From: a virus
Length of the DNA: 64,000 nt
Reading direction: 5' to 3' (one strand)
Virus record (IMG/VR): IMGVR_UViG_3300027741_000030
Coordinates: 32,001-96,000 of that record
Below are positions 1 through 64,000 of the stretch, piece after piece. Both the position numbers and the translations under genes were made by a program. The notes under the pieces are model-generated. The model saw only the letters and a list, made by a program, of their open reading frames with translations. It had not been told where the DNA came from and ran no database searches. Each line of letters opens with the position of its first letter. Positions within the stretch are counted from its first letter, which is position 1.

Positions 1-489
1 ATATTAAATGAAAAAATAAATCAAATTACTTTATTTAGAAATCCATATGATTCAGTATTGTCTTCTTTAGAAAGACATTTTCAAGATTTGCATCCAGACT
101 TAAAACCCTTTGATTTAAATAATCAAGACGAAGTAAAAAATAATGTAAAACAATATGTTAGATTGTATAATATATATTTAGACGATTATCAAAAAGACTA
201 TATCTATCCTGTAACTTATGAGCATTTAAGAAACAACCCAATGATATTTGTAAAATCTATTGCAAATTTTTTTGATTTAAAAATAATTAATGAAGATATT
301 AATGAAGATAAAATTGTAAAAAAAATAATTAATACTCAAAATTTTTTTGAACATAGAAAAAAAAGATTAGCGCCAGTAAAAGAAAGAGAAGCTTTAATAA
401 AAATTTTAAAATTAGATAATTCTTTAAAGCAACTTTATGAAAGATATTGTCAACATAAAGAAATTTTGCAAAATGTCCATAACAATTAA
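1..489 (+). CDS. Sulfotransferase-like P-loop protein (5' truncated)
   Basis: Frame is open from base 1 (ILNEKINQITLFRNPYDSVLS); RNPYD..S resembles the 3'-PB PAPS-binding motif; later YEHL..NP; paralogous to the next ORF. Confidence 0.6.
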   Translation: MLNEKINQITLFRNPYDSVLSSLERHFQDLHPDLKPFDLNNQDEVKNNVKQYVRLYNIYLDDYQKDYIYPVTYEHLRNNPMIFVKSIANFFDLKIINEDINEDKIVKKIINTQNFFEHRKKRLAPVKEREALIKILKLDNSLKQLYERYCQHKEILQNVHNN

Positions 490-1081
490 TTCCCCAGAAG
501 GATCTGGAAATATTTTTGCAAAAACAGCTTTGCTTGATATAGATTGTCCAACAAATGTTATACATAACTATGAGCTTTTGAATTCAGGAGGAAATAATAT
601 TTTTATATTAAGGAATCCATATGATTGCATATTATCAGCAATTGAGTTACCATTTTTAGGCAATAAATATTTATCAAGACAATTTAATATAGATGATAAT
701 AAAACAGATCAAGAAATAAATAGACATATTGAACAATATTTAAATTATTTAAAGAATTATAAAAATAAAAAAGTTTATGCAGTAACATTTGAATTTTTAA
801 CTAACAACCCTAAACAATTTGTAGAAAATGTTACATCAAGGTTTAACAGAAAAATTGATAAAAATAAACTTGATCTTATTTCAGAAGAATCTGTTATAAA
901 AAAGTTAATAGAAAAAAATCCACATAGAGCTCCATTTAGAGATGACAACCCAAGACAAAAAATATCTATTAGAGAAGAAATAAAAACATTTTTAAATGAA
1001 GACAAAAGAATGAAAGATTTGTACCCTATTTATCTACAACATAAGAATATATTGCAGTCAACTAAAAATATGGTACAATAG
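473..1081 (+). CDS. Sulfotransferase-like P-loop protein
   Basis: Likely start MSITINSPEGSGNIF (5'-PSB-like loop); ILRNPYDCILS; FEFL..NP. Confidence 0.6.
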   Translation: MSITINSPEGSGNIFAKTALLDIDCPTNVIHNYELLNSGGNNIFILRNPYDCILSAIELPFLGNKYLSRQFNIDDNKTDQEINRHIEQYLNYLKNYKNKKVYAVTFEFLTNNPKQFVENVTSRFNRKIDKNKLDLISEESVIKKLIEKNPHRAPFRDDNPRQKISIREEIKTFLNEDKRMKDLYPIYLQHKNILQSTKNMVQ

Positions 1082-1085
1082 ATTT

Positions 1086-1205
1086 ATGAAATGTGACTTT
1101 TGCGAAAATCCAAAATATGTAGAGCGTATTAACGCTAAAGGCATACTTGAAAGTTTTTGCACCAATTGCATAGAAAAATTAGTGGCGGGAAACCGAATAC
1201 GCTAG
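1086..1205 (+). CDS. 39-aa CxxC...CxxC zinc-binding microprotein (leaderless)
   Basis: MKCDFCENPKYVERINAKGILESFCTNCIEKLVAGNRIR; TGGTACAAT ends 6 nt before ATG. Confidence 0.6.
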   Translation: MKCDFCENPKYVERINAKGILESFCTNCIEKLVAGNRIR

Positions 1206-1211
1206 TCCCAA

Positions 1212-1286
1212 GGGGATATAGCTTAATCTGGTTAAAGCACTTGTCTTATATACAATAGATTCTGGGTTCAAATCCCAGTATCCCTA
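1212..1286 (+). tRNA. tRNA-Ile, anticodon UAU
   Basis: Cloverleaf: acceptor GGGGATA/TATCCCT, D stem GCTT/AAGC, anticodon arm CTTGT-CTTATAT-ACAAT (TAT at 1247-1249), T arm CTGGG-TTCAAAT-CCCAG, discriminator A; CCA not fully encoded. Confidence 0.9.
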
Positions 1287-1300
1287 CAATGGAGTAGAAT

Positions 1301-1408
1301 ATGAATAACAACGTAATAGTACCTGATGAATGGCCAAGACATAAAAAAATTAAATTTTTGGGCATAACATTAGTTGCTATAATTTTAATATTAGTAATTT
1401 CAATTTAG
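1301..1408 (+). CDS. 35-aa single-pass membrane microprotein
   Basis: MNNNVIVPDEWPRHKKIKFLGITLVAIILILVISI; GGAG SD upstream. Confidence 0.5.
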   Translation: MNNNVIVPDEWPRHKKIKFLGITLVAIILILVISI

Positions 1409-1415
1409 GAGTTAT

Positions 1416-1493
1416 ATGAATTGGCTTCAAGCATCAATAATATTTGTACCAATGATAATTGCTATCATTGCATACCTAACTGGTAATATATAA
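1416..1493 (+). CDS. 25-aa hydrophobic microprotein
   Basis: MNWLQASIIFVPMIIAIIAYLTGNI; AGGAG SD upstream. Confidence 0.5.
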   Translation: MNWLQASIIFVPMIIAIIAYLTGNI

Positions 1494-1513
1494 AGCAGTT
1501 GACTAGGATATAT

Positions 1514-1657
1514 ATGAAGAAGATATGGGCATTAGTAAGTACAATTGCGATAGCAATCCTTTCAGGAGTTGCCTTGTCTAAATTTTTAAATTGGGCGGGA
1601 CAAAAAGAAATCTTTGATTTCGACCTAGATGAAGATATAGATAATGAAGACTTCTAA
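1514..1657 (+). CDS. 47-aa membrane microprotein with acidic tail
   Basis: MKKIWALVSTIAIAILSGVALSKFLNWAGQKEIFDFDLDEDIDNEDF; AGGA SD. Confidence 0.55.
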   Translation: MKKIWALVSTIAIAILSGVALSKFLNWAGQKEIFDFDLDEDIDNEDF

Positions 1658-1736
1658 ACTATATAGGTCAATACTCTGGCTATCTTGGATCCTTATTGGT
1701 CTATATACAATAGGGACATTATGGATAATAAAGTAA
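1644..1736 (+). CDS. 30-aa Trp-rich hydrophobic microprotein
   Basis: MKTSKLYRSILWLSWILIGLYTIGTLWIIK; overlaps both neighbours, no clear SD. Confidence 0.35.
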   Translation: MKTSKLYRSILWLSWILIGLYTIGTLWIIK

Positions 1737-1996
1737 ATAAGGACGAATCGGACAAACTAGCGAAATATTTAGCCGATGTAAGATATAGAGAAAATAATTA
1801 TTTTGAAGCTAACAATTTGATGGCTAGGTCTTCGCTAGAATGGGTCATAGAAGTCCTACAAGGGCGTTTAGCCAAATGTTTGAATGCAGAGTCAGGTATA
1901 TGTGACATATGGTACATAGAAAGCCATTCTGAATGTTTATTGTTAATGGATCTATTGTACCAATTTAGTCAAGATGAGAAATATAATGTTAAATAG
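1721..1996 (+). CDS. Hypothetical protein (Cys/His cluster)
   Basis: ORF track 1685..1996; likelier start MDNKVNK at 1721; C..C..H..C pattern. Confidence 0.55.
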   Translation: MDNKVNKDESDKLAKYLADVRYRENNYFEANNLMARSSLEWVIEVLQGRLAKCLNAESGICDIWYIESHSECLLLMDLLYQFSQDEKYNVK

Positions 1997-2077
1997 GTTC
2001 TTCTATCGCCGCCGCACTTCAATTTTTTCACTTTCGCACTATTTGTCCAATATATACATGAATGGTAGAATTTAATA

Positions 2078-3574
2078 ATGAGTAAACCAAATATTGTTAT
2101 TGTAGGTGGCGGCACTGCAGGCTGGCTATCTGCCCTATTTGCTCACAAGAGATATCCAGAAGCCAACGTAACCGTAATAGAAAGCACCGAAATTGGAATC
2201 ATAGGTGCGGGCGAGGGAACAGTTCCAATGCTCCTTACCCTTTTTCAAGACTTAGGTATTAGTTTAAAAGATTTAATTGCAAATACAAAATCTACTATCA
2301 AGAATGGTATAAAGTTTACTAACTGGTCAGAAGATGGTGGAAGCTATTTCCATGGGTTTACTTTTTATCCTGAAACTCTTGAAGATCTTAAAGCTATTGA
2401 TTTTGAAGATAAAGATTTTCCAAACTCAAGGCTATTTGCTTATGGCAAAAAAATAAATGATAAAGACTTTTGTTTTTTTACAATGATATCTGATCAAAAC
2501 AAAATTCCATATACAGAAAAAGAAGGTAGCTACAAAAAGCATGGATCCCATGCCTTACATTTTGACGCAAGAGTGTTGGCTAAATTTCTAAAAGAAAAAA
2601 GCTTAGAAAGAGGAATCATTCATATTGATTCTAAAGTTGTTGATTCAGAAATATCAGAAAATAGCGTAGTATCAGTTACCCTAGAAGATACAACAACTAT
2701 AAATACCGATTTTGTAGTAGATGCCACAGGATTTGCAAGGTACTTTATTGGAAATTCTTTGGGTGGAAAGTGGATAAGTTATTCAGACAATTTACCAGCA
2801 GATTCCGCACAAGCATTCTTTTTAAATATTGAAAACAAAGAAGAAATAGAGCCATATACAGAATCTACCGCAAGAGATTACGGTTGGGTTTGGAAAATTC
2901 CACTTCAGCACAGGTATGGGTGTGGCTACGTATATGATTCAAGGCTGGTATCTAATGAAGATATAAGAAAAGAAATTGTTGAAAAGTATGGAGATGTTGA
3001 ATTTATAAAGCAGTTTAAATTTGAACCTGGAGCTTTTGAAGATATCTGGATTGGCAACTGCATTGCCGTTGGTCTGTCAGCAGGATTTGTAGAGCCACTA
3101 GAAGCTACATCATTGCAACAAACTGCAACAACATTAAACAGAGTGTTTCATGAAGACGTAGAGGCACTAACGCCTGGCAATTACAGAGAGCATATAAATA
3201 AAAAATGCTTTAAGGATTCCGAAGCTATAAAAGATTTTATATACCTACACTATATGACAAATAAGACAAACAATGAGTTTTGGAAAAACTTTACATTAAA
3301 TAATAAAATGCCAGATTCTTTAAAAGAAACGTATAAAAAAATTATTAATATTGATGAAATAAAAATCTATGATCTTTTATGGCCAGAGTACAGCTATTAT
3401 ATTGTTGCTAAAGGCAATGGAATAATGAATGAAAATAATTTATCTAATTTTGCAACAAAATACGAAAAATTTAATCAAGAAATACAAGAAAATTTTGAAG
3501 TAGAAAAGGCTTTGTCTAAAAAATCTATAAAGCATTATGACTTTTTAAAATTAAACGGAGGCTTCAATGAGTAA
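2078..3574 (+). CDS. Flavin-dependent halogenase (tryptophan halogenase/PrnA family)
   Basis: GGGTAGW FAD motif, IGAGEGT, catalytic-Lys context IKNGIKF, WVWKIP (WxWxIP), GFVEPLEATS. Confidence 0.9.
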   Translation: MSKPNIVIVGGGTAGWLSALFAHKRYPEANVTVIESTEIGIIGAGEGTVPMLLTLFQDLGISLKDLIANTKSTIKNGIKFTNWSEDGGSYFHGFTFYPETLEDLKAIDFEDKDFPNSRLFAYGKKINDKDFCFFTMISDQNKIPYTEKEGSYKKHGSHALHFDARVLAKFLKEKSLERGIIHIDSKVVDSEISENSVVSVTLEDTTTINTDFVVDATGFARYFIGNSLGGKWISYSDNLPADSAQAFFLNIENKEEIEPYTESTARDYGWVWKIPLQHRYGCGYVYDSRLVSNEDIRKEIVEKYGDVEFIKQFKFEPGAFEDIWIGNCIAVGLSAGFVEPLEATSLQQTATTLNRVFHEDVEALTPGNYREHINKKCFKDSEAIKDFIYLHYMTNKTNNEFWKNFTLNNKMPDSLKETYKKIINIDEIKIYDLLWPEYSYYIVAKGNGIMNENNLSNFATKYEKFNQEIQENFEVEKALSKKSIKHYDFLKLNGGFNE

Positions 3575-3845
3575 TATAAAATATGTTTTATCGCAGATGA
3601 GACACAGGGGCTATTGGAATAAAATTAATACTATAGAGTTTATATCATTTATGACTAAGGTTACTATTATTGTTCCAGGACTTCTTTTTGGTATGCAATG
3701 GTGGTGGCTTTATATTTTTGCATTAGTATCTAGCATGTCTTTAATATGGACATCAACAAGAAAGACTTTACCAACAATTATTATATTTAATGTAATTTGG
3801 TGTTGTTTAGCTGTTACGGCGATTCTTAAACATTTTATCTTTTAA
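3567..3845 (+). CDS. Small multi-pass membrane protein
   Basis: 92 aa with about three hydrophobic segments; overlaps halogenase stop. Confidence 0.7.
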   Translation: MSNIKYVLSQMRHRGYWNKINTIEFISFMTKVTIIVPGLLFGMQWWWLYIFALVSSMSLIWTSTRKTLPTIIIFNVIWCCLAVTAILKHFIF

Positions 3846-3962
3846 TTTGTTATAAAAATAATTTATTTTTTGTTCCATTTTTCCGCCAGGCGTTTCATTT
3901 TTATAATAATTTGTTTGAAAATATGGAGAAAAAAACATTTTTGAAAAATGATCTCTTGGCAT
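3807..3962 (-). CDS. 51-aa hypothetical protein
   Basis: MPRDHFSKMFFSPYFQTNYYKNETPGGKMEQ...; TAATG-coupled to the oxygenase stop; below ORF-track cutoff. Confidence 0.4.
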   Translation of the reverse strand: MPRDHFSKMFFSPYFQTNYYKNETPGGKMEQKINYFYNKLKDKMFKNRRNS

Positions 3963-4807
3963 TAGTGTTCTTTAAACTCCGACATAAATTTTTCAGCAAG
4001 ATCTACGCCTTCTAAACCAGATTGCTGCATCTCTGCTATGCGCTCTGGAGTAAACATAGGGTTTATTTTTAAAGGCTTAATCCAAATATCAATTTCTTCT
4101 TCAGTGCGATTACCAATTTGTTTGTAGTACTCTTCTGTTTTGTAATTATAGAAAGTTCCTGGGTTATCTTCAGCTTTTAAAGAAAAATTAGAAAAAGCAA
4201 ATCTAATACCAGACTCGACTTCTCTAACACCGTGACTGTATGGATCAAATGCACTGTGTATGATTAAATCTCCTCTTTCAGGTTGGTATTCAAAACAACC
4301 TTCAAATTTACCAGTTTCTGATTTTAAATTTCCATCTACATCCACATCGGGATAGTAAATTGCTCCTCCAGTAAAATGCCCAAAATATGCAACAAGACCG
4401 TAATCTATTAGACAGCATGTTGCGTACTTATCATCTTGAGAAAGTCTGTGGCATTGTCCTTTTCCAGGACTATCTGAGTGGCAAAACATTCCGCCATCTC
4501 CAGGTCTAACATTTAATATTGATTGAGATGGATGTATCACATAGTGTGGGTATAATATTTCACTTACAAGCTCCCAAAATTCTAAAAGACGTGTAGGTCT
4601 AGGAGAAACCTTATCTACATACCAGCTTATTAAACTCTTGTCGTATTTATTTTTATCTCTGTCGTCTTTTTCTAAAAGTTCTTTTTCAAGATCAAGCATA
4701 AGATCTTCAGGTATAAAGTTTTTAAACAGAAATATGCCGCTAGGTGTGCCATATGCATCCACGTAACTCGATAATTTTATACAATCTGGTCGGTCATAGA
4801 AATACAT
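3962..4807 (-). CDS. 2OG-Fe(II) oxygenase (prolyl 4-hydroxylase-like)
   Basis: HSD...GGAIYYP...P.RGDLIIH...HGVREVESGIRF; likely start MYFYDRP with GGGGG SD and TGATACAAT promoter. Confidence 0.8.
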   Translation of the reverse strand: MYFYDRPDCIKLSSYVDAYGTPSGIFLFKNFIPEDLMLDLEKELLEKDDRDKNKYDKSLISWYVDKVSPRPTRLLEFWELVSEILYPHYVIHPSQSILNVRPGDGGMFCHSDSPGKGQCHRLSQDDKYATCCLIDYGLVAYFGHFTGGAIYYPDVDVDGNLKSETGKFEGCFEYQPERGDLIIHSAFDPYSHGVREVESGIRFAFSNFSLKAEDNPGTFYNYKTEEYYKQIGNRTEEEIDIWIKPLKINPMFTPERIAEMQQSGLEGVDLAEKFMSEFKEH

Positions 4808-4855
4808 TTTTTTCCCCCATTGCAATATCCTTAATTGTATCACGAAATTAATATT

Positions 4856-4890
4856 AAAAACCCCTAGCTGGAGGCGGATCCAACTAGGGG
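4856..4890 (-). terminator. Intrinsic terminator
   Basis: CCCCTAGTTGGA-TCCGCC-TCCAGCTAGGGG followed by TTTTT on the minus strand. Confidence 0.85.
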
Positions 4891-4917
4891 TATACAGGGA
4901 GCATAACTCAACCTGAA
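4856..4917 (-). ncRNA. Candidate ~60-nt two-hairpin small RNA
   Basis: Own TTGACT-N17-TATACT promoter; hairpin CAGG-TT-GAG-TTATG-CTC-CCTG; then intrinsic terminator; no usable ORF. Confidence 0.55.
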
Positions 4918-4922
4918 TTTAA

Positions 4923-4951
4923 AGTATATTATATCTTTTAGGTAAAGTCAA
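4923..4951 (-). promoter_or_regulatory. Sigma70/SigA-type promoter
   Basis: TTGACT-N17-TATACT on the minus strand. Confidence 0.75.
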
Positions 4952-5220
4952 TTATTTTCTTCAGAAGGTTTGAATGAAGGAACAGGCCCTAATAGATATC
5001 CTTCTTCGTGATACTTAATCATTTTTTCAGTATCTTCATTTCCAACAATTTTATTAGAAATTAAAGAAAGCAAGTCATAAATCCTATGTAGCATTATGTA
5101 TGTAACCATAGGCAGGTTGTCCTCTAAGTCAGAGGACTCATTTTTATTCTGGTCTTCCTGCATCTTGCCAAAAAATTTCTCTACCCATTGCATCAGTTTC
5201 TTTAATTTGAACTGATTCAT
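4948..5220 (-). CDS. Hypothetical protein
   Basis: ORF in minus-strand operon; start uncertain. Confidence 0.6.
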   Translation of the reverse strand: MNQFKLKKLMQWVEKFFGKMQEDQNKNESSDLEDNLPMVTYIMLHRIYDLLSLISNKIVGNEDTEKMIKYHEEGYLLGPVPSFKPSEENN

Positions 5221-5246
5221 TTTCTATTTTGCAAATACAATTTCCA

Positions 5247-5462
5247 TTACACATTTATATTCTCCTCAACACTTTTTACTATTTTATCATATGTTGATTT
5301 TCCAATATTATTTTTATATTCACAGTCTAAACAATATAAATAAATATTTTCTTCTAAATCTTGATTACAAAAAAGAATGGATTGGTCTACTGGGCATAAA
5401 AGCTTTTCAACCAATCCTTCTTCTGACATGGAGATGTAAGTTGATACGTATTGTATCTTCAT
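5247..5462 (-). CDS. Zinc-ribbon-like small protein
   Basis: CPVD...CLDC; AAGGAG SD. Confidence 0.7.
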   Translation of the reverse strand: MKIQYVSTYISMSEEGLVEKLLCPVDQSILFCNQDLEENIYLYCLDCEYKNNIGKSTYDKIVKSVEENINV

Positions 5463-5472
5463 CCCATCTCCT

Positions 5473-6018
5473 TTACTTTGTCGGAAATTTTAAATAAAAT
5501 TCCTTAGCTTTTGGGGTCATACCCTTCCAGCTTGACCAATCATTGCCGCCATTGGTCATATGATACGTTATCTCTGCGTTTGTTACTGGGTTGAATAACT
5601 CTTTGTTACTCTGTAGATCAAATTTCTCAAGTCTTTCAGGACCAAGATTTCCAATCATATTTATCTGAAATAATCCGTAAGAACTATCTCCTGTGTGCTT
5701 ATTCCCGTTATATGCAAGCGGTCTTCCATTAGATTCACGCTTTGCTATTGACCAAGCTTTTTTAAGGCCTGTTCCTTCGAATCCTACAGTTTCAAGTAAT
5801 TGTTTTAACTCTTCATCTGTAAGCATCTCAGACGAACTGTAACTTGCATTACTGAACTTGTCTAAGACTTCTTGCTTTAATTGGGCTTCAGTTTTCACTA
5901 AAGGTTTTACAGTTACAGCGTTTGCAGTATTTCCAAACAAAAATAACATTGTTACTGTTATTATTGTCCAGTCACGAACTAAATCGCTAAACTGTTGTTT
6001 TATATTCTCCATTGGCAT
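5473..6018 (-). CDS. Secreted lysozyme-like lytic transglycosylase
   Basis: N-terminal hydrophobic signal ending TANA; IAKRESNG (catalytic Glu), YGLFQIN, NPVTNA, WSSW; AGGAGG SD and TTGACA...TGCTATTCT promoter. Confidence 0.85.
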   Translation of the reverse strand: MPMENIKQQFSDLVRDWTIITVTMLFLFGNTANAVTVKPLVKTEAQLKQEVLDKFSNASYSSSEMLTDEELKQLLETVGFEGTGLKKAWSIAKRESNGRPLAYNGNKHTGDSSYGLFQINMIGNLGPERLEKFDLQSNKELFNPVTNAEITYHMTNGGNDWSSWKGMTPKAKEFYLKFPTK

Positions 6019-6214
6019 TTCCTCCTATAGAGATAACGAACTCTAAGAATAGCATTGATTATAAAGAACTGTCAAGTTAGTTGACTGAAATACCATCTTA
6101 TATAATGAGATATTAAAAAATATTTTTAACCCCTAGACCACTAAATAAAAGTTTGATACACTTAGAACTTCATAAATAAATTACACCGCAAGGCGGAGAA
6201 AAGGTTGTATATAA

Positions 6215-8149
6215 ATGTCTAAAACTATTGCAAACCCGTACGAAAATTTCATTGCGTTATCCAGATATGCAAGATGGATATCAGAAGATAATCGCCGTGA
6301 GACTTGGGGTGAGACAGTAGATAGATATTTTAGCTTTATGCTAAACCATCTAAAAGAAAATTATAATTATATTCCAGATGAGAAGCTTGTTGCGGAATTA
6401 AAAAACGGTGTATTTGAAAGAAACGTCATGCCATCAATGCGCTCTGTAATGACTTCAGGAGTAGCATTAGAAAGAGATAATGTAGCAGGATACAACTGTG
6501 CTTTCCTACCAGTTGATTCACCACGTTCATTTGATGAGACAATGTATATTCTTATGTGCGGTACAGGTGTAGGATTCTCTGTTGAGTATAAGTATATTAA
6601 TAAACTTCCTGCCGTCCCAGAATCGCTAGAGAAGTCAACTACAGTAATTACAGTAGAAGACTCAAAGCAAGGTTGGGCTAAAGCATACCGTGAGTTGCTA
6701 GCACTACTATGGTCTGGACAGATTCCAGCAATTGATGTTTCTAAGGTAAGACCAGCAGGTGCAAGACTTAAGACAATGGGTGGAAGATCATCAGGTCCAC
6801 AACCACTTATTAATCTATTTGATTTTACAATTGCAAAGTTCAAGAGCGCTACAGGAAGAAACCTAAAGCCAATTGAATGCCACGATATCATGTGCAAGAT
6901 TGGTGAAGTAGTTGTTGTAGGCGGAGTTCGTCGCTCAGCAATGATTTCCCTTTCTAACATTAACGATATTGAGATGGCACAGGCTAAGTCAGGTAACTGG
7001 TGGGAAGCCAATACACAACGTGCTTTGTCTAATAACTCTGTTGCGTACTCACGCAAGCCAGACATGGAGCAATTTATTGCAGAATGGAAATCTTTATATG
7101 ATTCAAAGTCAGGAGAACGAGGCATATACAATGTGGCCGCAGCTCAAGCCCAAGCAGCCAAGTATGGAAGAAGAGATCCAGATATACACTATGGAACTAA
7201 CCCGTGCTCAGAGATTATCCTACGTCCTTATCAGTTTTGTAACCTTTCAGAAGTCGTACTACGTGAGAATGATACAAAGAAAGAAATTGAACGCAAAGTT
7301 GAACTTGCAGCTATCCTTGGAACGTGGCAGTCAACGCTTACAGACTTTAAATATCTTCGCAAGATCTGGAAAGACAATACAGAAGAAGAGCGCCTATTAG
7401 GTGTTTCTTTAACTGGACAATTCGGACACAAGTTTATGTCAGGTAAAGAAGACCTTGTTTCACTAGAAGCTTTCTTGATGACTCTTAGAGAATCAGCAAG
7501 AGCAAAGAATAAAGATGAGGCTGGGAAAATTGGGATTCCTGAGTCTGCCGCTATTACATGCGTAAAGCCATCAGGAACAGTATCTCAATTGGTCGGGGTA
7601 TCTTCAGGAATGCATGCTTGGCATTCTCCATATTACATTCGCACAGTTCGTGGGGCAAAGGGAGATCCAATCTCTACATTTTTGAAGGAAGTCGGAATTC
7701 CAGTAGAAGATGATGTCATGAAGCCAAACGATACATACGTATTCTCATTCCCAATTAAAGCACCACAGGGTGCAATTGTTAGAAATGATCTAACCGCTAT
7801 TGAACACTTAAACATTTGGTTGGTTTATCAACGTGCATGGTGTGAGCATAAGCCATCAATTACAGTTTCTGTAAAGGAAGATGAATGGATGGAAGTTGGT
7901 GCATGGGTATATAAGCATTTCGACGAAGTCTCTGGAATTTCATTTTTACCGCATTCAGATCATACTTATAAGCAGGCTCCTTACCAAGAAGTAACAAAAG
8001 AAGAATATGAGTCGCTTCTTGCAAAGATGCCAGAAAATATTAGATGGGAAGATTTATCTTTCTATGAGACAGAAGATGGAACGTCTACAAATGCCACTCT
8101 TGCATGCAGCTCAGATGGAAATTGTGAGCTTGTAGATATTTCAGCATAG
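6215..8149 (+). CDS. nrdJ: Class II (adenosylcobalamin-dependent) ribonucleotide reductase
   Basis: YNCAF, GTGVGFS, GGVRRSA, TNPCSE, CVKPSGTVS, HKPSIT, C-terminal CSSDGNC; no beta-subunit gene nearby. Confidence 0.93.
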   Translation: MSKTIANPYENFIALSRYARWISEDNRRETWGETVDRYFSFMLNHLKENYNYIPDEKLVAELKNGVFERNVMPSMRSVMTSGVALERDNVAGYNCAFLPVDSPRSFDETMYILMCGTGVGFSVEYKYINKLPAVPESLEKSTTVITVEDSKQGWAKAYRELLALLWSGQIPAIDVSKVRPAGARLKTMGGRSSGPQPLINLFDFTIAKFKSATGRNLKPIECHDIMCKIGEVVVVGGVRRSAMISLSNINDIEMAQAKSGNWWEANTQRALSNNSVAYSRKPDMEQFIAEWKSLYDSKSGERGIYNVAAAQAQAAKYGRRDPDIHYGTNPCSEIILRPYQFCNLSEVVLRENDTKKEIERKVELAAILGTWQSTLTDFKYLRKIWKDNTEEERLLGVSLTGQFGHKFMSGKEDLVSLEAFLMTLRESARAKNKDEAGKIGIPESAAITCVKPSGTVSQLVGVSSGMHAWHSPYYIRTVRGAKGDPISTFLKEVGIPVEDDVMKPNDTYVFSFPIKAPQGAIVRNDLTAIEHLNIWLVYQRAWCEHKPSITVSVKEDEWMEVGAWVYKHFDEVSGISFLPHSDHTYKQAPYQEVTKEEYESLLAKMPENIRWEDLSFYETEDGTSTNATLACSSDGNCELVDISA

Positions 8150-8215
8150 TGGTAGAATTATAGTATTCGGGAAACCGAAAATTCATGGGCATCCCGCCCA
8201 CGAGGAGATGACAAA

Positions 8216-8455
8216 ATGGCTAAATTTGCAAAAGCAGATTTAAACAAAGATGGAAAGGTAACAATGCAAGAACAGATTCTAGCAGCGTTAGCAAGCTACG
8301 GAAGAGCATTTCTTTCAGCAGCGCTAGCCTTATACATGACAGGAAATACAAATCCTAAAGATTTACTACTTGGTGGCATCGCAGCGGTTGCACCCGTAAT
8401 CTTGAAGGCGCTCAACCCAAATGATAAGAGTTTTGGGTTTACTAATAAAGCATAA
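8216..8455 (+). CDS. Holin-like membrane protein with N-terminal EF-hand-like loop
   Basis: Two hydrophobic helices, C-terminal LNPNDKSFG; N-terminal DLNKDGKVTMQE. Confidence 0.6.
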   Translation: MAKFAKADLNKDGKVTMQEQILAALASYGRAFLSAALALYMTGNTNPKDLLLGGIAAVAPVILKALNPNDKSFGFTNKA

Positions 8456-8470
8456 TAATTAGTCAATTAA

Positions 8471-8506
8471 GAATACTCCTGTGCTAAAATTGGTACAGGA
8501 GTATTC
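8471..8506 (+). promoter_or_regulatory. 12-bp inverted repeat enclosing an extended -10 (terminator/promoter overlap)
   Basis: GAATACTCCTGT-GCTAAAATTGGT-ACAGGAGTATTC; TGCTAAAAT at 8482-8490. Confidence 0.55.
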
Positions 8507-8527
8507 CTATTTAGGAGACTATGGCAA

Positions 8528-8875
8528 ATGGCAGGACAAAAGAACTTTGAAGTAGATCAAAATGCAACATTTAGCTTTATACTAGAATATAAAGATGATA
8601 ATGACAACGCAATTGATTTAACTGGTGCATCTGCAAAGATGCAGATTCGTGATACAAAAGGTGGCTCTAAGTTAGCCGTCACCCTAACATCACCATCTGG
8701 TGGAATTACTATTAATGGTCCAACTGGGACACTAAATATTAAAATGACACCTACTCAAACAAATAAACTCTTTTATCCTAAATCATCTTACGATGTAATG
8801 GTTGTCGATTCTAACGGGAACAAAATAAAACTCCTTGAGGGCTTTATGACGCTCAATAGATCGGTAACAGTGTAA
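8528..8875 (+). CDS. Virion beta-sandwich protein (tail-fibre attachment type)
   Basis: DQNATF...IDLTGASAKMQIR...YDV...LLEG pattern common in phage fibre-attachment proteins. Confidence 0.6.
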   Translation: MAGQKNFEVDQNATFSFILEYKDDNDNAIDLTGASAKMQIRDTKGGSKLAVTLTSPSGGITINGPTGTLNIKMTPTQTNKLFYPKSSYDVMVVDSNGNKIKLLEGFMTLNRSVTV

Positions 8876-9315
8876 TGGTTGATTCCGTAATTGTTAGTTC
8901 GCAAAAAAATAAAGTAGTAGTATCCTCCCCTGGACCGCAAGGACCTAGGGGTAAAAGTATTTTAAATGGTACAGGAAACCCATCAAATAATTTTGGCCTA
9001 GAAGGAGATTTCTACTATGACGTTGTAATGTCAAAGTTGTGGGGCCCTAAAAAAACAGATTTGTCTTGGGAAAATGCAACAATAATTACTTTAACATCTA
9101 ACACTCTTACTTATTCTTGGGAAATGGCTCAGGTTACTGGACCAGTACAGGGTATATATTCTGTAGTGATTAATCATAACTTGGGATATAATCCAAACGT
9201 AACAATAAAGTCAAGCGCAGGGGATATACTTGAAACAGGTATAGACTATAACAACACAAATAAATTAACACTGACTATGGCACAGCCATTTTCAGGGACA
9301 GCATATCTGTCATAA
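8875..9315 (+). CDS. Tail-fibre-associated protein with short collagen motif
   Basis: PGPQGPRG, G.P...G.EGDFYYD, INHNLGYNP. Confidence 0.65.
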   Translation: MVDSVIVSSQKNKVVVSSPGPQGPRGKSILNGTGNPSNNFGLEGDFYYDVVMSKLWGPKKTDLSWENATIITLTSNTLTYSWEMAQVTGPVQGIYSVVINHNLGYNPNVTIKSSAGDILETGIDYNNTNKLTLTMAQPFSGTAYLS

Positions 9316-9327
9316 GGGGGAAAGACA

Positions 9328-10299
9328 ATGTCAAAAAAGTTTTTAGTTAGTATTGATCTCAATAAAAATGAGTTACTCAATGCTAGAATTCAAAATTTAG
9401 GATCAGCACCAACTAGTCCAGTATCGGGTCAAGTTTACTACAATACTGGCGATAATATTATGTACTTCTGGAATGGTACAGAGTGGATTTCTACTTCTGG
9501 ATCTTTAGAAGTTATTCAAGATGCTATTGGTCAATATATTGTTGGAGGAACAGGATTAACCTCAACATATAATGACCCAGCAGGATATACAACAATTAAG
9601 CTTAATGATACCTCAGTTACTGCAGGCACATACGGCTCAATTACAAAAGTACCAACATTTACTGTTGACCAGCAAGGACGTTTAACTGCAGCCAGCGAAG
9701 CTAATTTAGTTATACCTCTTAGCACACAAACAACAGGCGATTATGTAGCAACTATAGTCGGAACAGCTGGAAAAGTTACAGTATCTCCAAATAGTGGACA
9801 TAATGCAGCAGTTACAATTGGTTTACCAGATGACGTAACAATTACAAATAACTTGACTGTAGGTGGAGATTTAAATGTAACAGGTAAAGTAAATTCTGTT
9901 AACACCACAACAATCAACGTTCAAGATAATAAAGTAAATCTTAACTCAGCATTTACAGGAAACCCAGTAGCAGATGCTGGAATTAGAGTTGAGCGTGGAG
10001 ACAAGCAAGATGTCGAAATCTTGTGGAAAGAGTCTTCAGAAAAATGGCAATTAACAAATGATGGCGTAAACTATCATTCAATTGCTAGAAAATATGTACA
10101 GGTTCTTGGAAGCCCATCTACAACTTATAATTTAACACACAATTTAAAAACATCTGAGGTTACAGTTCAGGTTTTTCAGTCTGCCAGCCCATTTGCTCAA
10201 GTTGAAGCAGATGTTAATTTAACAGATGAAAATACAGTAACAATTAATTTTGCTGTTGCACCAACAGCAGGAGAATACAAGGTTGTGATTGTAGGCTAA
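9328..10299 (+). CDS. Tail fibre/virion structural protein
   Basis: VTAGTYGS...TFTVDQQGRLTAAS fibre motif; Thr/Gly/Val-rich; THNL C-terminal domain. Confidence 0.7.
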   Translation: MSKKFLVSIDLNKNELLNARIQNLGSAPTSPVSGQVYYNTGDNIMYFWNGTEWISTSGSLEVIQDAIGQYIVGGTGLTSTYNDPAGYTTIKLNDTSVTAGTYGSITKVPTFTVDQQGRLTAASEANLVIPLSTQTTGDYVATIVGTAGKVTVSPNSGHNAAVTIGLPDDVTITNNLTVGGDLNVTGKVNSVNTTTINVQDNKVNLNSAFTGNPVADAGIRVERGDKQDVEILWKESSEKWQLTNDGVNYHSIARKYVQVLGSPSTTYNLTHNLKTSEVTVQVFQSASPFAQVEADVNLTDENTVTINFAVAPTAGEYKVVIVG

Positions 10300-10300
10300 A

Positions 10301-10762
10301 ATGTCAAGAAAAATGAAGGTGTTATTAAATTTACTTACAATGGTAACAGACCCAGACGTAGGGCAAGAAGGTGATGTTTACTTTAACGTAACCTCTAAAA
10401 ATTTAAGAATATTTAATGGTTTTGAATGGATTGAGCTTACACCCCCAAGCACAGATCCCACACCATTTTATAGACACACTCATGCTTATGATGGCGAAGT
10501 CGCAACAATTGATATGCAGAATCCAATAACATTTTTAGAGTATAATGAGATAGAGTCTGCAGCAGTAATTCTTCCAGAAGTTGTTGGAATGGATGGAGGA
10601 GGCCCAGTGGAAACAAATGTTAATCCGTCATGGGAAACCTTAACGCTATTTGATGGCGGCACAGAGCAAGAAGTTTTAGAGAATGATAATCTAATAGATG
10701 AAGGAGGATCCGAAGACATCGTAGGAGGAGATATCTTAGATGGTGGAGGATCACACGAATAA
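10301..10762 (+). CDS. Acidic fibre adaptor with DGG repeats
   Basis: GDVYFN...F.G.EW; repeated MDGG/FDGG/LDGG at C-terminus; precedes Mtd_N fibre. Confidence 0.6.
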   Translation: MSRKMKVLLNLLTMVTDPDVGQEGDVYFNVTSKNLRIFNGFEWIELTPPSTDPTPFYRHTHAYDGEVATIDMQNPITFLEYNEIESAAVILPEVVGMDGGGPVETNVNPSWETLTLFDGGTEQEVLENDNLIDEGGSEDIVGGDILDGGGSHE

Positions 10763-12759
10763 TGACAACTAGAATTCAATTAAGAAGAGATACAGCACAG
10801 AACTGGTCTTTAAATAATCCTATACTTTTATCAGGAGAGCTAGGAATTGAAACAGACACACTAAAAATAAAAATAGGTAACGGTTCAAGATGGAACTCTA
10901 TTTTAAATTATGCGTTTAAAGTTGGTCAGGCCAATGGAATTGCAACACTAGACTCAACAGGCAAAATTCCATCATCTCAAATTCCTACAAATATTAACAT
11001 ATCAGAGTTAATTGATTCTCTTACAACTTCAGATATTGAAGAAGGATCAAATTTATATTTTACAAATTCTAGAGCAGTATCAGCAAACGCTTCTGCAATT
11101 ACAAATGCAATTGCAACAGAGGTTACAAATAGAAATGCTGCTATTGCTACTGCAAAGACTGAAGCCATTACCGCTGCATCAACAGATGCCACAACAAAAG
11201 TTAATTTGGCGCAATCTACAGCAGCTTCAGATGCTACAGTAAAAGCAAATGCTGCAAAAAATGAAGCAATTGCAGCATCTGCAATTGATGCTACTACAAA
11301 AGTTAATTCTGCGTTATCAACAGTTGCATCTAATTTAAATTCAGCAATTTCAGCAGAAGCTTCAAATAGAAACTCAGCAATTTCAACAGCAATTTCAGGA
11401 AGAATAAATACTCTTACAACAAGTAATATTGCTGAAGGAACAAATAAATATTTTACAGATGCTCGTGCAAAAGCAGCAGTAGCCTCTGATATTGCTGATG
11501 CAATTGATGCAATTCAATATGATGCAGGTATAACAGATCTTGCTTCATTTACAACATCTAATTTAGCAGAAGGTTCAAACCTTTATTTTACAAATGCAAG
11601 AGCAATTTCTGCAACAAATAATAAATTTAATGATATTTTAATAGCAATCAATACAGCAACAGATGATTTGTCTTTGACAATTTCAAATGACTATTTATCT
11701 AAGTCTGAAGCTGCCAGCACATATGTAACATCACAAACTTTATCTAATACAGTTTCAGATTATGTTTTAGAAGCAGATAGAAACCAACAGGGTGGATTTG
11801 CAGGTCTTGATAATACAACTAAAGTATTAGATTCAGTAATTCCATCAACAATTGCTAGAGTGTCTTCTCCTACATTTACAGGAACTGTAAATGCATCAAA
11901 CTTAACTATTACAGGAAACCTAACAGTATCTGGAACAACAACAACAGTTAATTCTGAAAATTTATCAATAAATGATCCACTAATAAAGCTTTCACAAAAT
12001 CAATATACCGCAGATGTTATGGACATTGGTATTTATGGTTCATATGGAGCTTCTGGAAATAATGCAGGAAATCACCCACACACTGGGCTTGTCCGTGATG
12101 CATCAGATAAAAAATGGAAGTTAATATCTGGAGCAGCAGAGCCAATATCAAATGAAATAAATTTTGCATCAGTAGTTTATGATACATTAAAAGTTGGAGG
12201 CCTTGAAGTTGGGTCAGTTACCAATACAGAAATTGGATATTTAAGTGGAGTAACAAGCTCAATACAGTCTCAGATATCTTCTAAGGCCCCTGTAGCATCA
12301 CCAACATTTACTGGAACAGTTTCTGGTATTACAAAATCTATGGTTGGACTTGCAAATGTTGATAACACAACAGATGCAAACAAACCAATATCTTCTGCTA
12401 CACAAGCTGCATTGAATGCTAAATTAACATCAGCTCAAGCAGATTTAAAGTATGCAACAATTGAAAATCCTTCATTTATTGGAGTTGTTGATTTTTCATC
12501 AGTAACTGTAACTGGACTTACATTAGGAGATTCCCTTCCAAGCCAGTCTGGAAATTATGGAAAATATTTAACAACAGACGGTTCAACAGCATCTTGGTCA
12601 ACAATAAACCTTGCTAGCTATCTTTCTAAAATAGAGGCCTCTTCAAATTATTTAACAAAAGCAGATGCAGCCAATGCTTATCAGTCTAAGATTACATACG
12701 GAACAACCCAAACACCAACAACTGCTGGCGTGGCTGGCGATATTTATATACAGTACTAG
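10762..12759 (+). CDS. Tail fibre with Mtd N-terminal-like domain (fibre 1)
   Basis: RIQLRRDTAQNW...PILLSGELGIETDT.KIKIGNG; Ala-rich coiled coil; EGSNLYFT repeats; ends GDIYIQY. Confidence 0.85.
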   Translation: MTTRIQLRRDTAQNWSLNNPILLSGELGIETDTLKIKIGNGSRWNSILNYAFKVGQANGIATLDSTGKIPSSQIPTNINISELIDSLTTSDIEEGSNLYFTNSRAVSANASAITNAIATEVTNRNAAIATAKTEAITAASTDATTKVNLAQSTAASDATVKANAAKNEAIAASAIDATTKVNSALSTVASNLNSAISAEASNRNSAISTAISGRINTLTTSNIAEGTNKYFTDARAKAAVASDIADAIDAIQYDAGITDLASFTTSNLAEGSNLYFTNARAISATNNKFNDILIAINTATDDLSLTISNDYLSKSEAASTYVTSQTLSNTVSDYVLEADRNQQGGFAGLDNTTKVLDSVIPSTIARVSSPTFTGTVNASNLTITGNLTVSGTTTTVNSENLSINDPLIKLSQNQYTADVMDIGIYGSYGASGNNAGNHPHTGLVRDASDKKWKLISGAAEPISNEINFASVVYDTLKVGGLEVGSVTNTEIGYLSGVTSSIQSQISSKAPVASPTFTGTVSGITKSMVGLANVDNTTDANKPISSATQAALNAKLTSAQADLKYATIENPSFIGVVDFSSVTVTGLTLGDSLPSQSGNYGKYLTTDGSTASWSTINLASYLSKIEASSNYLTKADAANAYQSKITYGTTQTPTTAGVAGDIYIQY

Positions 12760-12768
12760 GAGGAACAA

Positions 12769-15700
12769 ATGCCATTTAAAATTTTTGACGGCTCCTCTTG
12801 GAATCAATTCAAAAATATAAAAATTAACGACGGTACCTCTTGGCAACCGTATAAAAAAGCATTTGTTCATAATGGTACAGAGTGGAAAGAAATAGTTGTA
12901 CCAATACCAGTAAATACAGCATTACCAGAGCTTTCATGGTCAACAGGCATACCTAACATTGTTAATCAAAATGTATCTATTTCAAATGGTACATGGACAA
13001 ACTCTCCAACATCATATAAATATCAATGGCAAAGTGGTTATTATGCAGTTTCTGGGTCATTAATATGGGAAGATATAGCAGGTGCAACATCTAATTCATA
13101 TTCAATTACTTCAGATCAAATATGCATGTTTATGGTTGGAAGATTGATAAGATGTTCTGTTATAGCTGTAAATGATTCTGGAGAAAGTCTTAAATCTTAT
13201 GGCTCAATGTATCAAACAATTATTGCTCCAGAAACAATGACATCTCTTTCTGCAATTGTTGAATCAAACGGTGTTGTAAAGCTTTCATGGAATAAATCAA
13301 AAGGTGCAAATGGATATTATCTTCAGTATCAAGGTCCAGAAGTTGCATTTACACAAATGGATTTGGGAGATGTAACATCCTACACAATAAATACTGGACT
13401 AGCCTCTGGAACACTTGGAATATTTCTTGCTGCAATAAATACAACTAGCCCATGGAAAACTTATTCAAATTCAAATGTTCAAGGTCAGGGAATGAATGCT
13501 GTTATATATGACCTTAAACCACTTAAGCCAAGAGTTACAGCAACATCTGTTGTTCAAACTACAAATGCTATAACAATAAATTGGACAAATGAACGTTTAA
13601 ATCAAACTTCTTATGAAATTAGAACAATTGCAATAGATGGATCTCCAGTAAATAATGGTCAATATAATTATTTCTTTGAAATGTATGATGGATCTTATAC
13701 AAGTTTTACAACAGATGATATTCCAGGCGGACGTTCTTATACTTATAAAATTATAGTAAACGGAACAGCTCCAGGATTTAACGAAACTTCTTGGGAATCA
13801 AATCCAACTACAACTACACTTCCAATGCCACCTCTTCCATCAATTATTACTGCACCAGTAATAACTAGTAATGGAAGATATTTTGGTTTATCAACAGGCG
13901 CACAATGGACAAATAATCCAGATTCAACTTTATATAGTTGGTTTGCAAATGGACAAGCATTAGGTCAATATGGAGGATCTATAACCTTAGACAGCTCATA
14001 TGATGGACAATCTGTCTATGTTGTTTCTTATGCAACAAATGCAGCAGGAACTTCACAATCACAAAGTAATTCATTAACTTGTTCATCCCCATCTCGTCCA
14101 ACCAATCTGTCTAGCCCAATAATAATTCAATTTAATGGAACTATGACAATTTCAAGTAACGGTACTTGGAATGGTAATCCAACTTCTTATAGATATCAGT
14201 GGTATAGATCACATATAGACACTGGAAGAACTAGTACAGTTGGATCTAATAGCTCCACGTATTCTTATGGATCAAGCACAAATTACGAATATTATGTTCT
14301 AGTTTGGGCAACAAATCAATATGGAGAAAGTTTATATGCTGCAATTTCAAATTCTTTAGTACCTACATCAGGCAATGTAACATACGGAGCATGCGAATCT
14401 TATTCAAATGGAACTGACTACGGCTACGATTGTTCTGGAACTACAAAGATGACCTGGACAAGAACAATACTTGATTATAGAGAGCCTCAACTTTTAAATG
14501 GCCTTGCAAATGGAACATATAGATATGGCTGCTCGGCAAGAACATATGGACAAAAACAATATGGACCAACCTATGCTTGGACATTTAATTCTGCAGATTG
14601 TGGATATCAAGAAACAATTTGTACTACTTGTAATTGGTATATTCCATCAACAGGATACTATAGCAGAAATGATTCAAGTTGTGCGTCTGGAAGAAGATAC
14701 TATAGAACTTGTATAACACCAAGTACTTGCGATAATATTGACGTAGTCGGGGATTGTGTTCCGCAATCAACCGATTGCAATACAGTTGTAAGATATATTC
14801 CAGAAAGTGGATGGGAAACTTCTCCATCTACTTCAGCAACAGGATTTCCAGCCTGTTCTTCAGGATTTAGATATTACAAGGTTGCGGTTAAAAATGAGGG
14901 TTGTTTAAATGAGTTAATTTGGGGAGATTGTACAGCATCAACATGGTATTGTACATTAAACGCAACAGACGATCAAAACTATTGGACTTCAGCAACAGAT
15001 GTTTCTGTAGAAGTATGCGGATCTTATAAGATTGTTTGTTCGACATCTGGATATCCACCTATGCCATCAATTCCAGCCTGTACACCTACACCAACTCCGA
15101 CACCTACACCAACTCCTACCCCAACCCCTACACCTACACCTTTGGATTGCTCTCCCGCAAATGGAAACTGTGGCTCGTCACCGTGTTCTGACTGCAACCC
15201 TGCTCTAAGCGGCCCAAGAGTGGACTCATCGTGCCCTTCAGGTTACAGAAATGTGTGTTGGACTGGCGGTAGTTGTCAAAACACAGGTGATTGTGTACCT
15301 GTTACTCCAACACCAACTCCTACACCAACTCCTACACCAACTCCTACACCAACTCCTACACCAACTCCGACACCTACACCAACTCCGACACCTGCAAGCC
15401 CATGTTGCCAACCTGACGACGGTGGATATTGCACAAATATTGATGGAAATGGATATGGAGATTATTATAATTACCAGTACGATCCTTGCACTGCATCCGC
15501 ATGCCCACCACAATATGTAGGAAGAACTTTCTGTGGAGTTCCAACACCACCATCATTCTTTGCCCCTCCAACATTCTTTAACCCTCCAGACTTCGGAAAC
15601 AACTGTCAAACATGTGTAAGCTATGGAGGTCCTTGCGGAACTTATGGAAACGGAACTTGGTGTATAACACCTGGAGCTTGTCCAAATATTTGTCAAGGAG

Positions 15701-15843
15701 ACTATTATAGCCCTCCAACATTCTTTAACCCTCCAGACTTCTTTAGCCCCCCAGACTTCTGGTACTGGGAACCTCCATTCTTCGGCTGGACACCTCCAGA
15801 CTTCTTTAGCCCTCCAAACTTCTATTCAGAACCGTTTGACTGA
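12769..15843 (+). CDS. Putative fibre-tip adhesin: Trp-rich anchor, Ig/FN3 domains, Cys-rich modules, (PT)n linkers, FFxPP repeats
   Basis: N-terminal DGSSW/DGTSW/NGTEW; NGTW...YQW Ig repeats; C-terminal Cys-rich and PPxFF repeats. Confidence 0.75.
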   Translation: MPFKIFDGSSWNQFKNIKINDGTSWQPYKKAFVHNGTEWKEIVVPIPVNTALPELSWSTGIPNIVNQNVSISNGTWTNSPTSYKYQWQSGYYAVSGSLIWEDIAGATSNSYSITSDQICMFMVGRLIRCSVIAVNDSGESLKSYGSMYQTIIAPETMTSLSAIVESNGVVKLSWNKSKGANGYYLQYQGPEVAFTQMDLGDVTSYTINTGLASGTLGIFLAAINTTSPWKTYSNSNVQGQGMNAVIYDLKPLKPRVTATSVVQTTNAITINWTNERLNQTSYEIRTIAIDGSPVNNGQYNYFFEMYDGSYTSFTTDDIPGGRSYTYKIIVNGTAPGFNETSWESNPTTTTLPMPPLPSIITAPVITSNGRYFGLSTGAQWTNNPDSTLYSWFANGQALGQYGGSITLDSSYDGQSVYVVSYATNAAGTSQSQSNSLTCSSPSRPTNLSSPIIIQFNGTMTISSNGTWNGNPTSYRYQWYRSHIDTGRTSTVGSNSSTYSYGSSTNYEYYVLVWATNQYGESLYAAISNSLVPTSGNVTYGACESYSNGTDYGYDCSGTTKMTWTRTILDYREPQLLNGLANGTYRYGCSARTYGQKQYGPTYAWTFNSADCGYQETICTTCNWYIPSTGYYSRNDSSCASGRRYYRTCITPSTCDNIDVVGDCVPQSTDCNTVVRYIPESGWETSPSTSATGFPACSSGFRYYKVAVKNEGCLNELIWGDCTASTWYCTLNATDDQNYWTSATDVSVEVCGSYKIVCSTSGYPPMPSIPACTPTPTPTPTPTPTPTPTPTPLDCSPANGNCGSSPCSDCNPALSGPRVDSSCPSGYRNVCWTGGSCQNTGDCVPVTPTPTPTPTPTPTPTPTPTPTPTPTPTPTPASPCCQPDDGGYCTNIDGNGYGDYYNYQYDPCTASACPPQYVGRTFCGVPTPPSFFAPPTFFNPPDFGNNCQTCVSYGGPCGTYGNGTWCITPGACPNICQGDYYSPPTFFNPPDFFSPPDFWYWEPPFFGWTPPDFFSPPNFYSEPFD
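15082..15393 (+). repeat. Two (Pro-Thr)n coding tandem repeats
   Basis: ACACCAACTCCT-type 6/12-nt repeats at about 15082-15141 and 15304-15393. Confidence 0.9.
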
Positions 15844-15911
15844 TGATGCTGATATCAGAATGCTTTACATCAAGCGGTGTCCCATGCTCCAAAGCAGGAT
15901 CATGGTGTTAG
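15843..15911 (+). CDS. 22-aa Cys-rich micro-ORF
   Basis: MMLISECFTSSGVPCSKAGSWC; TGATG overlap with the upstream stop. Confidence 0.3.
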   Translation: MMLISECFTSSGVPCSKAGSWC

Positions 15912-15949
15912 TATTGTAAAAATGGTGTCAATATGGTAGAATTAACATT

Positions 15950-16189
15950 ATGAAAATAAATATTTATAAAGATGAAAAAATATTCATATCTGTTTCTGCA
16001 CCAAATGATATGATTGATTTTTTTAAAAATAAAAATAGTATAACTTATACTATAGAGCCAAACATAGAAACAGAGGGAAGACATTTTTTAAAATATGTTT
16101 TTGAAGAAAATATTTTTAATGCTGGAATAAATGACGCAATGGCAGAGGCCATATTAAACGAATATAGATTTGAGTTGATTAATGAATGA
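15950..16189 (+). CDS. Hypothetical protein (leaderless)
   Basis: TTGTAA-N17-TAGAAT ends 7 nt before ATG. Confidence 0.65.
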   Translation: MKINIYKDEKIFISVSAPNDMIDFFKNKNSITYTIEPNIETEGRHFLKYVFEENIFNAGINDAMAEAILNEYRFELINE

Positions 16190-16421
16190 AGAACTTACCC
16201 CCTGGGAAAAATATAAGCAAAATTTAGGTGAAACAAGACCTTGGGATATTGTAAATCCTGCAACAGAGTGGGTAGACGAAGATAAAGCAAAAGAAAGATT
16301 TGCTATTTGTAAAGCTTGTCCAGAACTTATAAAACTAACTACTCAATGCAAGAAGTGTGGCTGTATTATGAAGATAAAAACAAAACTTGAAAAAGCTTCC
16401 TGCCCAATTGGTAAATGGTAA
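16182..16421 (+). CDS. Cys-rich small protein (DUF6171-like)
   Basis: R..IC..C...CKKCGC...K......CP.GKW. Confidence 0.7.
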   Translation: MNEELTPWEKYKQNLGETRPWDIVNPATEWVDEDKAKERFAICKACPELIKLTTQCKKCGCIMKIKTKLEKASCPIGKW

Positions 16422-16957
16422 TGATTATTAAAGAATCTGAAATAATAAAAACAATATTTCCACCACAAGAACTAAAAGAGCTACAAAAGTATGCCATGAA
16501 AATGTGGTCAACGCAACCAAATTACGATAAATCATTTGGAAGACACCAATGGGCAGACACTGAAGAATTAAAGAAATTTCACGAGCTACTAACAGAGTTT
16601 GCAAGAGAGCATTTTGAGTCAGAAACACTCAAACCTTCTTGGTGCCTAATGTCAGTTTACGAGGGCAAAGATGCAAAATTATGGAAACATAAAGATGATA
16701 ACGCTTGCGTTTATCATATAAATCTTTGTGTATTCCAGAAGACTCCCTGGGAATTTTGGGTAGAGGGAAAGCCGTATTTATTAGAAGAAAATGATGCATT
16801 AATGACATATGGAAATGACCTAGAGCACTGGAGAGAAGATTTTCCAGATCCTGATAATAATTTAGTTTGTAATGCTTTCTTTTTCTTTTGTGAGCCAGAT
16901 CATTGGTACTTTACAGAAGGACCAGAATATCTTTACACTAATATTCGTGCAAAATAA
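16415..16957 (+). CDS. 2OG-Fe(II) oxygenase
   Basis: LWKHKDDNAC...YG..LEHWRE (HxD...H). Confidence 0.75.
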   Translation: MVMIIKESEIIKTIFPPQELKELQKYAMKMWSTQPNYDKSFGRHQWADTEELKKFHELLTEFAREHFESETLKPSWCLMSVYEGKDAKLWKHKDDNACVYHINLCVFQKTPWEFWVEGKPYLLEENDALMTYGNDLEHWREDFPDPDNNLVCNAFFFFCEPDHWYFTEGPEYLYTNIRAK

Positions 16958-17016
16958 GTCGGATTATAAAAAATATTAATGTATAATTAATTTATGCAGT
17001 ACCGCCAGGAGGAACA

Positions 17017-17577
17017 ATGGCTACGAATTTTCCAAACGAAAAAGATGTTTTAGCTAATCCAAATCCAACAGATTCTTTATCTGCCCCTTCACATTCACAG
17101 CAACATGCAAACACTAATGATGCTTTAGAGGCAATCCAGGATGCGATTGGTGTAACAAATTCATCAGACTCAAATTCTTTAACATACAAAGTTAATACAC
17201 TATCAACAACAGTTCAAACACTTGCAAACCAGTCCACTGGAATTGAAACACTTCTTGGTATTGAGGGAAACAACGATATAACAATCAATGGTATACAGAA
17301 TAAAACAACCATAGACTCATACTCTGCATCAAGCTACAGAACAGCAAGCTATGCTGTGCAAATAAGCAAGCCTTCAACTGGTGAGCACTATTTTTCAAAT
17401 ATTACAGCTATGCAAGGCACATCAGACATATATGTTTCTGAATCAAACATAGTAACAAACGCAGATTCTCCAATTGCAATCACTGCATTTGAATTATCTG
17501 CTGGTATAATTAATCTAACAGTTACTCCAATATCAGGCGAAGTAAAAGTTAGATATTTTAGAACCGCATTAAAGTAA
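17017..17577 (+). CDS. Virion structural protein
   Basis: MATNFP...D...NP...HSQQHANTNDALEAIQ; C-terminal YRTA domain shared with next gene. Confidence 0.65.
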   Translation: MATNFPNEKDVLANPNPTDSLSAPSHSQQHANTNDALEAIQDAIGVTNSSDSNSLTYKVNTLSTTVQTLANQSTGIETLLGIEGNNDITINGIQNKTTIDSYSASSYRTASYAVQISKPSTGEHYFSNITAMQGTSDIYVSESNIVTNADSPIAITAFELSAGIINLTVTPISGEVKVRYFRTALK

Positions 17578-17605
17578 AAAAAGCAGTACAAGGGAGTCAT
17601 AAATT

Positions 17606-18763
17606 ATGGCAATAGTAAACAAAAACTTTAGAGTAAAAAATGGCCTTATCGTCGACGGTTCAGTCGCAACGGTAAATGGCTATAACGTATTAACAGAAGC
17701 TTCAACTGCTTTTATTATCAATACAGTTGGCGGATCAGCTGATAGCGCAAATACCCCTAATACTGTTGTAAAGCGTGACGGTTCAGGTAATTTTGCAGCT
17801 GGAACAATATCAGCTACATTTTCTGGTAACTTAACAGGTAATGTAACAGGTACAGTATCAAGCCTTTCAAATCATAATACAGGAGCGCTTGCAGAAGGAT
17901 CAAACTTATACTTTACAAATGCTCGTGCATTATCTGCAACAGCAGGCGCATACGATGCAGCAGGTGCAGCATCTAGCGCACAAGCAAATGCAGCAACAGA
18001 TGCCACTACAAAGGCTAACGCAGCACAGGCTGCAGCAGCAATAGATGCAACTACAAAGGCTAACGCAGCAAAGGCTGCAGCAGAAGCCACAGCAGCAGCA
18101 GCTCTTACAGCAGCAATTGCAACAGAAGTTACAAATCGTAACTCAGCAATTTCAACAGCAGTTTCAGCAGTTGTAGATGGTGCTCCAGCACTTCTTGATA
18201 CTTTAAATGAATTAGCAGCAGCAATTAATGATGATGCTAACTACACAACAACTATTACAACAGCTTTAGCAACTAAAGCTAATTCTACACAAGTTGCAAC
18301 AGATATTGCAGCAGCAGTATCTACAGCAGCAACAGACGCTAGCACAAAGGCTAACGCAGCCCAGGCTGCAGCAGAAGCCACAGCAGCAGCAGCTCTTGTA
18401 AATGCAAAAAATGGTACAGCGTCATTTACTACAGTAAATGTAAATGATGTAGCGGCAGTAAAGGCATCTACATCAAATGTAGCATCTGCATCAACTGTAA
18501 ACGCTTTAACATGGGCAGCAGCAGATTACAGAACAGCTAAGGCAATTGTTAAGTTAAAAAATGGAGTTAATACTCAGGTTTCTGAGGTATTACTAACATT
18601 AGATACAAACAACAATGTTGCAATAACAGAATTTGGAACAATTTCAACAGATCTAGAGCTTGGAACAGTAACAGCTGCCTACGCATCTGGCAATGTTTCT
18701 ATAGCGGTAACCACAACATATGCCTCAACAGATGTTATGGTATACGCAACACTAATTAAATAA
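17606..18763 (+). CDS. Tail fibre-like protein with Ala-rich repeats
   Basis: ATDATTKANAAQAAA repeats, APALLDTLNELAAAINDD fibre motif, EGSNLYFT. Confidence 0.75.
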   Translation: MAIVNKNFRVKNGLIVDGSVATVNGYNVLTEASTAFIINTVGGSADSANTPNTVVKRDGSGNFAAGTISATFSGNLTGNVTGTVSSLSNHNTGALAEGSNLYFTNARALSATAGAYDAAGAASSAQANAATDATTKANAAQAAAAIDATTKANAAKAAAEATAAAALTAAIATEVTNRNSAISTAVSAVVDGAPALLDTLNELAAAINDDANYTTTITTALATKANSTQVATDIAAAVSTAATDASTKANAAQAAAEATAAAALVNAKNGTASFTTVNVNDVAAVKASTSNVASASTVNALTWAAADYRTAKAIVKLKNGVNTQVSEVLLTLDTNNNVAITEFGTISTDLELGTVTAAYASGNVSIAVTTTYASTDVMVYATLIK

Positions 18764-18827
18764 TTAAATAAAGGGTATGGGGTCCCACCAAAACCTCAAC
18801 AAAACAATTAGGGGATAGTGAACTTAA

Positions 18828-19199
18828 ATGGCAACAGTAGATAAAAACTTTAAGGTTAAGAATGGTCTTAACGTAACAGGAGCTGCAACTTTTAATGCGG
18901 CTGTAAATGTAGACAACCTTGTATTAAATTCAACCCCTATAGCTTATAATTCCTCAACTGGTAGATTGCAGATCCAGATTGGTGGGGTCTGGAAAGATAT
19001 CGCTTTCTTGTCAGACGCAGCAGAAGACACAAATGCAGTAACATTTATGGATATTGGACTTGCTATCGATTACGATGGCCAGCCAATATATACAGTTTAT
19101 GCAAATGGAGTAAATACAACAGGAACAAAATTCGCTAATGGCGGAGATTATTCAACAGAAACATATAGCATGACATTCGATTCTGGAACAATTAATTAA
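18828..19199 (+). CDS. Fibre adaptor protein
   Basis: N-terminus MATVDKNFKVKNGL paralogous to previous gene; ends FDSG; precedes Mtd_N fibre. Confidence 0.65.
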   Translation: MATVDKNFKVKNGLNVTGAATFNAAVNVDNLVLNSTPIAYNSSTGRLQIQIGGVWKDIAFLSDAAEDTNAVTFMDIGLAIDYDGQPIYTVYANGVNTTGTKFANGGDYSTETYSMTFDSGTIN

Positions 19200-19260
19200 T
19201 TGTTTTGGAATTATTGTGATGTTATAATTAGCAAATAAGTCTAAATAAGGGGTGGCAAAT

Positions 19261-22260
19261 ATGTCAACAGTAAGAATTCAAGTAAGAAGAGGAACAGCAG
19301 CACAGTGGACCTCAGTAAATCCAATTTTGGCAGCAGGAGAAATGGGTGTCGAGTCAGACACAAACCTATTTAAATTCGGTAACGGATCATCTACCTGGAC
19401 CGCCCTTGCATATGCAAACAATTCAGATGTAGCGATTGGTGAAATTTCCCAAGACGCAATTAACACTGCACTTACAATGGGTGCAGGACTTTCAAAAACT
19501 TACAATGATGGTGCTAACACAATAACAATTAACGTTGATTCAAACGTAGTAGCACTTAAGTCATATGTAAACGCTCAAGTTTCAGCACTTGCAAATACAC
19601 TTGATACAGACTACATTCCACTAGCAGATCGTGGAGCAAATGGCGGAGTTGCATCATTAGACAGCACTGGAAAAATTCCAGCAGCTCAATTAAATATTAC
19701 AGAAACAATTCAAGACGTAGTTGGCTCAACGTTAGTTTCTGGAAGAGGATCAACTTTTTATTATAGCGATCAAGATAATACAATAACTCTTACAGCAGGT
19801 TTAAGAGGACAAGGTTCAGTTTCCGTAACTAATGCAACAGATAATAATGATTTAATTGTTAAATTAAATCCAGTTGTTGCTGCTGATACAAAATTTACAG
19901 GACCTCTTGTTGAAGTTGGAACAGTAACAGCAACAGATGTTAATGCAACAAATGTTTCAATATCTGGAAACTTAACAGTAAATGGAACAACTACAACTGT
20001 AAATTCAACAAATGTTACAATTGATGACCCAATGATCTACATTGGCGATAACAATCAATCAAATAGCCTAGATCTTGGTGTTGTAGCAGCATTTAATAAT
20101 GGAACATATCAGCACTCAGGTCTTGTTCGTGATGCATCAGATGGAAAATGGAAACTTTTTTCAGGTGTAATAGCAGAACCAACAACAACAGTAGATTTTA
20201 CAACGTATACAAAAGATTCTCTTGAAATTGGAGGATTGCATGCAGACTCAGCAAGAATTGGAAATGTTACTAATGATGAAATTCAACATCTAGACGGAGT
20301 TAGCTCAGCAATTCAAACTCAAATTGATTCAAAGCTTTCTACAACTAGAGCAGAGGCAATATATGCGCCAAAAGAATCACCTTATTTTTCTGGAACAGTA
20401 ACTTTGCCAGAAGGAACAGTTACATCAGCAATGATTGCAAATGGCACAATTGTTAATGCAGATATAAATACTTATGCAGAAATTGATCAATCAAAAATTG
20501 CTAATCTTGTTACAAATCTTGCAGCAAAAGCTCCATCAGCATCTCCTACATTTACAGGCACAGTAGTTCTTCCTGCAAATACATCAATTGGAAATGTTTC
20601 ATCAACAGAAATTGGTTATCTTGATGGAGTAACATCAGGAATTCAACAGCAACTTGCTCCAGTTCAAGGTTTAGTCAATTCAGTAAATACACTTGTAACT
20701 GATTTAAATTCAGCTGAAAATACAATATCTTCACTTGAATCATCTGTTACTTCAATTAATACAACAACAAATAGCCTTCAAACACAAATTAATACAAAAG
20801 CATCAACTGCATCACTTACAGCACATGAGGCAGACACAACAAATATTCATGGCATTGCAGATACAACTGCACTTGCTACAAAAACTTATGCAGATTCAGC
20901 AGTTTCAACTGCAGTTTCTGCACTAACAAAATCATCAGTTGGCCTTGCAAATGTTGATAACACATCAGATGCAAATAAGCCAGTATCTTCAGCAACATCA
21001 ACAGCACTTGCGCTCAAAGCGTCACTTGCCTCACCAACATTTACTGGAACTGTTTCTGGTATTACAAAGTCTATGGTTGGGCTTTCAAATGTAGATAATA
21101 CTGCAGATTCAGCAAAACCTGTTTCAACAGCACAGCAAACAGCACTTGATGCCAAATTAGCGCTTGCTGGAGGAACAATGACAGGAGCACTTACACTTTC
21201 AGGTGCACCTACATCAGATCTTCATGCAGCAACTAAGTCTTACGTAGATGGAATTGCTTCTGGAATTAACTTTCATAAATCAGTTAAAATTGCAACAACA
21301 ACTAACTGGTCAGCAGTATATGCAAATGGAACAAATGGTTATGGAGCAACATTAACAGCATCCGTAAATCAATCAATTAACCCAGCAGATGGAGTAACTC
21401 TTGCTGTTGGTGATAGAATTCTTGTAAAATCACAAACAGATGCAAAGCAAAATGGTATCTATGATATAACTTCTGTGGGAGGTTCTTCTTCCAAGTGGGT
21501 TCTTACTCGTTCAGCAGATTCTGATAACAATCCAAATGGGGAAGTTGCAGGTGGAGATTTTACTTTCGTAACAGAAGGTTCTACAAATGCAAGTATTGGA
21601 TTTATCTTGTCTTCACCATCAGGTGCAGCAACTCTTGGAACAGATAATATTGTTTATACACAGTTTAACGCAGCACAAGCAGTAACTGTAGGTGCTGGTA
21701 TTACTAAGTCTGGTTCAACACTTTCAATTGGAACTGGTGCCATTACATCAGATATGATTGTAGATGGAACAATTGTTGATGCAGATATAAATGCTTCAGC
21801 AGCAATCGCACAATCTAAAATCTCAGGACTTTCAACAAGCCTAGGCTTAAAAGCTAACTTAGCAGATCCTACATTTACTGGAACAGTAACAGTTGATGCA
21901 GCAGGAGTAGCATTTACAGATGGAACTCAGACAAAAGAAGGCGTTCCATCACGGACAACAATTATTTCAAAAACAACAGACTACACTCTTTCAAATCTTT
22001 CAGAACGTGATTCATTAATTGAAATAAATGCAGCAGGAGCTACAACATTAACAGTTCCAGCAGATTCATCAACAAACTATCCAGTAGGAACATCTTTGGA
22101 TATTCTGAGAGTAGGAGCTGGAGCATTAACAGTGTCACCTGCAGCTGGCGTAACATTAAATTACACACCAGGAAACAAGCTTCGTGCACAATGGTCATCT
22201 GCAACTCTTGTAAAGAGAGCAGCAAATACATGGGTACTTCTTGGAGACCTAACAGCTTAA
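19261..22260 (+). CDS. Tail fibre with Mtd N-terminal-like domain (fibre 2)
   Basis: RIQVRRGTAAQW...PILAAGEMGVESDT..FKFGNG; SPTFTGTV and VGL.NVDNT repeats; VGDRILVK.Q...NGIY; ends WVLLGDL. Confidence 0.85.
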   Translation: MSTVRIQVRRGTAAQWTSVNPILAAGEMGVESDTNLFKFGNGSSTWTALAYANNSDVAIGEISQDAINTALTMGAGLSKTYNDGANTITINVDSNVVALKSYVNAQVSALANTLDTDYIPLADRGANGGVASLDSTGKIPAAQLNITETIQDVVGSTLVSGRGSTFYYSDQDNTITLTAGLRGQGSVSVTNATDNNDLIVKLNPVVAADTKFTGPLVEVGTVTATDVNATNVSISGNLTVNGTTTTVNSTNVTIDDPMIYIGDNNQSNSLDLGVVAAFNNGTYQHSGLVRDASDGKWKLFSGVIAEPTTTVDFTTYTKDSLEIGGLHADSARIGNVTNDEIQHLDGVSSAIQTQIDSKLSTTRAEAIYAPKESPYFSGTVTLPEGTVTSAMIANGTIVNADINTYAEIDQSKIANLVTNLAAKAPSASPTFTGTVVLPANTSIGNVSSTEIGYLDGVTSGIQQQLAPVQGLVNSVNTLVTDLNSAENTISSLESSVTSINTTTNSLQTQINTKASTASLTAHEADTTNIHGIADTTALATKTYADSAVSTAVSALTKSSVGLANVDNTSDANKPVSSATSTALALKASLASPTFTGTVSGITKSMVGLSNVDNTADSAKPVSTAQQTALDAKLALAGGTMTGALTLSGAPTSDLHAATKSYVDGIASGINFHKSVKIATTTNWSAVYANGTNGYGATLTASVNQSINPADGVTLAVGDRILVKSQTDAKQNGIYDITSVGGSSSKWVLTRSADSDNNPNGEVAGGDFTFVTEGSTNASIGFILSSPSGAATLGTDNIVYTQFNAAQAVTVGAGITKSGSTLSIGTGAITSDMIVDGTIVDADINASAAIAQSKISGLSTSLGLKANLADPTFTGTVTVDAAGVAFTDGTQTKEGVPSRTTIISKTTDYTLSNLSERDSLIEINAAGATTLTVPADSSTNYPVGTSLDILRVGAGALTVSPAAGVTLNYTPGNKLRAQWSSATLVKRAANTWVLLGDLTA

Positions 22261-22286
22261 TAAAATAAAAGAAATAGGGGAAAAAA

Positions 22287-23084
22287 ATGGCTAATAAGAA
22301 ATTTGGTATTAAATCATCAGGACAGGATAACTTCCTAGCTCCATTTGCACCAACAATAGGAACTGCGACAGATGTTGGTACTAACCGTCCATTTGGTAGC
22401 GGTGCAGTTACAGTAACATTTACACCTGATCCTACATACCCTGCAACATCTTTTACAGCATCTGGTTACTGCAGTGTTCATAACATGACTCACTCAGCAA
22501 CAGGATCATCTTCACCAATAACCATTACTGGTTTTGGTTCAGACATGACAACAACAATTACTGTAACAGCTACAAATCAATATGGAACATCCCCTGCTTC
22601 AAATGCATCTAATACAGTAACAGTTACAACTGTTCCAGCAACTCCTTCGGCCCCATCTGCAACAGCGCAGGTAAACCAAGACTCAGTATCTTGGTCAACA
22701 CCTGCAAATGGAGGAAAAGCAATAACAGGTTATACATTAAGGTCAAGCGATGGCCCAACATATTCAACAGGATCAACTTCTTATACTGTTTCTGAAACTG
22801 CCAATACATCGCAAACATATTATGTAAAAGCTACAAATGCAAACGGAACTTCTCAAGAATCAGCCGCCTCAAATTCGGTTACAACTCTTGCACCGTTCTT
22901 TCCACCTTCATTCTTTGCACCACCAGGATTCTTTGCGCCACCTTCATTCTTCGCACCTCCAGGGTTCTTTGCGCCACCTTCATTCTTCGCACCTCCAGGG
23001 TTCTTCGCACCTCCAGGGTTCTTCGCACCTCCAGGGTTCTTCGCACCTCCAGGGTTCTTCGCACCTCCAGGGTTCTGGGATTAA
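22287..23084 (+). CDS. Two-FN3 virion protein with C-terminal (FFAPP[G/S])9 tail
   Basis: FN3 motifs TVTATN..GTS.AS, W..PANGG..ITGY, YVKATNANGTS; then hexapeptide repeats ending FWD. Confidence 0.85.
   Translation: MANKKFGIKSSGQDNFLAPFAPTIGTATDVGTNRPFGSGAVTVTFTPDPTYPATSFTASGYCSVHNMTHSATGSSSPITITGFGSDMTTTITVTATNQYGTSPASNASNTVTVTTVPATPSAPSATAQVNQDSVSWSTPANGGKAITGYTLRSSDGPTYSTGSTSYTVSETANTSQTYYVKATNANGTSQESAASNSVTTLAPFFPPSFFAPPGFFAPPSFFAPPGFFAPPSFFAPPGFFAPPGFFAPPGFFAPPGFFAPPGFWD
22911..23072 (+). repeat. Nine 18-nt coding tandem repeats
   Basis: Unit TTCTTCGCACCTCCAGGG; last five copies identical. Confidence 0.95.
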
Positions 23085-23102
23085 TTAAATAAATTTTAGC
23101 TC

Positions 23103-23133
23103 TTGACAAAATAGTTTATAATTGATAAACTAT
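23103..23133 (+). promoter_or_regulatory. Promoter with overlapping 9-5-9 inverted repeat
   Basis: TTGACA-N17-TAAACT (TG-extended); ATAGTTTAT-AATTG-ATAAACTAT. Confidence 0.7.
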
Positions 23134-23152
23134 AAATAAAGAAAGAGATGTT

Positions 23153-23827
23153 ATGACACAAACATGGTCAAATAAAGAAATTTTATTTCCAGGATTATGG
23201 GTATATAAAGACGTAATTAAACCAGAATTAAATTTGGTTCCTAGACTGCTTAACCTAATTGACAGCAGTGCTGGAAGAATTAATTGGAAAGAAGCAACTG
23301 TTGGCTATAATGAAAATAGGCCAAAGTATAGGGATTGCCAAGATATAAAAATTGGTGAAATTAAAAATCCTAACAATCCATATGATTATGAATTTAATGA
23401 AATATGGAAATTAGCAAAACATGCACAGTCTGGTCCAGTCGAAGATTACTGCACAGCTCACAGCGTAAGAATGGATTTTTGGGAAGTAATGAATTTTATT
23501 TCTTATGGTCCAGGGCAACATTTTCAAGAACATGCAGATCACGGATTTTCTTACAGTGCAACCGTTTCCCTTGTTGCATATCCAAACGATGACTATGAGG
23601 GTGGAGAACTAGCTTTTCCAAAACTAGGAATTACTGTTAAACCACGAGCAGGAGATCTATACATATTCCCTTCAAGCTATATTTATTCTCACGTGGCTCT
23701 TCCAGTTAAAAGCGGAAAAAAATATTCTATTGTAACTATGCTTGATTATAATGACAATACGCATAACGATGAATACCGTGCATTAGTTGATAGAAGACTA
23801 GGCAATGATAAAAATAAGGGCATATAG
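23153..23827 (+). CDS. 2OG-Fe(II) oxygenase, P4H-like
   Basis: Y..GQHF..HAD...Y.NDDYEGGEL.FP...P.AGD..IFPS...H...PVKSGKKY. Confidence 0.9.
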   Translation: MTQTWSNKEILFPGLWVYKDVIKPELNLVPRLLNLIDSSAGRINWKEATVGYNENRPKYRDCQDIKIGEIKNPNNPYDYEFNEIWKLAKHAQSGPVEDYCTAHSVRMDFWEVMNFISYGPGQHFQEHADHGFSYSATVSLVAYPNDDYEGGELAFPKLGITVKPRAGDLYIFPSSYIYSHVALPVKSGKKYSIVTMLDYNDNTHNDEYRALVDRRLGNDKNKGI

Positions 23828-24515
23828 AAAACAAAAAGATTCTGCAAACATATCACAGCTTTCAGTTAAGAGAGACTGGATGGATGAAACATGGGAATCT
23901 CATGCATACAAATGTTTTCCAGTAAGCCTCACCAATCAGTTGGGATGGGGAATATCATTTCCAGAGGATATAACTTTTATATGGGATGGGATTTCAGACT
24001 CTTCTTCAGATCATGTAAAAATATTATCAGGATTAAAATATGCACATTCAGGAAGAGGAAATGCCACAGTAAGCTTTAATACAGGCATTAGCTTTAAAAC
24101 TGATGAAAATATAAGCCTACTAACAATGCCAGTTCCTAATTATTTAAGGGACGGCATTCAGCCATTTACAACATTAATGAGCACTTCATTTTTTAATGGC
24201 GAATTGCCATGTGCTTTAAGAGTAACAAGACCAAATGTTGAAATAACAATTAAAGCAAATACTCCAATATTTTCAATTCTTCCAATTAACCTTGAAGAAA
24301 TTCAAGATTCTGAAATAATATTTGAAGATGCAAGCCTTCTTCCAGAATTAAGTTTTGATCCAAAAGCTTATGGAGAAGAGGTATATAAAATAAATATGTC
24401 TGGAAAGTGGACAAATTTTTATAGAGATGCCGTTGATCATTTAGGAAACATTTTAGGAAAACATCAAATAAAATCAGTTAGGCTAAAGGTCCATGAGGAC
24501 AAAAGCAACATATGA
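23805..24515 (+). CDS. DUF6065-like protein
   Basis: RDWMD.....AYKCFP....N..GW motif; C-terminal FYR. Confidence 0.7.
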   Translation: MIKIRAYRKQKDSANISQLSVKRDWMDETWESHAYKCFPVSLTNQLGWGISFPEDITFIWDGISDSSSDHVKILSGLKYAHSGRGNATVSFNTGISFKTDENISLLTMPVPNYLRDGIQPFTTLMSTSFFNGELPCALRVTRPNVEITIKANTPIFSILPINLEEIQDSEIIFEDASLLPELSFDPKAYGEEVYKINMSGKWTNFYRDAVDHLGNILGKHQIKSVRLKVHEDKSNI

Positions 24516-24542
24516 TAAAATTATATAAAAGGGGTATTAAAA

Positions 24543-25238
24543 ATGATGAGACAAAATAATGAAATAATAGCAAACAGAGATATTGGTTTGCATGCTCCAA
24601 AATCAATAACCCCTTCAGGATTCTTTGGCAATTCATCTGACAATATAGTAGAGCTAGAAAACTTTTTAACAGAAGATGAAAGAGCAAGACTAATTGATTT
24701 TGCAATGAATAATAAAGTTTGGGATCAAACAGAAAGCCATGTTGATGAAGATGGCCTTGTCCTTTATGATGCTAACATATGGAAAGATAGAGTTTGCACA
24801 TATCATTCTTTAATGAAATCAGATCCAAGTATACTAGAATTAATTAATTCCATGATTGCAAGATTAAAAATTGAAGTAGATAAATTTTTTAATGTTGATG
24901 CAAAAGAAACTGGACCAGCAATTGTAAGGTGGCCAATAGGTGCAAGACAAGAACCACATGCAGATAAAGAATTTCACACTGGAATAGAAAAGGGAAGACC
25001 AAATGATTTCCCCTGGTATGATCTAGCAGGCTTATTTTATTTTAATGATGATTATGAGGGTGGAGAATTATATTTCCCACAACATGGAATTGAGTTTAAA
25101 CCAAAAGCAGGAGCAGCTTATTTTTTCCCAGGAGACATGAACTATACTCATGGAGTTAGACCAGTAACCTCTGGAAATAGATTTACCTCCCCATTTTTTT
25201 GGACCATAATGAAACATTTGGATCAAGTTGAAAAATAA
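24543..25238 (+). CDS. 2OG-Fe(II) oxygenase, P4H-like
   Basis: PHADK...YFNDDYEGGELYFP...HGVRPVTSGNRF. Confidence 0.9.
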   Translation: MMRQNNEIIANRDIGLHAPKSITPSGFFGNSSDNIVELENFLTEDERARLIDFAMNNKVWDQTESHVDEDGLVLYDANIWKDRVCTYHSLMKSDPSILELINSMIARLKIEVDKFFNVDAKETGPAIVRWPIGARQEPHADKEFHTGIEKGRPNDFPWYDLAGLFYFNDDYEGGELYFPQHGIEFKPKAGAAYFFPGDMNYTHGVRPVTSGNRFTSPFFWTIMKHLDQVEK

Positions 25239-25863
25239 TAATTGTTTAATTGATGACAATTTTTTGCTTGATGAAGAGATAGATTATTTACAGCAAATAA
25301 TGTACTCTTATGAAAACACCTTTAATTGGATATATACTCCCACAGGAAACATGGACGCTGGAGATTATCGAGCAGTTCACACTAAAAATACAAACAATTC
25401 AATGCAATTTATTCACACAGCAAAATTAGGAAAAATAGAATATTCAAATTTTTCAAAAGATGCTGAAAAAGTTTTATATAAGTTTTGTAAAAAAAACAAT
25501 ATAGAGGTTATAGATGTTTTTAGAATTAAAGCTAATTTAATTCCAAAACAAAATGATTATTTGCAAACAAATATGCCACACGTAGATAATGTTATTGATA
25601 TTATTCCTGAACATACAGAGGGAGAGCATTATGTTTTTTTGTATTATGTAAACGATTCAGACGGCCCAACAGTAATCTTTAATGAAAAATATAATGGAGA
25701 AAAAAAAGATATCTTTTCTATAAAACAAAAAATTAACCCAGTAGCTGGAAGAGGCATATTGTTTAATGCAGACCAATACCACGCCTCATCTATACCTAAA
25801 AAAACAAACTTAAGATGTGTAATAAACATTAATTTAATAGGAAAAAAAATAAATGATAATTAA
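25228..25863 (+). CDS. 2OG-Fe(II) oxygenase
   Basis: PHVD...LYYVNDSDGPT...HASS.P...RCVININ. Confidence 0.8.
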   Translation: MKNNNCLIDDNFLLDEEIDYLQQIMYSYENTFNWIYTPTGNMDAGDYRAVHTKNTNNSMQFIHTAKLGKIEYSNFSKDAEKVLYKFCKKNNIEVIDVFRIKANLIPKQNDYLQTNMPHVDNVIDIIPEHTEGEHYVFLYYVNDSDGPTVIFNEKYNGEKKDIFSIKQKINPVAGRGILFNADQYHASSIPKKTNLRCVININLIGKKINDN

Positions 25864-26293
25864 AAATTTAACCAAAAAAGAAATAGAGGCTTCCAGAGTC
25901 CTATTAGATCTGACCCTAGGCATAGAGCATTCAGGTAAATCTTTTTTTAGTCATTTATACAACACATTTTATATATTAAAAAAAATGAATTTAGACGAGG
26001 ATACATGCCTGGCAGGAATGTATCATTCGATATATGGAACAGAGTATTTTAAGATAGACAAACAGGTGCAAAAAGATGAAGTTATTAAAACAATTGGACA
26101 AAAAGCAAATAAATTGGTAGAATATTTTTGTACAGAAAACAGAAATGATTTTATTTTAAACGGTAAAATAGAAGATCAAGATAGGCTTTCTTTATTGTAT
26201 ATTTTATATGCAAACGAAATAGAGCAAAGAGGCGAAAAAAACATTTTGTTTTTAAATCAAATAAAAGAAGAAATAGGAAAGAAATTGCTATGA
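25853..26293 (+). CDS. HD-like helical protein (DUF6817-like)
   Basis: HSG.SF..HL..T...L.......C.AG.YHSIYGTE. Confidence 0.7.
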   Translation: MIIKNLTKKEIEASRVLLDLTLGIEHSGKSFFSHLYNTFYILKKMNLDEDTCLAGMYHSIYGTEYFKIDKQVQKDEVIKTIGQKANKLVEYFCTENRNDFILNGKIEDQDRLSLLYILYANEIEQRGEKNILFLNQIKEEIGKKLL

Positions 26294-27117
26294 CAAACTT
26301 AGAGTATATTGAGCTATATCCAAGAATAGATGTTTATAGAAATGTTTTAAAAGATCCACAGGCTTTATATCAAACTATGAAAAAATCTGAGGAAACTTCA
26401 AATGGAGAATACCTTTTAAAAACTTGGGATGCATGGGCAAAATTTGGAACCTACACTCAAAAGAAAGACTTGGCTGAAGTTTCAGAAGATACAAAAACTA
26501 AAAATATGTTTATTGAAGAAAAAGATTTTGTAGATCAGGTTCAAGCAGCTTATGATTTAGTTTTGTTGGATTACATAAAAAGACACAATGTTGAGTTAAA
26601 GCCAGGTTGGCATTTTAGCGGCTGCTCTTTTTCAAAATATAAAGATGGAGTAGACACTCTAAAAAATAAAATGACAATGCAGTATCACACTGATTTTATT
26701 ATTGCAGAAAGAGAAATGCCTGGACCTAAGTTTCAATTAACATGTACAATGTACATAAATGATGATTATCAAGGCGGAGACATAGAATTTTTTATTGATG
26801 GAAAGCTGATTAATCATAAGCCACAAGCAGGAGACATTCTTGTCTTCCCATCAGACGAACCATATTTTCATGGAGTTAAAACAATATACAATGGCCAAAA
26901 GTTTTTTGTAAGAAATTTTGTAATGTACCCTTACGATGGAAGCCCTGAATGGCTAGCAAATCAAAAACAATTTGGTGCAGTAAATTGGATGAAAAAAGAA
27001 TTTATTAGATTAGAAGAAGATACAAAAAGAAACATGAAATACGTTGAAGATGGTGTAGAAATTGCAGTAGAGATTGCACACGCAAACCATAATGTAGAGT
27101 CAAAGGAAAGTATGTAA
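26290..27117 (+). CDS. 2OG-Fe(II) oxygenase, P4H-like
   Basis: YHTD...YINDDYQGGDIEF...KPQAGDILVFPS..PYFHGV. Confidence 0.88.
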   Translation: MTNLEYIELYPRIDVYRNVLKDPQALYQTMKKSEETSNGEYLLKTWDAWAKFGTYTQKKDLAEVSEDTKTKNMFIEEKDFVDQVQAAYDLVLLDYIKRHNVELKPGWHFSGCSFSKYKDGVDTLKNKMTMQYHTDFIIAEREMPGPKFQLTCTMYINDDYQGGDIEFFIDGKLINHKPQAGDILVFPSDEPYFHGVKTIYNGQKFFVRNFVMYPYDGSPEWLANQKQFGAVNWMKKEFIRLEEDTKRNMKYVEDGVEIAVEIAHANHNVESKESM

Positions 27118-27875
27118 TGGAACTAATAAAAATAGCAGAAGACATTCATCTATATAAAAATTTTATAGAAGATGAAGAACTTGCTAAAGTAACATCTTTA
27201 TTAAAAAAATTACAAAATACCGACAAAGACTATTGGAAGTCTATATCTTTTTATGAGTCATATTCCGCCAGATACCCTTATGATGGAGAACCAATTTTAG
27301 AAGAATTTGGTTTGCCTGCAACTTATTTTTCTGATCTAAGAAATAGGTTTAAAGAAGCAGCCGCACATGTTGCTAATCAGCCAGTTGAAAAAATGTCTCA
27401 AATAAGTTTTCATATTCAAAGATGGCTTCCAGGTTCTTTTGCACCAAAGCATTCTGACAACAGTGATAATGAAGGAAACATGGGAGCCTTTACAAGAAGC
27501 AGATACGCTGGATTTTTATACTTAAATGATGACTTTGAAGGAGGCACCTTAAAGTTTGAAGCACAACACGGAGAGCTGCCATTAGAAATAATTCCAGAAG
27601 CTGGATCTTTTTTAATATTCCACGGCGGTCACAAAAACATGCATGAGGTTACTGTAGTAAAAAAGAGCCCAAGATACACAATAGGTTCTTTTTGGGACGA
27701 TAGAGAAGAATCAGATTATCCACAAGACGTAAGAGATGCTTGGGCTGAAGAGCTTAAAAAAGTTAGAGCAATTCAAGCTGAAGAAGCGGTAGAGTGGAAA
27801 GAAGTTAGAGAAAAGGGATTACGTCTAACACCAGATGGCAAGTCTATACCAGCATCTGAAGTGGAAGATTTATGA
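27117..27875 (+). CDS. 2OG-Fe(II) oxygenase, P4H-like
   Basis: HSDN...YLNDDFEGG.L.F...HEVTVV...RY. Confidence 0.88.
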   Translation: MELIKIAEDIHLYKNFIEDEELAKVTSLLKKLQNTDKDYWKSISFYESYSARYPYDGEPILEEFGLPATYFSDLRNRFKEAAAHVANQPVEKMSQISFHIQRWLPGSFAPKHSDNSDNEGNMGAFTRSRYAGFLYLNDDFEGGTLKFEAQHGELPLEIIPEAGSFLIFHGGHKNMHEVTVVKKSPRYTIGSFWDDREESDYPQDVRDAWAEELKKVRAIQAEEAVEWKEVREKGLRLTPDGKSIPASEVEDL

Positions 27876-28537
27876 TAGACGAAAAATCAAATAAATTTGA
27901 TCCAAATGACATGTATCACATGTTTATACCAAATGTTTTAGAGAACAATATTTGGTATTATAAAAATGTTGTAAGCTATCCAAAAGAGCTATTAGATTTT
28001 ATTAATGAAGTTGATAATGATGCTAGAAGCCACGGTAAAATAACAAAGTGGTTCCCTTGGACTGCTAGCAATAATGGCTCTTTAATATACGGAGATAACA
28101 AAAATGTTCTACCTTCAAATATGAAAGATGTCACAGACGCTGGAAGACTAGATCAAAAAATACTATATATATCAAATAGCATAAAGATGGCTTTTCAAAT
28201 GTGTCTTGATAATTACTTTGCTTCAAGAAATATTGATTCGTCAAATTATGTTTTGCCAATGAGTGAGATTCCATTAAGAAGGTGGGGAGTGGGTCCTGGA
28301 ATGGGTCCTCATTGTGATAACTATGACGGGCATACAAATCTTGCTTTTTCTATGATTCTATATTTAAACAACAACTACGAAGGCGGGGAAATCGAGTTTC
28401 CAAATCAGGGAGTGTCTTTAAAGCCAGATGAGGGCAGCCTAATTATATTCCCAAGCAGTGAGCCATACCTTCACAAAGTAAATGAGATTAAATCGGGAGA
28501 TAGGTACACATCACATCTTTCAGTATATACAAGATAG
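27872..28537 (+). CDS. 2OG-Fe(II) oxygenase, P4H-like
   Basis: MGPHCD...YLNNNYEGGEIEFP...PYLHKV...GDRY. Confidence 0.9.
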   Translation: MIDEKSNKFDPNDMYHMFIPNVLENNIWYYKNVVSYPKELLDFINEVDNDARSHGKITKWFPWTASNNGSLIYGDNKNVLPSNMKDVTDAGRLDQKILYISNSIKMAFQMCLDNYFASRNIDSSNYVLPMSEIPLRRWGVGPGMGPHCDNYDGHTNLAFSMILYLNNNYEGGEIEFPNQGVSLKPDEGSLIIFPSSEPYLHKVNEIKSGDRYTSHLSVYTR

Positions 28538-28553
28538 GTGGTATAATTAAAAA

Positions 28554-29750
28554 ATGAGCACAGTTCCTAATCAACACGGATTGCATTTTCCAAACTACAC
28601 GGATTCTCCAGACGTGCCTAAAGACCTGTCGCTACTAGCTAAAGATATTGCAGATCTTATTGATGCTAACCCTGGACCGCAAGGTGAAGTTGGCCCAGCA
28701 AACTCTCTTGATGTAATTGCAACAAACACAATTACAGCAGGCCTAAATGCATCTGTAACAATTTCAGGAACAGCTCCATCACAACATTTAACGTTTAACA
28801 TTCCCAAAGGACAAGATGGTGTGTTAGGTGGTCCAGGACCATCAAATGTTTTAACAATAGGAACAGTAACTTCGGGAGCAACAGCAAGCGCATCAATTAC
28901 TGGAACATCTCCATCTCAAATTTTAAATTTAATTTTACCGATAGGTCCCACAGGATCAACTGGCGCAACAGGAGCGCAAGGAGCAAAAGGAGATGCAGCA
29001 GCAACTATAGCCGTAAACTCCACTACAACAGGAGCTGCAGGAACAAGTGCATCTGTAACAAATTCTGGAACATCAAGCAATGTTTTATTAAACTTTACAA
29101 TTCCAAGAGGAGCAACTGGAGCAACTGGAGCAACTGGAGCGCAGGGTCCTACTGGAGTTGATGGAGCAACTCCAAGCATAGATCCAATATCATTAAGAAT
29201 TGGTCTTATGTCACCAAATACATCCTCAACTGGAGTTAACTCAAACTGGTATCCATTTTCTACAAACTTATATTCTTTAGGAAAAGATACATCTGATGGT
29301 GGACCAGCAAGATATTGGAAAGATATTTTTTCTAATGGAACAATAAGAGCAGCATCTGTTATTGCAACAGGAAACATGTACATAAATACATCTACAGTAG
29401 TTACATCAGATGAAAATTTAAAAAATACAATAGCTCCATCTAATCTAGGTCTTAATTTTATTAACTTGTTAAATCCAGTAAGCTACAAGTTTAATGTTGG
29501 CGGAATAAATTATTCAGTAGATGAAGATGGCAATCAAGTTGAGACTGCAGTTCCAGGTAATAGAACTCATTATGGCCTTATAGCTCAGGAAGTTAAAGAA
29601 TCTCTAGACAGTTTAAATATTGAAGATTTTGGCGGATGGGTTCAAAAAGAAGATAAAACTCAAGCTTTGAGATATGAAGAATTTATAGCGCCATTAATTA
29701 AAGCAGTACAAGAACTTTCAGCGAGAGTACAAGCTTTAGAAGAAAAGTAG
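28554..29750 (+). CDS. Collagen-like tail fibre with C-terminal intramolecular chaperone (peptidase S74-like)
   Basis: GXY repeats; SDENLK...GLNFINLLNPV.Y...YGLIAQEV...LRYEEFIAPLIKAVQEL. Confidence 0.85.
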   Translation: MSTVPNQHGLHFPNYTDSPDVPKDLSLLAKDIADLIDANPGPQGEVGPANSLDVIATNTITAGLNASVTISGTAPSQHLTFNIPKGQDGVLGGPGPSNVLTIGTVTSGATASASITGTSPSQILNLILPIGPTGSTGATGAQGAKGDAAATIAVNSTTTGAAGTSASVTNSGTSSNVLLNFTIPRGATGATGATGAQGPTGVDGATPSIDPISLRIGLMSPNTSSTGVNSNWYPFSTNLYSLGKDTSDGGPARYWKDIFSNGTIRAASVIATGNMYINTSTVVTSDENLKNTIAPSNLGLNFINLLNPVSYKFNVGGINYSVDEDGNQVETAVPGNRTHYGLIAQEVKESLDSLNIEDFGGWVQKEDKTQALRYEEFIAPLIKAVQELSARVQALEEK

Positions 29751-29756
29751 GTAAAG

Positions 29757-31562
29757 ATGTCATATAAGAATGCGGTCTTAAATGATCATCCAAATTCATT
29801 TTACCTTTTAGACGAAGTAAGATCTGGAACAGTAGGATCATACTCTGGAATTATTTCTCAGTTTGCAACATATCAAGATTTAAAAGATAGCGGTATTACA
29901 TATTCTGCATTAAGCGGATTACCAATTATCGACTATTCAGGAAACATAAATAATGGATATGCAATAAGCACATCAAGCAAAGAACTTATGCCATTAGTGC
30001 CAGGAAGCATAAGAGGCACACAAGTTCTTGAGCAAACAATAGTTGCATTTAGTCCAAAAGGAATAGCAACAAAATATTTTAACGATAATTCTTTTAGCAT
30101 AGAGGCCTGGGCAGTTTTGCCAAGCTATGATGTAGACGCTACAATTGTCGCAGACCCAGACCTGGGAATTGGAATATTTTATGAAAACGGAAACATAGTA
30201 TTTAAAGTAGGAGATATACAGACTAGCTATACCGTATCAAATTCAAGATCAAAATATATTGTTGCATTATTTGAAAACAGATCTATATCCCTTTATATTG
30301 ATGGTGTAATTGTTGATAAGCAACCAACCAACAATTATAAATTTACAAATGAATATATTAATTTTATAAGCAGCACATCAGAGGAACAGCTGGTTATAGA
30401 CTCTGTAGCGTTTTATAAATTTGCCCTTTCTCAATCTCAAATAAACAATCATTATAATGAAGGCATAAAAGAAATAAAGTACTCTCAAATAGTAAATCTT
30501 GATAACGGATATTTGTTTAGCATGAATGTAGAGCCAATTAAACCAAAATTTAAATACTCTTATCCAGAATCAAAATCATGGAGAGAGATTTATGGAGATA
30601 ATGTGTCTATAGCAGATGACGGATCATACCTTTATTTTAAAAAAACTTTAGACTCTGCAACCTCAGAATTTTCTTTTATAGATTCTTTTATTGTTCCAAA
30701 TTATTTAAACTTAACAACATCTCAAATTTATTGGGAATATGATGTTGACGGAATATCAGTAGAAGTCAGCACCAACGGATCTAACTGGCAAGAATGCCAA
30801 AATGGAAACCCATTGCCATATTTTAATAAAAATGAAAATCTGTTTTCAGATTTGCTTTATTTGAGAGTTACAATTTCATCAGCTGATACAACAAAATATT
30901 TGCCAATATTAAAAAGCTTAGAAATTTTGTTCTTTAGTTCAAAAAATTTTTACAGCGATAACTCAGGCTACTATTTATCTTCAGACTATGACTATTCACT
31001 TCCTAAAAAAAATAATAGAATTTTAGCATACGATAAAAATAATGGTTTACGCATGTACAGCGGCCATGGATTTTATTTAAATAATGTGCCCTCAATTAAA
31101 ACAGTTGAAATGATATTTACTCCAAGATATTCAGAAAACGTTCTTGTTTCTGCTACGTCAAAAATATACGAGTGGAACCAGGCTGGAACTATAACAAAGT
31201 CAGGAATTGCCTCAATATATGTAAATGGTATAGATCAAACAAACAGTACAAATATATGGGATTTTATATCTCCAGATTTGCCACATCATGTGGTTATAAC
31301 ATTTTCTTCTCAGGCCACAAATCTTAAATTTAATCAAAATCAATCAGATTCCAAGTCTGGTTTAGGACACATGTATAACAATCTTGCTATATACCCAGAC
31401 GAGCTTGGGGAATATAATACATTAAATCATTATACGCTTTATACAAATAGAATAGTAAATTCAATTAACGACACCTCATTAACAATATCAGAAAGCACAT
31501 CAGGTAACGATTCTACGTCTGTCAGATTGATTTTAATACAGCCAGAAGCCATAAGTATATAA
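29757..31562 (+). CDS. LamG/ConA-like lectin-domain virion protein
   Basis: SY...VL.D.P..FYLLDE; FSIEAW; LYIDG; ALS..QI..HY. Confidence 0.75.
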   Translation: MSYKNAVLNDHPNSFYLLDEVRSGTVGSYSGIISQFATYQDLKDSGITYSALSGLPIIDYSGNINNGYAISTSSKELMPLVPGSIRGTQVLEQTIVAFSPKGIATKYFNDNSFSIEAWAVLPSYDVDATIVADPDLGIGIFYENGNIVFKVGDIQTSYTVSNSRSKYIVALFENRSISLYIDGVIVDKQPTNNYKFTNEYINFISSTSEEQLVIDSVAFYKFALSQSQINNHYNEGIKEIKYSQIVNLDNGYLFSMNVEPIKPKFKYSYPESKSWREIYGDNVSIADDGSYLYFKKTLDSATSEFSFIDSFIVPNYLNLTTSQIYWEYDVDGISVEVSTNGSNWQECQNGNPLPYFNKNENLFSDLLYLRVTISSADTTKYLPILKSLEILFFSSKNFYSDNSGYYLSSDYDYSLPKKNNRILAYDKNNGLRMYSGHGFYLNNVPSIKTVEMIFTPRYSENVLVSATSKIYEWNQAGTITKSGIASIYVNGIDQTNSTNIWDFISPDLPHHVVITFSSQATNLKFNQNQSDSKSGLGHMYNNLAIYPDELGEYNTLNHYTLYTNRIVNSINDTSLTISESTSGNDSTSVRLILIQPEAISI

Positions 31563-31624
31563 ATTTGTCACAAGCTCAGACAAAATCTGGACTTTAGCTA
31601 CAACTAATGGTATGATTATGGTCT

Positions 31625-31963
31625 ATGGATATCTTAAACAAAAATACTAAAATTATTGAAGAAACCACCCTAGGGATATATGTGTGGGAAATGCCTGACG
31701 GCAGATGGATTGGAGACGACGATGGCAACTTTCTTTCGATCACGTCCAAAAAAGGTAATAGATCCAGAATCGATGCTTTGGCTAGAGAAGTTCGCTCGTT
31801 TGGTATATATGAGGGCAATCCCAAGTTCCTTTCAGGGCGTAGAAAAATTGACGACGAAGAGTTTGAGCATCAAAACGAAAGACTCAAGTGGGGACTCACA
31901 CCAGATCCTTTAGATATTGGTGTTTACAAAGACGCAATGCTTAGGGATGGTAAGGTTCAATGA
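31625..31963 (+). CDS. Hypothetical head-region protein preceding portal
   Basis: GIYVWEMPDG...GLTPDPLD; coupled to the portal gene. Confidence 0.7.
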   Translation: MDILNKNTKIIEETTLGIYVWEMPDGRWIGDDDGNFLSITSKKGNRSRIDALAREVRSFGIYEGNPKFLSGRRKIDDEEFEHQNERLKWGLTPDPLDIGVYKDAMLRDGKVQ

Positions 31964-33546
31964 GAGCTGAATATATTGAAGATGATGAAACCTCATCAAA
32001 TACTATAGATATTTCAAACAGTGCAGATTGGTTTCATTTTCAAAAATCTGAAGAGCATGACGACCCATTTAAAATTAGTCTAGATGAAATTAAAAAGCTT
32101 CGTGGCCTAGGCACCAACTTTAAAAGAAAAATAAACCGTGACTTCTCAAAAGCCTTTGTTGGAAAAGAAGGGGTAGCAACACAACAAAATTTATTGCAGC
32201 AGGCAATCAGCGGATATGCATTATTTGATTTAGTTGAGCCAACCTACAATCTTGAATATCTTTCAAAAATATATGAAATATCAACATATAACTATGCAGC
32301 AATTAATGCAAAGGTTTCAAATATTGTTGGATTAGGATATACGTTTGCAGAAACACCTAAAGCAAAAGATGCAATGGATCAGATTACTGATGACAAACAG
32401 CTTGAAAGAGCTCGTACAAAAATAAATAGAATTAAGAATGGCTTAGATCAATGGCTTGATGATTGTAACGAAGAAGAGTCATTTACAGAAACCCTTATAA
32501 AGGCTTACACAGACCTTGAGGCCACAGGAAACGGGTACATTGAGATAGGACGTACAACGGGTGGAGATATAGGCTACATCGGTCATATACCAGCTAAAAC
32601 AATGCGTGTGCGTAGATTCCGTGACGGCTTTATTCAATTGCTTTATGGCAAGGCTGTATTCTTCCGTAACTTTGGAGACCTAGAAACGCCTAGCCCGATT
32701 GCTGGCCAAGAAGACAGACCAAATGAGATTATTCATTTAAAGAAATATACACCAATGAATAACTATTATGGTGTTCCAGATATTATTGCAGCACAGCAAG
32801 CTTTAGCAGGAAATGAATTTGCAGGAAGATATAACCTTGATTACTTTGAAAACAAAGCGGTTCCAAGATATATTATTACAGTTAAGGGAGCAAAGCTTTC
32901 TCCAGAGTCAGAAAGAAAATTACTTGAGTTTTTTCAGGTCGGCTTAAAAGGAAAGAATCACAGATCTCTTTACATTCCACTTCCAGCGGATACACCAGAC
33001 TCAAAGACTGAATTTAAGATGGAGCCAATTGAGGCGGGAGAGCAAGAGTCCTCATTTAACATCTATCGTAAAACAAATAGAGATGAAATCCTTTTAGCTC
33101 ATCGTGTTCCTATTAATAAAATTGGAACTCCTGAAGGTGTTAATTTAGCTGTAGCAAGAGATGCGGACAAGACATTTAAAGAGCAGGTTTGTCGTCCAGC
33201 ACAAGATAGACTAGAAAAGAAATTAAACTATTTAATTGCAGAAAAAACAGATGTTGTCGAATTAAAGTTTAATGAGCTAAGCCTTACAGACGAAATAACT
33301 CAAAGCCAGATAGATGAGATTTATTTAAGAATGCAGGTTATTACTCCTAACGAAGTAAGAATTAGAAAAAATATGATTCCTAGAGATGGTGGAGATGAAG
33401 TCGTTGAATTAAAACCTCAGCAGGCGGCAGACCAACAGGCCAAATCTACTGGAAATAAAACTAGAGACCAACAAAGAGCTTCAAATGCCCCAGATAAAAA
33501 TGGGGAAGGTAGAAATGCCAAGGGAGATGGTCCAAAAGTCAAATAA
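31960..33546 (+). CDS. Portal protein
   Basis: TGNGYIE, EIIHLK...YYGVPD, YFENKAVP, AHRVP, ITPNEVR. Confidence 0.93.
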   Translation: MRAEYIEDDETSSNTIDISNSADWFHFQKSEEHDDPFKISLDEIKKLRGLGTNFKRKINRDFSKAFVGKEGVATQQNLLQQAISGYALFDLVEPTYNLEYLSKIYEISTYNYAAINAKVSNIVGLGYTFAETPKAKDAMDQITDDKQLERARTKINRIKNGLDQWLDDCNEEESFTETLIKAYTDLEATGNGYIEIGRTTGGDIGYIGHIPAKTMRVRRFRDGFIQLLYGKAVFFRNFGDLETPSPIAGQEDRPNEIIHLKKYTPMNNYYGVPDIIAAQQALAGNEFAGRYNLDYFENKAVPRYIITVKGAKLSPESERKLLEFFQVGLKGKNHRSLYIPLPADTPDSKTEFKMEPIEAGEQESSFNIYRKTNRDEILLAHRVPINKIGTPEGVNLAVARDADKTFKEQVCRPAQDRLEKKLNYLIAEKTDVVELKFNELSLTDEITQSQIDEIYLRMQVITPNEVRIRKNMIPRDGGDEVVELKPQQAADQQAKSTGNKTRDQQRASNAPDKNGEGRNAKGDGPKVK

Positions 33547-33599
33547 GTTTAATCGACTGTTATTTGCTTTATATGATATAAGACTATAAAATTAAGCAT

Positions 33600-34955
33600 A
33601 TGAACATCGAAAAGTCGCATTGGTCCAGCGATGGAGAAAACCTCCATCTCTCAGTTCCATTTACAAAAGTTAATCGTGAGACCAGAACCGTGTCTGGTTT
33701 TGCTACGCTAGATAATGTTGATCAAACAGGTGACGTTGTAACTGCAGAAGCAAGTCTAAAAGCATTTGAAAATTTTAGAGGAAATCTTCGTGAGATGCAC
33801 CAGTCAATTGCAGTTGGTAAAGTAGTTTCATTTAAGCCTGAAACATACTACGATCAAAAGTCTCAAACATTTTATAATGGAGTTTACGTAACATCTTACA
33901 TTTCAAAGGGTGCACAAGATACTTGGGAAAAAGTTCTTGACGGCACTCTTTCTGGTTTTTCAATCGGCGGAAAAATTAAAGAGTCAGACAATGAAGTTAA
34001 CAAAGCTACAGGTGAAGCAGTAAGATTTATTAAAGATTATGATTTAGTAGAACTTTCAATTGTAGATTCGCCAGCAAACGAACTATGTAATATCTTTTCA
34101 ATTGAAAAGGTTGGCGGAAAAATGGTTTATAAAGGTTTAGCAACTCAAGTTGTTACAGAAAATATTTTTTATTGCGAAGAAAGCGATTCTGTATTTATGT
34201 CTACAGAAAAAACTTTTGAATCACCAGTATCAGGAAAACCAGCCACGCTAATTGGTTGGGTAGAAAGTTCTGATATTAATAAATCAAAAGAAATAAATAA
34301 AATTCTTGCTTCATTTAAGAAGTCAAGATTACCGTTGCCTGAAACACAATTAGCAAAACAGGCAAACGTAGAAGGAGGTAATAAAATGTCACATCATGAT
34401 GAGAATGTTGTAGATGCTCCAGTAGCAGAAGCAGCAATCGTTGAAGAGACACCAGTTGCAGAAGCAGTAGAAGCTCCAGCAGCAGATGAATCAAACGTCA
34501 ATCTTTTTGACAAGTCATTAGAAACTACTGATGTAGTTGCTGATGAAACCTCTGCCGACAACGTTGAAAAAGCAGCCGATACAGTAGAAGTTATGGTTGA
34601 TGAACCTGATTTTGCAAAGATGTTAGGCGATCTAAAAGGCTTTTTCGCAGACACACTCACAAAAGCTACAGAAGCTAATGCTGCACAAGTTACAGAAATT
34701 AAAACATCTGTAGAAGCTTTCAGCAAGAGCGTTGACGATAGAATTTTTGAGTTGGCAGAAAAGCACAGCGCACTTAGTGATGCTGTTGCAGAAATAAAGG
34801 GCACCATCGATGGTGTTCAAAAGCGTGTAGATGCCGTAGAAGGCGAAACCGCAATTAAGAAGTCCTCTGACCTTGGCGGGTCTGAGGTTTTTACTAAATC
34901 AAAATCAAAATGGTCTGGAGCTTTCCTCGGTTCCGTAAATGAAATCTTTAACTAA
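33600..34955 (+). CDS. Prohead maturation protease fused to scaffold
   Basis: VSGFAT..VD..GD, REMH, GFSIGG, ELSIVDSPAN; acidic coiled-coil C-terminus. Confidence 0.9.
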   Translation: MNIEKSHWSSDGENLHLSVPFTKVNRETRTVSGFATLDNVDQTGDVVTAEASLKAFENFRGNLREMHQSIAVGKVVSFKPETYYDQKSQTFYNGVYVTSYISKGAQDTWEKVLDGTLSGFSIGGKIKESDNEVNKATGEAVRFIKDYDLVELSIVDSPANELCNIFSIEKVGGKMVYKGLATQVVTENIFYCEESDSVFMSTEKTFESPVSGKPATLIGWVESSDINKSKEINKILASFKKSRLPLPETQLAKQANVEGGNKMSHHDENVVDAPVAEAAIVEETPVAEAVEAPAADESNVNLFDKSLETTDVVADETSADNVEKAADTVEVMVDEPDFAKMLGDLKGFFADTLTKATEANAAQVTEIKTSVEAFSKSVDDRIFELAEKHSALSDAVAEIKGTIDGVQKRVDAVEGETAIKKSSDLGGSEVFTKSKSKWSGAFLGSVNEIFN

Positions 34956-34976
34956 AATAAGGTAGGTGAAATAAAA

Positions 34977-36026
34977 ATGAGTAATGAATTATTAGAAAAG
35001 GCCGCAGCAGCAGGTACAACAGTATCAACTGGCTTTGGCTCAACAACTGGTGGTTCAGGCGTACACGTTGCTTCAGAAAATGGCAACGGTGGACTTCTAA
35101 ACCCAGAACAATCAGCACGATTCTTGGACTATATGTTCGATGCTACCGTAATTGGTAAAGTTGCACGTACTGTCCGAATGAAAGCTGACACAACAGAGAT
35201 TGATCGTATGTCTATTGGTGAGAAGCTTGTAAAGCTTGCATCAGAAGGCGAGAACACAGCTGCTAACAGCGGTGTAACTTTCTCAAAAATCTCTCTTACA
35301 ACAAGAAAACTTCGCATGGATTGGGAACTTTCAACAGAGTCTCTAGAAGACAACATTGAAGGTGCTGATCTTGAAGATCACATTGCCAGAATGATGGCAA
35401 CACAGGCAGGTAACGACATTGAAGATGTTATCCTAAACGGAGATACATCACTTTCAAGCGATGCTCTTTACAAGTCATTTGACGGTGCAGTTAAGAAGGC
35501 AAAGACATACGGTCACGTAGTTGATGCAGCAGGTGCGGGAATTTCTCGTGCAGTATTTAACTCAGCACTTAAGGCACTCCCACGTAAGTACAAGCAGCGT
35601 CGTACAGACCTTCGCTTCCTTTCAGGATCAAACTTGATCCAAGATTACCTATACTCTAACTCACAGAACATTCAGAACGTTACTCCACAGGATATTGCTT
35701 CAGGCATCATCCGTGGTGATGTTCCAGTTCTTGGTGGTCCAGCAGGATATGTAGCTCCATACGCATTTGGTATTCCAATCGTTGAAGTTCCATTGCTTCC
35801 TGAGACACAGACAGGTACATATTCAAGCCCATCAGGTTCACATGGAGATATCCACTTGACATTCCCAAATAACGTTGTTATTGGTATCAAGCGTGATGTA
35901 ACTGTTTACCGTTTCTTCTGGCCACGTAAAGACTCAATTGAGTACACAATGTACACAAGAGTTGGCGTACAGATTGAACAAGCTGATGCTTGGGTAGTCG
36001 TAAAGAACGTTAAGGTTGCTTCTTAA
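34977..36026 (+). CDS. Major capsid protein (HK97 fold)
   Basis: GGLLNPEQ..RF, ESLEDNIEG, FDG..K, ALP.KY; follows protease; strong codon bias. Confidence 0.93.
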   Translation: MSNELLEKAAAAGTTVSTGFGSTTGGSGVHVASENGNGGLLNPEQSARFLDYMFDATVIGKVARTVRMKADTTEIDRMSIGEKLVKLASEGENTAANSGVTFSKISLTTRKLRMDWELSTESLEDNIEGADLEDHIARMMATQAGNDIEDVILNGDTSLSSDALYKSFDGAVKKAKTYGHVVDAAGAGISRAVFNSALKALPRKYKQRRTDLRFLSGSNLIQDYLYSNSQNIQNVTPQDIASGIIRGDVPVLGGPAGYVAPYAFGIPIVEVPLLPETQTGTYSSPSGSHGDIHLTFPNNVVIGIKRDVTVYRFFWPRKDSIEYTMYTRVGVQIEQADAWVVVKNVKVAS

Positions 36027-36046
36027 TTAAATAAGAATTAACTACC

Positions 36047-36084
36047 GAAAGGCCCCCAATTAAATTTGGGGGCTTTTCATTTTA
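36047..36084 (+). terminator. Intrinsic terminator after MCP
   Basis: GAAAGGCCCCCAA-TTAAAT-TTGGGGGCTTTTC then ATTTT. Confidence 0.85.
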
Positions 36085-36131
36085 ATTTAACAATGCTATA
36101 ATTAAAGCACCTAGAAAGAGGAGAACTAAAT

Positions 36132-36524
36132 ATGTCATTTGACACATTAACAGTAGCTGAATTAAAGGAAATTGCAACCGAGTTTGCTGTAGACACAGAA
36201 GGTCTAAAAAATAAAAAAGACGTAATTGCTGCAATGGCAGAAGAAGGTGTAACATATTCCGTATATGCAAAAACACTAGAAGCAGTAGAAGCAGCAACAG
36301 AAGAAATTGAAGTTTTACCAAAATTTGACCCAAAAAATCAACCAGAGGATACAGTTTTGGTACGCATGACAAGAGCAAATTACAGATATGATGCTCATGG
36401 ATATACGTTTACAGACAAACATCCATTTGTAGCAATGTCAGAAGAAGACGCTCAATTAATCTTTGATACAGAGGAGGGTTTTCGTTTAGCGACACCAAAG
36501 GAAGTTCAAGACTTCTATAACTAA
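36132..36524 (+). CDS. Head-associated protein with Rho-N/HeH-like domain
   Basis: LTVAELKEIA......GLK.K.D.I; TGCTATAAT promoter upstream. Confidence 0.7.
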   Translation: MSFDTLTVAELKEIATEFAVDTEGLKNKKDVIAAMAEEGVTYSVYAKTLEAVEAATEEIEVLPKFDPKNQPEDTVLVRMTRANYRYDAHGYTFTDKHPFVAMSEEDAQLIFDTEEGFRLATPKEVQDFYN

Positions 36525-36540
36525 ACGTTAACATAAGTTA

Positions 36541-37518
36541 ATGGAGATATTAGTAGGCACCAATTCACCAATTACTCATAGAATTTTTTGGAAAGGCGAA
36601 ACTGTCGATGCCGACTCTTTGCCTATAGTAAAGATTTATGACATCACAGAAGATCCTGCTGTCACACCCGCAATAAACCCTGGAACTTTAATAACAACCA
36701 TAACATCAGAAAAAAGAGAAACTGATGATGGTGTTTATGTTGCATATCTTCCTCTTGAATTAACAGATAGAGACAAGCAGCTAAAGGTTGTATGGGAATA
36801 TGTAGTAGACGGAAGCCCAGTTAGAAAAGAGCATAAGCTTTTTGTTCAAACTCCATATACTGATTTGACTCAAGCTGCAGAAGTTTTAGGGGTTGGAGCA
36901 GATTATTCTGACCCTAATAACAAAACATTCTTTGATTTATTAGAGGCAGAAAAATATGCTAGAAAATTAATTGAAAATTATACACAGCAACAATTTTATT
37001 TGTATGATGATGTTACTGTGGTATATGGAGCTGGAACAGATATTTTGCCGCTCCCATATAAACTTTCTGAGTTGCATGAATTACATTCAAATGATATTTT
37101 GCTTGTAGATAATATTAACAATATCAATAACTTAGGTTATGATATAGTAGTTTCAGAAAGCGGATTTGGAATAAGAATTAATCGTGCTAATATGCTTGAC
37201 AATACTGTATATGTTGCAAATGGTATGGTTCCTCCAACAATTAATGATTATGCAGGAGTTTTTGCTAAAGATGTTACCTACAGAGTTTCTGGCAAATTTG
37301 GATGGTCTGAAATTCCAGATGAAGTAGATCTTGCATGTATAGAATTAATGAAAGATTATTTCTCTAAAGATAAAGTTTGGAGAAATAAATACATTAAAAA
37401 CATCTCCACGTTTGACTGGAAATTTGAATACGATTCAACAACATTTTCTGGAACTGGAAACAATTATGTAGATCAACTACTTCTTCCATACGTTTTAAAT
37501 AAGATGGTTGTTATTTAA
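36541..37518 (+). CDS. Head-tail adaptor
   Basis: AR.LIENYT.Q.F; G.FGW..IP..V..A; VDQLL.PY. Confidence 0.75.
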   Translation: MEILVGTNSPITHRIFWKGETVDADSLPIVKIYDITEDPAVTPAINPGTLITTITSEKRETDDGVYVAYLPLELTDRDKQLKVVWEYVVDGSPVRKEHKLFVQTPYTDLTQAAEVLGVGADYSDPNNKTFFDLLEAEKYARKLIENYTQQQFYLYDDVTVVYGAGTDILPLPYKLSELHELHSNDILLVDNINNINNLGYDIVVSESGFGIRINRANMLDNTVYVANGMVPPTINDYAGVFAKDVTYRVSGKFGWSEIPDEVDLACIELMKDYFSKDKVWRNKYIKNISTFDWKFEYDSTTFSGTGNNYVDQLLLPYVLNKMVVI

Positions 37519-37519
37519 T

Positions 37520-37948
37520 ATGAGCAGTATAGTAGACTCCCTTATGCCAATGGAGGCTGACATATATGTTCAAGAAGATGAACAAGATCCAGACACGGGA
37601 GCAATTAAAAAAAACTGGAACTACTCTAGAACTATAGCATGTTCAGCAAAAGGAATAATATCAAATTCTGGCACAGCAAGATCTGGAGATAAACAAAATT
37701 TTTCAAATAGATATGCCAATGAACAAACAATTGAAATTAGAACAAATCTTCAAATTAACTATAGAGAAAAAATTAGCAATATTAGGGATATTCAAGGAAA
37801 TGTAATTTGGAAAGAATTAAACTATCCGACAGAAACTCCAACTGTTTTTGAAGTATTTAGTTCAACACCAATAACCGATCCTTTTGGAAATATTCTTGCA
37901 TATAATTCTATTGCAAAAAGATCGGAAAATCAAGAAATTGGACTCTAG
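37520..37948 (+). CDS. Head closure/stopper protein
   Basis: Position and size; QDPDTGAIKK.W. Confidence 0.65.
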   Translation: MSSIVDSLMPMEADIYVQEDEQDPDTGAIKKNWNYSRTIACSAKGIISNSGTARSGDKQNFSNRYANEQTIEIRTNLQINYREKISNIRDIQGNVIWKELNYPTETPTVFEVFSSTPITDPFGNILAYNSIAKRSENQEIGL

Positions 37949-38726
37949 CGTAGCCTTAATTCAAACTGCAAGCGGACTAGAAAGACTTATGGCTGGATCA
38001 GTTCCAGGAGTTCTTAAAGATAGTACTGTGGCGCAAGTGTCAGCTTTTTTATATTATGAAGCATCGGTTTTATCAAAGCTTACAACAAATGATGCATTTA
38101 AGAAATTGTTTAAGACAACAGTCTTTAATCAAATAGAAAAAGATTTTTCAGAGTATTTAGATTCGCAAGCAAGAATAAAACAAAAATCTTTGCAGCATGT
38201 TTATGAGTGGAATAAGGCTGGAAATCCAGCAGCTAGATTATTTAAGTTAAACAGGTTAGACACAGAAGGCCTTTCGTTTAGAATTAATTATGATTTTAAA
38301 TTATCAAAATCAACAGTTCCTTCAACTAATAAGCTACAAAAGAAAAAATATGTATTTGCAAACAAAGCCTCAATTATGGAATCTGGTATGCCAGTAGTTA
38401 TAAGGCCAAGATCTGCAGAAAGACTTGTTTTTGAATTAGATGGAGAAACTGTATTTATGCCAAAAGGAACTTCAGTAACAGTAAAAAGACCTGGTGGCAC
38501 AGCATCAACAAACCAATTTGCATTAGCCTACGGTAGATTTTTTGGCGGACCACTAGTTAATTCATCTATTAAATCTTCAGGCCTACAAAGAATATTTAAC
38601 TCTAAAATGGCGGCAACCCTAGATGTTCCAATGAATATAAAGAAAGTGCAATATATCTTTAGCCCTGGTAAAATAAGATTACAAGCAGATGCAGCATTAG
38701 AAAGATCATTTGGAGGCTCACTATGA
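37938..38726 (+). CDS. Neck/tail-completion protein
   Basis: Position; likely TTG start at 37938; HVYEW, FANKASIMESG. Confidence 0.6.
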   Translation: MDSSVALIQTASGLERLMAGSVPGVLKDSTVAQVSAFLYYEASVLSKLTTNDAFKKLFKTTVFNQIEKDFSEYLDSQARIKQKSLQHVYEWNKAGNPAARLFKLNRLDTEGLSFRINYDFKLSKSTVPSTNKLQKKKYVFANKASIMESGMPVVIRPRSAERLVFELDGETVFMPKGTSVTVKRPGGTASTNQFALAYGRFFGGPLVNSSIKSSGLQRIFNSKMAATLDVPMNIKKVQYIFSPGKIRLQADAALERSFGGSL

Positions 38727-39232
38727 CAGTAGATTATAAGATAGACGCAATGTTTGAGCTCCGTAAATTTCTATGGAAAGAACTAAAGGCTACAGGAATT
38801 TTTGATAAAAACGACTATTATTCAGATAATCTAAACGCTGAAATTATTCCTATAATTCCAGTTCAGCAGTCCCCAGAATTAGATCAATTCTTAAATGGTA
38901 AAAAGCATATAGTCTACGACAAGATTGGATTGTCATTTGAGGACATATGGCTACTGGCATGCGAAAAGGTTTTATTTACAATATATTCAACTGACATAAC
39001 AGATATATATGAAATAAGAAACTTAATGATGGACCTATTCAGAAGAATGGACGAGTCCGCAAGAGATGTCAATAATAGCTCAGATTCAACTAAATTAATA
39101 TTTCATAGCATACATGTTGTAGAGACATCACCCATCGAGCCTTCCTCTGAGCTAAAGGGCTTCTTGTCGGCAGATGTGATTTTAGAGGTAAAATACTCAA
39201 GAACAACAGATGGCAGAGGAAGATTTGATTAG
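38723..39232 (+). CDS. Tail terminator protein
   Basis: Immediately precedes major tail gene; typical size. Confidence 0.65.
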   Translation: MTVDYKIDAMFELRKFLWKELKATGIFDKNDYYSDNLNAEIIPIIPVQQSPELDQFLNGKKHIVYDKIGLSFEDIWLLACEKVLFTIYSTDITDIYEIRNLMMDLFRRMDESARDVNNSSDSTKLIFHSIHVVETSPIEPSSELKGFLSADVILEVKYSRTTDGRGRFD

Positions 39233-39351
39233 TTGCTTTTAGTCAACTTATCCAGTAAAATTGAACTTGAGGTAAAAAGCCTAGCCAGCTTTGATTAGAT
39301 TTAAAATGTAAGTCAATATATATATATTTATTTAACAGGAGGTTTTACAAC

Positions 39352-40086
39352 ATGGCAAAGTTTAATAATGCTAAGAATATCCTTGTTGGAGCTTCACCGC
39401 TCTTTTTGTCTACTAAGGACATCACAACATCAGGATACGTAGAAAACATGGAGCCTGGTACAGTTGCAGGTGTAGCTTTCGAAAACGAAACTACAACAGG
39501 AACACCAGTAGTTAAGACAGCAGGAAAGTCTTATACAGATACTCTTAATGCAGATTCAACAAACAAATTCCGTAACGTAGGTTACACAAACAACGGTCTT
39601 CAAATTACTTACAACCCATCATACGGTTCAGTAACAGTAGATCAGCTTCTTGATACAGCAAAGCTTTTCAAGGAGACAATGGAAGTTATGATCGCTACAG
39701 AAATGGCAGAAGGTACTCTTGAGAACATTCTTGCTGTATTTGGTCAGGGAACATCAACTCTTAACGATTCAGGAACAGGTGTATCTGCAAAGCGCACACT
39801 TGGTCTTGAAGCAGGTGCTCTTGGACAGGCTCCAAATGAGCGTCAATTAGTTGCAGTCGGTGCAGCACCACAAGGTGGATCAGCATCAGCTGACGGTACA
39901 CTTGGTTTAATTACTGAGCGTGTATATTATGCACGTCGTGTTCTTTCTGTACAACAGTCACAGTTCTCTTTGGCTCGTAACGCAGCAACAACATTCCCAG
40001 TAACATTCCGTTTGCTTCCAGACGGTGCTAAGTCAGGTCAGGAATACGGACTAATTATTGACCGTATCCTTTCAACTCACGCATAA
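39352..40086 (+). CDS. Major tail tube protein
   Basis: NILVGA, VGYT..GL, VDQLLD, E.TLEN, FPVTFRLLPD; TTGCTT-N17-TAAAAT promoter and AGGAGG SD. Confidence 0.88.
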   Translation: MAKFNNAKNILVGASPLFLSTKDITTSGYVENMEPGTVAGVAFENETTTGTPVVKTAGKSYTDTLNADSTNKFRNVGYTNNGLQITYNPSYGSVTVDQLLDTAKLFKETMEVMIATEMAEGTLENILAVFGQGTSTLNDSGTGVSAKRTLGLEAGALGQAPNERQLVAVGAAPQGGSASADGTLGLITERVYYARRVLSVQQSQFSLARNAATTFPVTFRLLPDGAKSGQEYGLIIDRILSTHA

Positions 40087-40109
40087 TTAATACAAATTAA
40101 TTAATAGAT

Positions 40110-40136
40110 GCCCCCCAAGAAATTGGGGGGTTTCTT
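40110..40136 (+). terminator. Intrinsic terminator after major tail gene
   Basis: CCCCCCAA-GAAA-TTGGGGGG-TTTCTT. Confidence 0.85.
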
Positions 40137-40195
40137 ATTGCTCTTATATTTTGCATATGATACAATAATTAAGACAGAATCCTAGGAGGATTAAA

Positions 40196-40528
40196 TTGGC
40201 AACTACAGTATATGATGTTGAAGAAATTCAACTACAAAATGGCGCAACAGTTAAGCTCAAGCCTTTAACAATTAAAGAGCTTCGTGAGTTTATGAAAGTC
40301 ATTCAAAGAACACAAGAAGTTACATCAGAAGATGAAACATTAACAATTCTTATTGAGGCATGTGGAGTAGCTTTAAAAAAGCAGCTTCCAGACCTAGTAG
40401 CAGATAAAGACGCATTTGAAGACACACTTGACGTTCCAACTATCAACCGCATTTTAGAAGTTTGCGGAGGAATTAAGATGGACGACCCAAACCAACTAGC
40501 GGCAGCAGTACTGGCTGGTCAGAACTAG
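40196..40528 (+). CDS. Tail assembly chaperone (G-like)
   Basis: Between major tail and tape measure; TTG start with AGGAGG SD. Confidence 0.85.
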   Translation: MATTVYDVEEIQLQNGATVKLKPLTIKELREFMKVIQRTQEVTSEDETLTILIEACGVALKKQLPDLVADKDAFEDTLDVPTINRILEVCGGIKMDDPNQLAAAVLAGQN

Positions 40529-40860
40529 ATCTAGCCGCTTTAGAAGGGGAAGTTTTTCTTCTTGGTAATTGGATAAATTACGAACAACTAGAAGACAATC
40601 TTTCAATGCCAGAGTTAATCCAGACTTTTAAATCAATGCAAAAAACTGAATCAGAAAAAAGAAAATTCTTAGCTTCAATTCAGGGTGTAGATTTAAATGA
40701 AAACAGTAATCAAAATGAGGAGGGATCTTCCTTCGAAGATGTTAGAAGAAGAGCACTTGGTATAAATGCATCAGCAGATGATGTTGTTTCACTACAAGGT
40801 TCATTTGCCAGCGAAGCTGGTTTCGGCATTGGAGCAGGATTAGGATACTCTATAGAGTAA
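40486..40860 (+). CDS. Tail assembly chaperone -1 frameshift extension (GT-like)
   Basis: Slippery C CCA AAC at 40486-40492; -1 frame open (PTSGSSTGWSELDLAALEGEVFLLGNW...) to 40860. Confidence 0.85.
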   Translation, partial: PKPTSGSSTGWSELDLAALEGEVFLLGNWINYEQLEDNLSMPELIQTFKSMQKTESEKRKFLASIQGVDLNENSNQNEEGSSFEDVRRRALGINASADDVVSLQGSFASEAGFGIGAGLGYSIE

Positions 40861-40869
40861 TATAAGTAT

Positions 40870-43800
40870 ATGGCAGATAATTTAATCACGACCAATATTA
40901 CCGCCAATGCAGACTTTACGAGTTTAAAAACTCAATTAGCTGCAGTTACTGCCCAACTCATAAAACTTCAAGAAACAACTGCTGGAACAAACGCAAAACT
41001 TGCAAATCAAATTGCAGTAATGAACAAGTCTTTTGCAGAGACTATGCGTTCTACTGGACAGTTTTCCTCACATTTTGTTTCTTTAACTTCAGACGTAGAA
41101 AAGTTTGGAAAGAATTTAGATCGTGGCCGTCTTAAATTAAATGATTACTATAATACTTGGAACGGCCACACTAAAAAAACAAGCAATTTAATTAAAGATC
41201 TTGCAAAACAGCAAGTAATGCTTGAACAATCGATTATTCAACCATTAGGCAAAAATGCACAAGGTCTAATGCAATACAATATAATGGTTGCAAAAGGTCT
41301 TGATGAAATAAAAAACAAAACAGCTTTAGCTAGACAAGAAGCTGCAATTATGAATAAGGTCATGCAAGACGGAGCTGGCCAATTAATTAACTGGGGTAAA
41401 AATACACAGTGGGCAGGCCGTCAGCTTACTGTAGGACTTACAGTGCCTCTTGTTGCATTTGGCGCAGCAGCACAGAAAGCATTTAGAGAAGCAGATGCAG
41501 AGCTTGTAAGATTAACAAAAGTTTATGGCGGATTAGCAGCAACTTCATCTCAAGATTTAGCGCAAGTTAGAAAAGATGTAAGCGCAACTGCAAAAGAAAT
41601 TGCTAGCTCATATGGAGTTGCTTATAAAGATACAATATCTTTAGCTGCAGATTTAGCAGCAACAGGTAAACAAGGAAATGATTTACTTCAAGCAACTCAA
41701 CAAACAACAAGGCTTGCAGTACTTGGTGAAGTAGACAGACAAGATGCTATGAAAGCAACTCTTGCTATTCAAAATGCATTTAAACAAAATACAGATCAGC
41801 TAACAGAATCAATTGATTTTCTTAACGCAGTTGAAAACCAAACATCTACAAGCCTTGCAGATTTAACAGAGGCAATTCCAAAAGCTGGTCCAGTAATTAA
41901 ATCTTTAGGCGGAGATGTAAAAGATTTAGCTTTGTATCTTACAGCAATGAAAGAAGGAGGAGTTAATGCTGCAGAAGGTGCAAATGCAATTAAATCAGCA
42001 ATGGCTTCTCTTATTAATCCAACAAAGGTTGCAACAGAGATGTTTGCTTCTTTTGGAATTGATCTTAGGGGAATAGTAACAAAAGACGCTGGAGATTTAA
42101 CACAAACAATTTTAGATTTGCAATCAGCATTAGATGGGTTAAATCCATTAGATAAATCAAGAGCAATTGAACAACTTTTTGGCAAATTTCAATTTGCTAG
42201 AATGTCAGCGTTATTTGAAAACTTAGGAAAATCTGGATCACAAACTCTTCAAGTTATGGATCTTATGAAAGCAAGTGCATCAGACCTTGCTAATATATCT
42301 TCACGAGAATTAAAGTTGATGACAGAATCAGCATCAGGACAGTTTAAGCGAGCCTGGGCTTCTGTTCAGGCAGACCTAGCTTCTACTGGAGAACAATTCT
42401 TAAGAGTAAGTACAAAAGTATTAAATGTTGTAGATAAAATAATAAAGTTTTTTGAAAACTTACCAAAACCAATTAAAACATTTTTAAATGTTTTGGGAGG
42501 AATTACAGCAGTTACTGGACCAATAATCATGCTTACTGGTGTTTTAGGAAATTTCCTTGGATACATAATTAAAGGTATATTTCATTTAAAGCAATTAGGA
42601 AAAGGTGGGCAAGGGTTTAAACTTCTTACACCTGAAATTATGGCAGCGGAAGCTGCAGCAAAAGGACTTGCAACATCATTTTATAGTGATTCAGAAGCAA
42701 CAATTGTTTTATCTAATGCTGTAAATACACTTGCAGAATCATTTGCTAATCTTGAAATGAAAGCAAATGCTGCAAAAGTTGCTGTTCAACCAGCAGTTAC
42801 AACTGTTGCAGGAAATGCTGTAGCACCAGGAGTTTTTGGACAACGAGTAGTTGATAAAAATAATCCATTAATTGGTGCACCTTATTCAAGAGATATGTCA
42901 CATTTGATTCCAACTCAGATGCCACAGGCGGGAACAATTTTTGGAACAGTGCCAGGAGCTGGACCAGTAAACGTTAGAATTGGAAAAAATCCTCAAGCCT
43001 ACATGGATCAGGATATGCCAAAGATTCCTGGGGTCACTTCAGTAAATAATGTTTCCACTGGAATTGTTGCTTCAGAAGCTGCAAAATGGCATGCAATGAC
43101 TGCAGCAATTGCAATGCAATCAGAAGCAGAAATTAAATTACTTAAAACAGAAGTTATGGCTACAGGAACTGTAACTGAAAGTTTATCTCAATCTTACCAA
43201 GCACTTCTCCCACAATTTTCTGAAATCACACAATTAGCAGCAGCTGAAACAAAAGCAATTGTTGCAGATTTACAAGCAAGTAAAATAACTGTTGATGAAG
43301 CTAGAGCAAAAGTTATTCAAATGAATGCAACTGTTGAAGCAATGCTTGCAGAAACTGCAGCAGCCACAGCAGCTGGAATGGGAAGAACTGTTAATTTAAC
43401 AACCGTTCCACTTACATCACAGCCAGTAGTTGATCCAGCTACAGGAAAATCAAACATGAAAGAAATGTTCCATAAAGGAACAACAAAAGAAATTGCAGAT
43501 AGAATTGCAAGAGCTTTAGGCGGAGTTAGAACTTCAGGTGCTGGATATAACATTCATACAACAAAGCCACAGCAATTAAACTCTGGAGGAAGAGTATATA
43601 ATCCATCAAGAGACGGTAACATAGTCCCTGGAGACACATCAATTAACTATGATAATACTCCAGCAGTTTTGCAAGAGGGCGGATATGTATTAAATCAAGG
43701 CGCTTCAAAAAATAATCCAGACTTAGTTAGTCTTGCAAAAAATTCCCGCAACTCTGGAGGAAAAATTGTACCAGCTGTAGTAACTCCAGGCGAAACTTAT

Positions 43801-46800
43801 TTCCCTCCAGAAGTTGCTGAGACAATAATGCCTACACTTGAAAAAGCTAACAAAGGTTCAAAAATATCATTAAGAAATGTCGGCGGATATATAGGTGGTC
43901 TTGTAAAAAGATCAAAGAAGAACTATGGAATTAGTTTTGAAGATTCAGAGCAGATGCGTAGATATGTTGAATATCATACATCATCAAATTTTGATCAGTA
44001 TGCAAAAGCGGCTTCAATTGCAAATGATGCAGAAGCATTAGTTTCTTTAGGATTAAATCCAGAACAAGCTGTAAAAGAGGCTGACCGCTGGTTTGAGGAA
44101 AGATACAATAAGGCTTTAGAAAATAACAATGGCATATTTAAGCAATCAGAATTTGATAAAGTTACACAAGAAAGTTATTCTGATTTACAAAAACATTTAA
44201 AGAAAAGATACGGTATAACAAAACCTATCTCAAAAGAATGGCGCACACTTTCAAAGTCTGGAAGCCAGCAAATGAAAACTCAAAGCTGGAGATATGTACG
44301 TGGAAAAGTTGATTATACAATAAGAAATAAAATATTTGATTTACTTGGAGAACCAGGAAAGAGATTAAAAAAAGAAGCCGTTTTTGCAAATCAAGAACGA
44401 GCACACTACACCTCTGGAAGCACACAGGCTAAGTCTGGATTTAATTATTTAGGACAGGCAGTAATACAGCCTTGGGAAATTAATCAGCTTGCTCACGAGC
44501 TTTCAAGATATGGAGTTATACAAAATTCATTTTCTTTGTCATCTGCTGAGAATAAACAGCAGTTTGATAGAATTGCAAAAAATTTAGGGTACTTAGATCA
44601 CGATGACATGTTGGAAAGCTTAAAGGGCAAAAAGAGCTCTCCAGCAAAACCTCCTAGAGTATTTAAAGTTGAAAATGGAATGACAGCGCCATTGCGTAAA
44701 ATGGTTTCTTCTTCCCCTGCACAATTTAAAAATTACATGAGATTGCCAGCCGTAGCAAGAATGCTCGCTATGTCTGGAGCAAGATTTAATGCTGGAGGAG
44801 CAGTTGGTGGCTCAGTTCGCAAAGATAAGCATAATTATGGAAAACTCCCAGCATGGATAATCAGAAATGAAAAGATCAAAAACTTAGCCAACACTGATCC
44901 AGCACATGGTGTTTTACAAATTGGTAAATATCACCCAGCTTTGCATGTTAGAAATCAATATGTTGCTCCTTCTATTAGATATAAGAGTAACTATGAACCA
45001 TTTACATGGGATAAAGGACCTCAAGCTGGCCAAACAGTATATTCTCCAAGAAGAACTGGTGGGGTGCCAGCATTTGAAACTGGAACAATAGAAACAAGAG
45101 CAAAGACAGCTTTATACAATTACATGCAAGGTGATTATCAAGCAATTAATGATCCAGCAGTCCAAACATACCTTTCAACTTTAAGAACTAAATTTACAGG
45201 AACACTTCATAGAGGAGTTAGAAACATATCTAGCCTTCCTCCTGTAATTAGTAATCTAATTAAAGAAGGCAAATGGGATGAGCTTGTAGGTAAAGAATTT
45301 ATTATGCGTCGCTCATCATGGAGCACAAATAAAGATACCGCAGAAGGATTTGGACAATTACAGCTTATTGCAAATGTAAAAAATAGAAATGCTGTTCCAG
45401 CTTCTGAAATATTTCCAAACTTAACATTTCAATCTCCACAGGGACCAGTACCAGTAAACGAAAGTGAAGTTTACATGGGAGGTAAGTTTAAAGTTATTGC
45501 AGCTGATAAAAATAGATTAAAGCTACAAGCAATATATGATGCTGCTCGTGAAAATGGCGGACCAGTAAATGCTGGAAGACCTTATCTTGTTGGAGAAAAG
45601 GGTCCAGAAATCTTTGTTCCAAAAAATGCTGGAGGTGTAATTCCAGGATATAACGTTGGCGGAATGGTAAAGTCAATGATTATGAGCACACTCGGATACA
45701 CGGGTGGATCGATGCTTGGAGGAATGACAGGTTTGCCAGGCGGAGCAATGATTGGCGGAATGCTTGGCTCAATGTTTGGAATGGGCGGAGACTCATCTAT
45801 GGGAAGAAGTCCAAGGCCACAACCAGAAGGCCCACGTATGGAAAATGGAATGTTTTCAAAAAACTTTTCTATGGAGCATTTTACAAAACCAATAGGTCCA
45901 GCAGGAAAACTTGCAGATAAATTAAATCTGCTTGGATTATCAGGTGGAAGATTTTCTAATGTTTTAGCAAAAATAGGACCACTTCTTGCAAGACTTCCAA
46001 TGGCATTTAATCCAGTTGGGGTTGCAATTGCAGCAGTAACAGCAGCTACAGTTCTCGGGGTTAAAAGATGGAAAGACCATAATGAACATTTAAGAATTGG
46101 AATGCTTCAATATAGTTTAACTGCAGAAGCAGCAAAAAAAGCTGGAGTAAAATTTACTGATTACAATACAAAGTTAGCAGACACTGTTGCAAATATTAAA
46201 GCAATAAGAGAAAGAAATCAACTTCTTTATGAAAGCATGGAGTCTGCTGGAATGCCAATAGAAATGACTATTGAACAATATAAAAAATTGCGTAAAGAAG
46301 TTAAAGATTCTTATGCAGATCAAATTAAATTAATTAACCAAACAAAGGGTGAAGGAAATACAAGAAAGCTTGCAGAAGACCTTAAAATTGAATTAATGGC
46401 AGCAGGCATGTCAGCAGAAGATGCAACAAAGAAAATTTGGGCAATGTTTAAACTTTCTGAAAAAGCAAAAGACGCTGCAACATTTACACTAGGAAACTCT
46501 GGCTTTAATAAAATAAAAGATGGCCAATCTGTAGCAGTCAGTGCAATATCTAGATACAACGCTGCTGCAAAAGAAGGCGGGCGTGAAGGCGCAGGTGCAG
46601 TACAAACTGGACTAACATCAATAGATGCTGGCATACAAGACATGATTGCTAGAAGTAAAAAAGCAGCAAAAGCAGATAAGTCTGGAAACACAAAAGTATT
46701 AACTGAATATCAGGCACAAGAAGCTATGCTTAATAAATTAAATTCTCTTGAGTCATCAAAAGCAAGATTAACAAAAGCAACAAGAGATGAAATGATTAAG

Positions 46801-48363
46801 CAAAACCCAGAACTTAAAAAGATTATTAATCCACTAGACACAATTGTAAGTCTATGGGGAAAGATGAATCTTGCAGCAAAAGGCTTTACAGGTAATTTAG
46901 AAGCTCTAGGTCCAAAAGCAGTTGAAACATTATCTAAGATTGCTGATGCTGTTTCTGAAGCAACAGCTTCTTCAAACAAAACTGGACTATTAAAAGATCA
47001 ATATGCAATGCTTGATAAATTAACTGCACAACAAAAGGCGTTAATGAAGGCTGCAAAAGGACAAAGCGTAGCACAGCAAATAAGTACTAAAGATCAACTT
47101 AAAGCTCTTCAGGCACAAATTGATGCAAACAATAAACTTGCGGATGCAAGATTAAAAGCTCTTGATGCTGCAAAACAAGAAGGAGATATAGCAAGAGAAA
47201 TTGCTAAGAAGCAAGCAGAGTATGATGCTGCCTTAGCAACAGGTAATTCAGCTGCAGCACAACAGGCAAGCTTAGATATTCAAGGGCTTCAATCAGATCA
47301 GCAATATCTTGCACAGAAAAAAGCAATTGAAGATGCGCTTAAATTACAAAATGCACCACTTGAAGCAAAAATAAAAGCAATTAACGAAGGTCAAGAAAAA
47401 CTTTCAAATCAAGCAGCCCTTGCAGCTGAAAGTTTAGGAAAAATTAATGAAAAGATAGCAACACAAAAACAAAAAATTGATGACGTTAATTCAGCAATGA
47501 CAACATTTAGAATAAATGCAATCGCAGCTGGCAAAACTCTTGAAGAGTATGCTTTGACCAAAGAAGGAAAACAAGATGCTGCAGCAGTTGTAGGTGCATC
47601 AAAGACAGCGGGAATAAAAGTGCCTACCAGTGGCGGCGGTCATTACGAAGGAAGCACATTTGTTCCAGACAAAAAGAATGTTGGATCACAAGCACTAGAC
47701 TTAGTCAATCAGACTGAAGATGCTGTAGCCTCAGCTCTATCCTCAAAGGGCATTCAAATGGGTAGCGGAGACATCTACATTGTTGGAAAAGATGGAAAGA
47801 AAACAAAAGTTGATGCAACTTCATATCAAGATGGTAAAAAATCTAGTGCAGGTATAAACAAATCCATGGTAAATGGAAAAGAAAAACTATCTGTTCAAGC
47901 ATTGCAATTAACTGCAGAAAAAATACCTACAAAACAGGGAACAGAATTTTTTATTAAAGACCAAAAATACAAGATTACTGGGCCAGTGGGTTCTAACGGA
48001 TATCTTCCAATTGAAAAAGCTGGATACGGAACAATGAATCTAAATCCAAGAATTCCTACAATTGTTGGAGACAGAGGCCCAGAGCTAGCATTTGGCGGAA
48101 TGATTATTCCTAATATGGCTAAGGTGCCATTTTCTTCTCCAAGATATGATGTAAATAAAGCAAATCTTAGATTTGAATCAATGCGTGATAGTTCAAGCGG
48201 AAGCGTAATTAATCTTACTCAAAACATTTATCCTTCAGACGGAATGAATACAGAAGCATTTGTAAGACAAGTTGTTCAGCAAACAAAGCAAGCTATTGGA
48301 CAAGATACAAAATTAAATGCTAAAATGGTAGGAAATTCAATGAATGTGAGTATTAGATCATGA
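40870..48363 (+). CDS. Tape measure protein with inserted cargo domains including an ADP-ribosyltransferase
   Basis: 2497 aa; TP901-type TMP core (GRQLTVGLTVP, ENQTS.SL.DL, ANAIKS); YLVGEKGPEIFVP motif; R-S-E ART motif near aa 1448-1533. Confidence 0.92.
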   Translation: MADNLITTNITANADFTSLKTQLAAVTAQLIKLQETTAGTNAKLANQIAVMNKSFAETMRSTGQFSSHFVSLTSDVEKFGKNLDRGRLKLNDYYNTWNGHTKKTSNLIKDLAKQQVMLEQSIIQPLGKNAQGLMQYNIMVAKGLDEIKNKTALARQEAAIMNKVMQDGAGQLINWGKNTQWAGRQLTVGLTVPLVAFGAAAQKAFREADAELVRLTKVYGGLAATSSQDLAQVRKDVSATAKEIASSYGVAYKDTISLAADLAATGKQGNDLLQATQQTTRLAVLGEVDRQDAMKATLAIQNAFKQNTDQLTESIDFLNAVENQTSTSLADLTEAIPKAGPVIKSLGGDVKDLALYLTAMKEGGVNAAEGANAIKSAMASLINPTKVATEMFASFGIDLRGIVTKDAGDLTQTILDLQSALDGLNPLDKSRAIEQLFGKFQFARMSALFENLGKSGSQTLQVMDLMKASASDLANISSRELKLMTESASGQFKRAWASVQADLASTGEQFLRVSTKVLNVVDKIIKFFENLPKPIKTFLNVLGGITAVTGPIIMLTGVLGNFLGYIIKGIFHLKQLGKGGQGFKLLTPEIMAAEAAAKGLATSFYSDSEATIVLSNAVNTLAESFANLEMKANAAKVAVQPAVTTVAGNAVAPGVFGQRVVDKNNPLIGAPYSRDMSHLIPTQMPQAGTIFGTVPGAGPVNVRIGKNPQAYMDQDMPKIPGVTSVNNVSTGIVASEAAKWHAMTAAIAMQSEAEIKLLKTEVMATGTVTESLSQSYQALLPQFSEITQLAAAETKAIVADLQASKITVDEARAKVIQMNATVEAMLAETAAATAAGMGRTVNLTTVPLTSQPVVDPATGKSNMKEMFHKGTTKEIADRIARALGGVRTSGAGYNIHTTKPQQLNSGGRVYNPSRDGNIVPGDTSINYDNTPAVLQEGGYVLNQGASKNNPDLVSLAKNSRNSGGKIVPAVVTPGETYFPPEVAETIMPTLEKANKGSKISLRNVGGYIGGLVKRSKKNYGISFEDSEQMRRYVEYHTSSNFDQYAKAASIANDAEALVSLGLNPEQAVKEADRWFEERYNKALENNNGIFKQSEFDKVTQESYSDLQKHLKKRYGITKPISKEWRTLSKSGSQQMKTQSWRYVRGKVDYTIRNKIFDLLGEPGKRLKKEAVFANQERAHYTSGSTQAKSGFNYLGQAVIQPWEINQLAHELSRYGVIQNSFSLSSAENKQQFDRIAKNLGYLDHDDMLESLKGKKSSPAKPPRVFKVENGMTAPLRKMVSSSPAQFKNYMRLPAVARMLAMSGARFNAGGAVGGSVRKDKHNYGKLPAWIIRNEKIKNLANTDPAHGVLQIGKYHPALHVRNQYVAPSIRYKSNYEPFTWDKGPQAGQTVYSPRRTGGVPAFETGTIETRAKTALYNYMQGDYQAINDPAVQTYLSTLRTKFTGTLHRGVRNISSLPPVISNLIKEGKWDELVGKEFIMRRSSWSTNKDTAEGFGQLQLIANVKNRNAVPASEIFPNLTFQSPQGPVPVNESEVYMGGKFKVIAADKNRLKLQAIYDAARENGGPVNAGRPYLVGEKGPEIFVPKNAGGVIPGYNVGGMVKSMIMSTLGYTGGSMLGGMTGLPGGAMIGGMLGSMFGMGGDSSMGRSPRPQPEGPRMENGMFSKNFSMEHFTKPIGPAGKLADKLNLLGLSGGRFSNVLAKIGPLLARLPMAFNPVGVAIAAVTAATVLGVKRWKDHNEHLRIGMLQYSLTAEAAKKAGVKFTDYNTKLADTVANIKAIRERNQLLYESMESAGMPIEMTIEQYKKLRKEVKDSYADQIKLINQTKGEGNTRKLAEDLKIELMAAGMSAEDATKKIWAMFKLSEKAKDAATFTLGNSGFNKIKDGQSVAVSAISRYNAAAKEGGREGAGAVQTGLTSIDAGIQDMIARSKKAAKADKSGNTKVLTEYQAQEAMLNKLNSLESSKARLTKATRDEMIKQNPELKKIINPLDTIVSLWGKMNLAAKGFTGNLEALGPKAVETLSKIADAVSEATASSNKTGLLKDQYAMLDKLTAQQKALMKAAKGQSVAQQISTKDQLKALQAQIDANNKLADARLKALDAAKQEGDIAREIAKKQAEYDAALATGNSAAAQQASLDIQGLQSDQQYLAQKKAIEDALKLQNAPLEAKIKAINEGQEKLSNQAALAAESLGKINEKIATQKQKIDDVNSAMTTFRINAIAAGKTLEEYALTKEGKQDAAAVVGASKTAGIKVPTSGGGHYEGSTFVPDKKNVGSQALDLVNQTEDAVASALSSKGIQMGSGDIYIVGKDGKKTKVDATSYQDGKKSSAGINKSMVNGKEKLSVQALQLTAEKIPTKQGTEFFIKDQKYKITGPVGSNGYLPIEKAGYGTMNLNPRIPTIVGDRGPELAFGGMIIPNMAKVPFSSPRYDVNKANLRFESMRDSSSGSVINLTQNIYPSDGMNTEAFVRQVVQQTKQAIGQDTKLNAKMVGNSMNVSIRS

Positions 48364-48806
48364 CTTTAACATTGCCCGTAGGTTCGGCTTTATTTATACA
48401 AGATGCTAATGGAACTTGGCAAAAGTTAACTGAGCATAACAGATCACCCATATCTTTTGATACTCAAAGAATTGAAAGAACATCTAGGATGTCAAACGGA
48501 AGTCTTAGAAAAGTATTTGTAGCAGATAAAAAATCTTTGTCTACTTCATGGACCATGGTACCTTCATATAATTCAATGACTGTAGACGGCGGTTGGGGAG
48601 CTGAAGATTTAAAATCATTTTATTTAAGTGCAAAAGGTCAAGGTACATTTAATGTTAGAATAGCCTATAATCTATCTAGAACTGAAGATTTTATTGCTAC
48701 ATTTACCTCATGCTCATTTAGTATTATAAAAAGAAATGTTAAGGCTAGCTCTTCTGACACGCCACAGCTTTTTTGGGATGTATCTATTTCATTGGAAGAA
48801 GTATAA
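48360..48806 (+). CDS. Distal tail protein-like
   Basis: First gene after TMP; RMSNGSLRK, TVDGG, WDVSISLEEV. Confidence 0.7.
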   Translation: MTLTLPVGSALFIQDANGTWQKLTEHNRSPISFDTQRIERTSRMSNGSLRKVFVADKKSLSTSWTMVPSYNSMTVDGGWGAEDLKSFYLSAKGQGTFNVRIAYNLSRTEDFIATFTSCSFSIIKRNVKASSSDTPQLFWDVSISLEEV

Positions 48807-51800
48807 TGTTAACGGCATCTTCTAGTGTTTTAAATGCAATAAATAAATCAACAAGCATCTCAATTACAAATGGATGCATGCTTGAATATAATATGAATGA
48901 CATTATCCAGGGTACCTCTATAACGGCTCCAGAAGGGGTTTTAACGGCCTCTTTAACAGCTTCTGCAGATCAGGGAGGGTATACCTACAAACCCTTTGAA
49001 AAGCTATTTCCAATAACCAGCATAATTGACCCAAGACGCCCAAAATACGCTGGAATTCAATACATGATTGCGGGAGATCCAAGCTTAGCAACAACGCTAT
49101 CAAGTGGTGTGGGGTCAAAAGATACATACGCTTCTTCTAAAGAATTTTCTAAAAGGCTTTATTTTTCAAGTATAAAAACTGCATATAAATATTGGGTTAC
49201 ACCGAAAGCATCTGGAAACTCATTATCAAATTGTATTTTATCATTAACATATCCTGCAGCAAAAACAGCAGTGTCAAACAAAATAACTATTAAGTTTGAG
49301 GTATCTCATTCAAAACCTACATCTTGGAATCTGAAGCTATTAAACTTGTCTGGCTCTGAATCTACTATATATACAGGAACAACCTGCCCAGATTCTGGAA
49401 TTGTAAATCTTTATTATAATGGATCTACATGGACAGAGACAGAGCCATCATTACCATCAACAGGAGTTGATTTAAGCGGACTAAAGCTACAAATAAATTC
49501 AATTAGCACATCAGGTGGGTATTTAGGAATAATAGAAATGTCTGCAAGGTATATTGTAGATATAACACAAAGGCTAGAATCATTTACTATATCCCAAAGC
49601 GCATCAGATTCAGTGGATGGAATTGTTCCAGTAGGCTCTGTTACAGCAAACTCAATTTCACTTAATTTAAATTCATACGATAGGGTATGTGAAAATTATG
49701 ACAAAGCAATAGCTTTTAATAAAAGTAAAATTAATTTGTATAAAAATGTTATGGTTAAGCCCTATGTTGTTATTGAATCTGAAAAAATAAATTTAGGTGT
49801 TTATTATTTAGAATCATCAGACATAAGTGAATTTGGAGATGTATCAATTACTGCCTTAGATGGGGCTAAAGAATTACAGTATATTAAGCCACCAGATACT
49901 GTGACAAAAGATATGTCTTCTGTTGCAATAATAAGAAGATTGCTTGACTCAGTTGGATTTACAAATTATAAGTTTAATGTTGCTGAAACAGATACGGCAA
50001 CTATAACTCCAAATTATTGGTATACAGATCCAAACAAAACCGTGTGGGAACATATTCAAGATTTATGTAAAGACACTCAAATGGTTGCTGTATTTGATCA
50101 AAATGATGTTTTGCAATTTTACCCAAGAGATTACATATTTGCAAAAAATAAATCTCCACAAATGTCATTTAGGTATAGTGCAAAATCTGACAAGCTTTCA
50201 AACATAGCATCTTTATCAGTAGAAACTGTCCCATCTGCAAAAGCAGTTAAGGTTTTGTATAGCCCGCAGCTTAGTTCTTCGTACGACATTAGCTCAAAAG
50301 ATATCCTATATAGTTCTCCAGTAGTATCTCTTGGAGCAGCAGCACTCACTAAAGATCTTTTACCAAATGCTCCAGCAGAGGGAACACAAGGAACAGACGA
50401 CTATGCACCTCTAGGTGTAGCTTATTTGGAGCCAGTTGTAATCAGAGGGCAAGAAAAGCAATTATATTCTTATAGCGGTTATCTTGTTATTGAAAAAGAA
50501 ATTATTGAATACGATGCAATACAATATCAATATCAAGACATTAACGATTCGTCTGTTAAGTATAAATGGATGCAATCTGAATCTGATGTTCAAAAAAGCC
50601 AGGGCCTTGCAAAACCAAATACTTTTGCTCCAACAGGTAAATATAGAATAAAAGCTAGAAATGTTTTTAATGTTGTTTCCAGCACTGACACCGCTTCATT
50701 GACTCACATTGTAAATACTGACACATTAGCAGCAGAATGGGAAGGTAAAAAATGGAACAGCGTTGCTGGAACAATTACATCAGATCAATCTGTTTTTACA
50801 TTAAAAGAAGTTGTTGCATCAACAACAAATAATTTATTTAATCCAATACCAAAATCTATGATGACGCTGTTTGCACCTAATGCAACTACAGTTGTAAATG
50901 CAGATAAAACTTTGCCAAATTCTTATAATCAAAATACAATTTATTCAATGGCAACAACTAATGCAAAGTATTTAAATGGCAACAGCTTTGTTATAGGAAC
51001 CAACATGTACTTCCCCTTAATTAAAGATCCAAAAACTCAGTTAGGCACTGGAGAGCAAAGAGTTACCTCTGGCTTGGCATTTTCTTTAAGCCCAGATAAT
51101 AGAAGCGGATACCTTCTTACAGTATCAACATCTCAAAATTCTAATGGTGAAAAGAACTATAGAGATGTAAATTTTTATAAAATAGTTGATGGAAAACCTG
51201 TGTCTATGACTAACTCTCAAAAAGATACAGACGGAACAATTATTACAAATATTAATGGCGGTCAACTTTATAGAATAGATATTCGTGCAAACTATTCAAT
51301 ACCAGCTGGAGGAACAACCAAAGTTCTTGCGCTTAAAATTTTAATAAATAATAAAACATTTGTTGTTGTTGACTCTAATCCATTAAGCATAACTGAAAAA
51401 ATTGGTCTATTGTCTCTTCAGGGGACATCTGCTTTTGACTACGTCTATTCATCTTCAATAACCTCAGCAGAATTTTTAGCCAATAATAGTTTTAATTTGT
51501 ATAAAGGATTTTTAGGTGGAGAATCTTCTGTTGTTAAAAATTTTGGAGACTTTATTTTTGATCAAGGTAAAAAAGTAGAGAGCCCTTCCTGGATAAAAGA
51601 ATTTGGTCCAGTAGCAAGAGAACTAAGAAGAATACAAACTAGATACACTACTCCAGGATTTCCAAAATATTCTCAGCTTGTAAATAACCCAGACGTTACA
51701 ATTGTTGGCGAATCAATAGATTCTTTTACAATGGATATATTTGCAATGAATAACAGTGGAGCTTTTGCCTCATTAGCAAATGGTGAAGAAAAATCTTTTA

Positions 51801-52189
51801 CTGTTGTAGGAGATTTTATTGTTCCATCTGATCCATTTCAATATATGGATTCCACATTAACAGATTTAGACAAACAAGAACAAGTTAGTTTTGAGTCTAC
51901 ATGGATTCAAAGAGAAACAGAGGCTAGAGATTTAGCAAAATGGATGACTGAGCAATGGTCTAAGCAGCAAAGAGTAATTACCCTAGAAACATTTATAAAC
52001 CCATTGATTCAAATAGGAGATGTTATTGAAATTTCTTATCCAGAAAATAAAATATACTCTTCAGAAGATACAGGTATACCTTCAGGATATTTGGCAAGCA
52101 AGTTTGCAGTGCTATCTTTAGACACCACTTATGATAATCAATCTTCTCCAACAACAAGAATAACCTGTAGATCGATTTATACTGGATAA
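48806..52189 (+). CDS. Tail hub/baseplate protein
   Basis: Large beta-rich protein after Dit-like gene; NPLIQIGDVIEI; TAATG-coupled start. Confidence 0.75.
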   Translation: MLTASSSVLNAINKSTSISITNGCMLEYNMNDIIQGTSITAPEGVLTASLTASADQGGYTYKPFEKLFPITSIIDPRRPKYAGIQYMIAGDPSLATTLSSGVGSKDTYASSKEFSKRLYFSSIKTAYKYWVTPKASGNSLSNCILSLTYPAAKTAVSNKITIKFEVSHSKPTSWNLKLLNLSGSESTIYTGTTCPDSGIVNLYYNGSTWTETEPSLPSTGVDLSGLKLQINSISTSGGYLGIIEMSARYIVDITQRLESFTISQSASDSVDGIVPVGSVTANSISLNLNSYDRVCENYDKAIAFNKSKINLYKNVMVKPYVVIESEKINLGVYYLESSDISEFGDVSITALDGAKELQYIKPPDTVTKDMSSVAIIRRLLDSVGFTNYKFNVAETDTATITPNYWYTDPNKTVWEHIQDLCKDTQMVAVFDQNDVLQFYPRDYIFAKNKSPQMSFRYSAKSDKLSNIASLSVETVPSAKAVKVLYSPQLSSSYDISSKDILYSSPVVSLGAAALTKDLLPNAPAEGTQGTDDYAPLGVAYLEPVVIRGQEKQLYSYSGYLVIEKEIIEYDAIQYQYQDINDSSVKYKWMQSESDVQKSQGLAKPNTFAPTGKYRIKARNVFNVVSSTDTASLTHIVNTDTLAAEWEGKKWNSVAGTITSDQSVFTLKEVVASTTNNLFNPIPKSMMTLFAPNATTVVNADKTLPNSYNQNTIYSMATTNAKYLNGNSFVIGTNMYFPLIKDPKTQLGTGEQRVTSGLAFSLSPDNRSGYLLTVSTSQNSNGEKNYRDVNFYKIVDGKPVSMTNSQKDTDGTIITNINGGQLYRIDIRANYSIPAGGTTKVLALKILINNKTFVVVDSNPLSITEKIGLLSLQGTSAFDYVYSSSITSAEFLANNSFNLYKGFLGGESSVVKNFGDFIFDQGKKVESPSWIKEFGPVARELRRIQTRYTTPGFPKYSQLVNNPDVTIVGESIDSFTMDIFAMNNSGAFASLANGEEKSFTVVGDFIVPSDPFQYMDSTLTDLDKQEQVSFESTWIQRETEARDLAKWMTEQWSKQQRVITLETFINPLIQIGDVIEISYPENKIYSSEDTGIPSGYLASKFAVLSLDTTYDNQSSPTTRITCRSIYTG

Positions 52190-52206
52190 AATGGTAGAAT
52201 GTAAAT

Positions 52207-52572
52207 ATGAGCAATATTAAACAGCCAGCGTCAAAAACAGCAAAGCCGCAAAAGCTTTTGCTGTTTCCTGGAGACCCATTAATAAAAACATTAAAGCCAG
52301 ACTATTACGTAATTGTTGACCCATCAACATTAGAAGAGATTGGTGTTTCTGGATTACAAAATACAGATGAGCAAACAACTGTTGAAGATGATGAGGCTGC
52401 AGCGGAAGAAGAATTTTATGGTGGCCTAGAAGCTCCAAATCTAGAAGATATAACTTTGATAAGTAAAAAAATGATTACAGACGATAATAAAAACCAATAT
52501 GTTGAATTTGTTTTTAACATTAAAAATCACGTAGGCGATAAAGTGGTAGGAGTGCATGGATATGGACAATAA
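52207..52572 (+). CDS. Hypothetical tail-region protein (leaderless)
   Basis: TGGTAGAAT 6 nt before ATG; acidic. Confidence 0.65.
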   Translation: MSNIKQPASKTAKPQKLLLFPGDPLIKTLKPDYYVIVDPSTLEEIGVSGLQNTDEQTTVEDDEAAAEEEFYGGLEAPNLEDITLISKKMITDDNKNQYVEFVFNIKNHVGDKVVGVHGYGQ

Positions 52573-53518
52573 TTTAAATGTAACTGGAGAATATTTTTTT
52601 TATGAAGATGGAAAAGAAATATATCGCAGTAAAAATATTTTAACTAAATTTGGTAAAAGATACATTACTCAATACCTTGCAGGAAAATCTACTTCAAATT
52701 TAAAAGATATAGCGCTAGGAGTTGGATCAACAGCAGCAACAATAAATGATACTCAACTTGAATTTGAATTTTATAAATCAGTTGTAAACATGAGCAGCGT
52801 AGATATACAGACTAGTCAACTAACTGGAGAAAGCACATACGGAATAGTTTATAAATCAACAGTCCCAGTAGACGTAGCTGGAGTTATAAGCGAGGTTGGT
52901 TTATTTCCTTCAGTGACATTTGGCAGTACAGATTATGCAGGAAATTCAATATCAACTTTTGAAAATAATCAAGAGTGGTACGATTCAAATAAAGAATTTG
53001 CACAATCATTAACATCTCCTGAGCCAAAAATTGGAACCTACTATATTTCAATTGGTGCAGCATCTTCACAATCTAAAAATTATTTTTATAATTTTAATTT
53101 AGATATTTCTGGGTATAGTTCAAATGACAGTCTAACATTAGCGTACTACCAGTCTGATTTAAATTTAGACTATGTGTTTGTAAGAACATATGATTCAAAT
53201 GACAGATATTATGAAATTAGGTACCCTTCAAACAATTCAATAGGATATAAAATAAACTCTTTAACTTTAAACAATTTATATACTAGTGGATACGGAAATG
53301 GAACACCCGATAATGAGTCTATTGTTAAAATATCAGTAGGGGTTAAAGCAAAGTCTTCGGGCTCAACAAATGTTTTATTTGATGGCTTAAGAATTAATGA
53401 TGAAGATGCGTTTAGATCTGACTACGGACTAATAAGCAGATCAGTTTTATCTACACCAATTGTAAAAACTTTGGGAAAGCAAATGGACATAGAGTATAGA
53501 TTGGGAATTAATTTCTAG
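52556..53518 (+). CDS. Minor tail/baseplate protein
   Basis: N.LT.FGK, ALGVGSTA...DT.L.FE, ISEVGLF, IEYRL. Confidence 0.7.
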   Translation: MDMDNNLNVTGEYFFYEDGKEIYRSKNILTKFGKRYITQYLAGKSTSNLKDIALGVGSTAATINDTQLEFEFYKSVVNMSSVDIQTSQLTGESTYGIVYKSTVPVDVAGVISEVGLFPSVTFGSTDYAGNSISTFENNQEWYDSNKEFAQSLTSPEPKIGTYYISIGAASSQSKNYFYNFNLDISGYSSNDSLTLAYYQSDLNLDYVFVRTYDSNDRYYEIRYPSNNSIGYKINSLTLNNLYTSGYGNGTPDNESIVKISVGVKAKSSGSTNVLFDGLRINDEDAFRSDYGLISRSVLSTPIVKTLGKQMDIEYRLGINF

Positions 53519-56169
53519 TGGCAAGCTATTATGCAGATAATCCAGGAAATGCAAATTTTTTATTTCCTGATTTACAAAAAAATACAAATGAAGCTGCAGC
53601 TGCCGCATCTAAAACATCACCAGGTTCATATGAAGTAAAGCTAAAACTTCCTCTAACAAGAGCTGCAAAAGTTTTTTCTTTTTGGTTTAATTATTTATAT
53701 GAAAATCCAGAAACAAAAATTGTTACAGAAGGCCCAAGATCACCGACAGTTCAATATGGATTTGATGTTCCAAATTTAACAAAATCAGTTCTTAACTTAA
53801 CATTAACTGCAGGATTTAAATCTTACGGTGTTAAATTTGAAATAGATCCAACTAGTGTTCAAGAAGATATTGTAATATATGAAAGTCTTACGGGAGCATT
53901 TGGTGGAGAACAATATATAGTGTATGTAGGAACATCTACAAATGTAACCATTAATACATCAGATTTTGCACCTAGATGGGTTTTAGTTAGAACTAGAGAT
54001 AAATGGCTAACAGCTAATCACTCAGATTCAACCGCTGGTCCAGTAACTCCTAAAAATGCTGATCCAGATACCTCTACTCCGCCATCTGCACCGCAGTCCG
54101 CATCTGTAGCTGGATCTATAGATGCAAATGATAAAAGTGGTTTTAGCGCAAAGCTCACAGCTTCTTGGACGGCAAACTCGGATAATAATACTTCAGGGTA
54201 TGTGATAAGATGGACAACTCAAAATCCAGCAACAACAATTAGTCCTTTATGGGAATATGGGCAGGTTGATGGTAAAGCAACCACAACCTTTGACATAACT
54301 GGTTTAATTCCAAACACACTTTACTATTGGCAAGTAACAGCAAAGAGTCCTTACAATGCTTTGACATGGGTAGGCTCTCAATCTGGAACAGTAGGTCCAA
54401 TTGTAGATGCAAATGCTCCAGCAGATGCTTTTGCACAATTAAGATCAATTATTTCAATAGGCGGAAAAACAGCAGACCTGTTTAAAATAGGAACAGGAAT
54501 ATCTCAATCTATAAATACATCTACAACAATAACACCATCACAAACTTCAGGTAATTATAGTGGAATAATTCTTAATAAATCAACAACAAATTTCGGACAC
54601 AACTACTGGCTAAATACAGGGCAATTCAGAGTAGGCAGTGCAACAAACTTTTTATATTGGGACGGATCAGATTTATATACAACAGGTAAAATAAATGCAA
54701 CTGGTGGCTCTTTTAGCGGAGATGTTCAAATATCAACAGGATCTTTGTATGCTGGAACACAACCAAATACTGGTGCAAGAGTAAGATTAAATAGCGCAGG
54801 TTTATTTGCATATGACACAAACAATAATCAAACAGTTGCAATTACTCAAGCTGATGGAAAATTAGATGCAAGGCAAGGTTCTATTGCAGGTTGGACTATA
54901 AATGTAGCGTCTGGACAAACATATGGAACTATATCTCGAAACGCAACAATATTTGACAGCAATGGTAATATAACTTTAGGAGATATAACAGGAACTCTTC
55001 CTTCAATTGTAAGGATGAGTGCAACAGATTCAACATACAGACTTTGGGTAGGATCTCAATCTGCATCAGCTGCAGCATTTAAAGTAGATTTAAATGGAAA
55101 GCTTTATGCAACAGGAGCGGTAATTGATGGAAGCGCATCGATTTCTGGAACAGTTACAATAGGTGGAACCACTGCGTCAACAGTTGTTTCAAATGCATCA
55201 ACAGCAGTATCTACTGCAAACACTGCATCTTCTAGTGCAAGCACCGCATTGGCTAACGCACAAGCAGCTGCAACAGAAGCAAATACAGCTAAAGTTTCTG
55301 CAGCAGCTGCAAAAGCTATTGCAGATGCAGCACTTCCATCAACAAGCTTTAATGGTGATGCAATTGCTTCAAGAATTAATAGTCCAACAACAACTACAAC
55401 AATTGATGGTGGAAAATTAACCACTGGAACAGTTAGGGCCAATGCTGTTGTTTCAGATTTTATTTCAGCATTTTCTATAAATGCAGATAATATTACTACT
55501 GGAACACTAACTGGTAGAGATATATCAATTGCTGGTGATTCAAATACAAATAGATTTAGAACTTCTTATAATAGAAATACTCCAGTTAGCTTGTCAACTG
55601 TAAGCTCATTGGGAATAAACGCCATAGCAATGATTAGCGTTAATACTTCTGGTGTAGTAAGTCACTGGTATCCTTTTTTAGATGCGGAATCAGATATTGG
55701 AACTACAACTTATAAATGGAGATATATTAGATCTAATAATGGAACTATTCAAACTTCTGATATAAGAAAAAAAACAAATATAACAGACTCAGATCTTGGG
55801 TTAAATTTTATAAATTTATTAAGGCCAGTAAAATATAATAATAAATATGACCCACAAATTCCAGAGGTAAATGAAAATAATCAACCTATATTAGATGAAA
55901 ATGGAAATAGAGTCATCAAGCCTGGTCATGGATACACTGGGTCTAGGTATCATTATGGACTTATAGCTCAAGAAGTAAAATCAACATTAGATCAAGTAGG
56001 AATCGGAGATAGTTTTTCTGGATGGACTCTTGATAATTTAGAAGATCCTGATTCATATCAGGGTTTATCTTATGATAAATTTATTGCTCCAATGATTAAG
56101 TCTATACAAGAGCTATCAGATATGGTAGAATCGTTACAACAAGAAGTAAATACACTGAAAGGTATATAA
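53518..56169 (+). CDS. Tail fibre/spike with FN3 domain and C-terminal S74-like chaperone
   Basis: ITGLIPNTLYYWQV; TSDIRKK...GLNFINLLRPV...YGLIAQEV...YDKFIAPMIKSIQEL. Confidence 0.85.
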   Translation: MASYYADNPGNANFLFPDLQKNTNEAAAAASKTSPGSYEVKLKLPLTRAAKVFSFWFNYLYENPETKIVTEGPRSPTVQYGFDVPNLTKSVLNLTLTAGFKSYGVKFEIDPTSVQEDIVIYESLTGAFGGEQYIVYVGTSTNVTINTSDFAPRWVLVRTRDKWLTANHSDSTAGPVTPKNADPDTSTPPSAPQSASVAGSIDANDKSGFSAKLTASWTANSDNNTSGYVIRWTTQNPATTISPLWEYGQVDGKATTTFDITGLIPNTLYYWQVTAKSPYNALTWVGSQSGTVGPIVDANAPADAFAQLRSIISIGGKTADLFKIGTGISQSINTSTTITPSQTSGNYSGIILNKSTTNFGHNYWLNTGQFRVGSATNFLYWDGSDLYTTGKINATGGSFSGDVQISTGSLYAGTQPNTGARVRLNSAGLFAYDTNNNQTVAITQADGKLDARQGSIAGWTINVASGQTYGTISRNATIFDSNGNITLGDITGTLPSIVRMSATDSTYRLWVGSQSASAAAFKVDLNGKLYATGAVIDGSASISGTVTIGGTTASTVVSNASTAVSTANTASSSASTALANAQAAATEANTAKVSAAAAKAIADAALPSTSFNGDAIASRINSPTTTTTIDGGKLTTGTVRANAVVSDFISAFSINADNITTGTLTGRDISIAGDSNTNRFRTSYNRNTPVSLSTVSSLGINAIAMISVNTSGVVSHWYPFLDAESDIGTTTYKWRYIRSNNGTIQTSDIRKKTNITDSDLGLNFINLLRPVKYNNKYDPQIPEVNENNQPILDENGNRVIKPGHGYTGSRYHYGLIAQEVKSTLDQVGIGDSFSGWTLDNLEDPDSYQGLSYDKFIAPMIKSIQELSDMVESLQQEVNTLKGI

Positions 56170-56324
56170 TGGATAAAGCAGAATTGGTAATACAGGCATT
56201 GCAGCAAAGAATTGGCGAAGTTGTCTCACAATATGAGACTCATATTGCAGTTCTACGTGCAGAAATTACACAATTAGTAGAACAAATTAAAAATCAGGAA
56301 GCTACACCAGAAACACAGGAGTAA
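56169..56324 (+). CDS. 51-aa coiled-coil protein
   Basis: MDKAELVIQALQQRIGEVVSQYETHIAVLRAEITQL...; TAATG-coupled. Confidence 0.65.
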   Translation: MDKAELVIQALQQRIGEVVSQYETHIAVLRAEITQLVEQIKNQEATPETQE

Positions 56325-56326
56325 AA

Positions 56327-56761
56327 ATGGCAGACTTAAAATCAAAGAATATCAATGCTGGTGACCCAGTAACGGCGGAGCTTATTAATAACATTATATT
56401 AGATTTAAATGAAATTAATAAAGGCTCTACAATTTCTACGATTACTCTTGCAAACACAACTGCATCAGGATCATCTACAACCGTATCCAGCACAGTTCAG
56501 GCTGTTGGCCCACAGATAGTATCGATGTCTGGAGGATCAACTGTTACTGAAAGAGAGTTTAAATTTGCTAAGCCATTTGCAGAAGCTCCAAAATGTTGGG
56601 TTCAAATTTATACAGAGGGTCTAGATCAACCAACATTTGCACAGTCTCAAGTTTTCACACAGGTAACTTTAGTTACAACAACATCTGCAAAGGTAAAGTT
56701 TAGAACATCAACTTCAACTAAATTAAAGGTTGTTCTTTTTGCTACAGGAGTTTTAGCCTAA
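56327..56761 (+). CDS. Short tail-fibre-like protein
   Basis: GDPVTAELIN; F.KPF..AP; last gene before terminator. Confidence 0.65.
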   Translation: MADLKSKNINAGDPVTAELINNIILDLNEINKGSTISTITLANTTASGSSTTVSSTVQAVGPQIVSMSGGSTVTEREFKFAKPFAEAPKCWVQIYTEGLDQPTFAQSQVFTQVTLVTTTSAKVKFRTSTSTKLKVVLFATGVLA

Positions 56762-56765
56762 ACTA

Positions 56766-56830
56766 TTGACAAGTCATAACCATATGTTACAATTACTGTA
56801 ACATCAAAGTCACGTACCCGTGACTTTTTT
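56766..56830 (+). promoter_or_regulatory. Promoter followed by intrinsic terminator hairpin
   Basis: TTGACA-N16-TACAAT (TG-extended); AAAGTCACG-TACC-CGTGACTTT-TTT. Confidence 0.7.
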
Positions 56831-56846
56831 CGCATAAAGGTAAATA

Positions 56847-57647
56847 ATGAGTAACGATTTAAAGTGGATGCTATCATCCGACCAGCAGTTTCCATATCAG
56901 GATGATAAGATGATCGCCCTATGGTTTAAAGTAATGAAATGGTTTAAGCCAGATGTTGTTGACTACCTGGGAGACACTGACGATCAGGCATGCTATAGTA
57001 AGTACACAGAAGGTCGTTCTGCAGAGTTTATGCAACTTCACAAAGATGACAGTCGTGATTTAATTGTTCCAATGATGAGGCATGAAGCAAAGGGTGCTAG
57101 AGATTTCTACGCCAAAACACGAGAGATGCTTCCAGATGCACAGCTATTCTCAGCGCTTGGAAATCACGACATTAGAATTTTTGATTATATAGACAAAAAA
57201 CTTCCAGACTATGCAAATGAAGTAACACCAGAAGCACTCTGGTCTTTGGACTCATTGGGATACGATTACATATATTACGATGAACTCCCTAAACTTCGTT
57301 TTGGAGATATACATGTACACCATGGACTTTCAATTGCAACAACTGGATCTGCAAGAAAAGATATGGAAGACATGCAGATATCTTTAATTAGAGGACACTC
57401 TCACAGAATTGCATCGCATATGGTAACATATGAGCTTAGAAACAATGGTCAAGGAGAAACACTTCGTGGCTATGAGATTGGTCACATGTGTGACGAAAAA
57501 GGTCCAGGAATGAAGTACACACAACATCATGATTGGCAAAAAGGATTTGCAGTAGCGCATATTGTAAATGATTATCCTCATATTCAAATGATCCATGTGT
57601 CGCCAGACTATAGCTGTGTAGTGGATGGAAAGTTTTTTACACTATAA
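56847..57647 (+). CDS. Calcineurin-like metallophosphoesterase
   Basis: SDQQ, LGDTDD, GNHD, HHG, GHSHR. Confidence 0.88.
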   Translation: MSNDLKWMLSSDQQFPYQDDKMIALWFKVMKWFKPDVVDYLGDTDDQACYSKYTEGRSAEFMQLHKDDSRDLIVPMMRHEAKGARDFYAKTREMLPDAQLFSALGNHDIRIFDYIDKKLPDYANEVTPEALWSLDSLGYDYIYYDELPKLRFGDIHVHHGLSIATTGSARKDMEDMQISLIRGHSHRIASHMVTYELRNNGQGETLRGYEIGHMCDEKGPGMKYTQHHDWQKGFAVAHIVNDYPHIQMIHVSPDYSCVVDGKFFTL

Positions 57648-57832
57648 TGTGGTGCGGTAAATGTGGTGGAAGAGTTTTTGTAGATAGAGTATTTTCACAA
57701 AAACTACATATGGAATTATTCTGTATCATGTGCGGCAAACGCTGGATGTGCAATAAAGAAACGAGTGCTTTCGGAAAATGGCTGGATCAAAAAGAAACGG
57801 CAAATCAAAAAACTTACGGTATTTCTTCTTAA
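57647..57832 (+). CDS. Zinc-ribbon protein
   Basis: CGKCGGR...CIMCGKR. Confidence 0.75.
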   Translation: MWCGKCGGRVFVDRVFSQKLHMELFCIMCGKRWMCNKETSAFGKWLDQKETANQKTYGISS

Positions 57833-58263
57833 ACGAAAAAGTACATAAAGTTTTAAGGTCATCCAGATCAAAAGATGAATTGGTTGCCTGGTGCTATCCA
57901 GACAGAAAGCGTGTAATGTATTCTTATTCGCAGGTAAAGAAATATATGGAAAACGCATACACAATTGTTGAAGTTTCTAGTATGTTAAATAAGCATAGAG
58001 TAACCATACAAGATTATATTTTAGAGGGTAAGGTTATGACGCCAGCCAAAATATATCCAATAGGTGAGCCAGACAGTAAGTCTTGGTCAAAATATATGTT
58101 TAATGAAAAAAATATATTTGACATACACGAACATATATTAGATTCAGGACACTCAGGAGAACTTCCATCTAAAGCAGAATTAAAGGGGCTTCTCAAAAAT
58201 AACTTTATATTGTATACTAAAACAGAAGAAGGAAAATTTATTCCAGTGTGGAAGGCGGAATAG
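57778..58263 (+). CDS. Putative helix-turn-helix DNA-binding protein
   Basis: YTIVEVSSMLNKHRVTIQDYILEG (MerR/excisionase-like HTH). Confidence 0.7.
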   Translation: MAGSKRNGKSKNLRYFFLNEKVHKVLRSSRSKDELVAWCYPDRKRVMYSYSQVKKYMENAYTIVEVSSMLNKHRVTIQDYILEGKVMTPAKIYPIGEPDSKSWSKYMFNEKNIFDIHEHILDSGHSGELPSKAELKGLLKNNFILYTKTEEGKFIPVWKAE

Positions 58264-58373
58264 TGGCAAGTAATAGAATCGTGATCTGTACAGAATGTTC
58301 AAAAGAGCTAGAAGTCAGATCAGGTTTTGCACACATGACATTATCTAATCATATAAAGAAGGAGCACAAGTGA
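58263..58373 (+). CDS. 36-aa C2H2 zinc-finger microprotein
   Basis: VASNRIVICTECSKELEVRSGFAHMTLSNHIKKEHK; fills gap and overlaps both neighbours. Confidence 0.6.
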   Translation: MASNRIVICTECSKELEVRSGFAHMTLSNHIKKEHK

Positions 58374-58573
58374 CAACAAGGGTTAAGGTTGACTTATCTT
58401 TTACACGAAATCTAGGTAACTATGAAAGCATAAAGATTGGCATAGGTATTGAAGATGACGTTAGGCAGGGTGAGACAGTTGATGCTGCAACCGAAAGAGT
58501 TTATGCTTTTGTTGAAAGTAAACTGATTCAAAAAACTCAAGAAGTAGAAGAAGAGTTAAAGAGTGGCAAATAG
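58370..58573 (+). CDS. Hypothetical protein
   Basis: TRNLGNYESIKI motif; AAGGAG SD. Confidence 0.75.
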   Translation: MTTRVKVDLSFTRNLGNYESIKIGIGIEDDVRQGETVDAATERVYAFVESKLIQKTQEVEEELKSGK

Positions 58574-58886
58574 CAAAGAGCCATATATCTTGCTTACAAT
58601 GTATCAAAATTTATATAAAGATAAATATGGCAAGCCTGTAACCATAAATAAGTTTCGTGAAAAATGGGCTATGCAAGATGTAATAGATAGTGTAGGATTT
58701 GATCGTGCAAAAAAATTGCTAGAGTACTACTTTGGGTTAACAAAAAATGGACACCCACTTCAGTTTTTCTTTTATAACTTTGACAAAATGGATGAGCTAA
58801 AAAAAGAGATTGAAAAAGATAAAGAAAAACGTCGTTTGTTACTGGAAGAAACGAAGAAAATGGTAGAGCAAGGCGGAATAGAATGA
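58563..58886 (+). CDS. Hypothetical protein (possible helicase loader/initiator)
   Basis: Immediately upstream of and overlapping the helicase gene. Confidence 0.65.
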   Translation: MANSKEPYILLTMYQNLYKDKYGKPVTINKFREKWAMQDVIDSVGFDRAKKLLEYYFGLTKNGHPLQFFFYNFDKMDELKKEIEKDKEKRRLLLEETKKMVEQGGIE

Positions 58887-60145
58887 ATACAGAAGCTACA
58901 TTAATTTCTGCTGTTTGTAAAAACAAAGATATCAGCACACTATTGGCAGATAACGTAGATGATTTATTTACCTCTCATAAAGACATTTGGGAAGGTCTTA
59001 AGTCATACTATTATAAATTTAAAGCTGTTCCAGAGGTAGGAATTCTTCAAGAAAAGTTTAAAGACTTTGAGCCAGTAGATACAAAAGCAGAGACAGGCTA
59101 CTACCTAGATACATTAAAGAATGAATTTTTATCTGCAAAACTAAAGAATATACTTTTAAAAAGTGGGTCTGCATTAAAAGAAGATGCTGCCTCTAGAGTT
59201 CTTGAGCAAATGCAAAGCCAGCTAGCTAGCTTAAGTAGATTTACAAACAATGTACGAGACTTAGATATTACAGATGCAGATGCAGCAATTAGGCATATGG
59301 AGTTGTTACGTGTTAGGTCTGCCGAAATGGGAGGATCTCCAGGCATCAAGACGGGCTTTGAGGCTATTGATTTAGCATATCCAACAGGTATGGCTCCAGG
59401 CCACCTGATTGTTGCTATTGGTTGGCCAGGCCGTGGTAAGACATGGTTTACCTCATACCTTGCATGCAAAGCATGGGAGCAAGGATTTAAGCCAATGATT
59501 GTTTCTCTTGAAATGTCTCCAGAAAATATGCGTGACCGTATTTACACCATGCTAGGCTCTGGATTATTTAAGGCTTCTGATTTTTCAAAGGGCAATATTA
59601 ATATAGATGATTTTCGTTCTTGGTCACAGAAGAAGTTTGAAAATAAGAACAGCTTTATTTTAATTTCAAATGAAGGAAATACTGAAGTTACTCCAGCAAC
59701 TATTCAGGGTAAAATAGATCAGCATAAGCCAGACTTAGTTATTCTTGATTACCACCAGCTATTTAATGATAACAAGCGAAGCAATTCTGAAGTTGAGCGT
59801 AACCGAAATGTTTCTCGTGAATTTAAGATGCTAGCGGTATCTAATAATATTCCAATTATTGATATTACAGCAGCAACTGCAGACGATGTTTCAGACCAAG
59901 ATAACCCACCAATGATGTCTCAAGTTGCCTGGTCAAAGGCAATTGAGTATGATGCAGACATGGCTATGGCTGTACATAGATACCCAGGTACAAATATGAT
60001 TGAGATTGTATCACGCAAGAATCGACATGGACACGAGTTTGGTTTATACTTAGATTGGGATATCAACAGGGGTATCGTCAAAGAAATTTATGAGAATCCA
60101 TTCCAAAATAATGAATCACAAACCAATCAAAAGATTTCAAATTAG
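58883..60145 (+). CDS. dnaB: DnaB-like replicative helicase
   Basis: TGF..ID, Walker A GWPGRGKT, SLEM, ILDY.QL, IEYDAD, KNRHG. Confidence 0.93.
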   Translation: MNTEATLISAVCKNKDISTLLADNVDDLFTSHKDIWEGLKSYYYKFKAVPEVGILQEKFKDFEPVDTKAETGYYLDTLKNEFLSAKLKNILLKSGSALKEDAASRVLEQMQSQLASLSRFTNNVRDLDITDADAAIRHMELLRVRSAEMGGSPGIKTGFEAIDLAYPTGMAPGHLIVAIGWPGRGKTWFTSYLACKAWEQGFKPMIVSLEMSPENMRDRIYTMLGSGLFKASDFSKGNINIDDFRSWSQKKFENKNSFILISNEGNTEVTPATIQGKIDQHKPDLVILDYHQLFNDNKRSNSEVERNRNVSREFKMLAVSNNIPIIDITAATADDVSDQDNPPMMSQVAWSKAIEYDADMAMAVHRYPGTNMIEIVSRKNRHGHEFGLYLDWDINRGIVKEIYENPFQNNESQTNQKISN

Positions 60146-60401
60146 AGTTGAATTTCTAGACGACTCTGATATTATTCGAATTAAGCATCAATACGAAAGT
60201 ATGCTTACGCATCAGATGAGAGATAAAGGATATCTTAGGGTACTTGACATAGATACCAACTTTTCGGTAGAATTTGACGGTACAACATGGGTGTTCTTAA
60301 TGACACTCTATGGAACATATGTGGGAAAGAAGAAAGCATGGCAATCAGAAGCAATTACGCAAGGAAAGCTGATCCCACGCACTACGCTATCTCGCAAGTA
60401 A
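60111..60401 (+). CDS. Hypothetical protein
   Basis: MNHKPIKRF...; lies between helicase and primase, overlapping both. Confidence 0.6.
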   Translation: MNHKPIKRFQIRVEFLDDSDIIRIKHQYESMLTHQMRDKGYLRVLDIDTNFSVEFDGTTWVFLMTLYGTYVGKKKAWQSEAITQGKLIPRTTLSRK

Positions 60402-61330
60402 AAGCAATTGTAAAAGCTTTAGGGCTTCATGAAACTTCAGAAGCAAATAATAATTTACTTCTATATTGTCCTTTTCATTCCAATAGACATACTGCAAGCT
60501 TTAGCATTAGCTGCGAAAATGGAGCATGGCTATGCTATAACCCAGCATGCGGAGAGTCTGGTAATTTAGTTGAGCTTGTTAAAAGAATACTACACAAAAA
60601 TGATTTTGAAGCACTAAGGTTTATTGCAGCTAAGCAAAACGAAACTCTAGAAAATTTTGATGAACTTCTTGAAGGCATAATAGAAGATAAGCCAGAATTT
60701 GAAAAGTTTCCTGAAGAAACTCTTGTAAAGCTTTCTAATGAGTTAGCTTCGACACAAGAAGGAAAAGATTATTTTAAGTCTAGAGGCATAGAGCAGCAAT
60801 CAATTATTGACTTTAATTTAGGCTACTCTAAAAATATGGGAATGGTAACTGTCCCAGTGCATAGCCCAGACGGAGTTGCTATTGGAATTGTCGGTAGATC
60901 AATCGAAGGAAAGTCATTTAAAAATAGTACAAATTTACCTAAAAGCAAAACAATGTTTAATATACATCGTGCTAAAAAAATTGGCAGCAATGTAATAGTA
61001 GTTGAGTCTAGCTTTGATGCGATACGTGTTCACCAGGCTGGATTTCCAAATGTTGTAGCAACACTTGGAGGATCTTTGTCGTCAGAGCAGCAAAGGCTCC
61101 TAAATAAATATTTCAGCACAATCGTTATAATGACTGATGCTGATGAAGCTGGTCGTGAGCTTGGACTAAGTATTGCAAATAGATTAAATGCAAAAGATAT
61201 CTTGTGGGCTTCTTATGATTATGGTAAGATATACCCTCATGACGCAAAAGATGTAGGAGATATGACAGAAGAAGAGATACAGAAATGTATTAAAAATTCT
61301 GTATCTCATATTGAATATGTCAGTTGGTAA
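60338..61330 (+). CDS. dnaG: DNA primase (CHC2 zinc finger plus TOPRIM)
   Basis: CPFH...SF...CYNPAC; VVESSFD; MTDADEAG; KDVGD. Confidence 0.92.
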   Translation: MAIRSNYARKADPTHYAISQVKAIVKALGLHETSEANNNLLLYCPFHSNRHTASFSISCENGAWLCYNPACGESGNLVELVKRILHKNDFEALRFIAAKQNETLENFDELLEGIIEDKPEFEKFPEETLVKLSNELASTQEGKDYFKSRGIEQQSIIDFNLGYSKNMGMVTVPVHSPDGVAIGIVGRSIEGKSFKNSTNLPKSKTMFNIHRAKKIGSNVIVVESSFDAIRVHQAGFPNVVATLGGSLSSEQQRLLNKYFSTIVIMTDADEAGRELGLSIANRLNAKDILWASYDYGKIYPHDAKDVGDMTEEEIQKCIKNSVSHIEYVSW

Positions 61331-61388
61331 TGCTATACTAATAATACAGATGGATCTATACCATCGACTATATAAATAAGGAGATACA

Positions 61389-62060
61389 ATGGGTATCGTT
61401 AAAGGACTAAAAGACCTAAATAAGGTTATGGATGCACCGCAACACTCAGGCGGAGACGGAGTGAAAGCACGTTGGGCGAAGCTAGAAGATGCAGAAAGCG
61501 TAAAGGTTCGTTTTCTTCAAGAGCTTGATCCAGATTCACCAACATACAACGAAAAAGCTGGACTTGGTTTTATTGCAGTAGAACACACCAATCCAAAAGA
61601 CTATCGTCGCAAGGCACTTTGCACAATGGAGGATCAAGGCAAATGTTACGGTTGCGAACAACACAGAAAAGATTACAAGGCAGGATGGAAGGGTCGTTCA
61701 AGACTTTACATCAATGTACTAATTGATGATGGAAAAGAAGATCCATATGTTGCAATTCTTTCACAGGGTTCAAGCGGAAAAACAATTACGCCAACTTTAA
61801 TTGAATATGCAGGAGAAATGGGATCAATCACAAATCTAATGTGGCGTGTTAAGCGTTCAGGAACAAAGACTGATACAAGCTACACAATTATTCCACTTGC
61901 AAAAGATGAATCACCATTTGATTCATCATCACTTGAACTGTACGATTTAGAAACAACTGCAGTTCGTGATCTACCATACACTGAGCAAGAATCATTCTTC
62001 GCTGGTGAAGGCGGACATACAGAAGAAGCTTCTGCATCAAGCAGCAGCGTAGACTGGTAA
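61389..62060 (+). CDS. Single-stranded DNA-binding protein (gp32-like)
   Basis: VRFL, H...C...CYGC zinc site, RSG..TDTSY, acidic tail ending DW. Confidence 0.8.
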   Translation: MGIVKGLKDLNKVMDAPQHSGGDGVKARWAKLEDAESVKVRFLQELDPDSPTYNEKAGLGFIAVEHTNPKDYRRKALCTMEDQGKCYGCEQHRKDYKAGWKGRSRLYINVLIDDGKEDPYVAILSQGSSGKTITPTLIEYAGEMGSITNLMWRVKRSGTKTDTSYTIIPLAKDESPFDSSSLELYDLETTAVRDLPYTEQESFFAGEGGHTEEASASSSSVDW

Positions 62061-62070
62061 ATTAAATAGT

Positions 62071-62112
62071 TAGGGGCAGTCTATTGACTGCCCCTATTCT
62101 ATTTGATAGAAT
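62071..62112 (+). terminator. Terminator hairpin overlapping -35 of next promoter
   Basis: TAGGGGCAGTC-TATT-GACTGCCCCTA; TTGACT-N17-TAGAAT. Confidence 0.8.
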
Positions 62113-62118
62113 GACATC

Positions 62119-62322
62119 ATGATTTCATATGATATTCCAGATCCTTTTGAAACATTTGTAGCTAAAAAATATGCTAAAGCTAAAGGCTATGTATATGATT
62201 TTTTTGGTAGAGAATGGCATTATAAATGTACATGCAATGAAATACTATATGGTCCAACAAGAAAAACTATGACTAAGATAAGACTTTATCATACAAGAAA
62301 CGAATGCACAGGCGGATACTAA
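62119..62322 (+). CDS. Small Cys/His protein (leaderless)
   Basis: CTC...H...C; ATG 6 nt after -10. Confidence 0.65.
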   Translation: MISYDIPDPFETFVAKKYAKAKGYVYDFFGREWHYKCTCNEILYGPTRKTMTKIRLYHTRNECTGGY

Positions 62323-64000
62323 TGAGTTTTACACACCTACATGTTCATTCATACTACTCATTAATGGATGGGCTAAATTCGCCTAAAGAATTATGTCAGG
62401 CAGCATTAGATGCGGGACAAACAGCAATTGCAATCACAGACCATGGAACATTGTCATCTCATCGTGATATGCAAATTGCAGCAAAAGAATTAGGAATAAA
62501 ACCAATACTTGGAGTAGAAGCGTACATTTCGCCTACAGATAGATTTGATCGCTCCTCTAAAACAGATAAATCAATTCAGGCATACAATCACATCATACTT
62601 CTTGCAAAAAATAAGAAGGGCCTAGAAAATATAAATATTTTACAGGAGCTGGCATGGAACGAAGGTTTTTATCATAAGCCTCGTATTGATAGAGAGGTTT
62701 TAAATGATTATAGCGAAGGTATTATCGTTCTTAGCGGATGTCTTAATGGACTCATTAGTAAGGCTATCGATAAAGGTAACATGGAGGAAGCAGAACTTCT
62801 TCTCAAAAGCTTTAAACAAACTTTCGGACAAGATTTTTACGTGGAAGTGCAATCACATAACCCTGTGGAGATCAACTCTGCCCTTCTAGAATTAGCAGAT
62901 AAACTTGGAATTAAAGCGGTGGCAACAGGAGATGCTCACTTTGCTAAAGAAGAAGATAGAATCCTAGAAGAAGCATTATTGATTCTATCAACATCTCCTA
63001 AGTTTGATAAAGATGCTGACTTTGATATGTCTAGAAATATGAAAGATATGTTAGATAGATTTAATTATCTTTATTCTGACCGTAAAATTTCATTTCAAGG
63101 TATGAATTTATTTATTCAAAGCCGTTCTGAGATAGAGGCAGACTTTAATAAATCTGGAATTAATAGAACAGACATCTATGATAATACAATGGAAATTGCA
63201 GACAAGATAGGAGAATATGACTTCTATCAGGGATTAGACCTACTGCCAGTTCCTAAAACAGATGCCGATGAAAGGCTTAGGGAGTTGGCTGAAAATGGCT
63301 TAGATAGGCTTCAGAAGGCTTCTGACCCTGCGTACATTAATAGACTTAACGAAGAGCTATCTATTATTGCTAAGAAAAACTTTGCTTCATACTTCTTGGT
63401 GGTGGGAGATATGATTAATTGGGCTAAAGAAAATGATATTCGTGTTGGTCCTGGCCGTGGCTCAGCTGCTGGATCATTGGTTTGCTATGCCTTGGGAATT
63501 ACAGATGTAGATCCAATTGAATATAACCTATTGTTTTTTAGATTTATTAATGAAGAGCGTAATGACTTTCCAGATATTGACACCGACTTCGAAGACCGTC
63601 GCCGCAAAGAAGTTAAGGATTATTTAAAGAAAAAGTTTAAGCATGTGGCATCAATTTCAACATACACTTATTTTAAAGATAAGGGTGTGGTTAGAGATGC
63701 TGCTCGTGTATTTATGGTTCCGCTTCAAGAAGTAAACCGTGCATTAAAAACTGTTGATACATTTGAAGACTTTATTGATTCTCCAAATACAAAAGAGTTT
63801 AGAATGAAATACCCAGAGGTAGTTTGGCTTGCAGATAGGTTGCGTGGAAGAATTCGTTCAGTTGGAGTTCATGCTGCAGGTGTTGTAGTTGCTAAAGATG
63901 ACTTAAGAAAGTTTGCCCCAGTAGAGTCTCGTGAAGATTCACAAGATAAAGTGTCTGGAAGAATTCCTGTTGTTGCATACGATATGGATACAGTTGCGGA
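62322..64000 (+). CDS. dnaE: DNA polymerase III alpha subunit (3' truncated; absent from ORF track)
   Basis: MSFTHLHVHSYYSLMDG, AITDHG, GPGRGSAAGSLV.Y.LGIT, PDIDTDF, HAAGVV. Confidence 0.95.
   Translation, partial: MSFTHLHVHSYYSLMDGLNSPKELCQAALDAGQTAIAITDHGTLSSHRDMQIAAKELGIKPILGVEAYISPTDRFDRSSKTDKSIQAYNHIILLAKNKKGLENINILQELAWNEGFYHKPRIDREVLNDYSEGIIVLSGCLNGLISKAIDKGNMEEAELLLKSFKQTFGQDFYVEVQSHNPVEINSALLELADKLGIKAVATGDAHFAKEEDRILEEALLILSTSPKFDKDADFDMSRNMKDMLDRFNYLYSDRKISFQGMNLFIQSRSEIEADFNKSGINRTDIYDNTMEIADKIGEYDFYQGLDLLPVPKTDADERLRELAENGLDRLQKASDPAYINRLNEELSIIAKKNFASYFLVVGDMINWAKENDIRVGPGRGSAAGSLVCYALGITDVDPIEYNLLFFRFINEERNDFPDIDTDFEDRRRKEVKDYLKKKFKHVASISTYTYFKDKGVVRDAARVFMVPLQEVNRALKTVDTFEDFIDSPNTKEFRMKYPEVVWLADRLRGRIRSVGVHAAGVVVAKDDLRKFAPVESREDSQDKVSGRIPVVAYDMDTVA

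What the first reader, a model, noticed from the sequence alone, without database searches (positions are those of the whole stretch)
4856..4951. Stand-alone ~60-nt small RNA gene
On the minus strand a near-consensus promoter (TTGACT-N17-TATACT) is followed by a small hairpin and then a 12-bp terminator with a U tract. The downstream oxygenase has its own TGATACAAT promoter beyond the terminator, so the unit appears to make only a short RNA. The terminator carries AUCCGCCUCC, a C-rich anti-SD-like sequence exposed in its loop, as in several Gram-positive sRNAs.
Basis: partly seen in the sequence, partly recalled or inferred. Interest (0 to 1): 0.7.

Follow-up and report, generated by a model that had tools for sequence, protein, structure and literature searches.

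The report
Conserved small RNA gene of actinophages
The flagged spot is a real, self-contained gene for a roughly 60-base non-coding RNA that over a hundred related uncultured phages of Actinobacteria also carry, always with the same 11-base hairpin tip; no RNA catalogue lists it and its job is still unknown.

Summary
On the minus strand, a TTGACT-N17-TATACT promoter (4951-4923) is followed by a small hairpin (4915-4895). A 13-bp hairpin (4891-4860) with a U tract follows.

Comparative data make this more than a chance arrangement:
- The same unit lies behind the homologous 90-aa gene in all 77 informative related viral contigs.
- A pattern scan found many more copies, giving 146 distinct instances.
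- On 100 distinct sequences, 93.5% of pair cells are paired, against 35-49% in slid controls. 25 of 31 pairs show double changes.
- The promoter sits at a fixed distance from the first helix in 93 of 100.
- The hairpin cap GGA-UCCGCC-UCY is invariant.

The window holds the minimal two-hairpin form. Most relatives have three hairpins and a second C-rich loop.

The phage encodes WhiB, and its nearest cultured kin are Streptomyces phages. No Rfam family matches; the NsiR1 hit is sub-threshold. Host genomes lack the RNA.

The following gene is convergent in a third of cases, so this is not a leader.

The function is inferred: most likely a trans-acting RNA that pairs through its C-rich loop, as 6C sRNA does. 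Targets remain unproven.

First readers of this scan noted the same family on at least five other genomes, with no follow-up shown in those notes.

The parts
4946..4951 (-). -35 hexamer TTGACT of the RNA's own promoter; it overlaps the stop codon (4948-4950) of the upstream 90-aa ORF
   Evidence: TTGACT or TTGACA sits at the equivalent place in 76 of the 93 members that have a good promoter.
4923..4928 (-). -10 hexamer TATACT, 17-nt spacer
   Evidence: In relatives the -10 ends 3-8 nt before the first pair of P1 in 89 of 93.
4856..4915 (-). Predicted RNA, about 60 nt, from the inferred start at or next to C4915 to the end of the U tract
   Evidence: The start is inferred from promoter geometry and the end from the terminator. 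The covariance model R1 matches 4855-4919 at 46.9 bits, E 8e-9, and this is the only forward-strand match in the 64-kb window.
4895..4915 (-). P1: outer helix CAGG/CCUG, conserved UU bulge, inner helix GAGU/GCUC, loop UAU. This is the minimal form; 42% of relatives carry a C-rich AUCCCAC loop here.
   Evidence: (helix 1: 9 of 11 pairs with double changes)
4860..4891 (-). P3: 13-bp hairpin that also serves as the intrinsic terminator
   Evidence: helix 3: 96.3% paired, 11 of 15 pairs with double changes. RNAalifold on the unfitted MAFFT alignment predicts the same helix.
4871..4881 (-). Invariant 11-mer GGAUCCGCCUC: closing pairs G-Y, G-C, A-U plus hexaloop UCCGCC (4873-4878)
   Evidence: Identical in 77 of 77 informative protein-anchored loci and in all 100 aligned distinct sequences.
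4856..4860 (-). U tract after P3
   Evidence: A U-rich tail follows P3 in most relatives.
4948..6018 (-). Conserved upstream operon that ends at the RNA: SLT-type transglycosylase (5473-6018), 71-aa four-Cys zinc-ribbon protein (5247-5462), 90-aa helical protein (4948-5220)
   Evidence: Pfam SLT_3 at 1.5e-13. The three genes lie upstream and co-directional in 135-139 of 146 instances. AF2 models.
4834..4842 (-). Extended -10 TGATACAAT, separate promoter of the next gene (ORF 3962-4807)
   Evidence: A TGnTAYAAT motif lies within 60 nt after the RNA in 40 of 99 relatives.
6186..6198 (+). Candidate target only: mini-hairpin CCGC-AAG-GCGG-AG in the nrdJ 5' leader. It contains AGGCGGA, the complement of UCCGCCU.
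   Evidence: GGCGGA in 85 of 98 distinct leaders; -13.3 kcal/mol, rank 6 of 175 start regions. This is weak evidence: see the Against line.

Best explanation
Positions 4951-4856 (minus strand) hold an independently transcribed gene for a structured non-coding RNA of about 60 nt. It belongs to a large, uncatalogued RNA family carried by one lineage of uncultured phages of Actinobacteria.

Shown:
- A conserved sigma-70-type promoter is placed so that transcription starts at the foot of helix P1.
- There are two hairpins here and three in most relatives, with abundant compensatory changes.
- The terminal hairpin carries an invariant cap (G-Y, G-C, A-U pairs closing the hexaloop UCCGCC) and a U-rich tail.
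- There is one copy per genome region, at the 3' end of a conserved transglycosylase / zinc-ribbon / 90-aa operon.

Inferred:
- P3 terminates both the small transcript and the upstream operon.
- The RNA acts in trans. Its C-rich loop (plus the AUCCCAC loop of P1 in the longer forms) pairs with G-rich single-stranded stretches (AGGCGGA-like) in leaders or ribosome-binding regions of phage or host mRNAs. This would need no chaperone, as shown for the actinobacterial 6C sRNA.

I put 'real conserved sRNA gene' at about 0.9. I put the base-pairing mechanism at about 0.4.
For: Anatomy and fold.

Family:
- 77 of 77 informative loci found through the neighbouring 90-aa protein carry the element with the exact 11-mer.
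- 146 distinct instances were collected.

Structure:
- On 100 distinct sequences, 93.5% of cells are paired, against 74.4% in shuffles and 35-49% in slid controls.
- 25 of 31 pairs have double changes, 614 cells in all, with 0 of 500 shuffles reaching any measure.
- Frequent G-U pairs fit RNA read from this strand.
- RNAalifold on the unfitted alignment recovers P3.
- Single-sequence folds give three hairpins in 82 and two in 18 of 100, with mean z -6.5.

Promoter: conserved in position.

Not a leader: the downstream gene is convergent in 47 of 131.

Not protein-coding: the 6-codon AUG frame in the window is absent from relatives.

Host clade: WhiB at 45.2 bits. The nearest cultured phages are Streptomyces phages.

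Mechanism by analogy: the 6C sRNA binds targets through C-rich loops without chaperones (PMC6486639).

Complementary AGGCGGA sites:
- 4-6 ribosome-binding regions of this phage carry one, including a tandem pair.
- The conserved nrdJ leader carries one.
Against:
- No target stands out. Across related loci only about 4% of AGGCGGA sites lie in ribosome-binding position, the same as the control AGGTGGA.
- The nrdJ leader hairpin changes by its own compensatory substitutions (CCGU..ACGG) while the RNA loop stays fixed. Selection there is therefore on the leader's own fold.
- A genome-wide duplex scan was uninformative.
- Only six loop bases are exposed.
- Absolute invariance of 11 nt, including three paired positions, across more than 100 sequences fits recognition by a protein at least as well as pairing with many evolving targets.
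Confidence: 0.5

Rival explanations
1. Protein-binding RNA. The invariant cap GGA-UCCGCC-UCY and the conserved UU bulge of P1 would be recognition sites for a protein. That protein could be a phage protein (for example the co-conserved 71-aa zinc-ribbon or the 90-aa protein of the same operon) or a host factor that the RNA sequesters, guides or mimics a substrate for.
For: - Eleven nucleotides are invariant, including three base-paired positions that could have covaried but never do. The rest of the stem covaries freely.
- The RNA is tightly linked to the zinc-ribbon and 90-aa genes in about 135 of 146 instances.
- The 71-aa protein folds confidently (pLDDT 88.8) as a zinc ribbon, a fold that often binds nucleic acids.
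- No convincing RNA target was found.
Against: - The linkage may be plain synteny within one phage lineage.
- The zinc-ribbon match to solved structures is weak (E 0.04).
- The 90-aa model is of low confidence (pLDDT 70.6).
- No known RNA-binding domain was detected.
Confidence: 0.27
2. Cis-acting control element for the genes that follow. This could be an attenuator, or a promoter-proximal antitermination site of the lambda PR'-6S/Q type or the HK022 put type. On this view the short RNA is only the terminated by-product.
For: A strong promoter followed at once by a terminator and then by genes is the layout of lambda PR'-tR'. Weak sub-threshold Rfam likenesses to attenuator leaders (PyrR, bglG, His leader) appear.
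Against: - The next gene is on the opposite strand in 47 of 131 instances, and its identity varies.
- A separate extended -10 promoter follows the RNA in many members.
- The conserved neighbours lie upstream, not downstream.
- No alternative antiterminator fold or leader peptide is conserved.
- All the attenuator hits are far below their gathering scores.
Confidence: 0.05
3. The hairpin is only the intrinsic terminator of the upstream operon, and the promoter is a chance match in AT-rich DNA. No separate RNA is made.
For: The upstream genes are co-directional (127 of 142) and need a terminator. 54 sites in this genome reach 10 of 12 to the promoter consensus.
Against: - The promoter is conserved at a fixed distance in 93 of 100 divergent members.
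- P1 and P2 covary, although a terminator needs neither.
- The loop sequence is invariant, which termination does not require.
Confidence: 0.04
4. A homolog of the cyanobacterial nitrogen-stress RNA NsiR1 captured by a phage.
For: Rfam RF02399 aligns end to end with the window's RNA at 22.6 bits, local E 0.014-0.027.
Against: - The score is below the gathering score of 39 and would not be significant for the whole window.
- The match rests largely on the C/G-rich terminator.
- The longer family members give no NsiR1 hit at E up to 1.
- The phage is an actinophage.
- There is one copy, not a tandem array.
Confidence: 0.01
5. A DNA-level signal, such as an origin, a packaging site or a site for a DNA-binding protein centred on the GGATCC palindrome, rather than an RNA.
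For: The invariant core contains a perfect 6-bp palindrome, and the hairpin could extrude as a cruciform.
Against: - Many stem positions are kept as G-U pairs (for example 74 of 100 at the third closing pair and 62 of 100 in P1). These are mismatches in DNA and on the other strand.
- The conserved promoter points into the element.
- The invariant 11-mer extends asymmetrically beyond the palindrome.
Confidence: 0.03

Closest known systems
6C sRNA of Actinobacteria (Rfam RF01066; B11 in mycobacteria; PMC6486639)
   Same: A short stand-alone RNA in the actinobacterial world, built of hairpins that display C-rich loops. 6C pairs with G-rich mRNA stretches without Hfq or ProQ, which is the mechanism I consider most likely here.
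   Different: - There is no sequence or profile match.
- This RNA is phage-borne and absent from 185,579 species genomes, apart from two phage-like contigs.
- The loop is UCCGCC inside a fixed 11-nt cap rather than a run of C.
- The window's version has only one C-rich loop.
Type I 3'-UTR-derived sRNAs of enterobacteria (for example DapZ, MicL; from my own knowledge)
   Same: The sRNA promoter lies at or inside the end of the upstream coding sequence; here the -35 overlaps the stop codon. The sRNA shares its terminator with that mRNA.
   Different: Those depend on Hfq and occur in Gram-negative chromosomes. Here the host clade lacks Hfq (as stated in PMC6486639), and the gene is viral.
Phage-encoded regulatory RNAs such as lambda OOP, P1/P7 c4, P4 CI, DicF and AsxR/AgvB (review PMC12197685)
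   Same: Small, promoter-to-terminator units in phage genomes that act on phage or host RNAs.
   Different: - All are from phages of proteobacteria, and none shares sequence or fold with this family.
- That review mentions no actinophage RNA.
- OOP is cis-antisense, whereas this RNA lies between co-directional genes.
NsiR1 (Rfam RF02399)
   Same: About 60 nt, with a small 5' hairpin and then a C/G-rich terminator. The partial motif AUGC.CCCUG is shared by the window's copy.
   Different: - The score is sub-threshold (22.6 against 39 bits).
- The shared motif is not conserved in the family.
- NsiR1 comes from a different host phylum.
- NsiR1 occurs in tandem arrays (from my own knowledge).

Membership tests
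Stand-alone bacterial/phage sRNA gene (generic class) | Own promoter conserved in position | tested here: met
   93 of 100 members have at least 9 of 12 consensus matches, with the -10 ending 3-8 nt before P1. 80 of 100 reach 10 of 12, against 2 of 100 shuffled controls.
Stand-alone bacterial/phage sRNA gene (generic class) | Conserved secondary structure supported by compensatory changes | tested here: met
   25 of 31 pairs have double changes; 93.5% of cells are paired, against 35-49% in slid controls. P3 is also recovered from the unfitted alignment.
Stand-alone bacterial/phage sRNA gene (generic class) | No conserved reading frame | tested here: met
   The only AUG frame in the window is 6 codons long, and its AUG is missing in the other subtypes.
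Stand-alone bacterial/phage sRNA gene (generic class) | Discrete transcript observed | not testable with these tools
   No expression data could be reached.
Intrinsic (Rho-independent) terminator | G+C-rich stem followed directly by a U tract | tested here: met
   A 13-bp stem with 7 G-C pairs, then T5. A U-rich tail follows in most relatives.
NsiR1 (RF02399) | Score at or above the Rfam gathering score | tested here: not met
   22.6 bits against 39. No hit for the longer family members.
NsiR1 (RF02399) | Tandem multi-copy array in heterocystous cyanobacteria | tested here: not met
   One copy in the window. The phage carries WhiB and is related to Streptomyces phages.
6C sRNA (RF01066) | Match to the Rfam covariance model | tested here: not met
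   No 6C hit at E up to 10 around the element or at E up to 1 in eight loci with long variants.
6C sRNA (RF01066) | Two or more hairpins with C-rich loops | tested here: inconclusive
   The P3 loop UCCGCC is always present. A second C-rich loop (AUCCCAC) occurs in 42 of 100 members but not in the window.
6C sRNA (RF01066) | Chromosomal gene of Actinobacteria | tested here: not met
   The pattern scan of 185,579 species genomes gave only two true copies, both on small low-GC, phage-like contigs.
Promoter-proximal antitermination or attenuator elements (lambda PR'-tR'/Q, HK022 put, leader attenuators) | Controlled genes lie directly downstream on the same strand and depend on the element's promoter | tested here: not met
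   The downstream gene is convergent in 47 of 131 instances, and a separate promoter follows the RNA in many members.

The most novel reading that the evidence does not exclude
The invariant 11-nt cap is not an ordinary seed. It would be a mimic of, or a handle for, a universally conserved host component, such as part of the translation apparatus or the target of a host defence nuclease. It resembles the 16S 3' end (GGAUC-A-CCUCC, recalled from my own knowledge) in 9 of 11 positions. On this reading the family would be a new kind of phage take-over or counter-defence RNA, possibly working as a ribonucleoprotein with the co-conserved zinc-ribbon protein.
Probability: 0.12. Interest if true: 0.85.

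Novelty: new member of a known kind. Interest (0 to 1): 0.6.

Why it matters
Almost nothing is known about regulatory RNAs of phages that infect Actinobacteria; a 2025 review of phage-derived sRNAs names none.

This is a compact RNA with a clear promoter and terminator. It has very strong covariation, more than a hundred natural variants and an absolutely fixed 11-base tip. That makes it an unusually clean, testable candidate for RNA-based control in this host clade, where Hfq-type chaperones are absent.

It also fills a gap in RNA catalogues. It gives annotators of viral metagenomes a marker for one widespread phage lineage.

Tried and rejected
- **Rfam.** Only a sub-threshold NsiR1 hit and attenuator-like noise for the window. 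Nothing but tRNAs for eight loci with long variants.
- **Cultured phages.** blastn of the RNA and of the 2.2-kb region against 50,697 phage records gave no match. The covariance model finds nothing in the syntenic region of Streptomyces phages Jay2Jay and LilMartin.
- **Host copy.** The scan of 185,579 species genomes gave 31 hits. Only two are true, and both sit on low-GC, phage-like contigs binned as Saccharibacteria and Bacteroidia. The rest are GC-rich chance hairpins.
- **Target search.**
  - There is no extended complement of the cap in the phage's own genome.
  - AGGCGGA at ribosome-binding sites is not enriched family-wide.
  - The full-length duplexfold scan gave unrealistic duplexes.
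  - A cap-only scan ranks several AGGCGGA start regions and the nrdJ leader high, but none stands alone.
  - The whiB leader pairs weakly, at -9.1 kcal/mol.
- **Leader peptide idea.** The MLPVYP frame is not conserved.
- **Neighbouring proteins.** No Pfam or PHROG function was found. The fold search of the zinc-ribbon protein gave only weak generic matches.
- **Literature.** String and keyword searches found no description of the family.
- I make no claim about habitat beyond what other notes of this scan say.

Full report
**What is there**

Read on the minus strand, the stop codon of a 90-aa ORF (4948-5220) overlaps the -35 hexamer TTGACT (4951-4946). After a 17-nt spacer comes TATACT (4928-4923). 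Seven to eight bases later a small hairpin begins: CAGG, a UU bulge, GAGU, loop UAU, GCUC, CCUG (4915-4895). Three bases on lies a 13-bp hairpin (4891-4860) with hexaloop UCCGCC, followed by T5.

The consensus scan lists both the promoter (10 of 12) and the terminator. The 64-nt stretch folds at -29.9 kcal/mol with z = -5.4. A further TGATACAAT (4842-4834) and a GGGGGA ribosome-binding site precede the ATG at 4807 of the next gene. The physical observation is therefore correct. A transcript from about 4915 to about 4856 would be 60 nt long.

**Caveats on the single sequence**

- The genome has 35.6% G+C. 54 sites in its 115,655 bases reach 10 of 12 to the sigma-70 consensus, so the promoter match by itself is weak evidence.
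- Strong hairpin-plus-U sites are rare, about four in the whole genome.
- The loop that is actually unpaired is UCCGCC.

**The source**

- The window is bases 32,001-96,000 of an IMG/VR virus record of 115,655 bp that CheckV rates complete.
- It encodes a WhiB-family protein at 45.2 bits, above Pfam's cut-off.
- Its 601-aa structural-block protein (29757-31562) and the 90-aa protein find only Streptomyces phages of about 130 kb among 50,697 cultured phage records, at 24-43% identity.
- I therefore treat it as a phage of an actinobacterium.

**Comparative evidence**

I searched viral contigs with the 90-aa protein, not with the RNA. This returned 80 loci with 62-100% protein identity.
- In 77 of them the exact 11-mer GGATCCGCCTC lies within a few hundred bases downstream, on the same strand and inside the same kind of element.
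- Two of the remaining three loci are cut off before the expected place. The third contains Illumina adapter sequence.
- All 77 informative loci therefore have it.

The AT-rich hits all show the same architecture, and the GC-rich ones are chance. In all I collected 146 distinct instances.

**Architecture of the family**

- A promoter, TTGACT/A-N16-18-TAnAAT.
- P1: an outer helix of 4-7 bp, an invariant U plus Y bulge, then an inner helix that starts G-C, A-U. In 42 of 100 members the P1 loop reads AUCCCAC.
- An optional P2, capped by a GNRA or UUCG tetraloop.
- A short A-rich linker.
- P3: a long hairpin whose last three pairs (G-Y, G-C, A-U) and hexaloop UCCGCC never change.
- A U-rich tail.

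The window, with three close relatives, carries the shortest form. It lacks P2 and the C-rich P1 loop.

**Structure statistics**

I built a covariance model (R1, 86 positions, 31 pairs) from a MAFFT alignment of 95 distinct sequences. It finds exactly one forward-strand match per locus and one in the window (4855-4919, 46.9 bits, E 8e-9).

On the resulting alignment of 100 distinct sequences:
- 93.5% of cells form standard pairs, against 74.4% after shuffling partners and 34-49% when partners are slid by one to three columns.
- 25 of 31 pairs show changes on both sides, in 614 cells.
- No shuffle out of 500 reaches any of the five measures.

That alignment is fitted to the model, so I made two independent checks.
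- RNAalifold on the unfitted MAFFT alignment recovers P3, with 9 of 13 pairs compensatory.
- Single-sequence minimum-energy folds give three hairpins in 82 and two in 18 of the 100. They reproduce 76%, 80% and 90% of the model's P1, P2 and P3 pairs. Mean z is -6.5 and every z is below -2.

Many pairs are held as G-U. This fits an RNA read from this strand, not a DNA cruciform.

**Promoter conservation**

- 93 of 100 members have at least 9 of 12 matches. In 89 of those 93 the -10 ends 3-8 nt before the first P1 pair.
- 80 of 100 reach 10 of 12, against 2 of 100 shuffled upstream regions.

The data show the opposite of that.

**Gene context**

- Upstream and co-directional in 135-139 of 146 instances lie an SLT-type transglycosylase (Pfam SLT_3, 1.5e-13), a 71-aa protein and the 90-aa protein.
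- Beyond them, divergently transcribed, lies a class II ribonucleotide reductase (nrdJ).
- Downstream the genes vary, and the next gene is on the opposite strand in 47 of 131 cases. This excludes an obligatory leader, attenuator or antitermination role for the following gene.
- The RNA sits at the 3' end of the conserved operon, and P3 very probably terminates that operon as well.
- With the -35 over the stop codon, the layout is that of an sRNA with its own promoter that shares the terminator of the upstream mRNA.

**What it is not**

- Rfam 15 gives only a sub-threshold NsiR1 alignment for the window (22.6 bits against 39). It would not be significant over 64 kb.
- Eight loci with long variants give nothing but tRNAs.
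- There is no 6C hit.
- blastn against cultured phages gives nothing, and the model finds nothing in the syntenic region of two Streptomyces phages.
- A scan of one genome for each of 185,579 prokaryotic species gave 31 pattern hits. Only two are true family members, both on small contigs of 36-37% G+C inside bins labelled Saccharibacteria and Bacteroidia. They are most simply phage contigs.
- The RNA is therefore phage-specific as far as these collections show.
- Literature searches by sequence string and by keywords found no description. A 2025 review of phage-derived sRNAs mentions no actinophage RNA.

**How it may work**

This part is inference. Actinobacteria lack Hfq and ProQ. Their best-studied sRNA, 6C, binds many mRNAs directly through C-rich hairpin loops (PMC6486639). 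The present family also displays C-rich loops on stable hairpins, so trans-acting pairing with G-rich stretches is the most economical mechanism.

The complement of UCCGCCU is AGGCGGA.
- In this phage it sits 3-5 nt before the start codon of four to six genes, once in tandem behind an 11 of 12 promoter.
- It also lies in a conserved mini-hairpin of the nrdJ leader (window 6186-6198), kept in 85 of 98 distinct leaders. That lead came from another first-reader note.

The support is thin.
- Across related loci AGGCGGA is no more often in ribosome-binding position than the control AGGTGGA, about 4% each.
- The nrdJ hairpin evolves by its own compensatory changes while the RNA loop stays fixed.
- No single start region stands out in a cap-only duplex scan.

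The absolute invariance of 11 nt, three of them paired, fits recognition by a protein equally well. The co-conserved 71-aa protein is a confidently modelled four-Cys zinc ribbon (pLDDT 88.8), with only weak likeness to Rpb9/C11-type ribbons. The 90-aa protein is helical and poorly modelled. I therefore keep a protein-binding or decoy role as the main rival.

**Verdict**

- The family is new to Rfam and to the literature I could search.
- It belongs to a known kind, phage-encoded small RNAs.
- Its mechanism is unproven.

First readers of this scan noted members of the same family on at least five other genomes, and those notes show no follow-up. Follow-up agents have reported similarly described C-rich-loop RNAs in other actinophages, but I could not check whether those belong to this family.

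Noticed in passing
window 6186-6198 (+), leader of nrdJ (6215-8149): A conserved mini-hairpin CCGC-AAG-GCGG-AG lies 17-26 nt before the nrdJ start. It is kept in 85 of 98 distinct leaders of related contigs, with compensatory variants (CCGU..ACGG). It looks like a cis element of its own, downstream of an extended -10 (TGATACACT).
   Followed up: partly
window 5247-5462 (-): This 71-aa protein, conserved next to the RNA, has four invariant or nearly invariant Cys. AF2 models it as helix, three-stranded zinc ribbon, helix (pLDDT 88.8). Foldseek gives only weak likeness to Rpb9/C11 ribbons (E 0.04).
   Followed up: partly
Homologs occur near the RNA in 77 instances, in either orientation.
   Followed up: partly
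window 1212-1287 (+) and 2078-3574 (+): A tRNA-Ile with anticodon TAT, and a tryptophan-halogenase-family gene (Pfam 7e-103), lie just beyond the RNA's neighbourhood.
   Followed up: no
G000 19,648-19,701 (-), outside the window: An 11 of 12 consensus promoter is followed by a short leader with tandem AGGCGGA-AGGCGGA directly before the ATG of a 124-aa gene. It gives one of the three best cap-duplex scores in the genome (-15.3 kcal/mol, second of 175).
   Followed up: partly
G000 22,403-22,560 (-), outside the window: A second promoter-to-terminator unit without an ORF (TGGTATAAT ... C6/G6 hairpin plus a U tract).
   Followed up: no
G000 1993-2166 (+), outside the window: A WhiB-family gene (45.2 bits), a marker of actinobacterial phages.
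   Followed up: yes
G000 ends (about 98 and about 115,633; 115,447-115,631): The same 38-mer occurs at both ends of the record, which suggests an overlap or terminal repeat. 18-nt tandem repeats (GGCTCAACCGCAGGTGGC) lie near the end.
   Followed up: no
L053 (IMGVR_UViG_3300021247_000834), about 190 nt after the 90-aa ORF: The contig contains Illumina adapter sequence twice. It is a chimeric assembly and should not be used for synteny.
   Followed up: yes
L220 7100-7140 and L232 2620-2660: GC-rich bacterial terminator hairpins in a Streptomyces genome and in a deltaproteobacterial MAG (after a tRNA) carry the same cap, CCGGAUCCGCCUCCGG. This is probably chance given the search pattern, but it is noted.
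   Followed up: no
L212 7090-7183 and L226 3690-3781: True copies of the RNA lie on low-GC contigs binned as Saccharibacteria and Bacteroidia MAGs. These are most likely phage contigs placed in the wrong bins.
   Followed up: partly

Follow-up and report, generated by a model that had tools for sequence, protein, structure and literature searches.

A 2OG oxygenase operon adjoins genes for Phe/Pro repeat-tailed tip proteins in a group of uncultured tailed phages

The DNA analysed is a window of 64,000 nt (positions prefixed w) from the 115,655 bp genome of a tailed phage, the whole record being designated G000. The source phage belongs to a large, widespread, uncultured and mosaic group of tailed phages of ~115 kb. 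Two cassettes of fibre and tip genes, the second followed by a block of enzyme genes, were located on the forward strand as listed below.

w10301-10762, + strand: small gene before fibre 1 ('adaptor 1'); role by position only, no Pfam match
w10762-12759, + strand: fibre 1 with Mtd_N N-terminus; PF18454 E 4.5e-14, PHROG tail-fibre families
w12769-15843, + strand: cassette-1 tip protein (1024 aa); (PT)n linkers, Cys-rich modules and C-terminal FFxPP[T/D/N] units, from the translation
w15914-15942, + strand: sigma-70-like site in the spacer 3' of the cassette-1 tip gene; TTGTAA-17-TAGAAT with TG, consensus match only
w16182-16421, + strand: small Cys-rich DUF6171 protein; PF19668, 28.9 bits (cut-off 27)
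w16415-16957, + strand: phrog_2954 protein, putative distant oxygenase; PHROG E 3e-13
w17017-18763, + strand: g17017 and a 385-aa fibre-like protein (w17606), opening cassette 2; synteny kept in ~100 loci, PHROG tail-fibre matches (w17606)
w18828-19199, + strand: small gene before fibre 2 ('adaptor 2'); position kept in 130 ORFs of related loci, no family match
w19252-22260, + strand: fibre 2 with Mtd_N N-terminus; PF18454 E 1.1e-13, many PHROG tail-fibre matches
w22287-23084, + strand: cassette-2 tip protein (265 aa), FN3 part and (FFAPPG/S)9 tail at w22893-23076; translation, Pfam, TRF
w23103-23131, + strand: promoter-like site in the spacer 3' of the cassette-2 tip gene, before the oxygenase operon; TTGACA-17-TAAACT with TG
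w23153-23827, + strand: OX1, P4H-like 2OG/Fe(II) oxygenase; PF13640 E 6.6e-13, AF2 model
w23805-24515, + strand: DUF6065 protein, 23-nt overlap with the OX1 stop; PF19541 E 5e-29
w24543-25238, + strand: OX2 oxygenase; PF13640, HxD...H motif
w25228-26293, + strand: OX3 (weak PF13640) and a DUF6817/HD_4 protein (w25853), accessory genes; Pfam
w26290-28537, + strand: OX4, OX5 and OX6 oxygenases, ORFs overlapping or abutting; PF13640, HxD...H motif
w28554-29750, + strand: fibre protein with short Gly-X-Y stretches, ending the enzyme block; PHROG tail spike/fibre families

The gene order agrees with the two-cassette layout of the first-pass annotation, each FFxPP gene standing 3' of a tail fibre gene of the Mtd_N type, as defined by an N-terminal PF18454 domain. 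The two fibres have in common Mtd_N and a 59-aa block of 66% identity. The two 'adaptors', previously treated as equivalents, exhibited no detectable homology (BLASTP E 0.5), and the 'Ig/FN3' label given to the 1024-aa protein found no support in Pfam or PHROG. Judged by gene position, the tip proteins probably sit in the virion.

The 1024-aa protein ends in seven [FYW][FYW]xPP units (FFAPPT, FFNPPD, YYSPPT, FFSPPD and others), C-terminal to its (PT)n linkers and Cys-rich modules. The tail of the 265-aa protein, which has an fn3 match below the Pfam cut-off (E 1.7e-4), runs from PFFPPS through nine FFAPP[G/S] units to FWD and the stop codon, and is encoded by an 18-nt repeat of 9.2 copies (w22911-23076, TRF). 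Codon differences between the repeat units were 70 synonymous against 14 non-synonymous; the thing conserved is therefore the peptide. Scanning the entire genome in all six frames found no FFxPP array outside these two genes. The repeats are C-terminal, composed of uncharged Phe/Pro sequence, and every unit of (FFAPPG/S)9 contains Pro-Pro-Gly or Pro-Pro-Ser. A collagen-like (Gly-X-Y) substrate was considered and rejected: the unit is six residues long, Gly or Ser recurring every six residues where a Gly-X-Y run has Gly every three, and the Pro-Pro-Gly triplets that are present are broken up by Phe-Phe-Ala.

The presence of six 2OG oxygenase genes with DUF6065 and DUF6817 genes after the cassette-2 tip gene was confirmed, and these form a tightly packed operon. 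Five of the six oxygenases (w23153, w24543, w26290, w27117 and w27872) match PF13640 above the cut-off of 27 bits; OX3 (w25228) scores 24.1 bits and still has the HxD...H motif. In an alignment of all six paralogues this motif is kept together with the basic residue for the 2OG C5 carboxylate, and across 37 OX1 orthologues H127, D129, H180 and K190 are invariant. An AF2 model of OX1, the sole paralogue modelled, had a pLDDT of 90.8, and its top 50 Foldseek matches were protein prolyl hydroxylases (E 4e-11 to 3e-8, TM 0.5-0.7). The best was the EF-Tu P4H of Pseudomonas putida (4iw3, E 4e-11, TM 0.64/0.70), and others included 3gze with a (Ser-Pro)5 peptide, the enzyme of chlorovirus PBCV-1 (5c5t, E 1e-10), PHD2, the Bacillus anthracis enzyme and human C-P4H-II. 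Against PDB sequences, the OX1 profile best matched the collagen-type P4H of B. anthracis (3itq/5hv0, E 2e-7), deposited as procollagen-proline dioxygenase. The model and profile matches suggest that OX1 is a putative protein prolyl 4-hydroxylase-like enzyme. Unlike these bacterial P4Hs, to which identity is only ~20%, the phage enzymes form a multi-paralogue operon and their substrates are predicted.

DUF6065 (w23805) matched PF19541 at 101.8 bits against a cut-off of 26.6, and a second paralogue lies at G000:100564-101124. Its fold is dUTPase-like: the top eleven matches are all dUTPases (VIA Z 9.5, rmsd 2.2 Å over 116 residues) and Foldseek gave E 3e-4. A conserved WDGIxDS stretch is reminiscent of dUTPase motif III. 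Such a fold does not obviously fit with peptide chemistry. Searches of cultured phages for DUF6065 by tblastn returned no match. The w25853 product carries an HD-type domain (DUF6817/HD_4, E 6e-16), and this gene and OX3 were found in this phage and one close relative only.

The enzyme genes of cassette 1 fared less well. DUF6171 had been read as part of a system for Pro repeats; it follows cassette-1 tip genes in genomes of both tail classes described below, and is therefore not specific to Pro repeats. The '2OG oxygenase' assigned to w16415 could not be confirmed, the leads being a 'ferrochelatase' match in PHROG and a weak similarity by language model (ESM, 0.91 to PF13640 clusters); no Pfam match, hhalign link to OX1 or PDB match was found. 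Nor are oxygenase genes limited to the positions after the repeat genes, since five of the genome's 10 PF13640 matches lie outside the cluster and a second OX-DUF6065 pair is away from any repeat gene. A search for an oxygenase-tail fusion protein found none, which counts for little. Of the new promoters proposed after each tip gene, sigma-70-like sites were present in both spacers (w23103-23131 and w15914-15942) but were not enriched over shuffles. In relatives, extended -10 boxes and hairpins occur at the matching place in the junction of tip gene and operon, with terminator-like hairpins 3' of the tip gene.

The linkage of repeat tails to oxygenases in other genomes, a check set beforehand, was examined in ~150 related viral loci; for the counts, identical tip proteins were removed and a locus had to extend 6 kb or more downstream. 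Loci with an FFxPP-type tail (PP loci) had at least three oxygenases plus DUF6065 in 47 of 47 cases, whereas the cluster was present in 0 of 49 loci with a GFSPFGVF-type tail (FG loci), leaving no discordant locus. Orthologues of OX1, DUF6065, OX2, OX5 and OX6 were found in all 47 PP loci and of OX4 in 41. A gene for an SDR, or one resembling Asp/Asn hydroxylases or sulfotransferases, is added in some PP clusters. Whole PP genomes contained 10, 10 and 15 PF13640 matches, FG genomes 1-6. The two tip proteins of one genome, encoded ~6 kb apart, share a tail class (11/11 PP, 13/13 FG), the cassette-1 protein of each relative agreeing with its own cassette-2 protein. When the DNA motif served as the sole query, these neighbours were recovered again, next to N-terminal scaffolds of three kinds. 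The third, unrelated scaffold is 100-150 aa long; after its gene come OX2, encoded on the other strand, then OX1, DUF6065 and a further oxygenase. Genuine arrays in bacterial genome bins were limited to two loci (L278 and L288), both adjoining OX and DUF6065 genes.

Taken with the P4H-like fold of OX1, this linkage lends partial support to the peptide-tailoring reading made in the first-pass annotation; the parts that did not stand are the specificity of DUF6171, the cassette-1 oxygenase and the description of the pathway as RiPP-like. In the mechanism proposed here, a separately promoted, tightly coupled operon 3' of the tip gene, with a core of OX1, DUF6065, OX2, (OX4), OX5 and OX6, would supply paralogous P4H-like oxygenases that hydroxylate tail prolines, and perhaps further residues, as the proteins are synthesised during infection of the cell. 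The resulting virions would expose hydrophobic tails, hydroxylated and polyproline-II-like, for use in adhesion or host recognition. DUF6065, always beside OX1, may be a non-catalytic or accessory partner, which is a guess. Whether the cluster enzymes hydroxylate the FFxPP tails, so that the phage tailors its own fibre tails, we regard as an evenly balanced question.

The history of the locus bears on this question. On a tree of g17017, which lies 5 kb upstream, tail class requires 16 changes, at least four on well-supported branches, and on a tree of the tip N-domain 5 changes. Tail and cluster switched together in 13 of 13 pairs on the best tree and in 3 of 3 on supported branches. In 96 loci, breakpoints separated the N-domain from the tail within the tip gene but never the tail from the cluster. 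The tail-coding 3' end adjoins the cluster, and a single recombination event therefore moves both. Tail class and enzyme set could each follow the host and yet not be related as substrate and enzyme. The operon might be an independently transcribed accessory island in a recombination-prone host-range region, acting on host proteins or metabolism (EF-Tu, ribosomal-protein hydroxylation, 2OG turnover), its co-variation with tail class arising from shared host adaptation and travel as a single block. The operon's own promoter-like site and the terminator-like hairpins of relatives are in keeping with this, as are the oxygenases scattered elsewhere in this and related genomes, the EF-Tu-modifying bacterial relatives of OX1 among the top fold matches (4iw3, 5v7y) and the small number of well-supported independent switches (3-5; sign test p = 0.25). 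The multiple 2OG-Fe(II) oxygenases of cyanophages are likewise regarded as auxiliary genes, their function being unknown (PMC3037559). Against it, a PP-tail gene invariably adjoins the cluster on its upstream side, regardless of N-terminal scaffold, with varying genes downstream, no breakpoint separates tail from cluster, and FG tails have different adjoining enzyme families of their own. We consider an accessory island rather unlikely.

A substrate elsewhere in the virion is improbable. Such a substrate might be the (PT)n linkers in the 1024-aa protein, the Gly-X-Y runs of w28554 immediately 3' of the cluster, or an (EPPAV)n protein that bears a signal peptide and is encoded at the record ends (G000:113809-115655 and 2-871), which we take to resemble the PEPPA-type peptides accepted by the PBCV-1 enzyme. 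However, w28554 homologues follow the cluster in just 11 of the 47 PP loci, the (EPPAV)n pattern is missing from five complete relatives, PP or FG, and the PP dipeptides of the region's structural genes are concentrated in the two tip proteins. There is similarly little chance that the cluster acts on nucleotides or small molecules, making for example a modified nucleotide or secondary metabolite, and stands beside the tail gene by coincidence: the dUTPase-like fold of DUF6065, the DUF6817/HD_4 domain in this operon and the SDR and sulfotransferase-like genes in some relatives would suit it, but OX1 matches protein prolyl hydroxylases and not TET/JBP, AlkB or free-amino-acid hydroxylases, the HD, SDR and sulfotransferase genes are sporadic among clusters, and the tail association is strict.

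Chlorovirus PBCV-1 likewise encodes a P4H-type oxygenase (vCPH/A085R) alongside Pro-rich repeat proteins. As a precedent it is limited to in vitro work on peptides, the virions having yielded no hydroxyproline (PMC7019647). Its sole enzyme, of unknown role, is encoded away from the proposed substrates, whereas in the bacteriophage described here 5-6 paralogues and DUF6065 form a conserved operon that strictly adjoins the Phe/Pro tails. Mimivirus, a eukaryotic giant virus, modifies collagen-like fibre proteins with its own 2OG oxygenase, the hydroxylase/glycosyltransferase L230, a lysyl hydroxylase whose substrates are genuine Gly-X-Y collagen repeats; the phage repeats differ in being Phe-rich, of period 6 and not collagen-like. 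Among aquatic phages, T4-like cyanophages and Melnitz-type phages resemble this phage in carrying many PF13640 paralogues per genome, with no link to repeat-tailed structural proteins reported. The closest cultured-phage matches of OX1 are 25-32% identical. The likeness to RiPP pathways, in some of which SDRs occur, is that a genetically encoded peptide segment adjoins a cluster of tailoring-type enzymes. It goes no further than analogy: there is no leader/core precursor, recognition element or peptide release, Pfam domain calls in the oxygenase operon included no protease or RRE-type gene, and modification is proposed for the tails of structural proteins of 265-1024 aa and not for a small released peptide.

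The GFSPFGVF-type tails of sister phages may be served by a different enzyme set. All 49 FG-tail genes are followed by other candidate enzymes, namely family A7 and/or a distant DUF6065 relative. Family A7 has the conserved motif WHDH...HGYY...GHPH and is an ESM-feature neighbour of PF13759 (2OG-FeII_Oxy_5; 0.96, in a cluster with 79% PF13759 members), and has no match in Pfam, NCBIfam or PDB sequences. In many relatives, a domain of ~160 aa that starts with C[IV]xxDT and ends with HN directly follows the repeat tail. Its profile matches the BIL domain 2lwy (E 1.9e-8) and several inteins, the first-column Cys is present in 28 of 32 aligned rows and the HN end in most; Cys nucleophile, His-Asn end and profile match are those of BIL/Hint domains. 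Both tip proteins of the window lack the domain. To our knowledge, no BIL domain has been reported C-terminal to Phe-rich repeats in fibre-associated proteins of phages. Processing of such tip proteins by the BIL-like domain is predicted from these sequence features. A tentative extension, less likely than not, is that tailoring of disordered, 'sticky' Phe-rich tails is modular, swappable and class-specific, with P4H-like enzymes and DUF6065 for FFxPP tails, the His-rich family A7 for the FG-nucleoporin-like GFSPFGVF tails, and, in many members, self-cutting by BIL domains to expose or ligate the tail C-terminus. If so, the tails would be post-translationally built adhesins, and part of the many 2OG oxygenases of aquatic phages would gain a first assigned role. 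The N-terminal part of the cassette-2 tip protein has more than 700 metagenomic homologues, which carry variable Phe-rich tails.

The 115,655 bp IMG/VR virus record was rated complete by CheckV, and its bases 32001-96000, represented by the window, have a GC content of approximately 35%. The genes of the region include those for a ribonucleotide reductase, a portal, a protease and an HK97-type capsid protein, in addition to a gene of tape-measure size (2497 aa). The capsid protein shares 55-60% identity with the capsid proteins of Streptomyces siphophages of approximately 130 kb. Comparison with cultured phages yielded no nucleotide match to the region by megablast and no match to the tip protein or DUF6065 by tblastn; that collection contains no cultured relative of the group. 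The features of the two fibre cassettes and the adjoining enzyme block are as follows, in window positions.

10301, small gene annotated as the adaptor of cassette 1
12769-15843, tip gene of cassette 1 (1024 aa)
16415, gene annotated as the oxygenase of cassette 1
17017, conserved gene (g17017)
18828, small gene annotated as the adaptor of cassette 2
22287-23084, tip gene of cassette 2 (265 aa)
23103-23131, promoter-like site TTGACA-17-TAAACT behind the cassette-2 tip gene
23153-28537, operon with six 2OG/Fe(II) oxygenase genes (OX1 to OX6)
23805-24515, DUF6065 gene
28554-29750, fibre gene past the enzyme block

The gene positions of the first-pass annotation were confirmed. Mtd_N opens both fibre genes preceding the tip genes, as had been proposed, and translation verified that both tip genes end in Phe/Pro units. 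The two Mtd_N fibres also have in common an internal block of 59 aa. The cassette-1 tip protein bears seven C-terminal [FYW][FYW]xPP units preceded by (PT)n linkers and Cys-rich modules; these stalks and the many Cys residues in repeated modules ahead of the FFxPP units (14380-15843) form an uncommon combination for a cytoplasmically synthesised protein. The cassette-2 tip protein consists of an FN3-like part followed by PFFPPS, nine FFAPP[G/S] units and a terminal FWD, the array being a tandem repeat of 18 nt. Codon differences among repeat units were synonymous in 70 cases versus non-synonymous in 14, from which it follows that the repeat peptide is conserved. No such Phe/Pro arrays were present in the genome outside these two tip genes. 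The two adaptors, described as parallel parts of the cassettes, are not detectably homologous to each other, the 1024 aa protein gave no match to the Ig/FN3 domains ascribed to it, and the supposed cassette-1 oxygenase is not demonstrably an oxygenase, comparison with OX1 having revealed no relation. The DUF6171 gene of this cassette was recovered by Pfam.

The ORFs of the operon abut or overlap. Five of the six oxygenases proposed were identified by Pfam and the sixth fell slightly below the cut-off, while HxD...H and a basic residue occur in all six; Pfam also recognised DUF6065 and DUF6817/HD_4 in this block. Oxygenase genes also occur apart from the repeat genes, five of the ten PF13640 matches of the genome lying far from them. 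Outside the window, a second OX-DUF6065 pair at 99410-101217 of the record is remote from any repeat gene, and the other oxygenases, four or five in number, are encoded at 12225-17467 and 29927-30460 of the record. The best structural matches of the OX1 model (pLDDT 90.8) were protein prolyl 4-hydroxylases (P4H), including P. putida P4H with EF-Tu, Chlamydomonas P4H with (Ser-Pro)5 and PBCV-1 vCPH, with further matches to PHD2, B. anthracis P4H and human C-P4H-II. Sequence profiles of OX1 agreed with this assignment, and OX6 was nearest to PKHD-type hydroxylases. DUF6065 is predicted with high confidence (pLDDT 89.7) to fold like a dUTPase (Z 9.5, rmsd 2.2 Å over 116 residues) and not like the oxygenases; its gene overlaps the stop codon of OX1, to which it is translationally coupled. 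A search for an oxygenase fused with a longer protein found none, which constitutes weak evidence.

Homologues of the N-terminal part of the 265 aa tip protein number more than 700 in metagenomes, at 45-66% identity, and their C-termini fall into two classes: a PP type, with FFxPP[G/S/V] or FFPP/YFPP repeats, and an FG type, with repeats of the GFSPFGVF kind containing single prolines. Loci surrounding tip homologues (149) were taken from viral contigs, ORFs were called and HMMs built from the genes of the window served as labels; for counting, identical tip proteins were removed and at least 6 kb downstream was required. The order g17017, fibre, small gene, Mtd_N fibre and tip gene was conserved. 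At least three oxygenases together with DUF6065 were found in all 47 PP-tail loci versus none of 49 FG-tail loci, and the linkage of tail and oxygenases in other genomes, proposed as a comparative test by the first-pass annotation, was thereby borne out. The clusters of the PP class are orthologous to one another (OX1, DUF6065, OX2, OX5 and OX6 each 47/47; OX4 41/47), with OX3 and the DUF6817 gene confined to this genome and one relative (L001). Some PP clusters additionally contain a short-chain dehydrogenase, sulfotransferase-like or Asp/Asn beta-hydroxylase-like gene (L002:11287-12544, L003:14021-14707, L018:9237-9914). Complete genomes yielded 10-15 PF13640 matches in the PP class versus 1-6 in the FG class. 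The cassette-1 and cassette-2 tip proteins of a genome were of the same class in 11/11 PP and 13/13 FG cases; the genes lie approximately 6 kb apart and their units differ in sequence. DUF6171 is encoded downstream of cassette-1 tip genes in both classes alike and is therefore not tied to Pro repeats.

The FG tip gene was followed by family A7, family A8 or both in all 49 FG-tail loci (L083, L111, L125 and 46 more; in L125, for example, the tail is at 9989-10711 and A7 at 10753-11424). A8, of 244 aa, is a distant relative of DUF6065 (hhalign E 1e-4). A7 is a family of approximately 220 aa with conserved His-rich motifs, frequently present in two copies, for which no match was obtained in Pfam, NCBIfam or PDB. 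Its language-model neighbours pointed towards 2OG-FeII_Oxy_5, an assignment taken as a lead only; should it hold, different candidate enzyme families would adjoin each tail class. With hhalign, A7 showed no relation either to OX1 or to the L002 gene of the Asp/Asn-hydroxylase-like kind. By way of analogy, GFSPFGVF-type tails may bring FG-nucleoporin repeats to mind.

We favour, at about even odds, the proposal of the first-pass annotation that the PP tails are hydroxylated by the enzymes of the P4H-like operon; a Pro-Pro-Gly triplet is available in each FFAPPG unit. An alternative that we regard as rather doubtful is that the enzymes form an accessory island inherited together with the host-range block. 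The g17017 tree required 16 changes of tail class, at least four of them on well-supported branches, and the tip N-domain tree required five; the backbone of these loci is mosaic. Tail class and cluster switched jointly in 13/13 pairs of the best g17017 tree and, in both trees, in 3/3 on supported branches, a sign test over the three supported pairs giving a p value of only 0.25. As the tail-coding end adjoins the cluster, a single crossover can move both. Breakpoints were present between N-domain and tail, and numbered zero in 96 loci between tail and cluster, a pattern compatible with selection for linkage, though short of proof.

Scanning viral contigs for DNA able to encode FFxPPxFFxPPxFF yielded 117 loci. 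All 22 FN3-type tip genes recovered had OX and DUF6065 within 6 kb. A third scaffold was represented by proteins of 100-150 aa that differ in their N-terminus and likewise have an FFxPP tail; behind each of them come OX2, encoded on the other strand, and then OX1, a divergent form of DUF6065 and a further oxygenase. The exceptions were one 785 aa protein (L244) and cassette-1 genes, for which the cluster lies beyond cassette 2. When one genome per species of bacteria and archaea was scanned, nearly all matches were out-of-frame chance occurrences in GC-rich DNA, and there is thus no independent cellular example. The only real arrays, both beside OX and DUF6065, were on two Bacteroidota bin contigs with the same phage module (L278, a 78 kb contig of a Bacteroidia bin, and L288, of a Bacteroidetes bin), which do no more than hint at low-GC freshwater Bacteroidota as hosts.

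The precedent cited for tail hydroxylation is weaker than implied: PBCV-1 P4H is active on peptides in vitro, but hydroxyproline was not found in virions (PMC7019647). Action of the enzymes on other virion targets is improbable, and a nucleotide or small-molecule pathway, at which the dUTPase-like and HD folds hint, equally so. The description of the pathway as RiPP-like was abandoned, the defining features of a RiPP having not been found, and membership of the tails among collagen-like proteins was likewise rejected on defining features. Literature searches on DUF6065, phage hydroxyproline and P4H with tail fibres returned nothing relevant, nor was any description of a phage module of this kind found. 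2OG/Fe(II) oxygenase genes are numerous in aquatic phages and their function has been in question since the first cyanophage genomes, with proposals that include 2OG sensing and DNA repair; in cyanophages they continue to be treated as auxiliary genes without an assigned role (PMC3037559). The present module supplies a candidate oxygenase substrate encoded next door, together with a natural contrast between PP-tail and FG-tail phages. Were hydroxylation of the tails to occur, this would be the first bacteriophage to hydroxylate its own virion proteins, the uncharged Phe/Pro repeat tails would constitute a novel class of element for adhesion or receptor binding, and DUF6065 and DUF6171 would gain a biological context.

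A new promoter had been proposed after each tip gene. Sites are present in both spacers, but at a frequency no higher than in shuffled sequence, and single promoter-like sites were not taken as evidence alone. Post-tip spacers of relatives usually contain a box of the form TGnTATAAT or TGnTATACT, in many cases with a GC-rich hairpin ahead of it, in agreement with a separate transcription unit for the operon. Conserved boxes of this kind between tip gene and oxygenase operon were seen in L004, L007, L009, L018, L023, L025 and L045-L064.

Past the repeats, proteins of either class stop or continue into a small Cys-rich knot or a domain of approximately 160 aa. The latter begins with C[IV]xxDT directly at the end of the last repeat and terminates in HN; its profile (alignment A6) matched a bacterial intein-like domain (2lwy, E 1.9e-8) as well as inteins. 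Examples of this intein-like (Hint) domain occur in both tail classes (L002:10790-11284, L004:4219-4707, L020:10763-11245 and approximately 30 more loci), and the two tip proteins of the window are without it. Self-cleavage would make the Phe-rich repeat the mature C-terminus, or could ligate the repeat elsewhere. The knot (e.g. ...CWQACPxCCGxxCGC) replaces the Hint domain in L018, L039, L045, L060, L069 and L074, and also in L199, L170 and L208.

A protein with approximately 20 EPPAV units and a signal-peptide-like N-terminus is encoded at 113809-115655 and 2-871 of the record, exiting at one end and resuming at the other, which indicates terminal redundancy or circular permutation. The EPPAV repeat was absent from five complete relatives, and the protein was rejected on this ground as a conserved substrate of the enzymes. 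The fibre gene past the enzyme block contains short Gly-X-Y runs (GATGATGATGAQGPTG), and its C-terminal segment may correspond to a self-cleaving chaperone domain like that of tail spikes.

Follow-up and report, generated by a model that had tools for sequence, protein, structure and literature searches.

Exchangeable modules, one of them a predicted ADP-ribosyltransferase, between repeated glycine-rich junctions in the tape measure protein of a giant siphophage

Tape measure proteins (TMPs) are usually seen as rulers and channel formers that sometimes bear cell-wall hydrolases. Hydrolase domains embedded in TMPs have been described from mycobacteriophage TM4 (Tmp), T5 (pb2) and Staphylococcus phage phiIPLA35 (cited in PMC12617516). 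Lambda gpH is processed to gpH* by a cut within its C-terminal, Gly-rich part, T5 pb2 is also cut, and TMPs are expelled and form a trans-envelope conduit (PMC12617516). The glycine zippers of TMPs and of T6SS Tde1 have been tied to membrane translocation (PMC10240207). ADP-ribosyltransferases (ARTs) delivered by virions are represented by T4 Alt and by MuF-ART (VIP2-like) fusions (PMC9503650, PMC7302621). Polyvalent proteins carry several effector domains, most commonly ARTs, on one injected polypeptide, and the domains presumably come apart once delivered (Iyer et al. 2017, PMC5512222), and bacterial polymorphic toxin systems combine a conserved scaffold with hypervariable enzymatic tips that are recombined at pre-toxin motifs (Zhang et al. 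2012, PMC3482391). Enzyme-bearing TMPs and virion-packaged ARTs are already known kinds. No published description of the TMP cassette arrangement reported here was found in the literature, and tape measures go unmentioned in a survey of viral NAD/ADPr systems from 2022. We favor, with some reserve, the reading that this giant siphophage TMP doubles as a carrier of enzymatic effector modules.

The TMP of 2,497 residues (P0001) belongs to an uncultured 116-kb phage and is encoded in the window analyzed here, a stretch of 64,000 nucleotides (positions 32,001 to 96,000) of IMG/VR record IMGVR_UViG_3300027741_000030. Its aa 239-438 match the TP901-family core (PF10145/TIGR01760, PhageMin_Tail) with E 2.9e-28 and 99.6 bits, above the gathering threshold of 33.2, which places it in the family, and PHROG TMP families match with E down to 5.8e-120. 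By PHROG, the gene sits in a siphovirus tail module with chaperone-like genes on one side and a minor tail protein on the other. The order of the module agrees, the TMP following the tail tube and chaperone genes and preceding the distal/minor tail proteins, and the neighboring genes are syntenic with Streptomyces phage Jay2Jay. Among cultured phages, those of Streptomyces cluster BE type (Stanwilliamsviridae) come closest, sharing 32-35% identity at the TMP N-terminus. Our comparison set comprised 120 homologous TMPs. The features discussed below are, in window coordinates:

40870-48363, plus strand: TMP gene P0001, a single ORF of 2497 aa
43579-43872, plus strand: left bracket of slot 1, two copies of a Gly-rich "GE unit", weak at aa 904-960 and strong at aa 961-1001 (unit HMM)
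43873-43929, plus strand: delimiter D1, RNVGGYIGGLVKRSKKNYG, aa 1002-1020 (motif HMM, sequence)
43930-44781, plus strand: cargo 1, an orphan domain, aa 1021-1304 (AF2 model, superfamily alignment)
44782-44841, plus strand: delimiter D2, RFNAGGAVGGSVRKDKHNYG, aa 1305-1324 (motif HMM, sequence)
44842-45081, plus strand: beta-rich N-terminal adaptor of cargo 2, aa 1325-1404, with an invariant DPxHG..IG (alignment, model)
45082-45537, plus strand: predicted ART core of cargo 2, aa 1405-1556 (Foldseek, VIA-align, catalytic residues)
45550-45663, plus strand: right bracket, GGPV..PYLVGEKGPEIFVP plus KNAGGVIPGYNVGG, aa 1561-1598 (sequence, motif HMM)
45703-46062, plus strand: glycine-zipper stretch at aa 1612-1640 and hydrophobic helix at aa 1715-1731, both candidates for membrane insertion (sequence)
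48061-48114, plus strand: second copy of the terminal motif, this one truly C-terminal, IVGDRGPELAFGGMIIPN, aa 2398-2415 (sequence)

Both delimiters lie exactly where the first-pass annotation had placed them, and its observation that two cargo domains each follow the same motif extends to the whole family: in most of the 120 homologous TMPs a motif HMM finds N.GG..GG.V..K.NYG two or three times, in corresponding places, and it is also kept where the cargo is unrelated. This conservation, as read from the alignments, is stronger evidence than the self-match within the single protein; D1/D2 is the top ungapped internal match (BLOSUM62 score 60) but on its own only modestly significant against 60 shuffles (45.8 +/- 5.1, maximum 64). 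Since D1 and D2 have no long identical DNA tract in common, conservation acts at the peptide and not at the DNA level, and the earlier suggestion that the delimiters are DNA recombination sites is not supported. The additional NxGG motifs reported to flank the region, LNSGG (903), RNSGG (960), ENGG (1561) and YNVGG (1594), are all present, together with KNAGG (1585); all seven N.GG/NGG sites of the TMP fall within aa 904-1598, with about 2 expected over the whole protein.

By its sequence context the delimiter is no free-standing signal; it forms the tail of a larger Gly-rich repeat, the GE unit, of a kind that is typical of the C-terminal regions in TMPs. The strong copy follows the pattern N.GG..VPA.VTPGE.YF...LEKAN.G; the unit HMM scores 70 bits at aa 963-1006 and weakly matches aa 928-956, and the left-bracket units are conserved at 38-99% across the 120 homologues. 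In homologues the right bracket is continued by a third delimiter, YALGG.V..GK.NYG, of which this TMP has only a degenerate version, and in 152 other TMP ORFs the bracket's motif precedes the C-terminus by a median of 75 aa. CHAP+LysM (cell-wall hydrolase) inserts of larger homologues are enclosed by two GE units and occupy a separate, C-terminal slot. The Jay2Jay TMP has neither the ART nor the junction motif; after such a GE-type unit it has sequence motifs that, by eye, resemble Rpf-type and M23-type ones. Lambda gpH reads ...AGIVHRGEFVF...ATGGYVG at aa 745-787, and the cuts in gpH and T5 pb2 lie in or near a glycine-rich region next to such a GE[FY]V-type motif (PMC12617516); the similarity of gpH to the GE unit of P0001 is at the level of pattern only (HMM E 0.09).

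It is a serious possibility, though not the one we prefer, that the junctions are structural, i.e. repeated terminal Gly-rich/GE units for oligomer register or for docking to the tube or tip, with modules that remain covalently attached and work in cis out of the trans-envelope conduit. The occurrence of the unit at ordinary TMP C-termini, its weak HMM matches to Jay2Jay (E 0.006) and lambda gpH and the lack of any Pfam peptidase domain in the TMP all agree with such a role, whereas D1 (AF2 pLDDT about 28-36) and D2 (pLDDT <50 in both structure models) are both predicted to be disordered, the TMPs of lambda and T5 are cut in or near regions of this kind, and a strictly kept basic K.NYG tail within a disordered linker fits partner recognition better than a spacer. 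We tentatively suggest the junctions as sites at which the TMP might be cut. A more far-reaching scenario, in our view unlikely, makes the TMP a tail-lumen polyprotein whose GG.V..K.NYG junctions would be cleaved, autocatalytically or by an unknown lambda-gpH-type protease, to set free the ART or kinase and a new nuclease type in the cytoplasm; if true, giant siphophage TMPs would be general, hot-swappable devices for effector injection, in parallel to T4 internal proteins and T6SS cargo.

The carrier reading that we favor draws on the domains themselves. Cargo 2 is confirmed, by modeled fold and catalytic residues, as an ART, as had been proposed, and is of the R-S-ExE type. Foldseek matches PDB ARTs with probability 1.00 and E about 1e-4; VIA-align gives Z 9.4-10.9 over about 135 residues (rmsd 3.1-3.9 A), and its top 50 matches are R-S-E ARTs without exception (50/50), including C3, iota Ia, VIP2, ExoS and Tre1. 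The model core has a pLDDT of 74-93. The catalytic set consists of R1448 (LHRGV, strand 1), S1483-W-S1485 (strand 2) and E1531-S-E1533 (ARTT loop), with R1448, S1483, E1531 and E1533 invariant in 43 sequences down to 38% identity. An HMM of the domain finds one copy in 106 of the 120 TMPs. Against PF03496 it reaches E 0.12 and 12.2 bits, below the cut-off of 23.4, and we therefore class it through its fold and active site as an R-S-E ART, outside PF03496. Neither a PDB sequence match nor sequence relatives outside TMPs, stand-alone proteins included, could be detected. The ExE rule makes the enzyme probably arginine-specific; its target protein cannot be inferred. The preceding adaptor exists in three alternative forms among homologues, and close relatives show an identity dip at aa 1280-1400 in this region.

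T4 Alt, MuF-ART and the MuF polymorphic toxins of temperate phages likewise place R-S-E ARTs in the virion for release into the host with the DNA and join a structural chassis to variable effectors (PMC9503650, PMC7302621, PMC5512222), a release that P0001 would share. Theirs are head-borne (internal or MuF/portal-associated) C-terminal fusions, whereas the chassis of P0001 is a tail-lumen TMP with internal modules and junction repeats on both sides. Polyvalent proteins also unite multiple effector domains including an ART on one polypeptide, and P0001 may resemble them in being injected. Their ARTs, however, are of the H-Y-D type (Tox-ART-HYD2) and usually come with a zincin MPTase for processing, whereas the ART of P0001 is R-S-ExE on a TMP scaffold. 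Pfam detects neither a zincin MPTase-like peptidase nor an LPD family in the TMP, so P0001 is not classed as a polyvalent protein; only a weak Atlas feature score (0.82, to an LPD39-containing cluster) hints at LPD domains. Like the hydrolase-bearing TMPs, P0001 embeds enzymatic domains in a tape measure, with Gly-rich/GE-type motifs and glycine zippers close by. It differs from them in its cargo, an ART (kinase-like in relatives) and orphan domains that would need cytoplasmic cofactors, and in the mid-protein position of that cargo, in slots with a specific repeated junction that are exchanged among relatives.

Cargo 1 is modeled as an N-terminal helical bundle followed by an alpha/beta part with a beta-beta-alpha element, in which the first strand (aa 1176-1179) ends in H1179, the second spans aa 1197-1200 and the helix (aa 1202-1213) carries N1205. 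The core has an AF2 pLDDT of 80-96, and the model is weak locally (59 around strand 1, 38 in the loop). The motifs on which the first-pass annotation had tentatively based a His-Me nuclease, ERAHY (1176-1180) and QPWEINQ (1200-1206), are present, and in the superfamily of 43 sequences D1053 is kept in 39, H1179 in 40 and N1205 in all 43. Predicted topology and the H/N dyad fit that reading. No fold match was found in the PDB or BFVD, no Pfam match at E up to 10, no nuclease among the Foldseek and VIA matches listed (whole-domain searches can miss a motif as short as 30-40 residues), and no sequence relatives outside these TMPs, stand-alone ones included, among 1.84 billion representatives. On the model, cargo 1 is possibly a metal-dependent nuclease of the His-Me (beta-beta-alpha-metal) type.

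In homologues, slot 1 holds at least five mutually unrelated body families (hhalign). The P0001 family aligns with families C1, C3 and C4 at the D2 junction alone (probability 94-96%, 28-32 columns) and shares nothing with C2, C5, C7 and C9. A FastTree backbone tree of 118 TMPs, built from a gene that recombines, requires at least 44 changes of slot-1 type (9 would be the lowest possible number; shuffled 70.9 +/- 2.5), a count that may be inflated if some of the families are one fold diverged past the reach of hhalign; presence of the ART changes at least 7 times on the same tree. Between relatives, identity falls off sharply at the delimiters; the breaks in the profiles lie at about aa 1000, 1300, 1400, 1560-1620 and 1720, and aa 1620-1720 are also swapped among close relatives (25-40% identity to P0002 there, flanks at least 90%). 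Of the 14 homologues that lack the ART, 12 have a kinase-like domain in slot 2, with a G-loop, VFVKP, LRGD[KR]DLS.DNL and DVGT[AS]G followed by another N.GGG.IG junction. As judged from these alignments, related phages swap modules at the junctions, and the tail is thus a probable vehicle for bringing a changeable enzyme payload into the host. The polymorphic slot proposed earlier is borne out, the region being non-helical, modular and variable among related TMPs, where invariance and a helical fold would have spoken against it. That slot 1 instead holds one fast-diverging ancestral domain, its cassettes only appearing distinct by drift past detection, is very unlikely: an iterated HMM does tie cargo 1 to about 43 of the 120 TMPs at 20-25% identity, including the BLAST-separated clusters C6, C8, C10, C11 and C13, but hhalign gives no signal between the bodies of C1, C3, C4/C7, C2/C9 and C5 although it aligns the 30-residue junction next to them, about 80% identity in the flanks falls to 10-25% in the slot within about 20 residues, and the kinase-like family is found in slot 1 of some TMPs and in slot 2 of others. 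Exchange of enzymatic domains at conserved motifs of a conserved delivery scaffold recalls the polymorphic toxins. Here, in contrast, the modules are internal and not C-terminal, stand-alone cassettes were not found, which keeps P0001 out of that class, and the modules are likely directed, at infection, against the phage's own host and not against a competitor.

Under the carrier reading, the two slots between repeated Gly-rich junctions, just upstream of the internalized TMP terminal motif and the glycine-zipper/hydrophobic segment, would hold the R-S-ExE mono-ADP-ribosyltransferase (slot 2) and a fast-turnover domain, possibly the His-Me-type metal-dependent nuclease (slot 1). Three or six TMP copies would lie in the tail lumen and be expelled ahead of the DNA; the hydrophobic and Gly-zipper segments would enter the membrane, and the modules would arrive in the NAD-containing cytoplasm and modify host proteins early in infection (cf. 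T4 Alt). The disordered junctions may serve as hinges by which folded or semi-folded modules fit in the tube, and their conserved peptide sequence may provide permissive crossover points for module exchange between phages. As counterpoints to delivery, a tail-tube lumen of about 4 nm would have to accommodate three or six copies of folded domains of about 25-30 kDa each, and the residues N-terminal to the Gly-zipper may end up on either side of the membrane. Action of the modules late in the producing cell (modification of host or phage proteins at assembly) or on the cell envelope, with no injected cytoplasmic effectors, appears quite improbable to us: ARTs and kinases depend on NAD or ATP, both in short supply outside the cytoplasm, and high slot-1 turnover is typical of arms-race effectors and not of assembly factors, even though the TMP is produced in quantity late in infection with the ART exposed; and while the TMP-embedded enzymes known so far are cell-wall hydrolases and larger homologues bear CHAP, LysM and OmpA-like domains, the hydrolase inserts sit in their different, C-terminal slot.

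If the modules are indeed carried into the host, this TMP family would be a chassis for cytoplasm-type enzymes (ART or kinase-like) with a rapidly exchanged second slot. The junction peptide would be a concrete candidate for a TMP processing site, site and protease being not known even in lambda, and may offer a natural design rule for inserting foreign domains into a TMP. The slot-1 families form a pool of uncharacterized, probably conflict-related domains without relatives in Pfam, PHROGs or PDB. Such an arrangement would imply tail-borne delivery of host-takeover or anti-defence proteins before any phage gene expression.

The tape measure protein (TMP) of this phage, P0001, is encoded next to genes for an adaptor, an Ig-domain tail protein, two small chaperone-like products, and minor tail and fibre proteins; all large ORFs of the window are on the plus strand. 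Residues 239-438 form a TP901-type tape measure core (PF10145, E 2.9e-28), and the first 850-1100 residues match PHROG tape-measure families. The IMG/VR virus record (115,655 bp), of which the window covers bases 32001-96000, is rated complete by CheckV; a tRNA-Ile gene (anticodon TAT) is located at window positions 1212-1287. Among cultured phages the closest are Streptomyces phages (Stanwilliamsviridae), whose TMP N-terminus is 32-35% identical, so that an actinobacterial host is only a guess. The following features were annotated:

TMP gene P0001: window 40870-48363, plus strand, ORF of 2497 aa
Delimiter peptide D1: aa 1002-1020, window 43873-43929, plus strand, read from the sequence
Delimiter peptide D2: aa 1305-1324, window 44782-44841, plus strand, read from the sequence
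Beta-rich adaptor before the ART core: aa 1325-1404, window 44842-45081, plus strand, with invariant DPxHG
ADP-ribosyltransferase (ART) core: aa 1405-1556, from VIA-align of the predicted structure

The first-pass annotation had described two cargo domains behind a repeated motif, and D1 and D2 both lie exactly at the positions it claimed for that motif. All seven N.GG/NGG sites of P0001 fall within aa 904-1598, where about two would be expected in the entire protein. Among the ungapped internal matches of P0001, D1/D2 ranks first, and its score of 60 lies below the shuffled maximum of 64 (shuffles 45.8 +/- 5.1), so that the single sequence is only suggestive of a repeat. The question was settled by comparative data. 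A search with aa 890-1620 returned 192 homologous TMPs of 1.4-4.4 kaa, of which 120 listed matches were analysed, and a motif HMM placed the delimiter at two or three equivalent positions in most of these 120 (consensus N.GG..GG.V..gK.NYG, core GG.V....K.NYG):

Delimiter copy 1 in homologues: about aa 1003, after the 'pre' region
Delimiter copy 2 in homologues: about aa 1250-1320, before the ART
Delimiter copy 3 in homologues: about aa 1550-1640, after PYLVGE.GPE..VP.N.GGIIP.YALGG

The third copy is degenerate in P0001. The delimiters are conserved yet predicted to be disordered, given a pLDDT below 50 for both D1 and D2 in AlphaFold models built on family alignments.

Modular exchange takes place at these conserved junctions. 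The whole family shares the TMP N-terminus (56-99% identity) as well as the pre and post motifs, and BLAST finds cargo 1 of P0001 (the slot-1 domain between D1 and D2, aa 1021-1304) in a minority of homologues only. Pairwise identity drops from about 80% to 10-25% within some 20 residues at aa 1000 and recovers at aa 1300; other relatives show breaks at about aa 1400, 1560-1620 and 1720. Clustering and hhalign of the slot-1 domains showed the family of P0001 (F1) to have full-length homology to clusters C8, C11 and C13. C6 and C10 are linked to this group via C8 (C6-C8 285 columns, C6-C10 243 columns), and direct F1-C6 homology is N-terminal only (107 columns). With C1 (26 proteins), C3 (11) and C4 (9), F1 has only the D2 junction of about 30 columns in common (probability 94-96%), and with C2, C5, C7 and C9 hhalign found nothing in common. 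The all-against-all comparison yields at least five mutually unrelated slot-1 body families, and together with the identity breaks at the junctions this bears out the polymorphic slot proposed earlier. The alternative cassettes have no match in Pfam or PHROGs. On a FastTree backbone tree (first 850 residues of 118 TMPs) we counted at least 44 changes of slot-1 type, against a possible minimum of 9 and 70.9 +/- 2.5 after shuffling, and at least 7 changes of ART presence; these counts are rough because the tree is built from a recombining gene. The suggestion that the delimiters are dedicated recombination sites did not hold: no long stretch of DNA is identical between D1 and D2, which points to selection on the peptide. 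Judged from the sequences, the junctions would be crossover points by virtue of their conservation.

Cargo 2, in the slot after D2, had been called an ART, and this identification is upheld by fold and catalytic residues alike. Pfam gave only a sub-threshold match to ADPrib_exo_Tox (E 0.12). Foldseek of the aa 1300-1610 model against PDB retrieved R-S-E ADP-ribosyltransferases at probability 1.00 (C2-I, C3, Certhrax, iota Ia, CDTa, SpvB, HopU1, Tre1), and VIA-align gave Z 9.4-10.9 over about 135 residues, the best 50 matches all being R-S-E ARTs. None of R1448, S1483, E1531 and E1533 varies across 43 sequences with identities as low as 38%, and these intact catalytic residues are under purifying selection. 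Arginine is the established acceptor for ExE ARTs, and by this rule it is likely the acceptor here. With an ART HMM, 106 of the 120 listed TMPs show a single copy; a word-indexed search found no stand-alone ART relatives of 129-413 aa, and the phage genome holds no Macro domain. The N-terminal part of the adaptor occurs in three alternative forms among homologues (KLP.WIIRNEK; PNGQ.P...YPMP.SYYQD, about 70 aa longer; S.I.RLTARWKP..QFY.PG.QY), which are exchanged between close relatives independently of the ART core.

Twelve of the 14 ART-less TMPs among the 120 carry a kinase-like domain in slot 2 instead (L006:2464-3453 on an IMG/VR contig; P0050-52, P0073, P0076, P0083, P0094, P0104, P0106, P0112, P0113 and P0120). 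Its motifs are GIGG.Y.K.DG..VFVKP (GIGG.Y being the G-loop), ALAEQRA, LRGD[KR]DLS.DNL and DVGT[AS]G, and it is followed by an N.GGG.IG junction (NGFNGGG.IGNVLKG) and a module of about 140 aa; the remaining two, P0111 and P0116, have this junction and module alone. The same family also occupies slot 1 of other TMPs. No Pfam or PHROG match was found for it, and the Atlas gave weak leads to HipA_2, PI3_PI4_kinase and LepB_N.

The delimiter is the tail of a larger Gly-rich unit, consisting of GG, [IV]PA.L[TS].GE[YF]V, about 20 residues, LN.G and again GG. P0001 has a strong copy at aa 963-1006, running straight into D1, and a weak one at aa 928-956. Complex prediction with three copies of aa 901-1030 scored 0.00, which speaks neither for nor against oligomerisation. 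In larger homologues CHAP+LysM inserts are flanked by two unit copies and an OmpA-like domain has one copy in front of it, the unit there taking the form G.GT.TSDSIPA.LS.GEYV...FDALN. In homologues of 3-4.3 kaa these domains sit in the C-terminal half, at a second insertion site:

Second insertion site: P0050 aa 2640-2978; P0039 aa 2663-3107; P0057 aa 2419-2606

Hundreds of unrelated TMPs also contain the motif that forms the ART's right bracket, GGPV..PY.VGEKGPE.FVP..G.IVPN. In 152 otherwise unrelated TMP ORFs of phages and prophages (loci L004-L161; mostly proteobacterial prophages and marine phages) the median distance between this terminal motif (GGPV..g.PY.VGEKGPELFVP..sG.IVPN) and the C-terminus is 75 aa, and 93% are within 120 aa. 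In P0001 it lies about 920 aa from the protein end, with a second copy at aa 2398-2415; the slots therefore sit just upstream of an internalised TMP terminus, beyond which come a glycine zipper and a hydrophobic helix. This zipper-to-helix segment (window 45730-46030, aa ~1620-1720) is mosaic too: against P0002, the closest relative, identity is 25-40% within it and 90-100% in the flanks. In the window the terminal motif matches no Pfam family and only PHROG 30701 (function-unknown) and PHROG 1538. A contig scan of 185,579 genomes found no prophage copy, only unrelated TMPs with the terminal motif, and so gave no clue to the host. Searching the cargo region against phage records, blastn (50,697 records) found no match and tblastn matched the terminal motif alone.

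Cargo 1 is an orphan domain. In a phmmer search of 1.84 billion cluster representatives, cargo 1 with its delimiters matched the TMP family alone, and the ESM Atlas returned unnamed clusters only. The model (core pLDDT 80-96) shows an N-terminal helical bundle, then an alpha/beta part with a predicted hairpin (aa 1176-1179 and 1197-1200) and helix (aa 1202-1213). H1179 lies at the end of strand 1 and N1205 on the helix; strand 1 and the loop are low-confidence predictions. An iterated superfamily HMM collected about 43 TMPs at 20-25% identity, in which D1053 (39/43), H1179 (40/43) and N1205 (43/43) are kept. The predicted layout fits that of a His-Me finger, which the first-pass annotation had tentatively proposed. 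On the other side, no profile match was obtained, and fold searches produced no credible nuclease or other fold (Foldseek PDB E>1, VIA wide Z<=4.5, BFVD E>0.3). The profile of alignment A1, run against PDB sequences, produced just coiled-coil noise in the C-terminal half. A His-Me nuclease is a tentative assignment, which we place somewhat short of even. A role as immunity partner of the ART was rejected, cargo-1-type domains being found both with and without the ART.

Our analysis confirms the original observation, establishes a TMP architecture of slots and junctions, and partly supports the interpretation given to it. Full-text searches turned up no paper that places an ART or a kinase within a tape measure or reports a junction-delimited TMP slot, and tape measures go unmentioned in a dedicated survey of viral NAD/ADPr systems. 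Part of the logic is common to TMP-embedded cell-wall hydrolases, head-packaged ARTs (Alt, MuF-VIP2 fusions), polyvalent proteins and polymorphic toxins. The main rival explanation gives the junctions a purely structural role and leaves the enzymes tethered. Lambda gpH is cut in its Gly-rich C-terminal region, and T5 pb2 is also cut (PMC12617516). The gpH region is a pattern-level equivalent of the P0001 unit, with an HMM E of only 0.09. On the delivery reading, the junctions would act as hinges and possibly as cleavage sites, and the cargo modules would be carried in the tail lumen, be expelled together with the TMP before the DNA and become active in the host cytoplasm, as does T4 Alt, which comes from the head.
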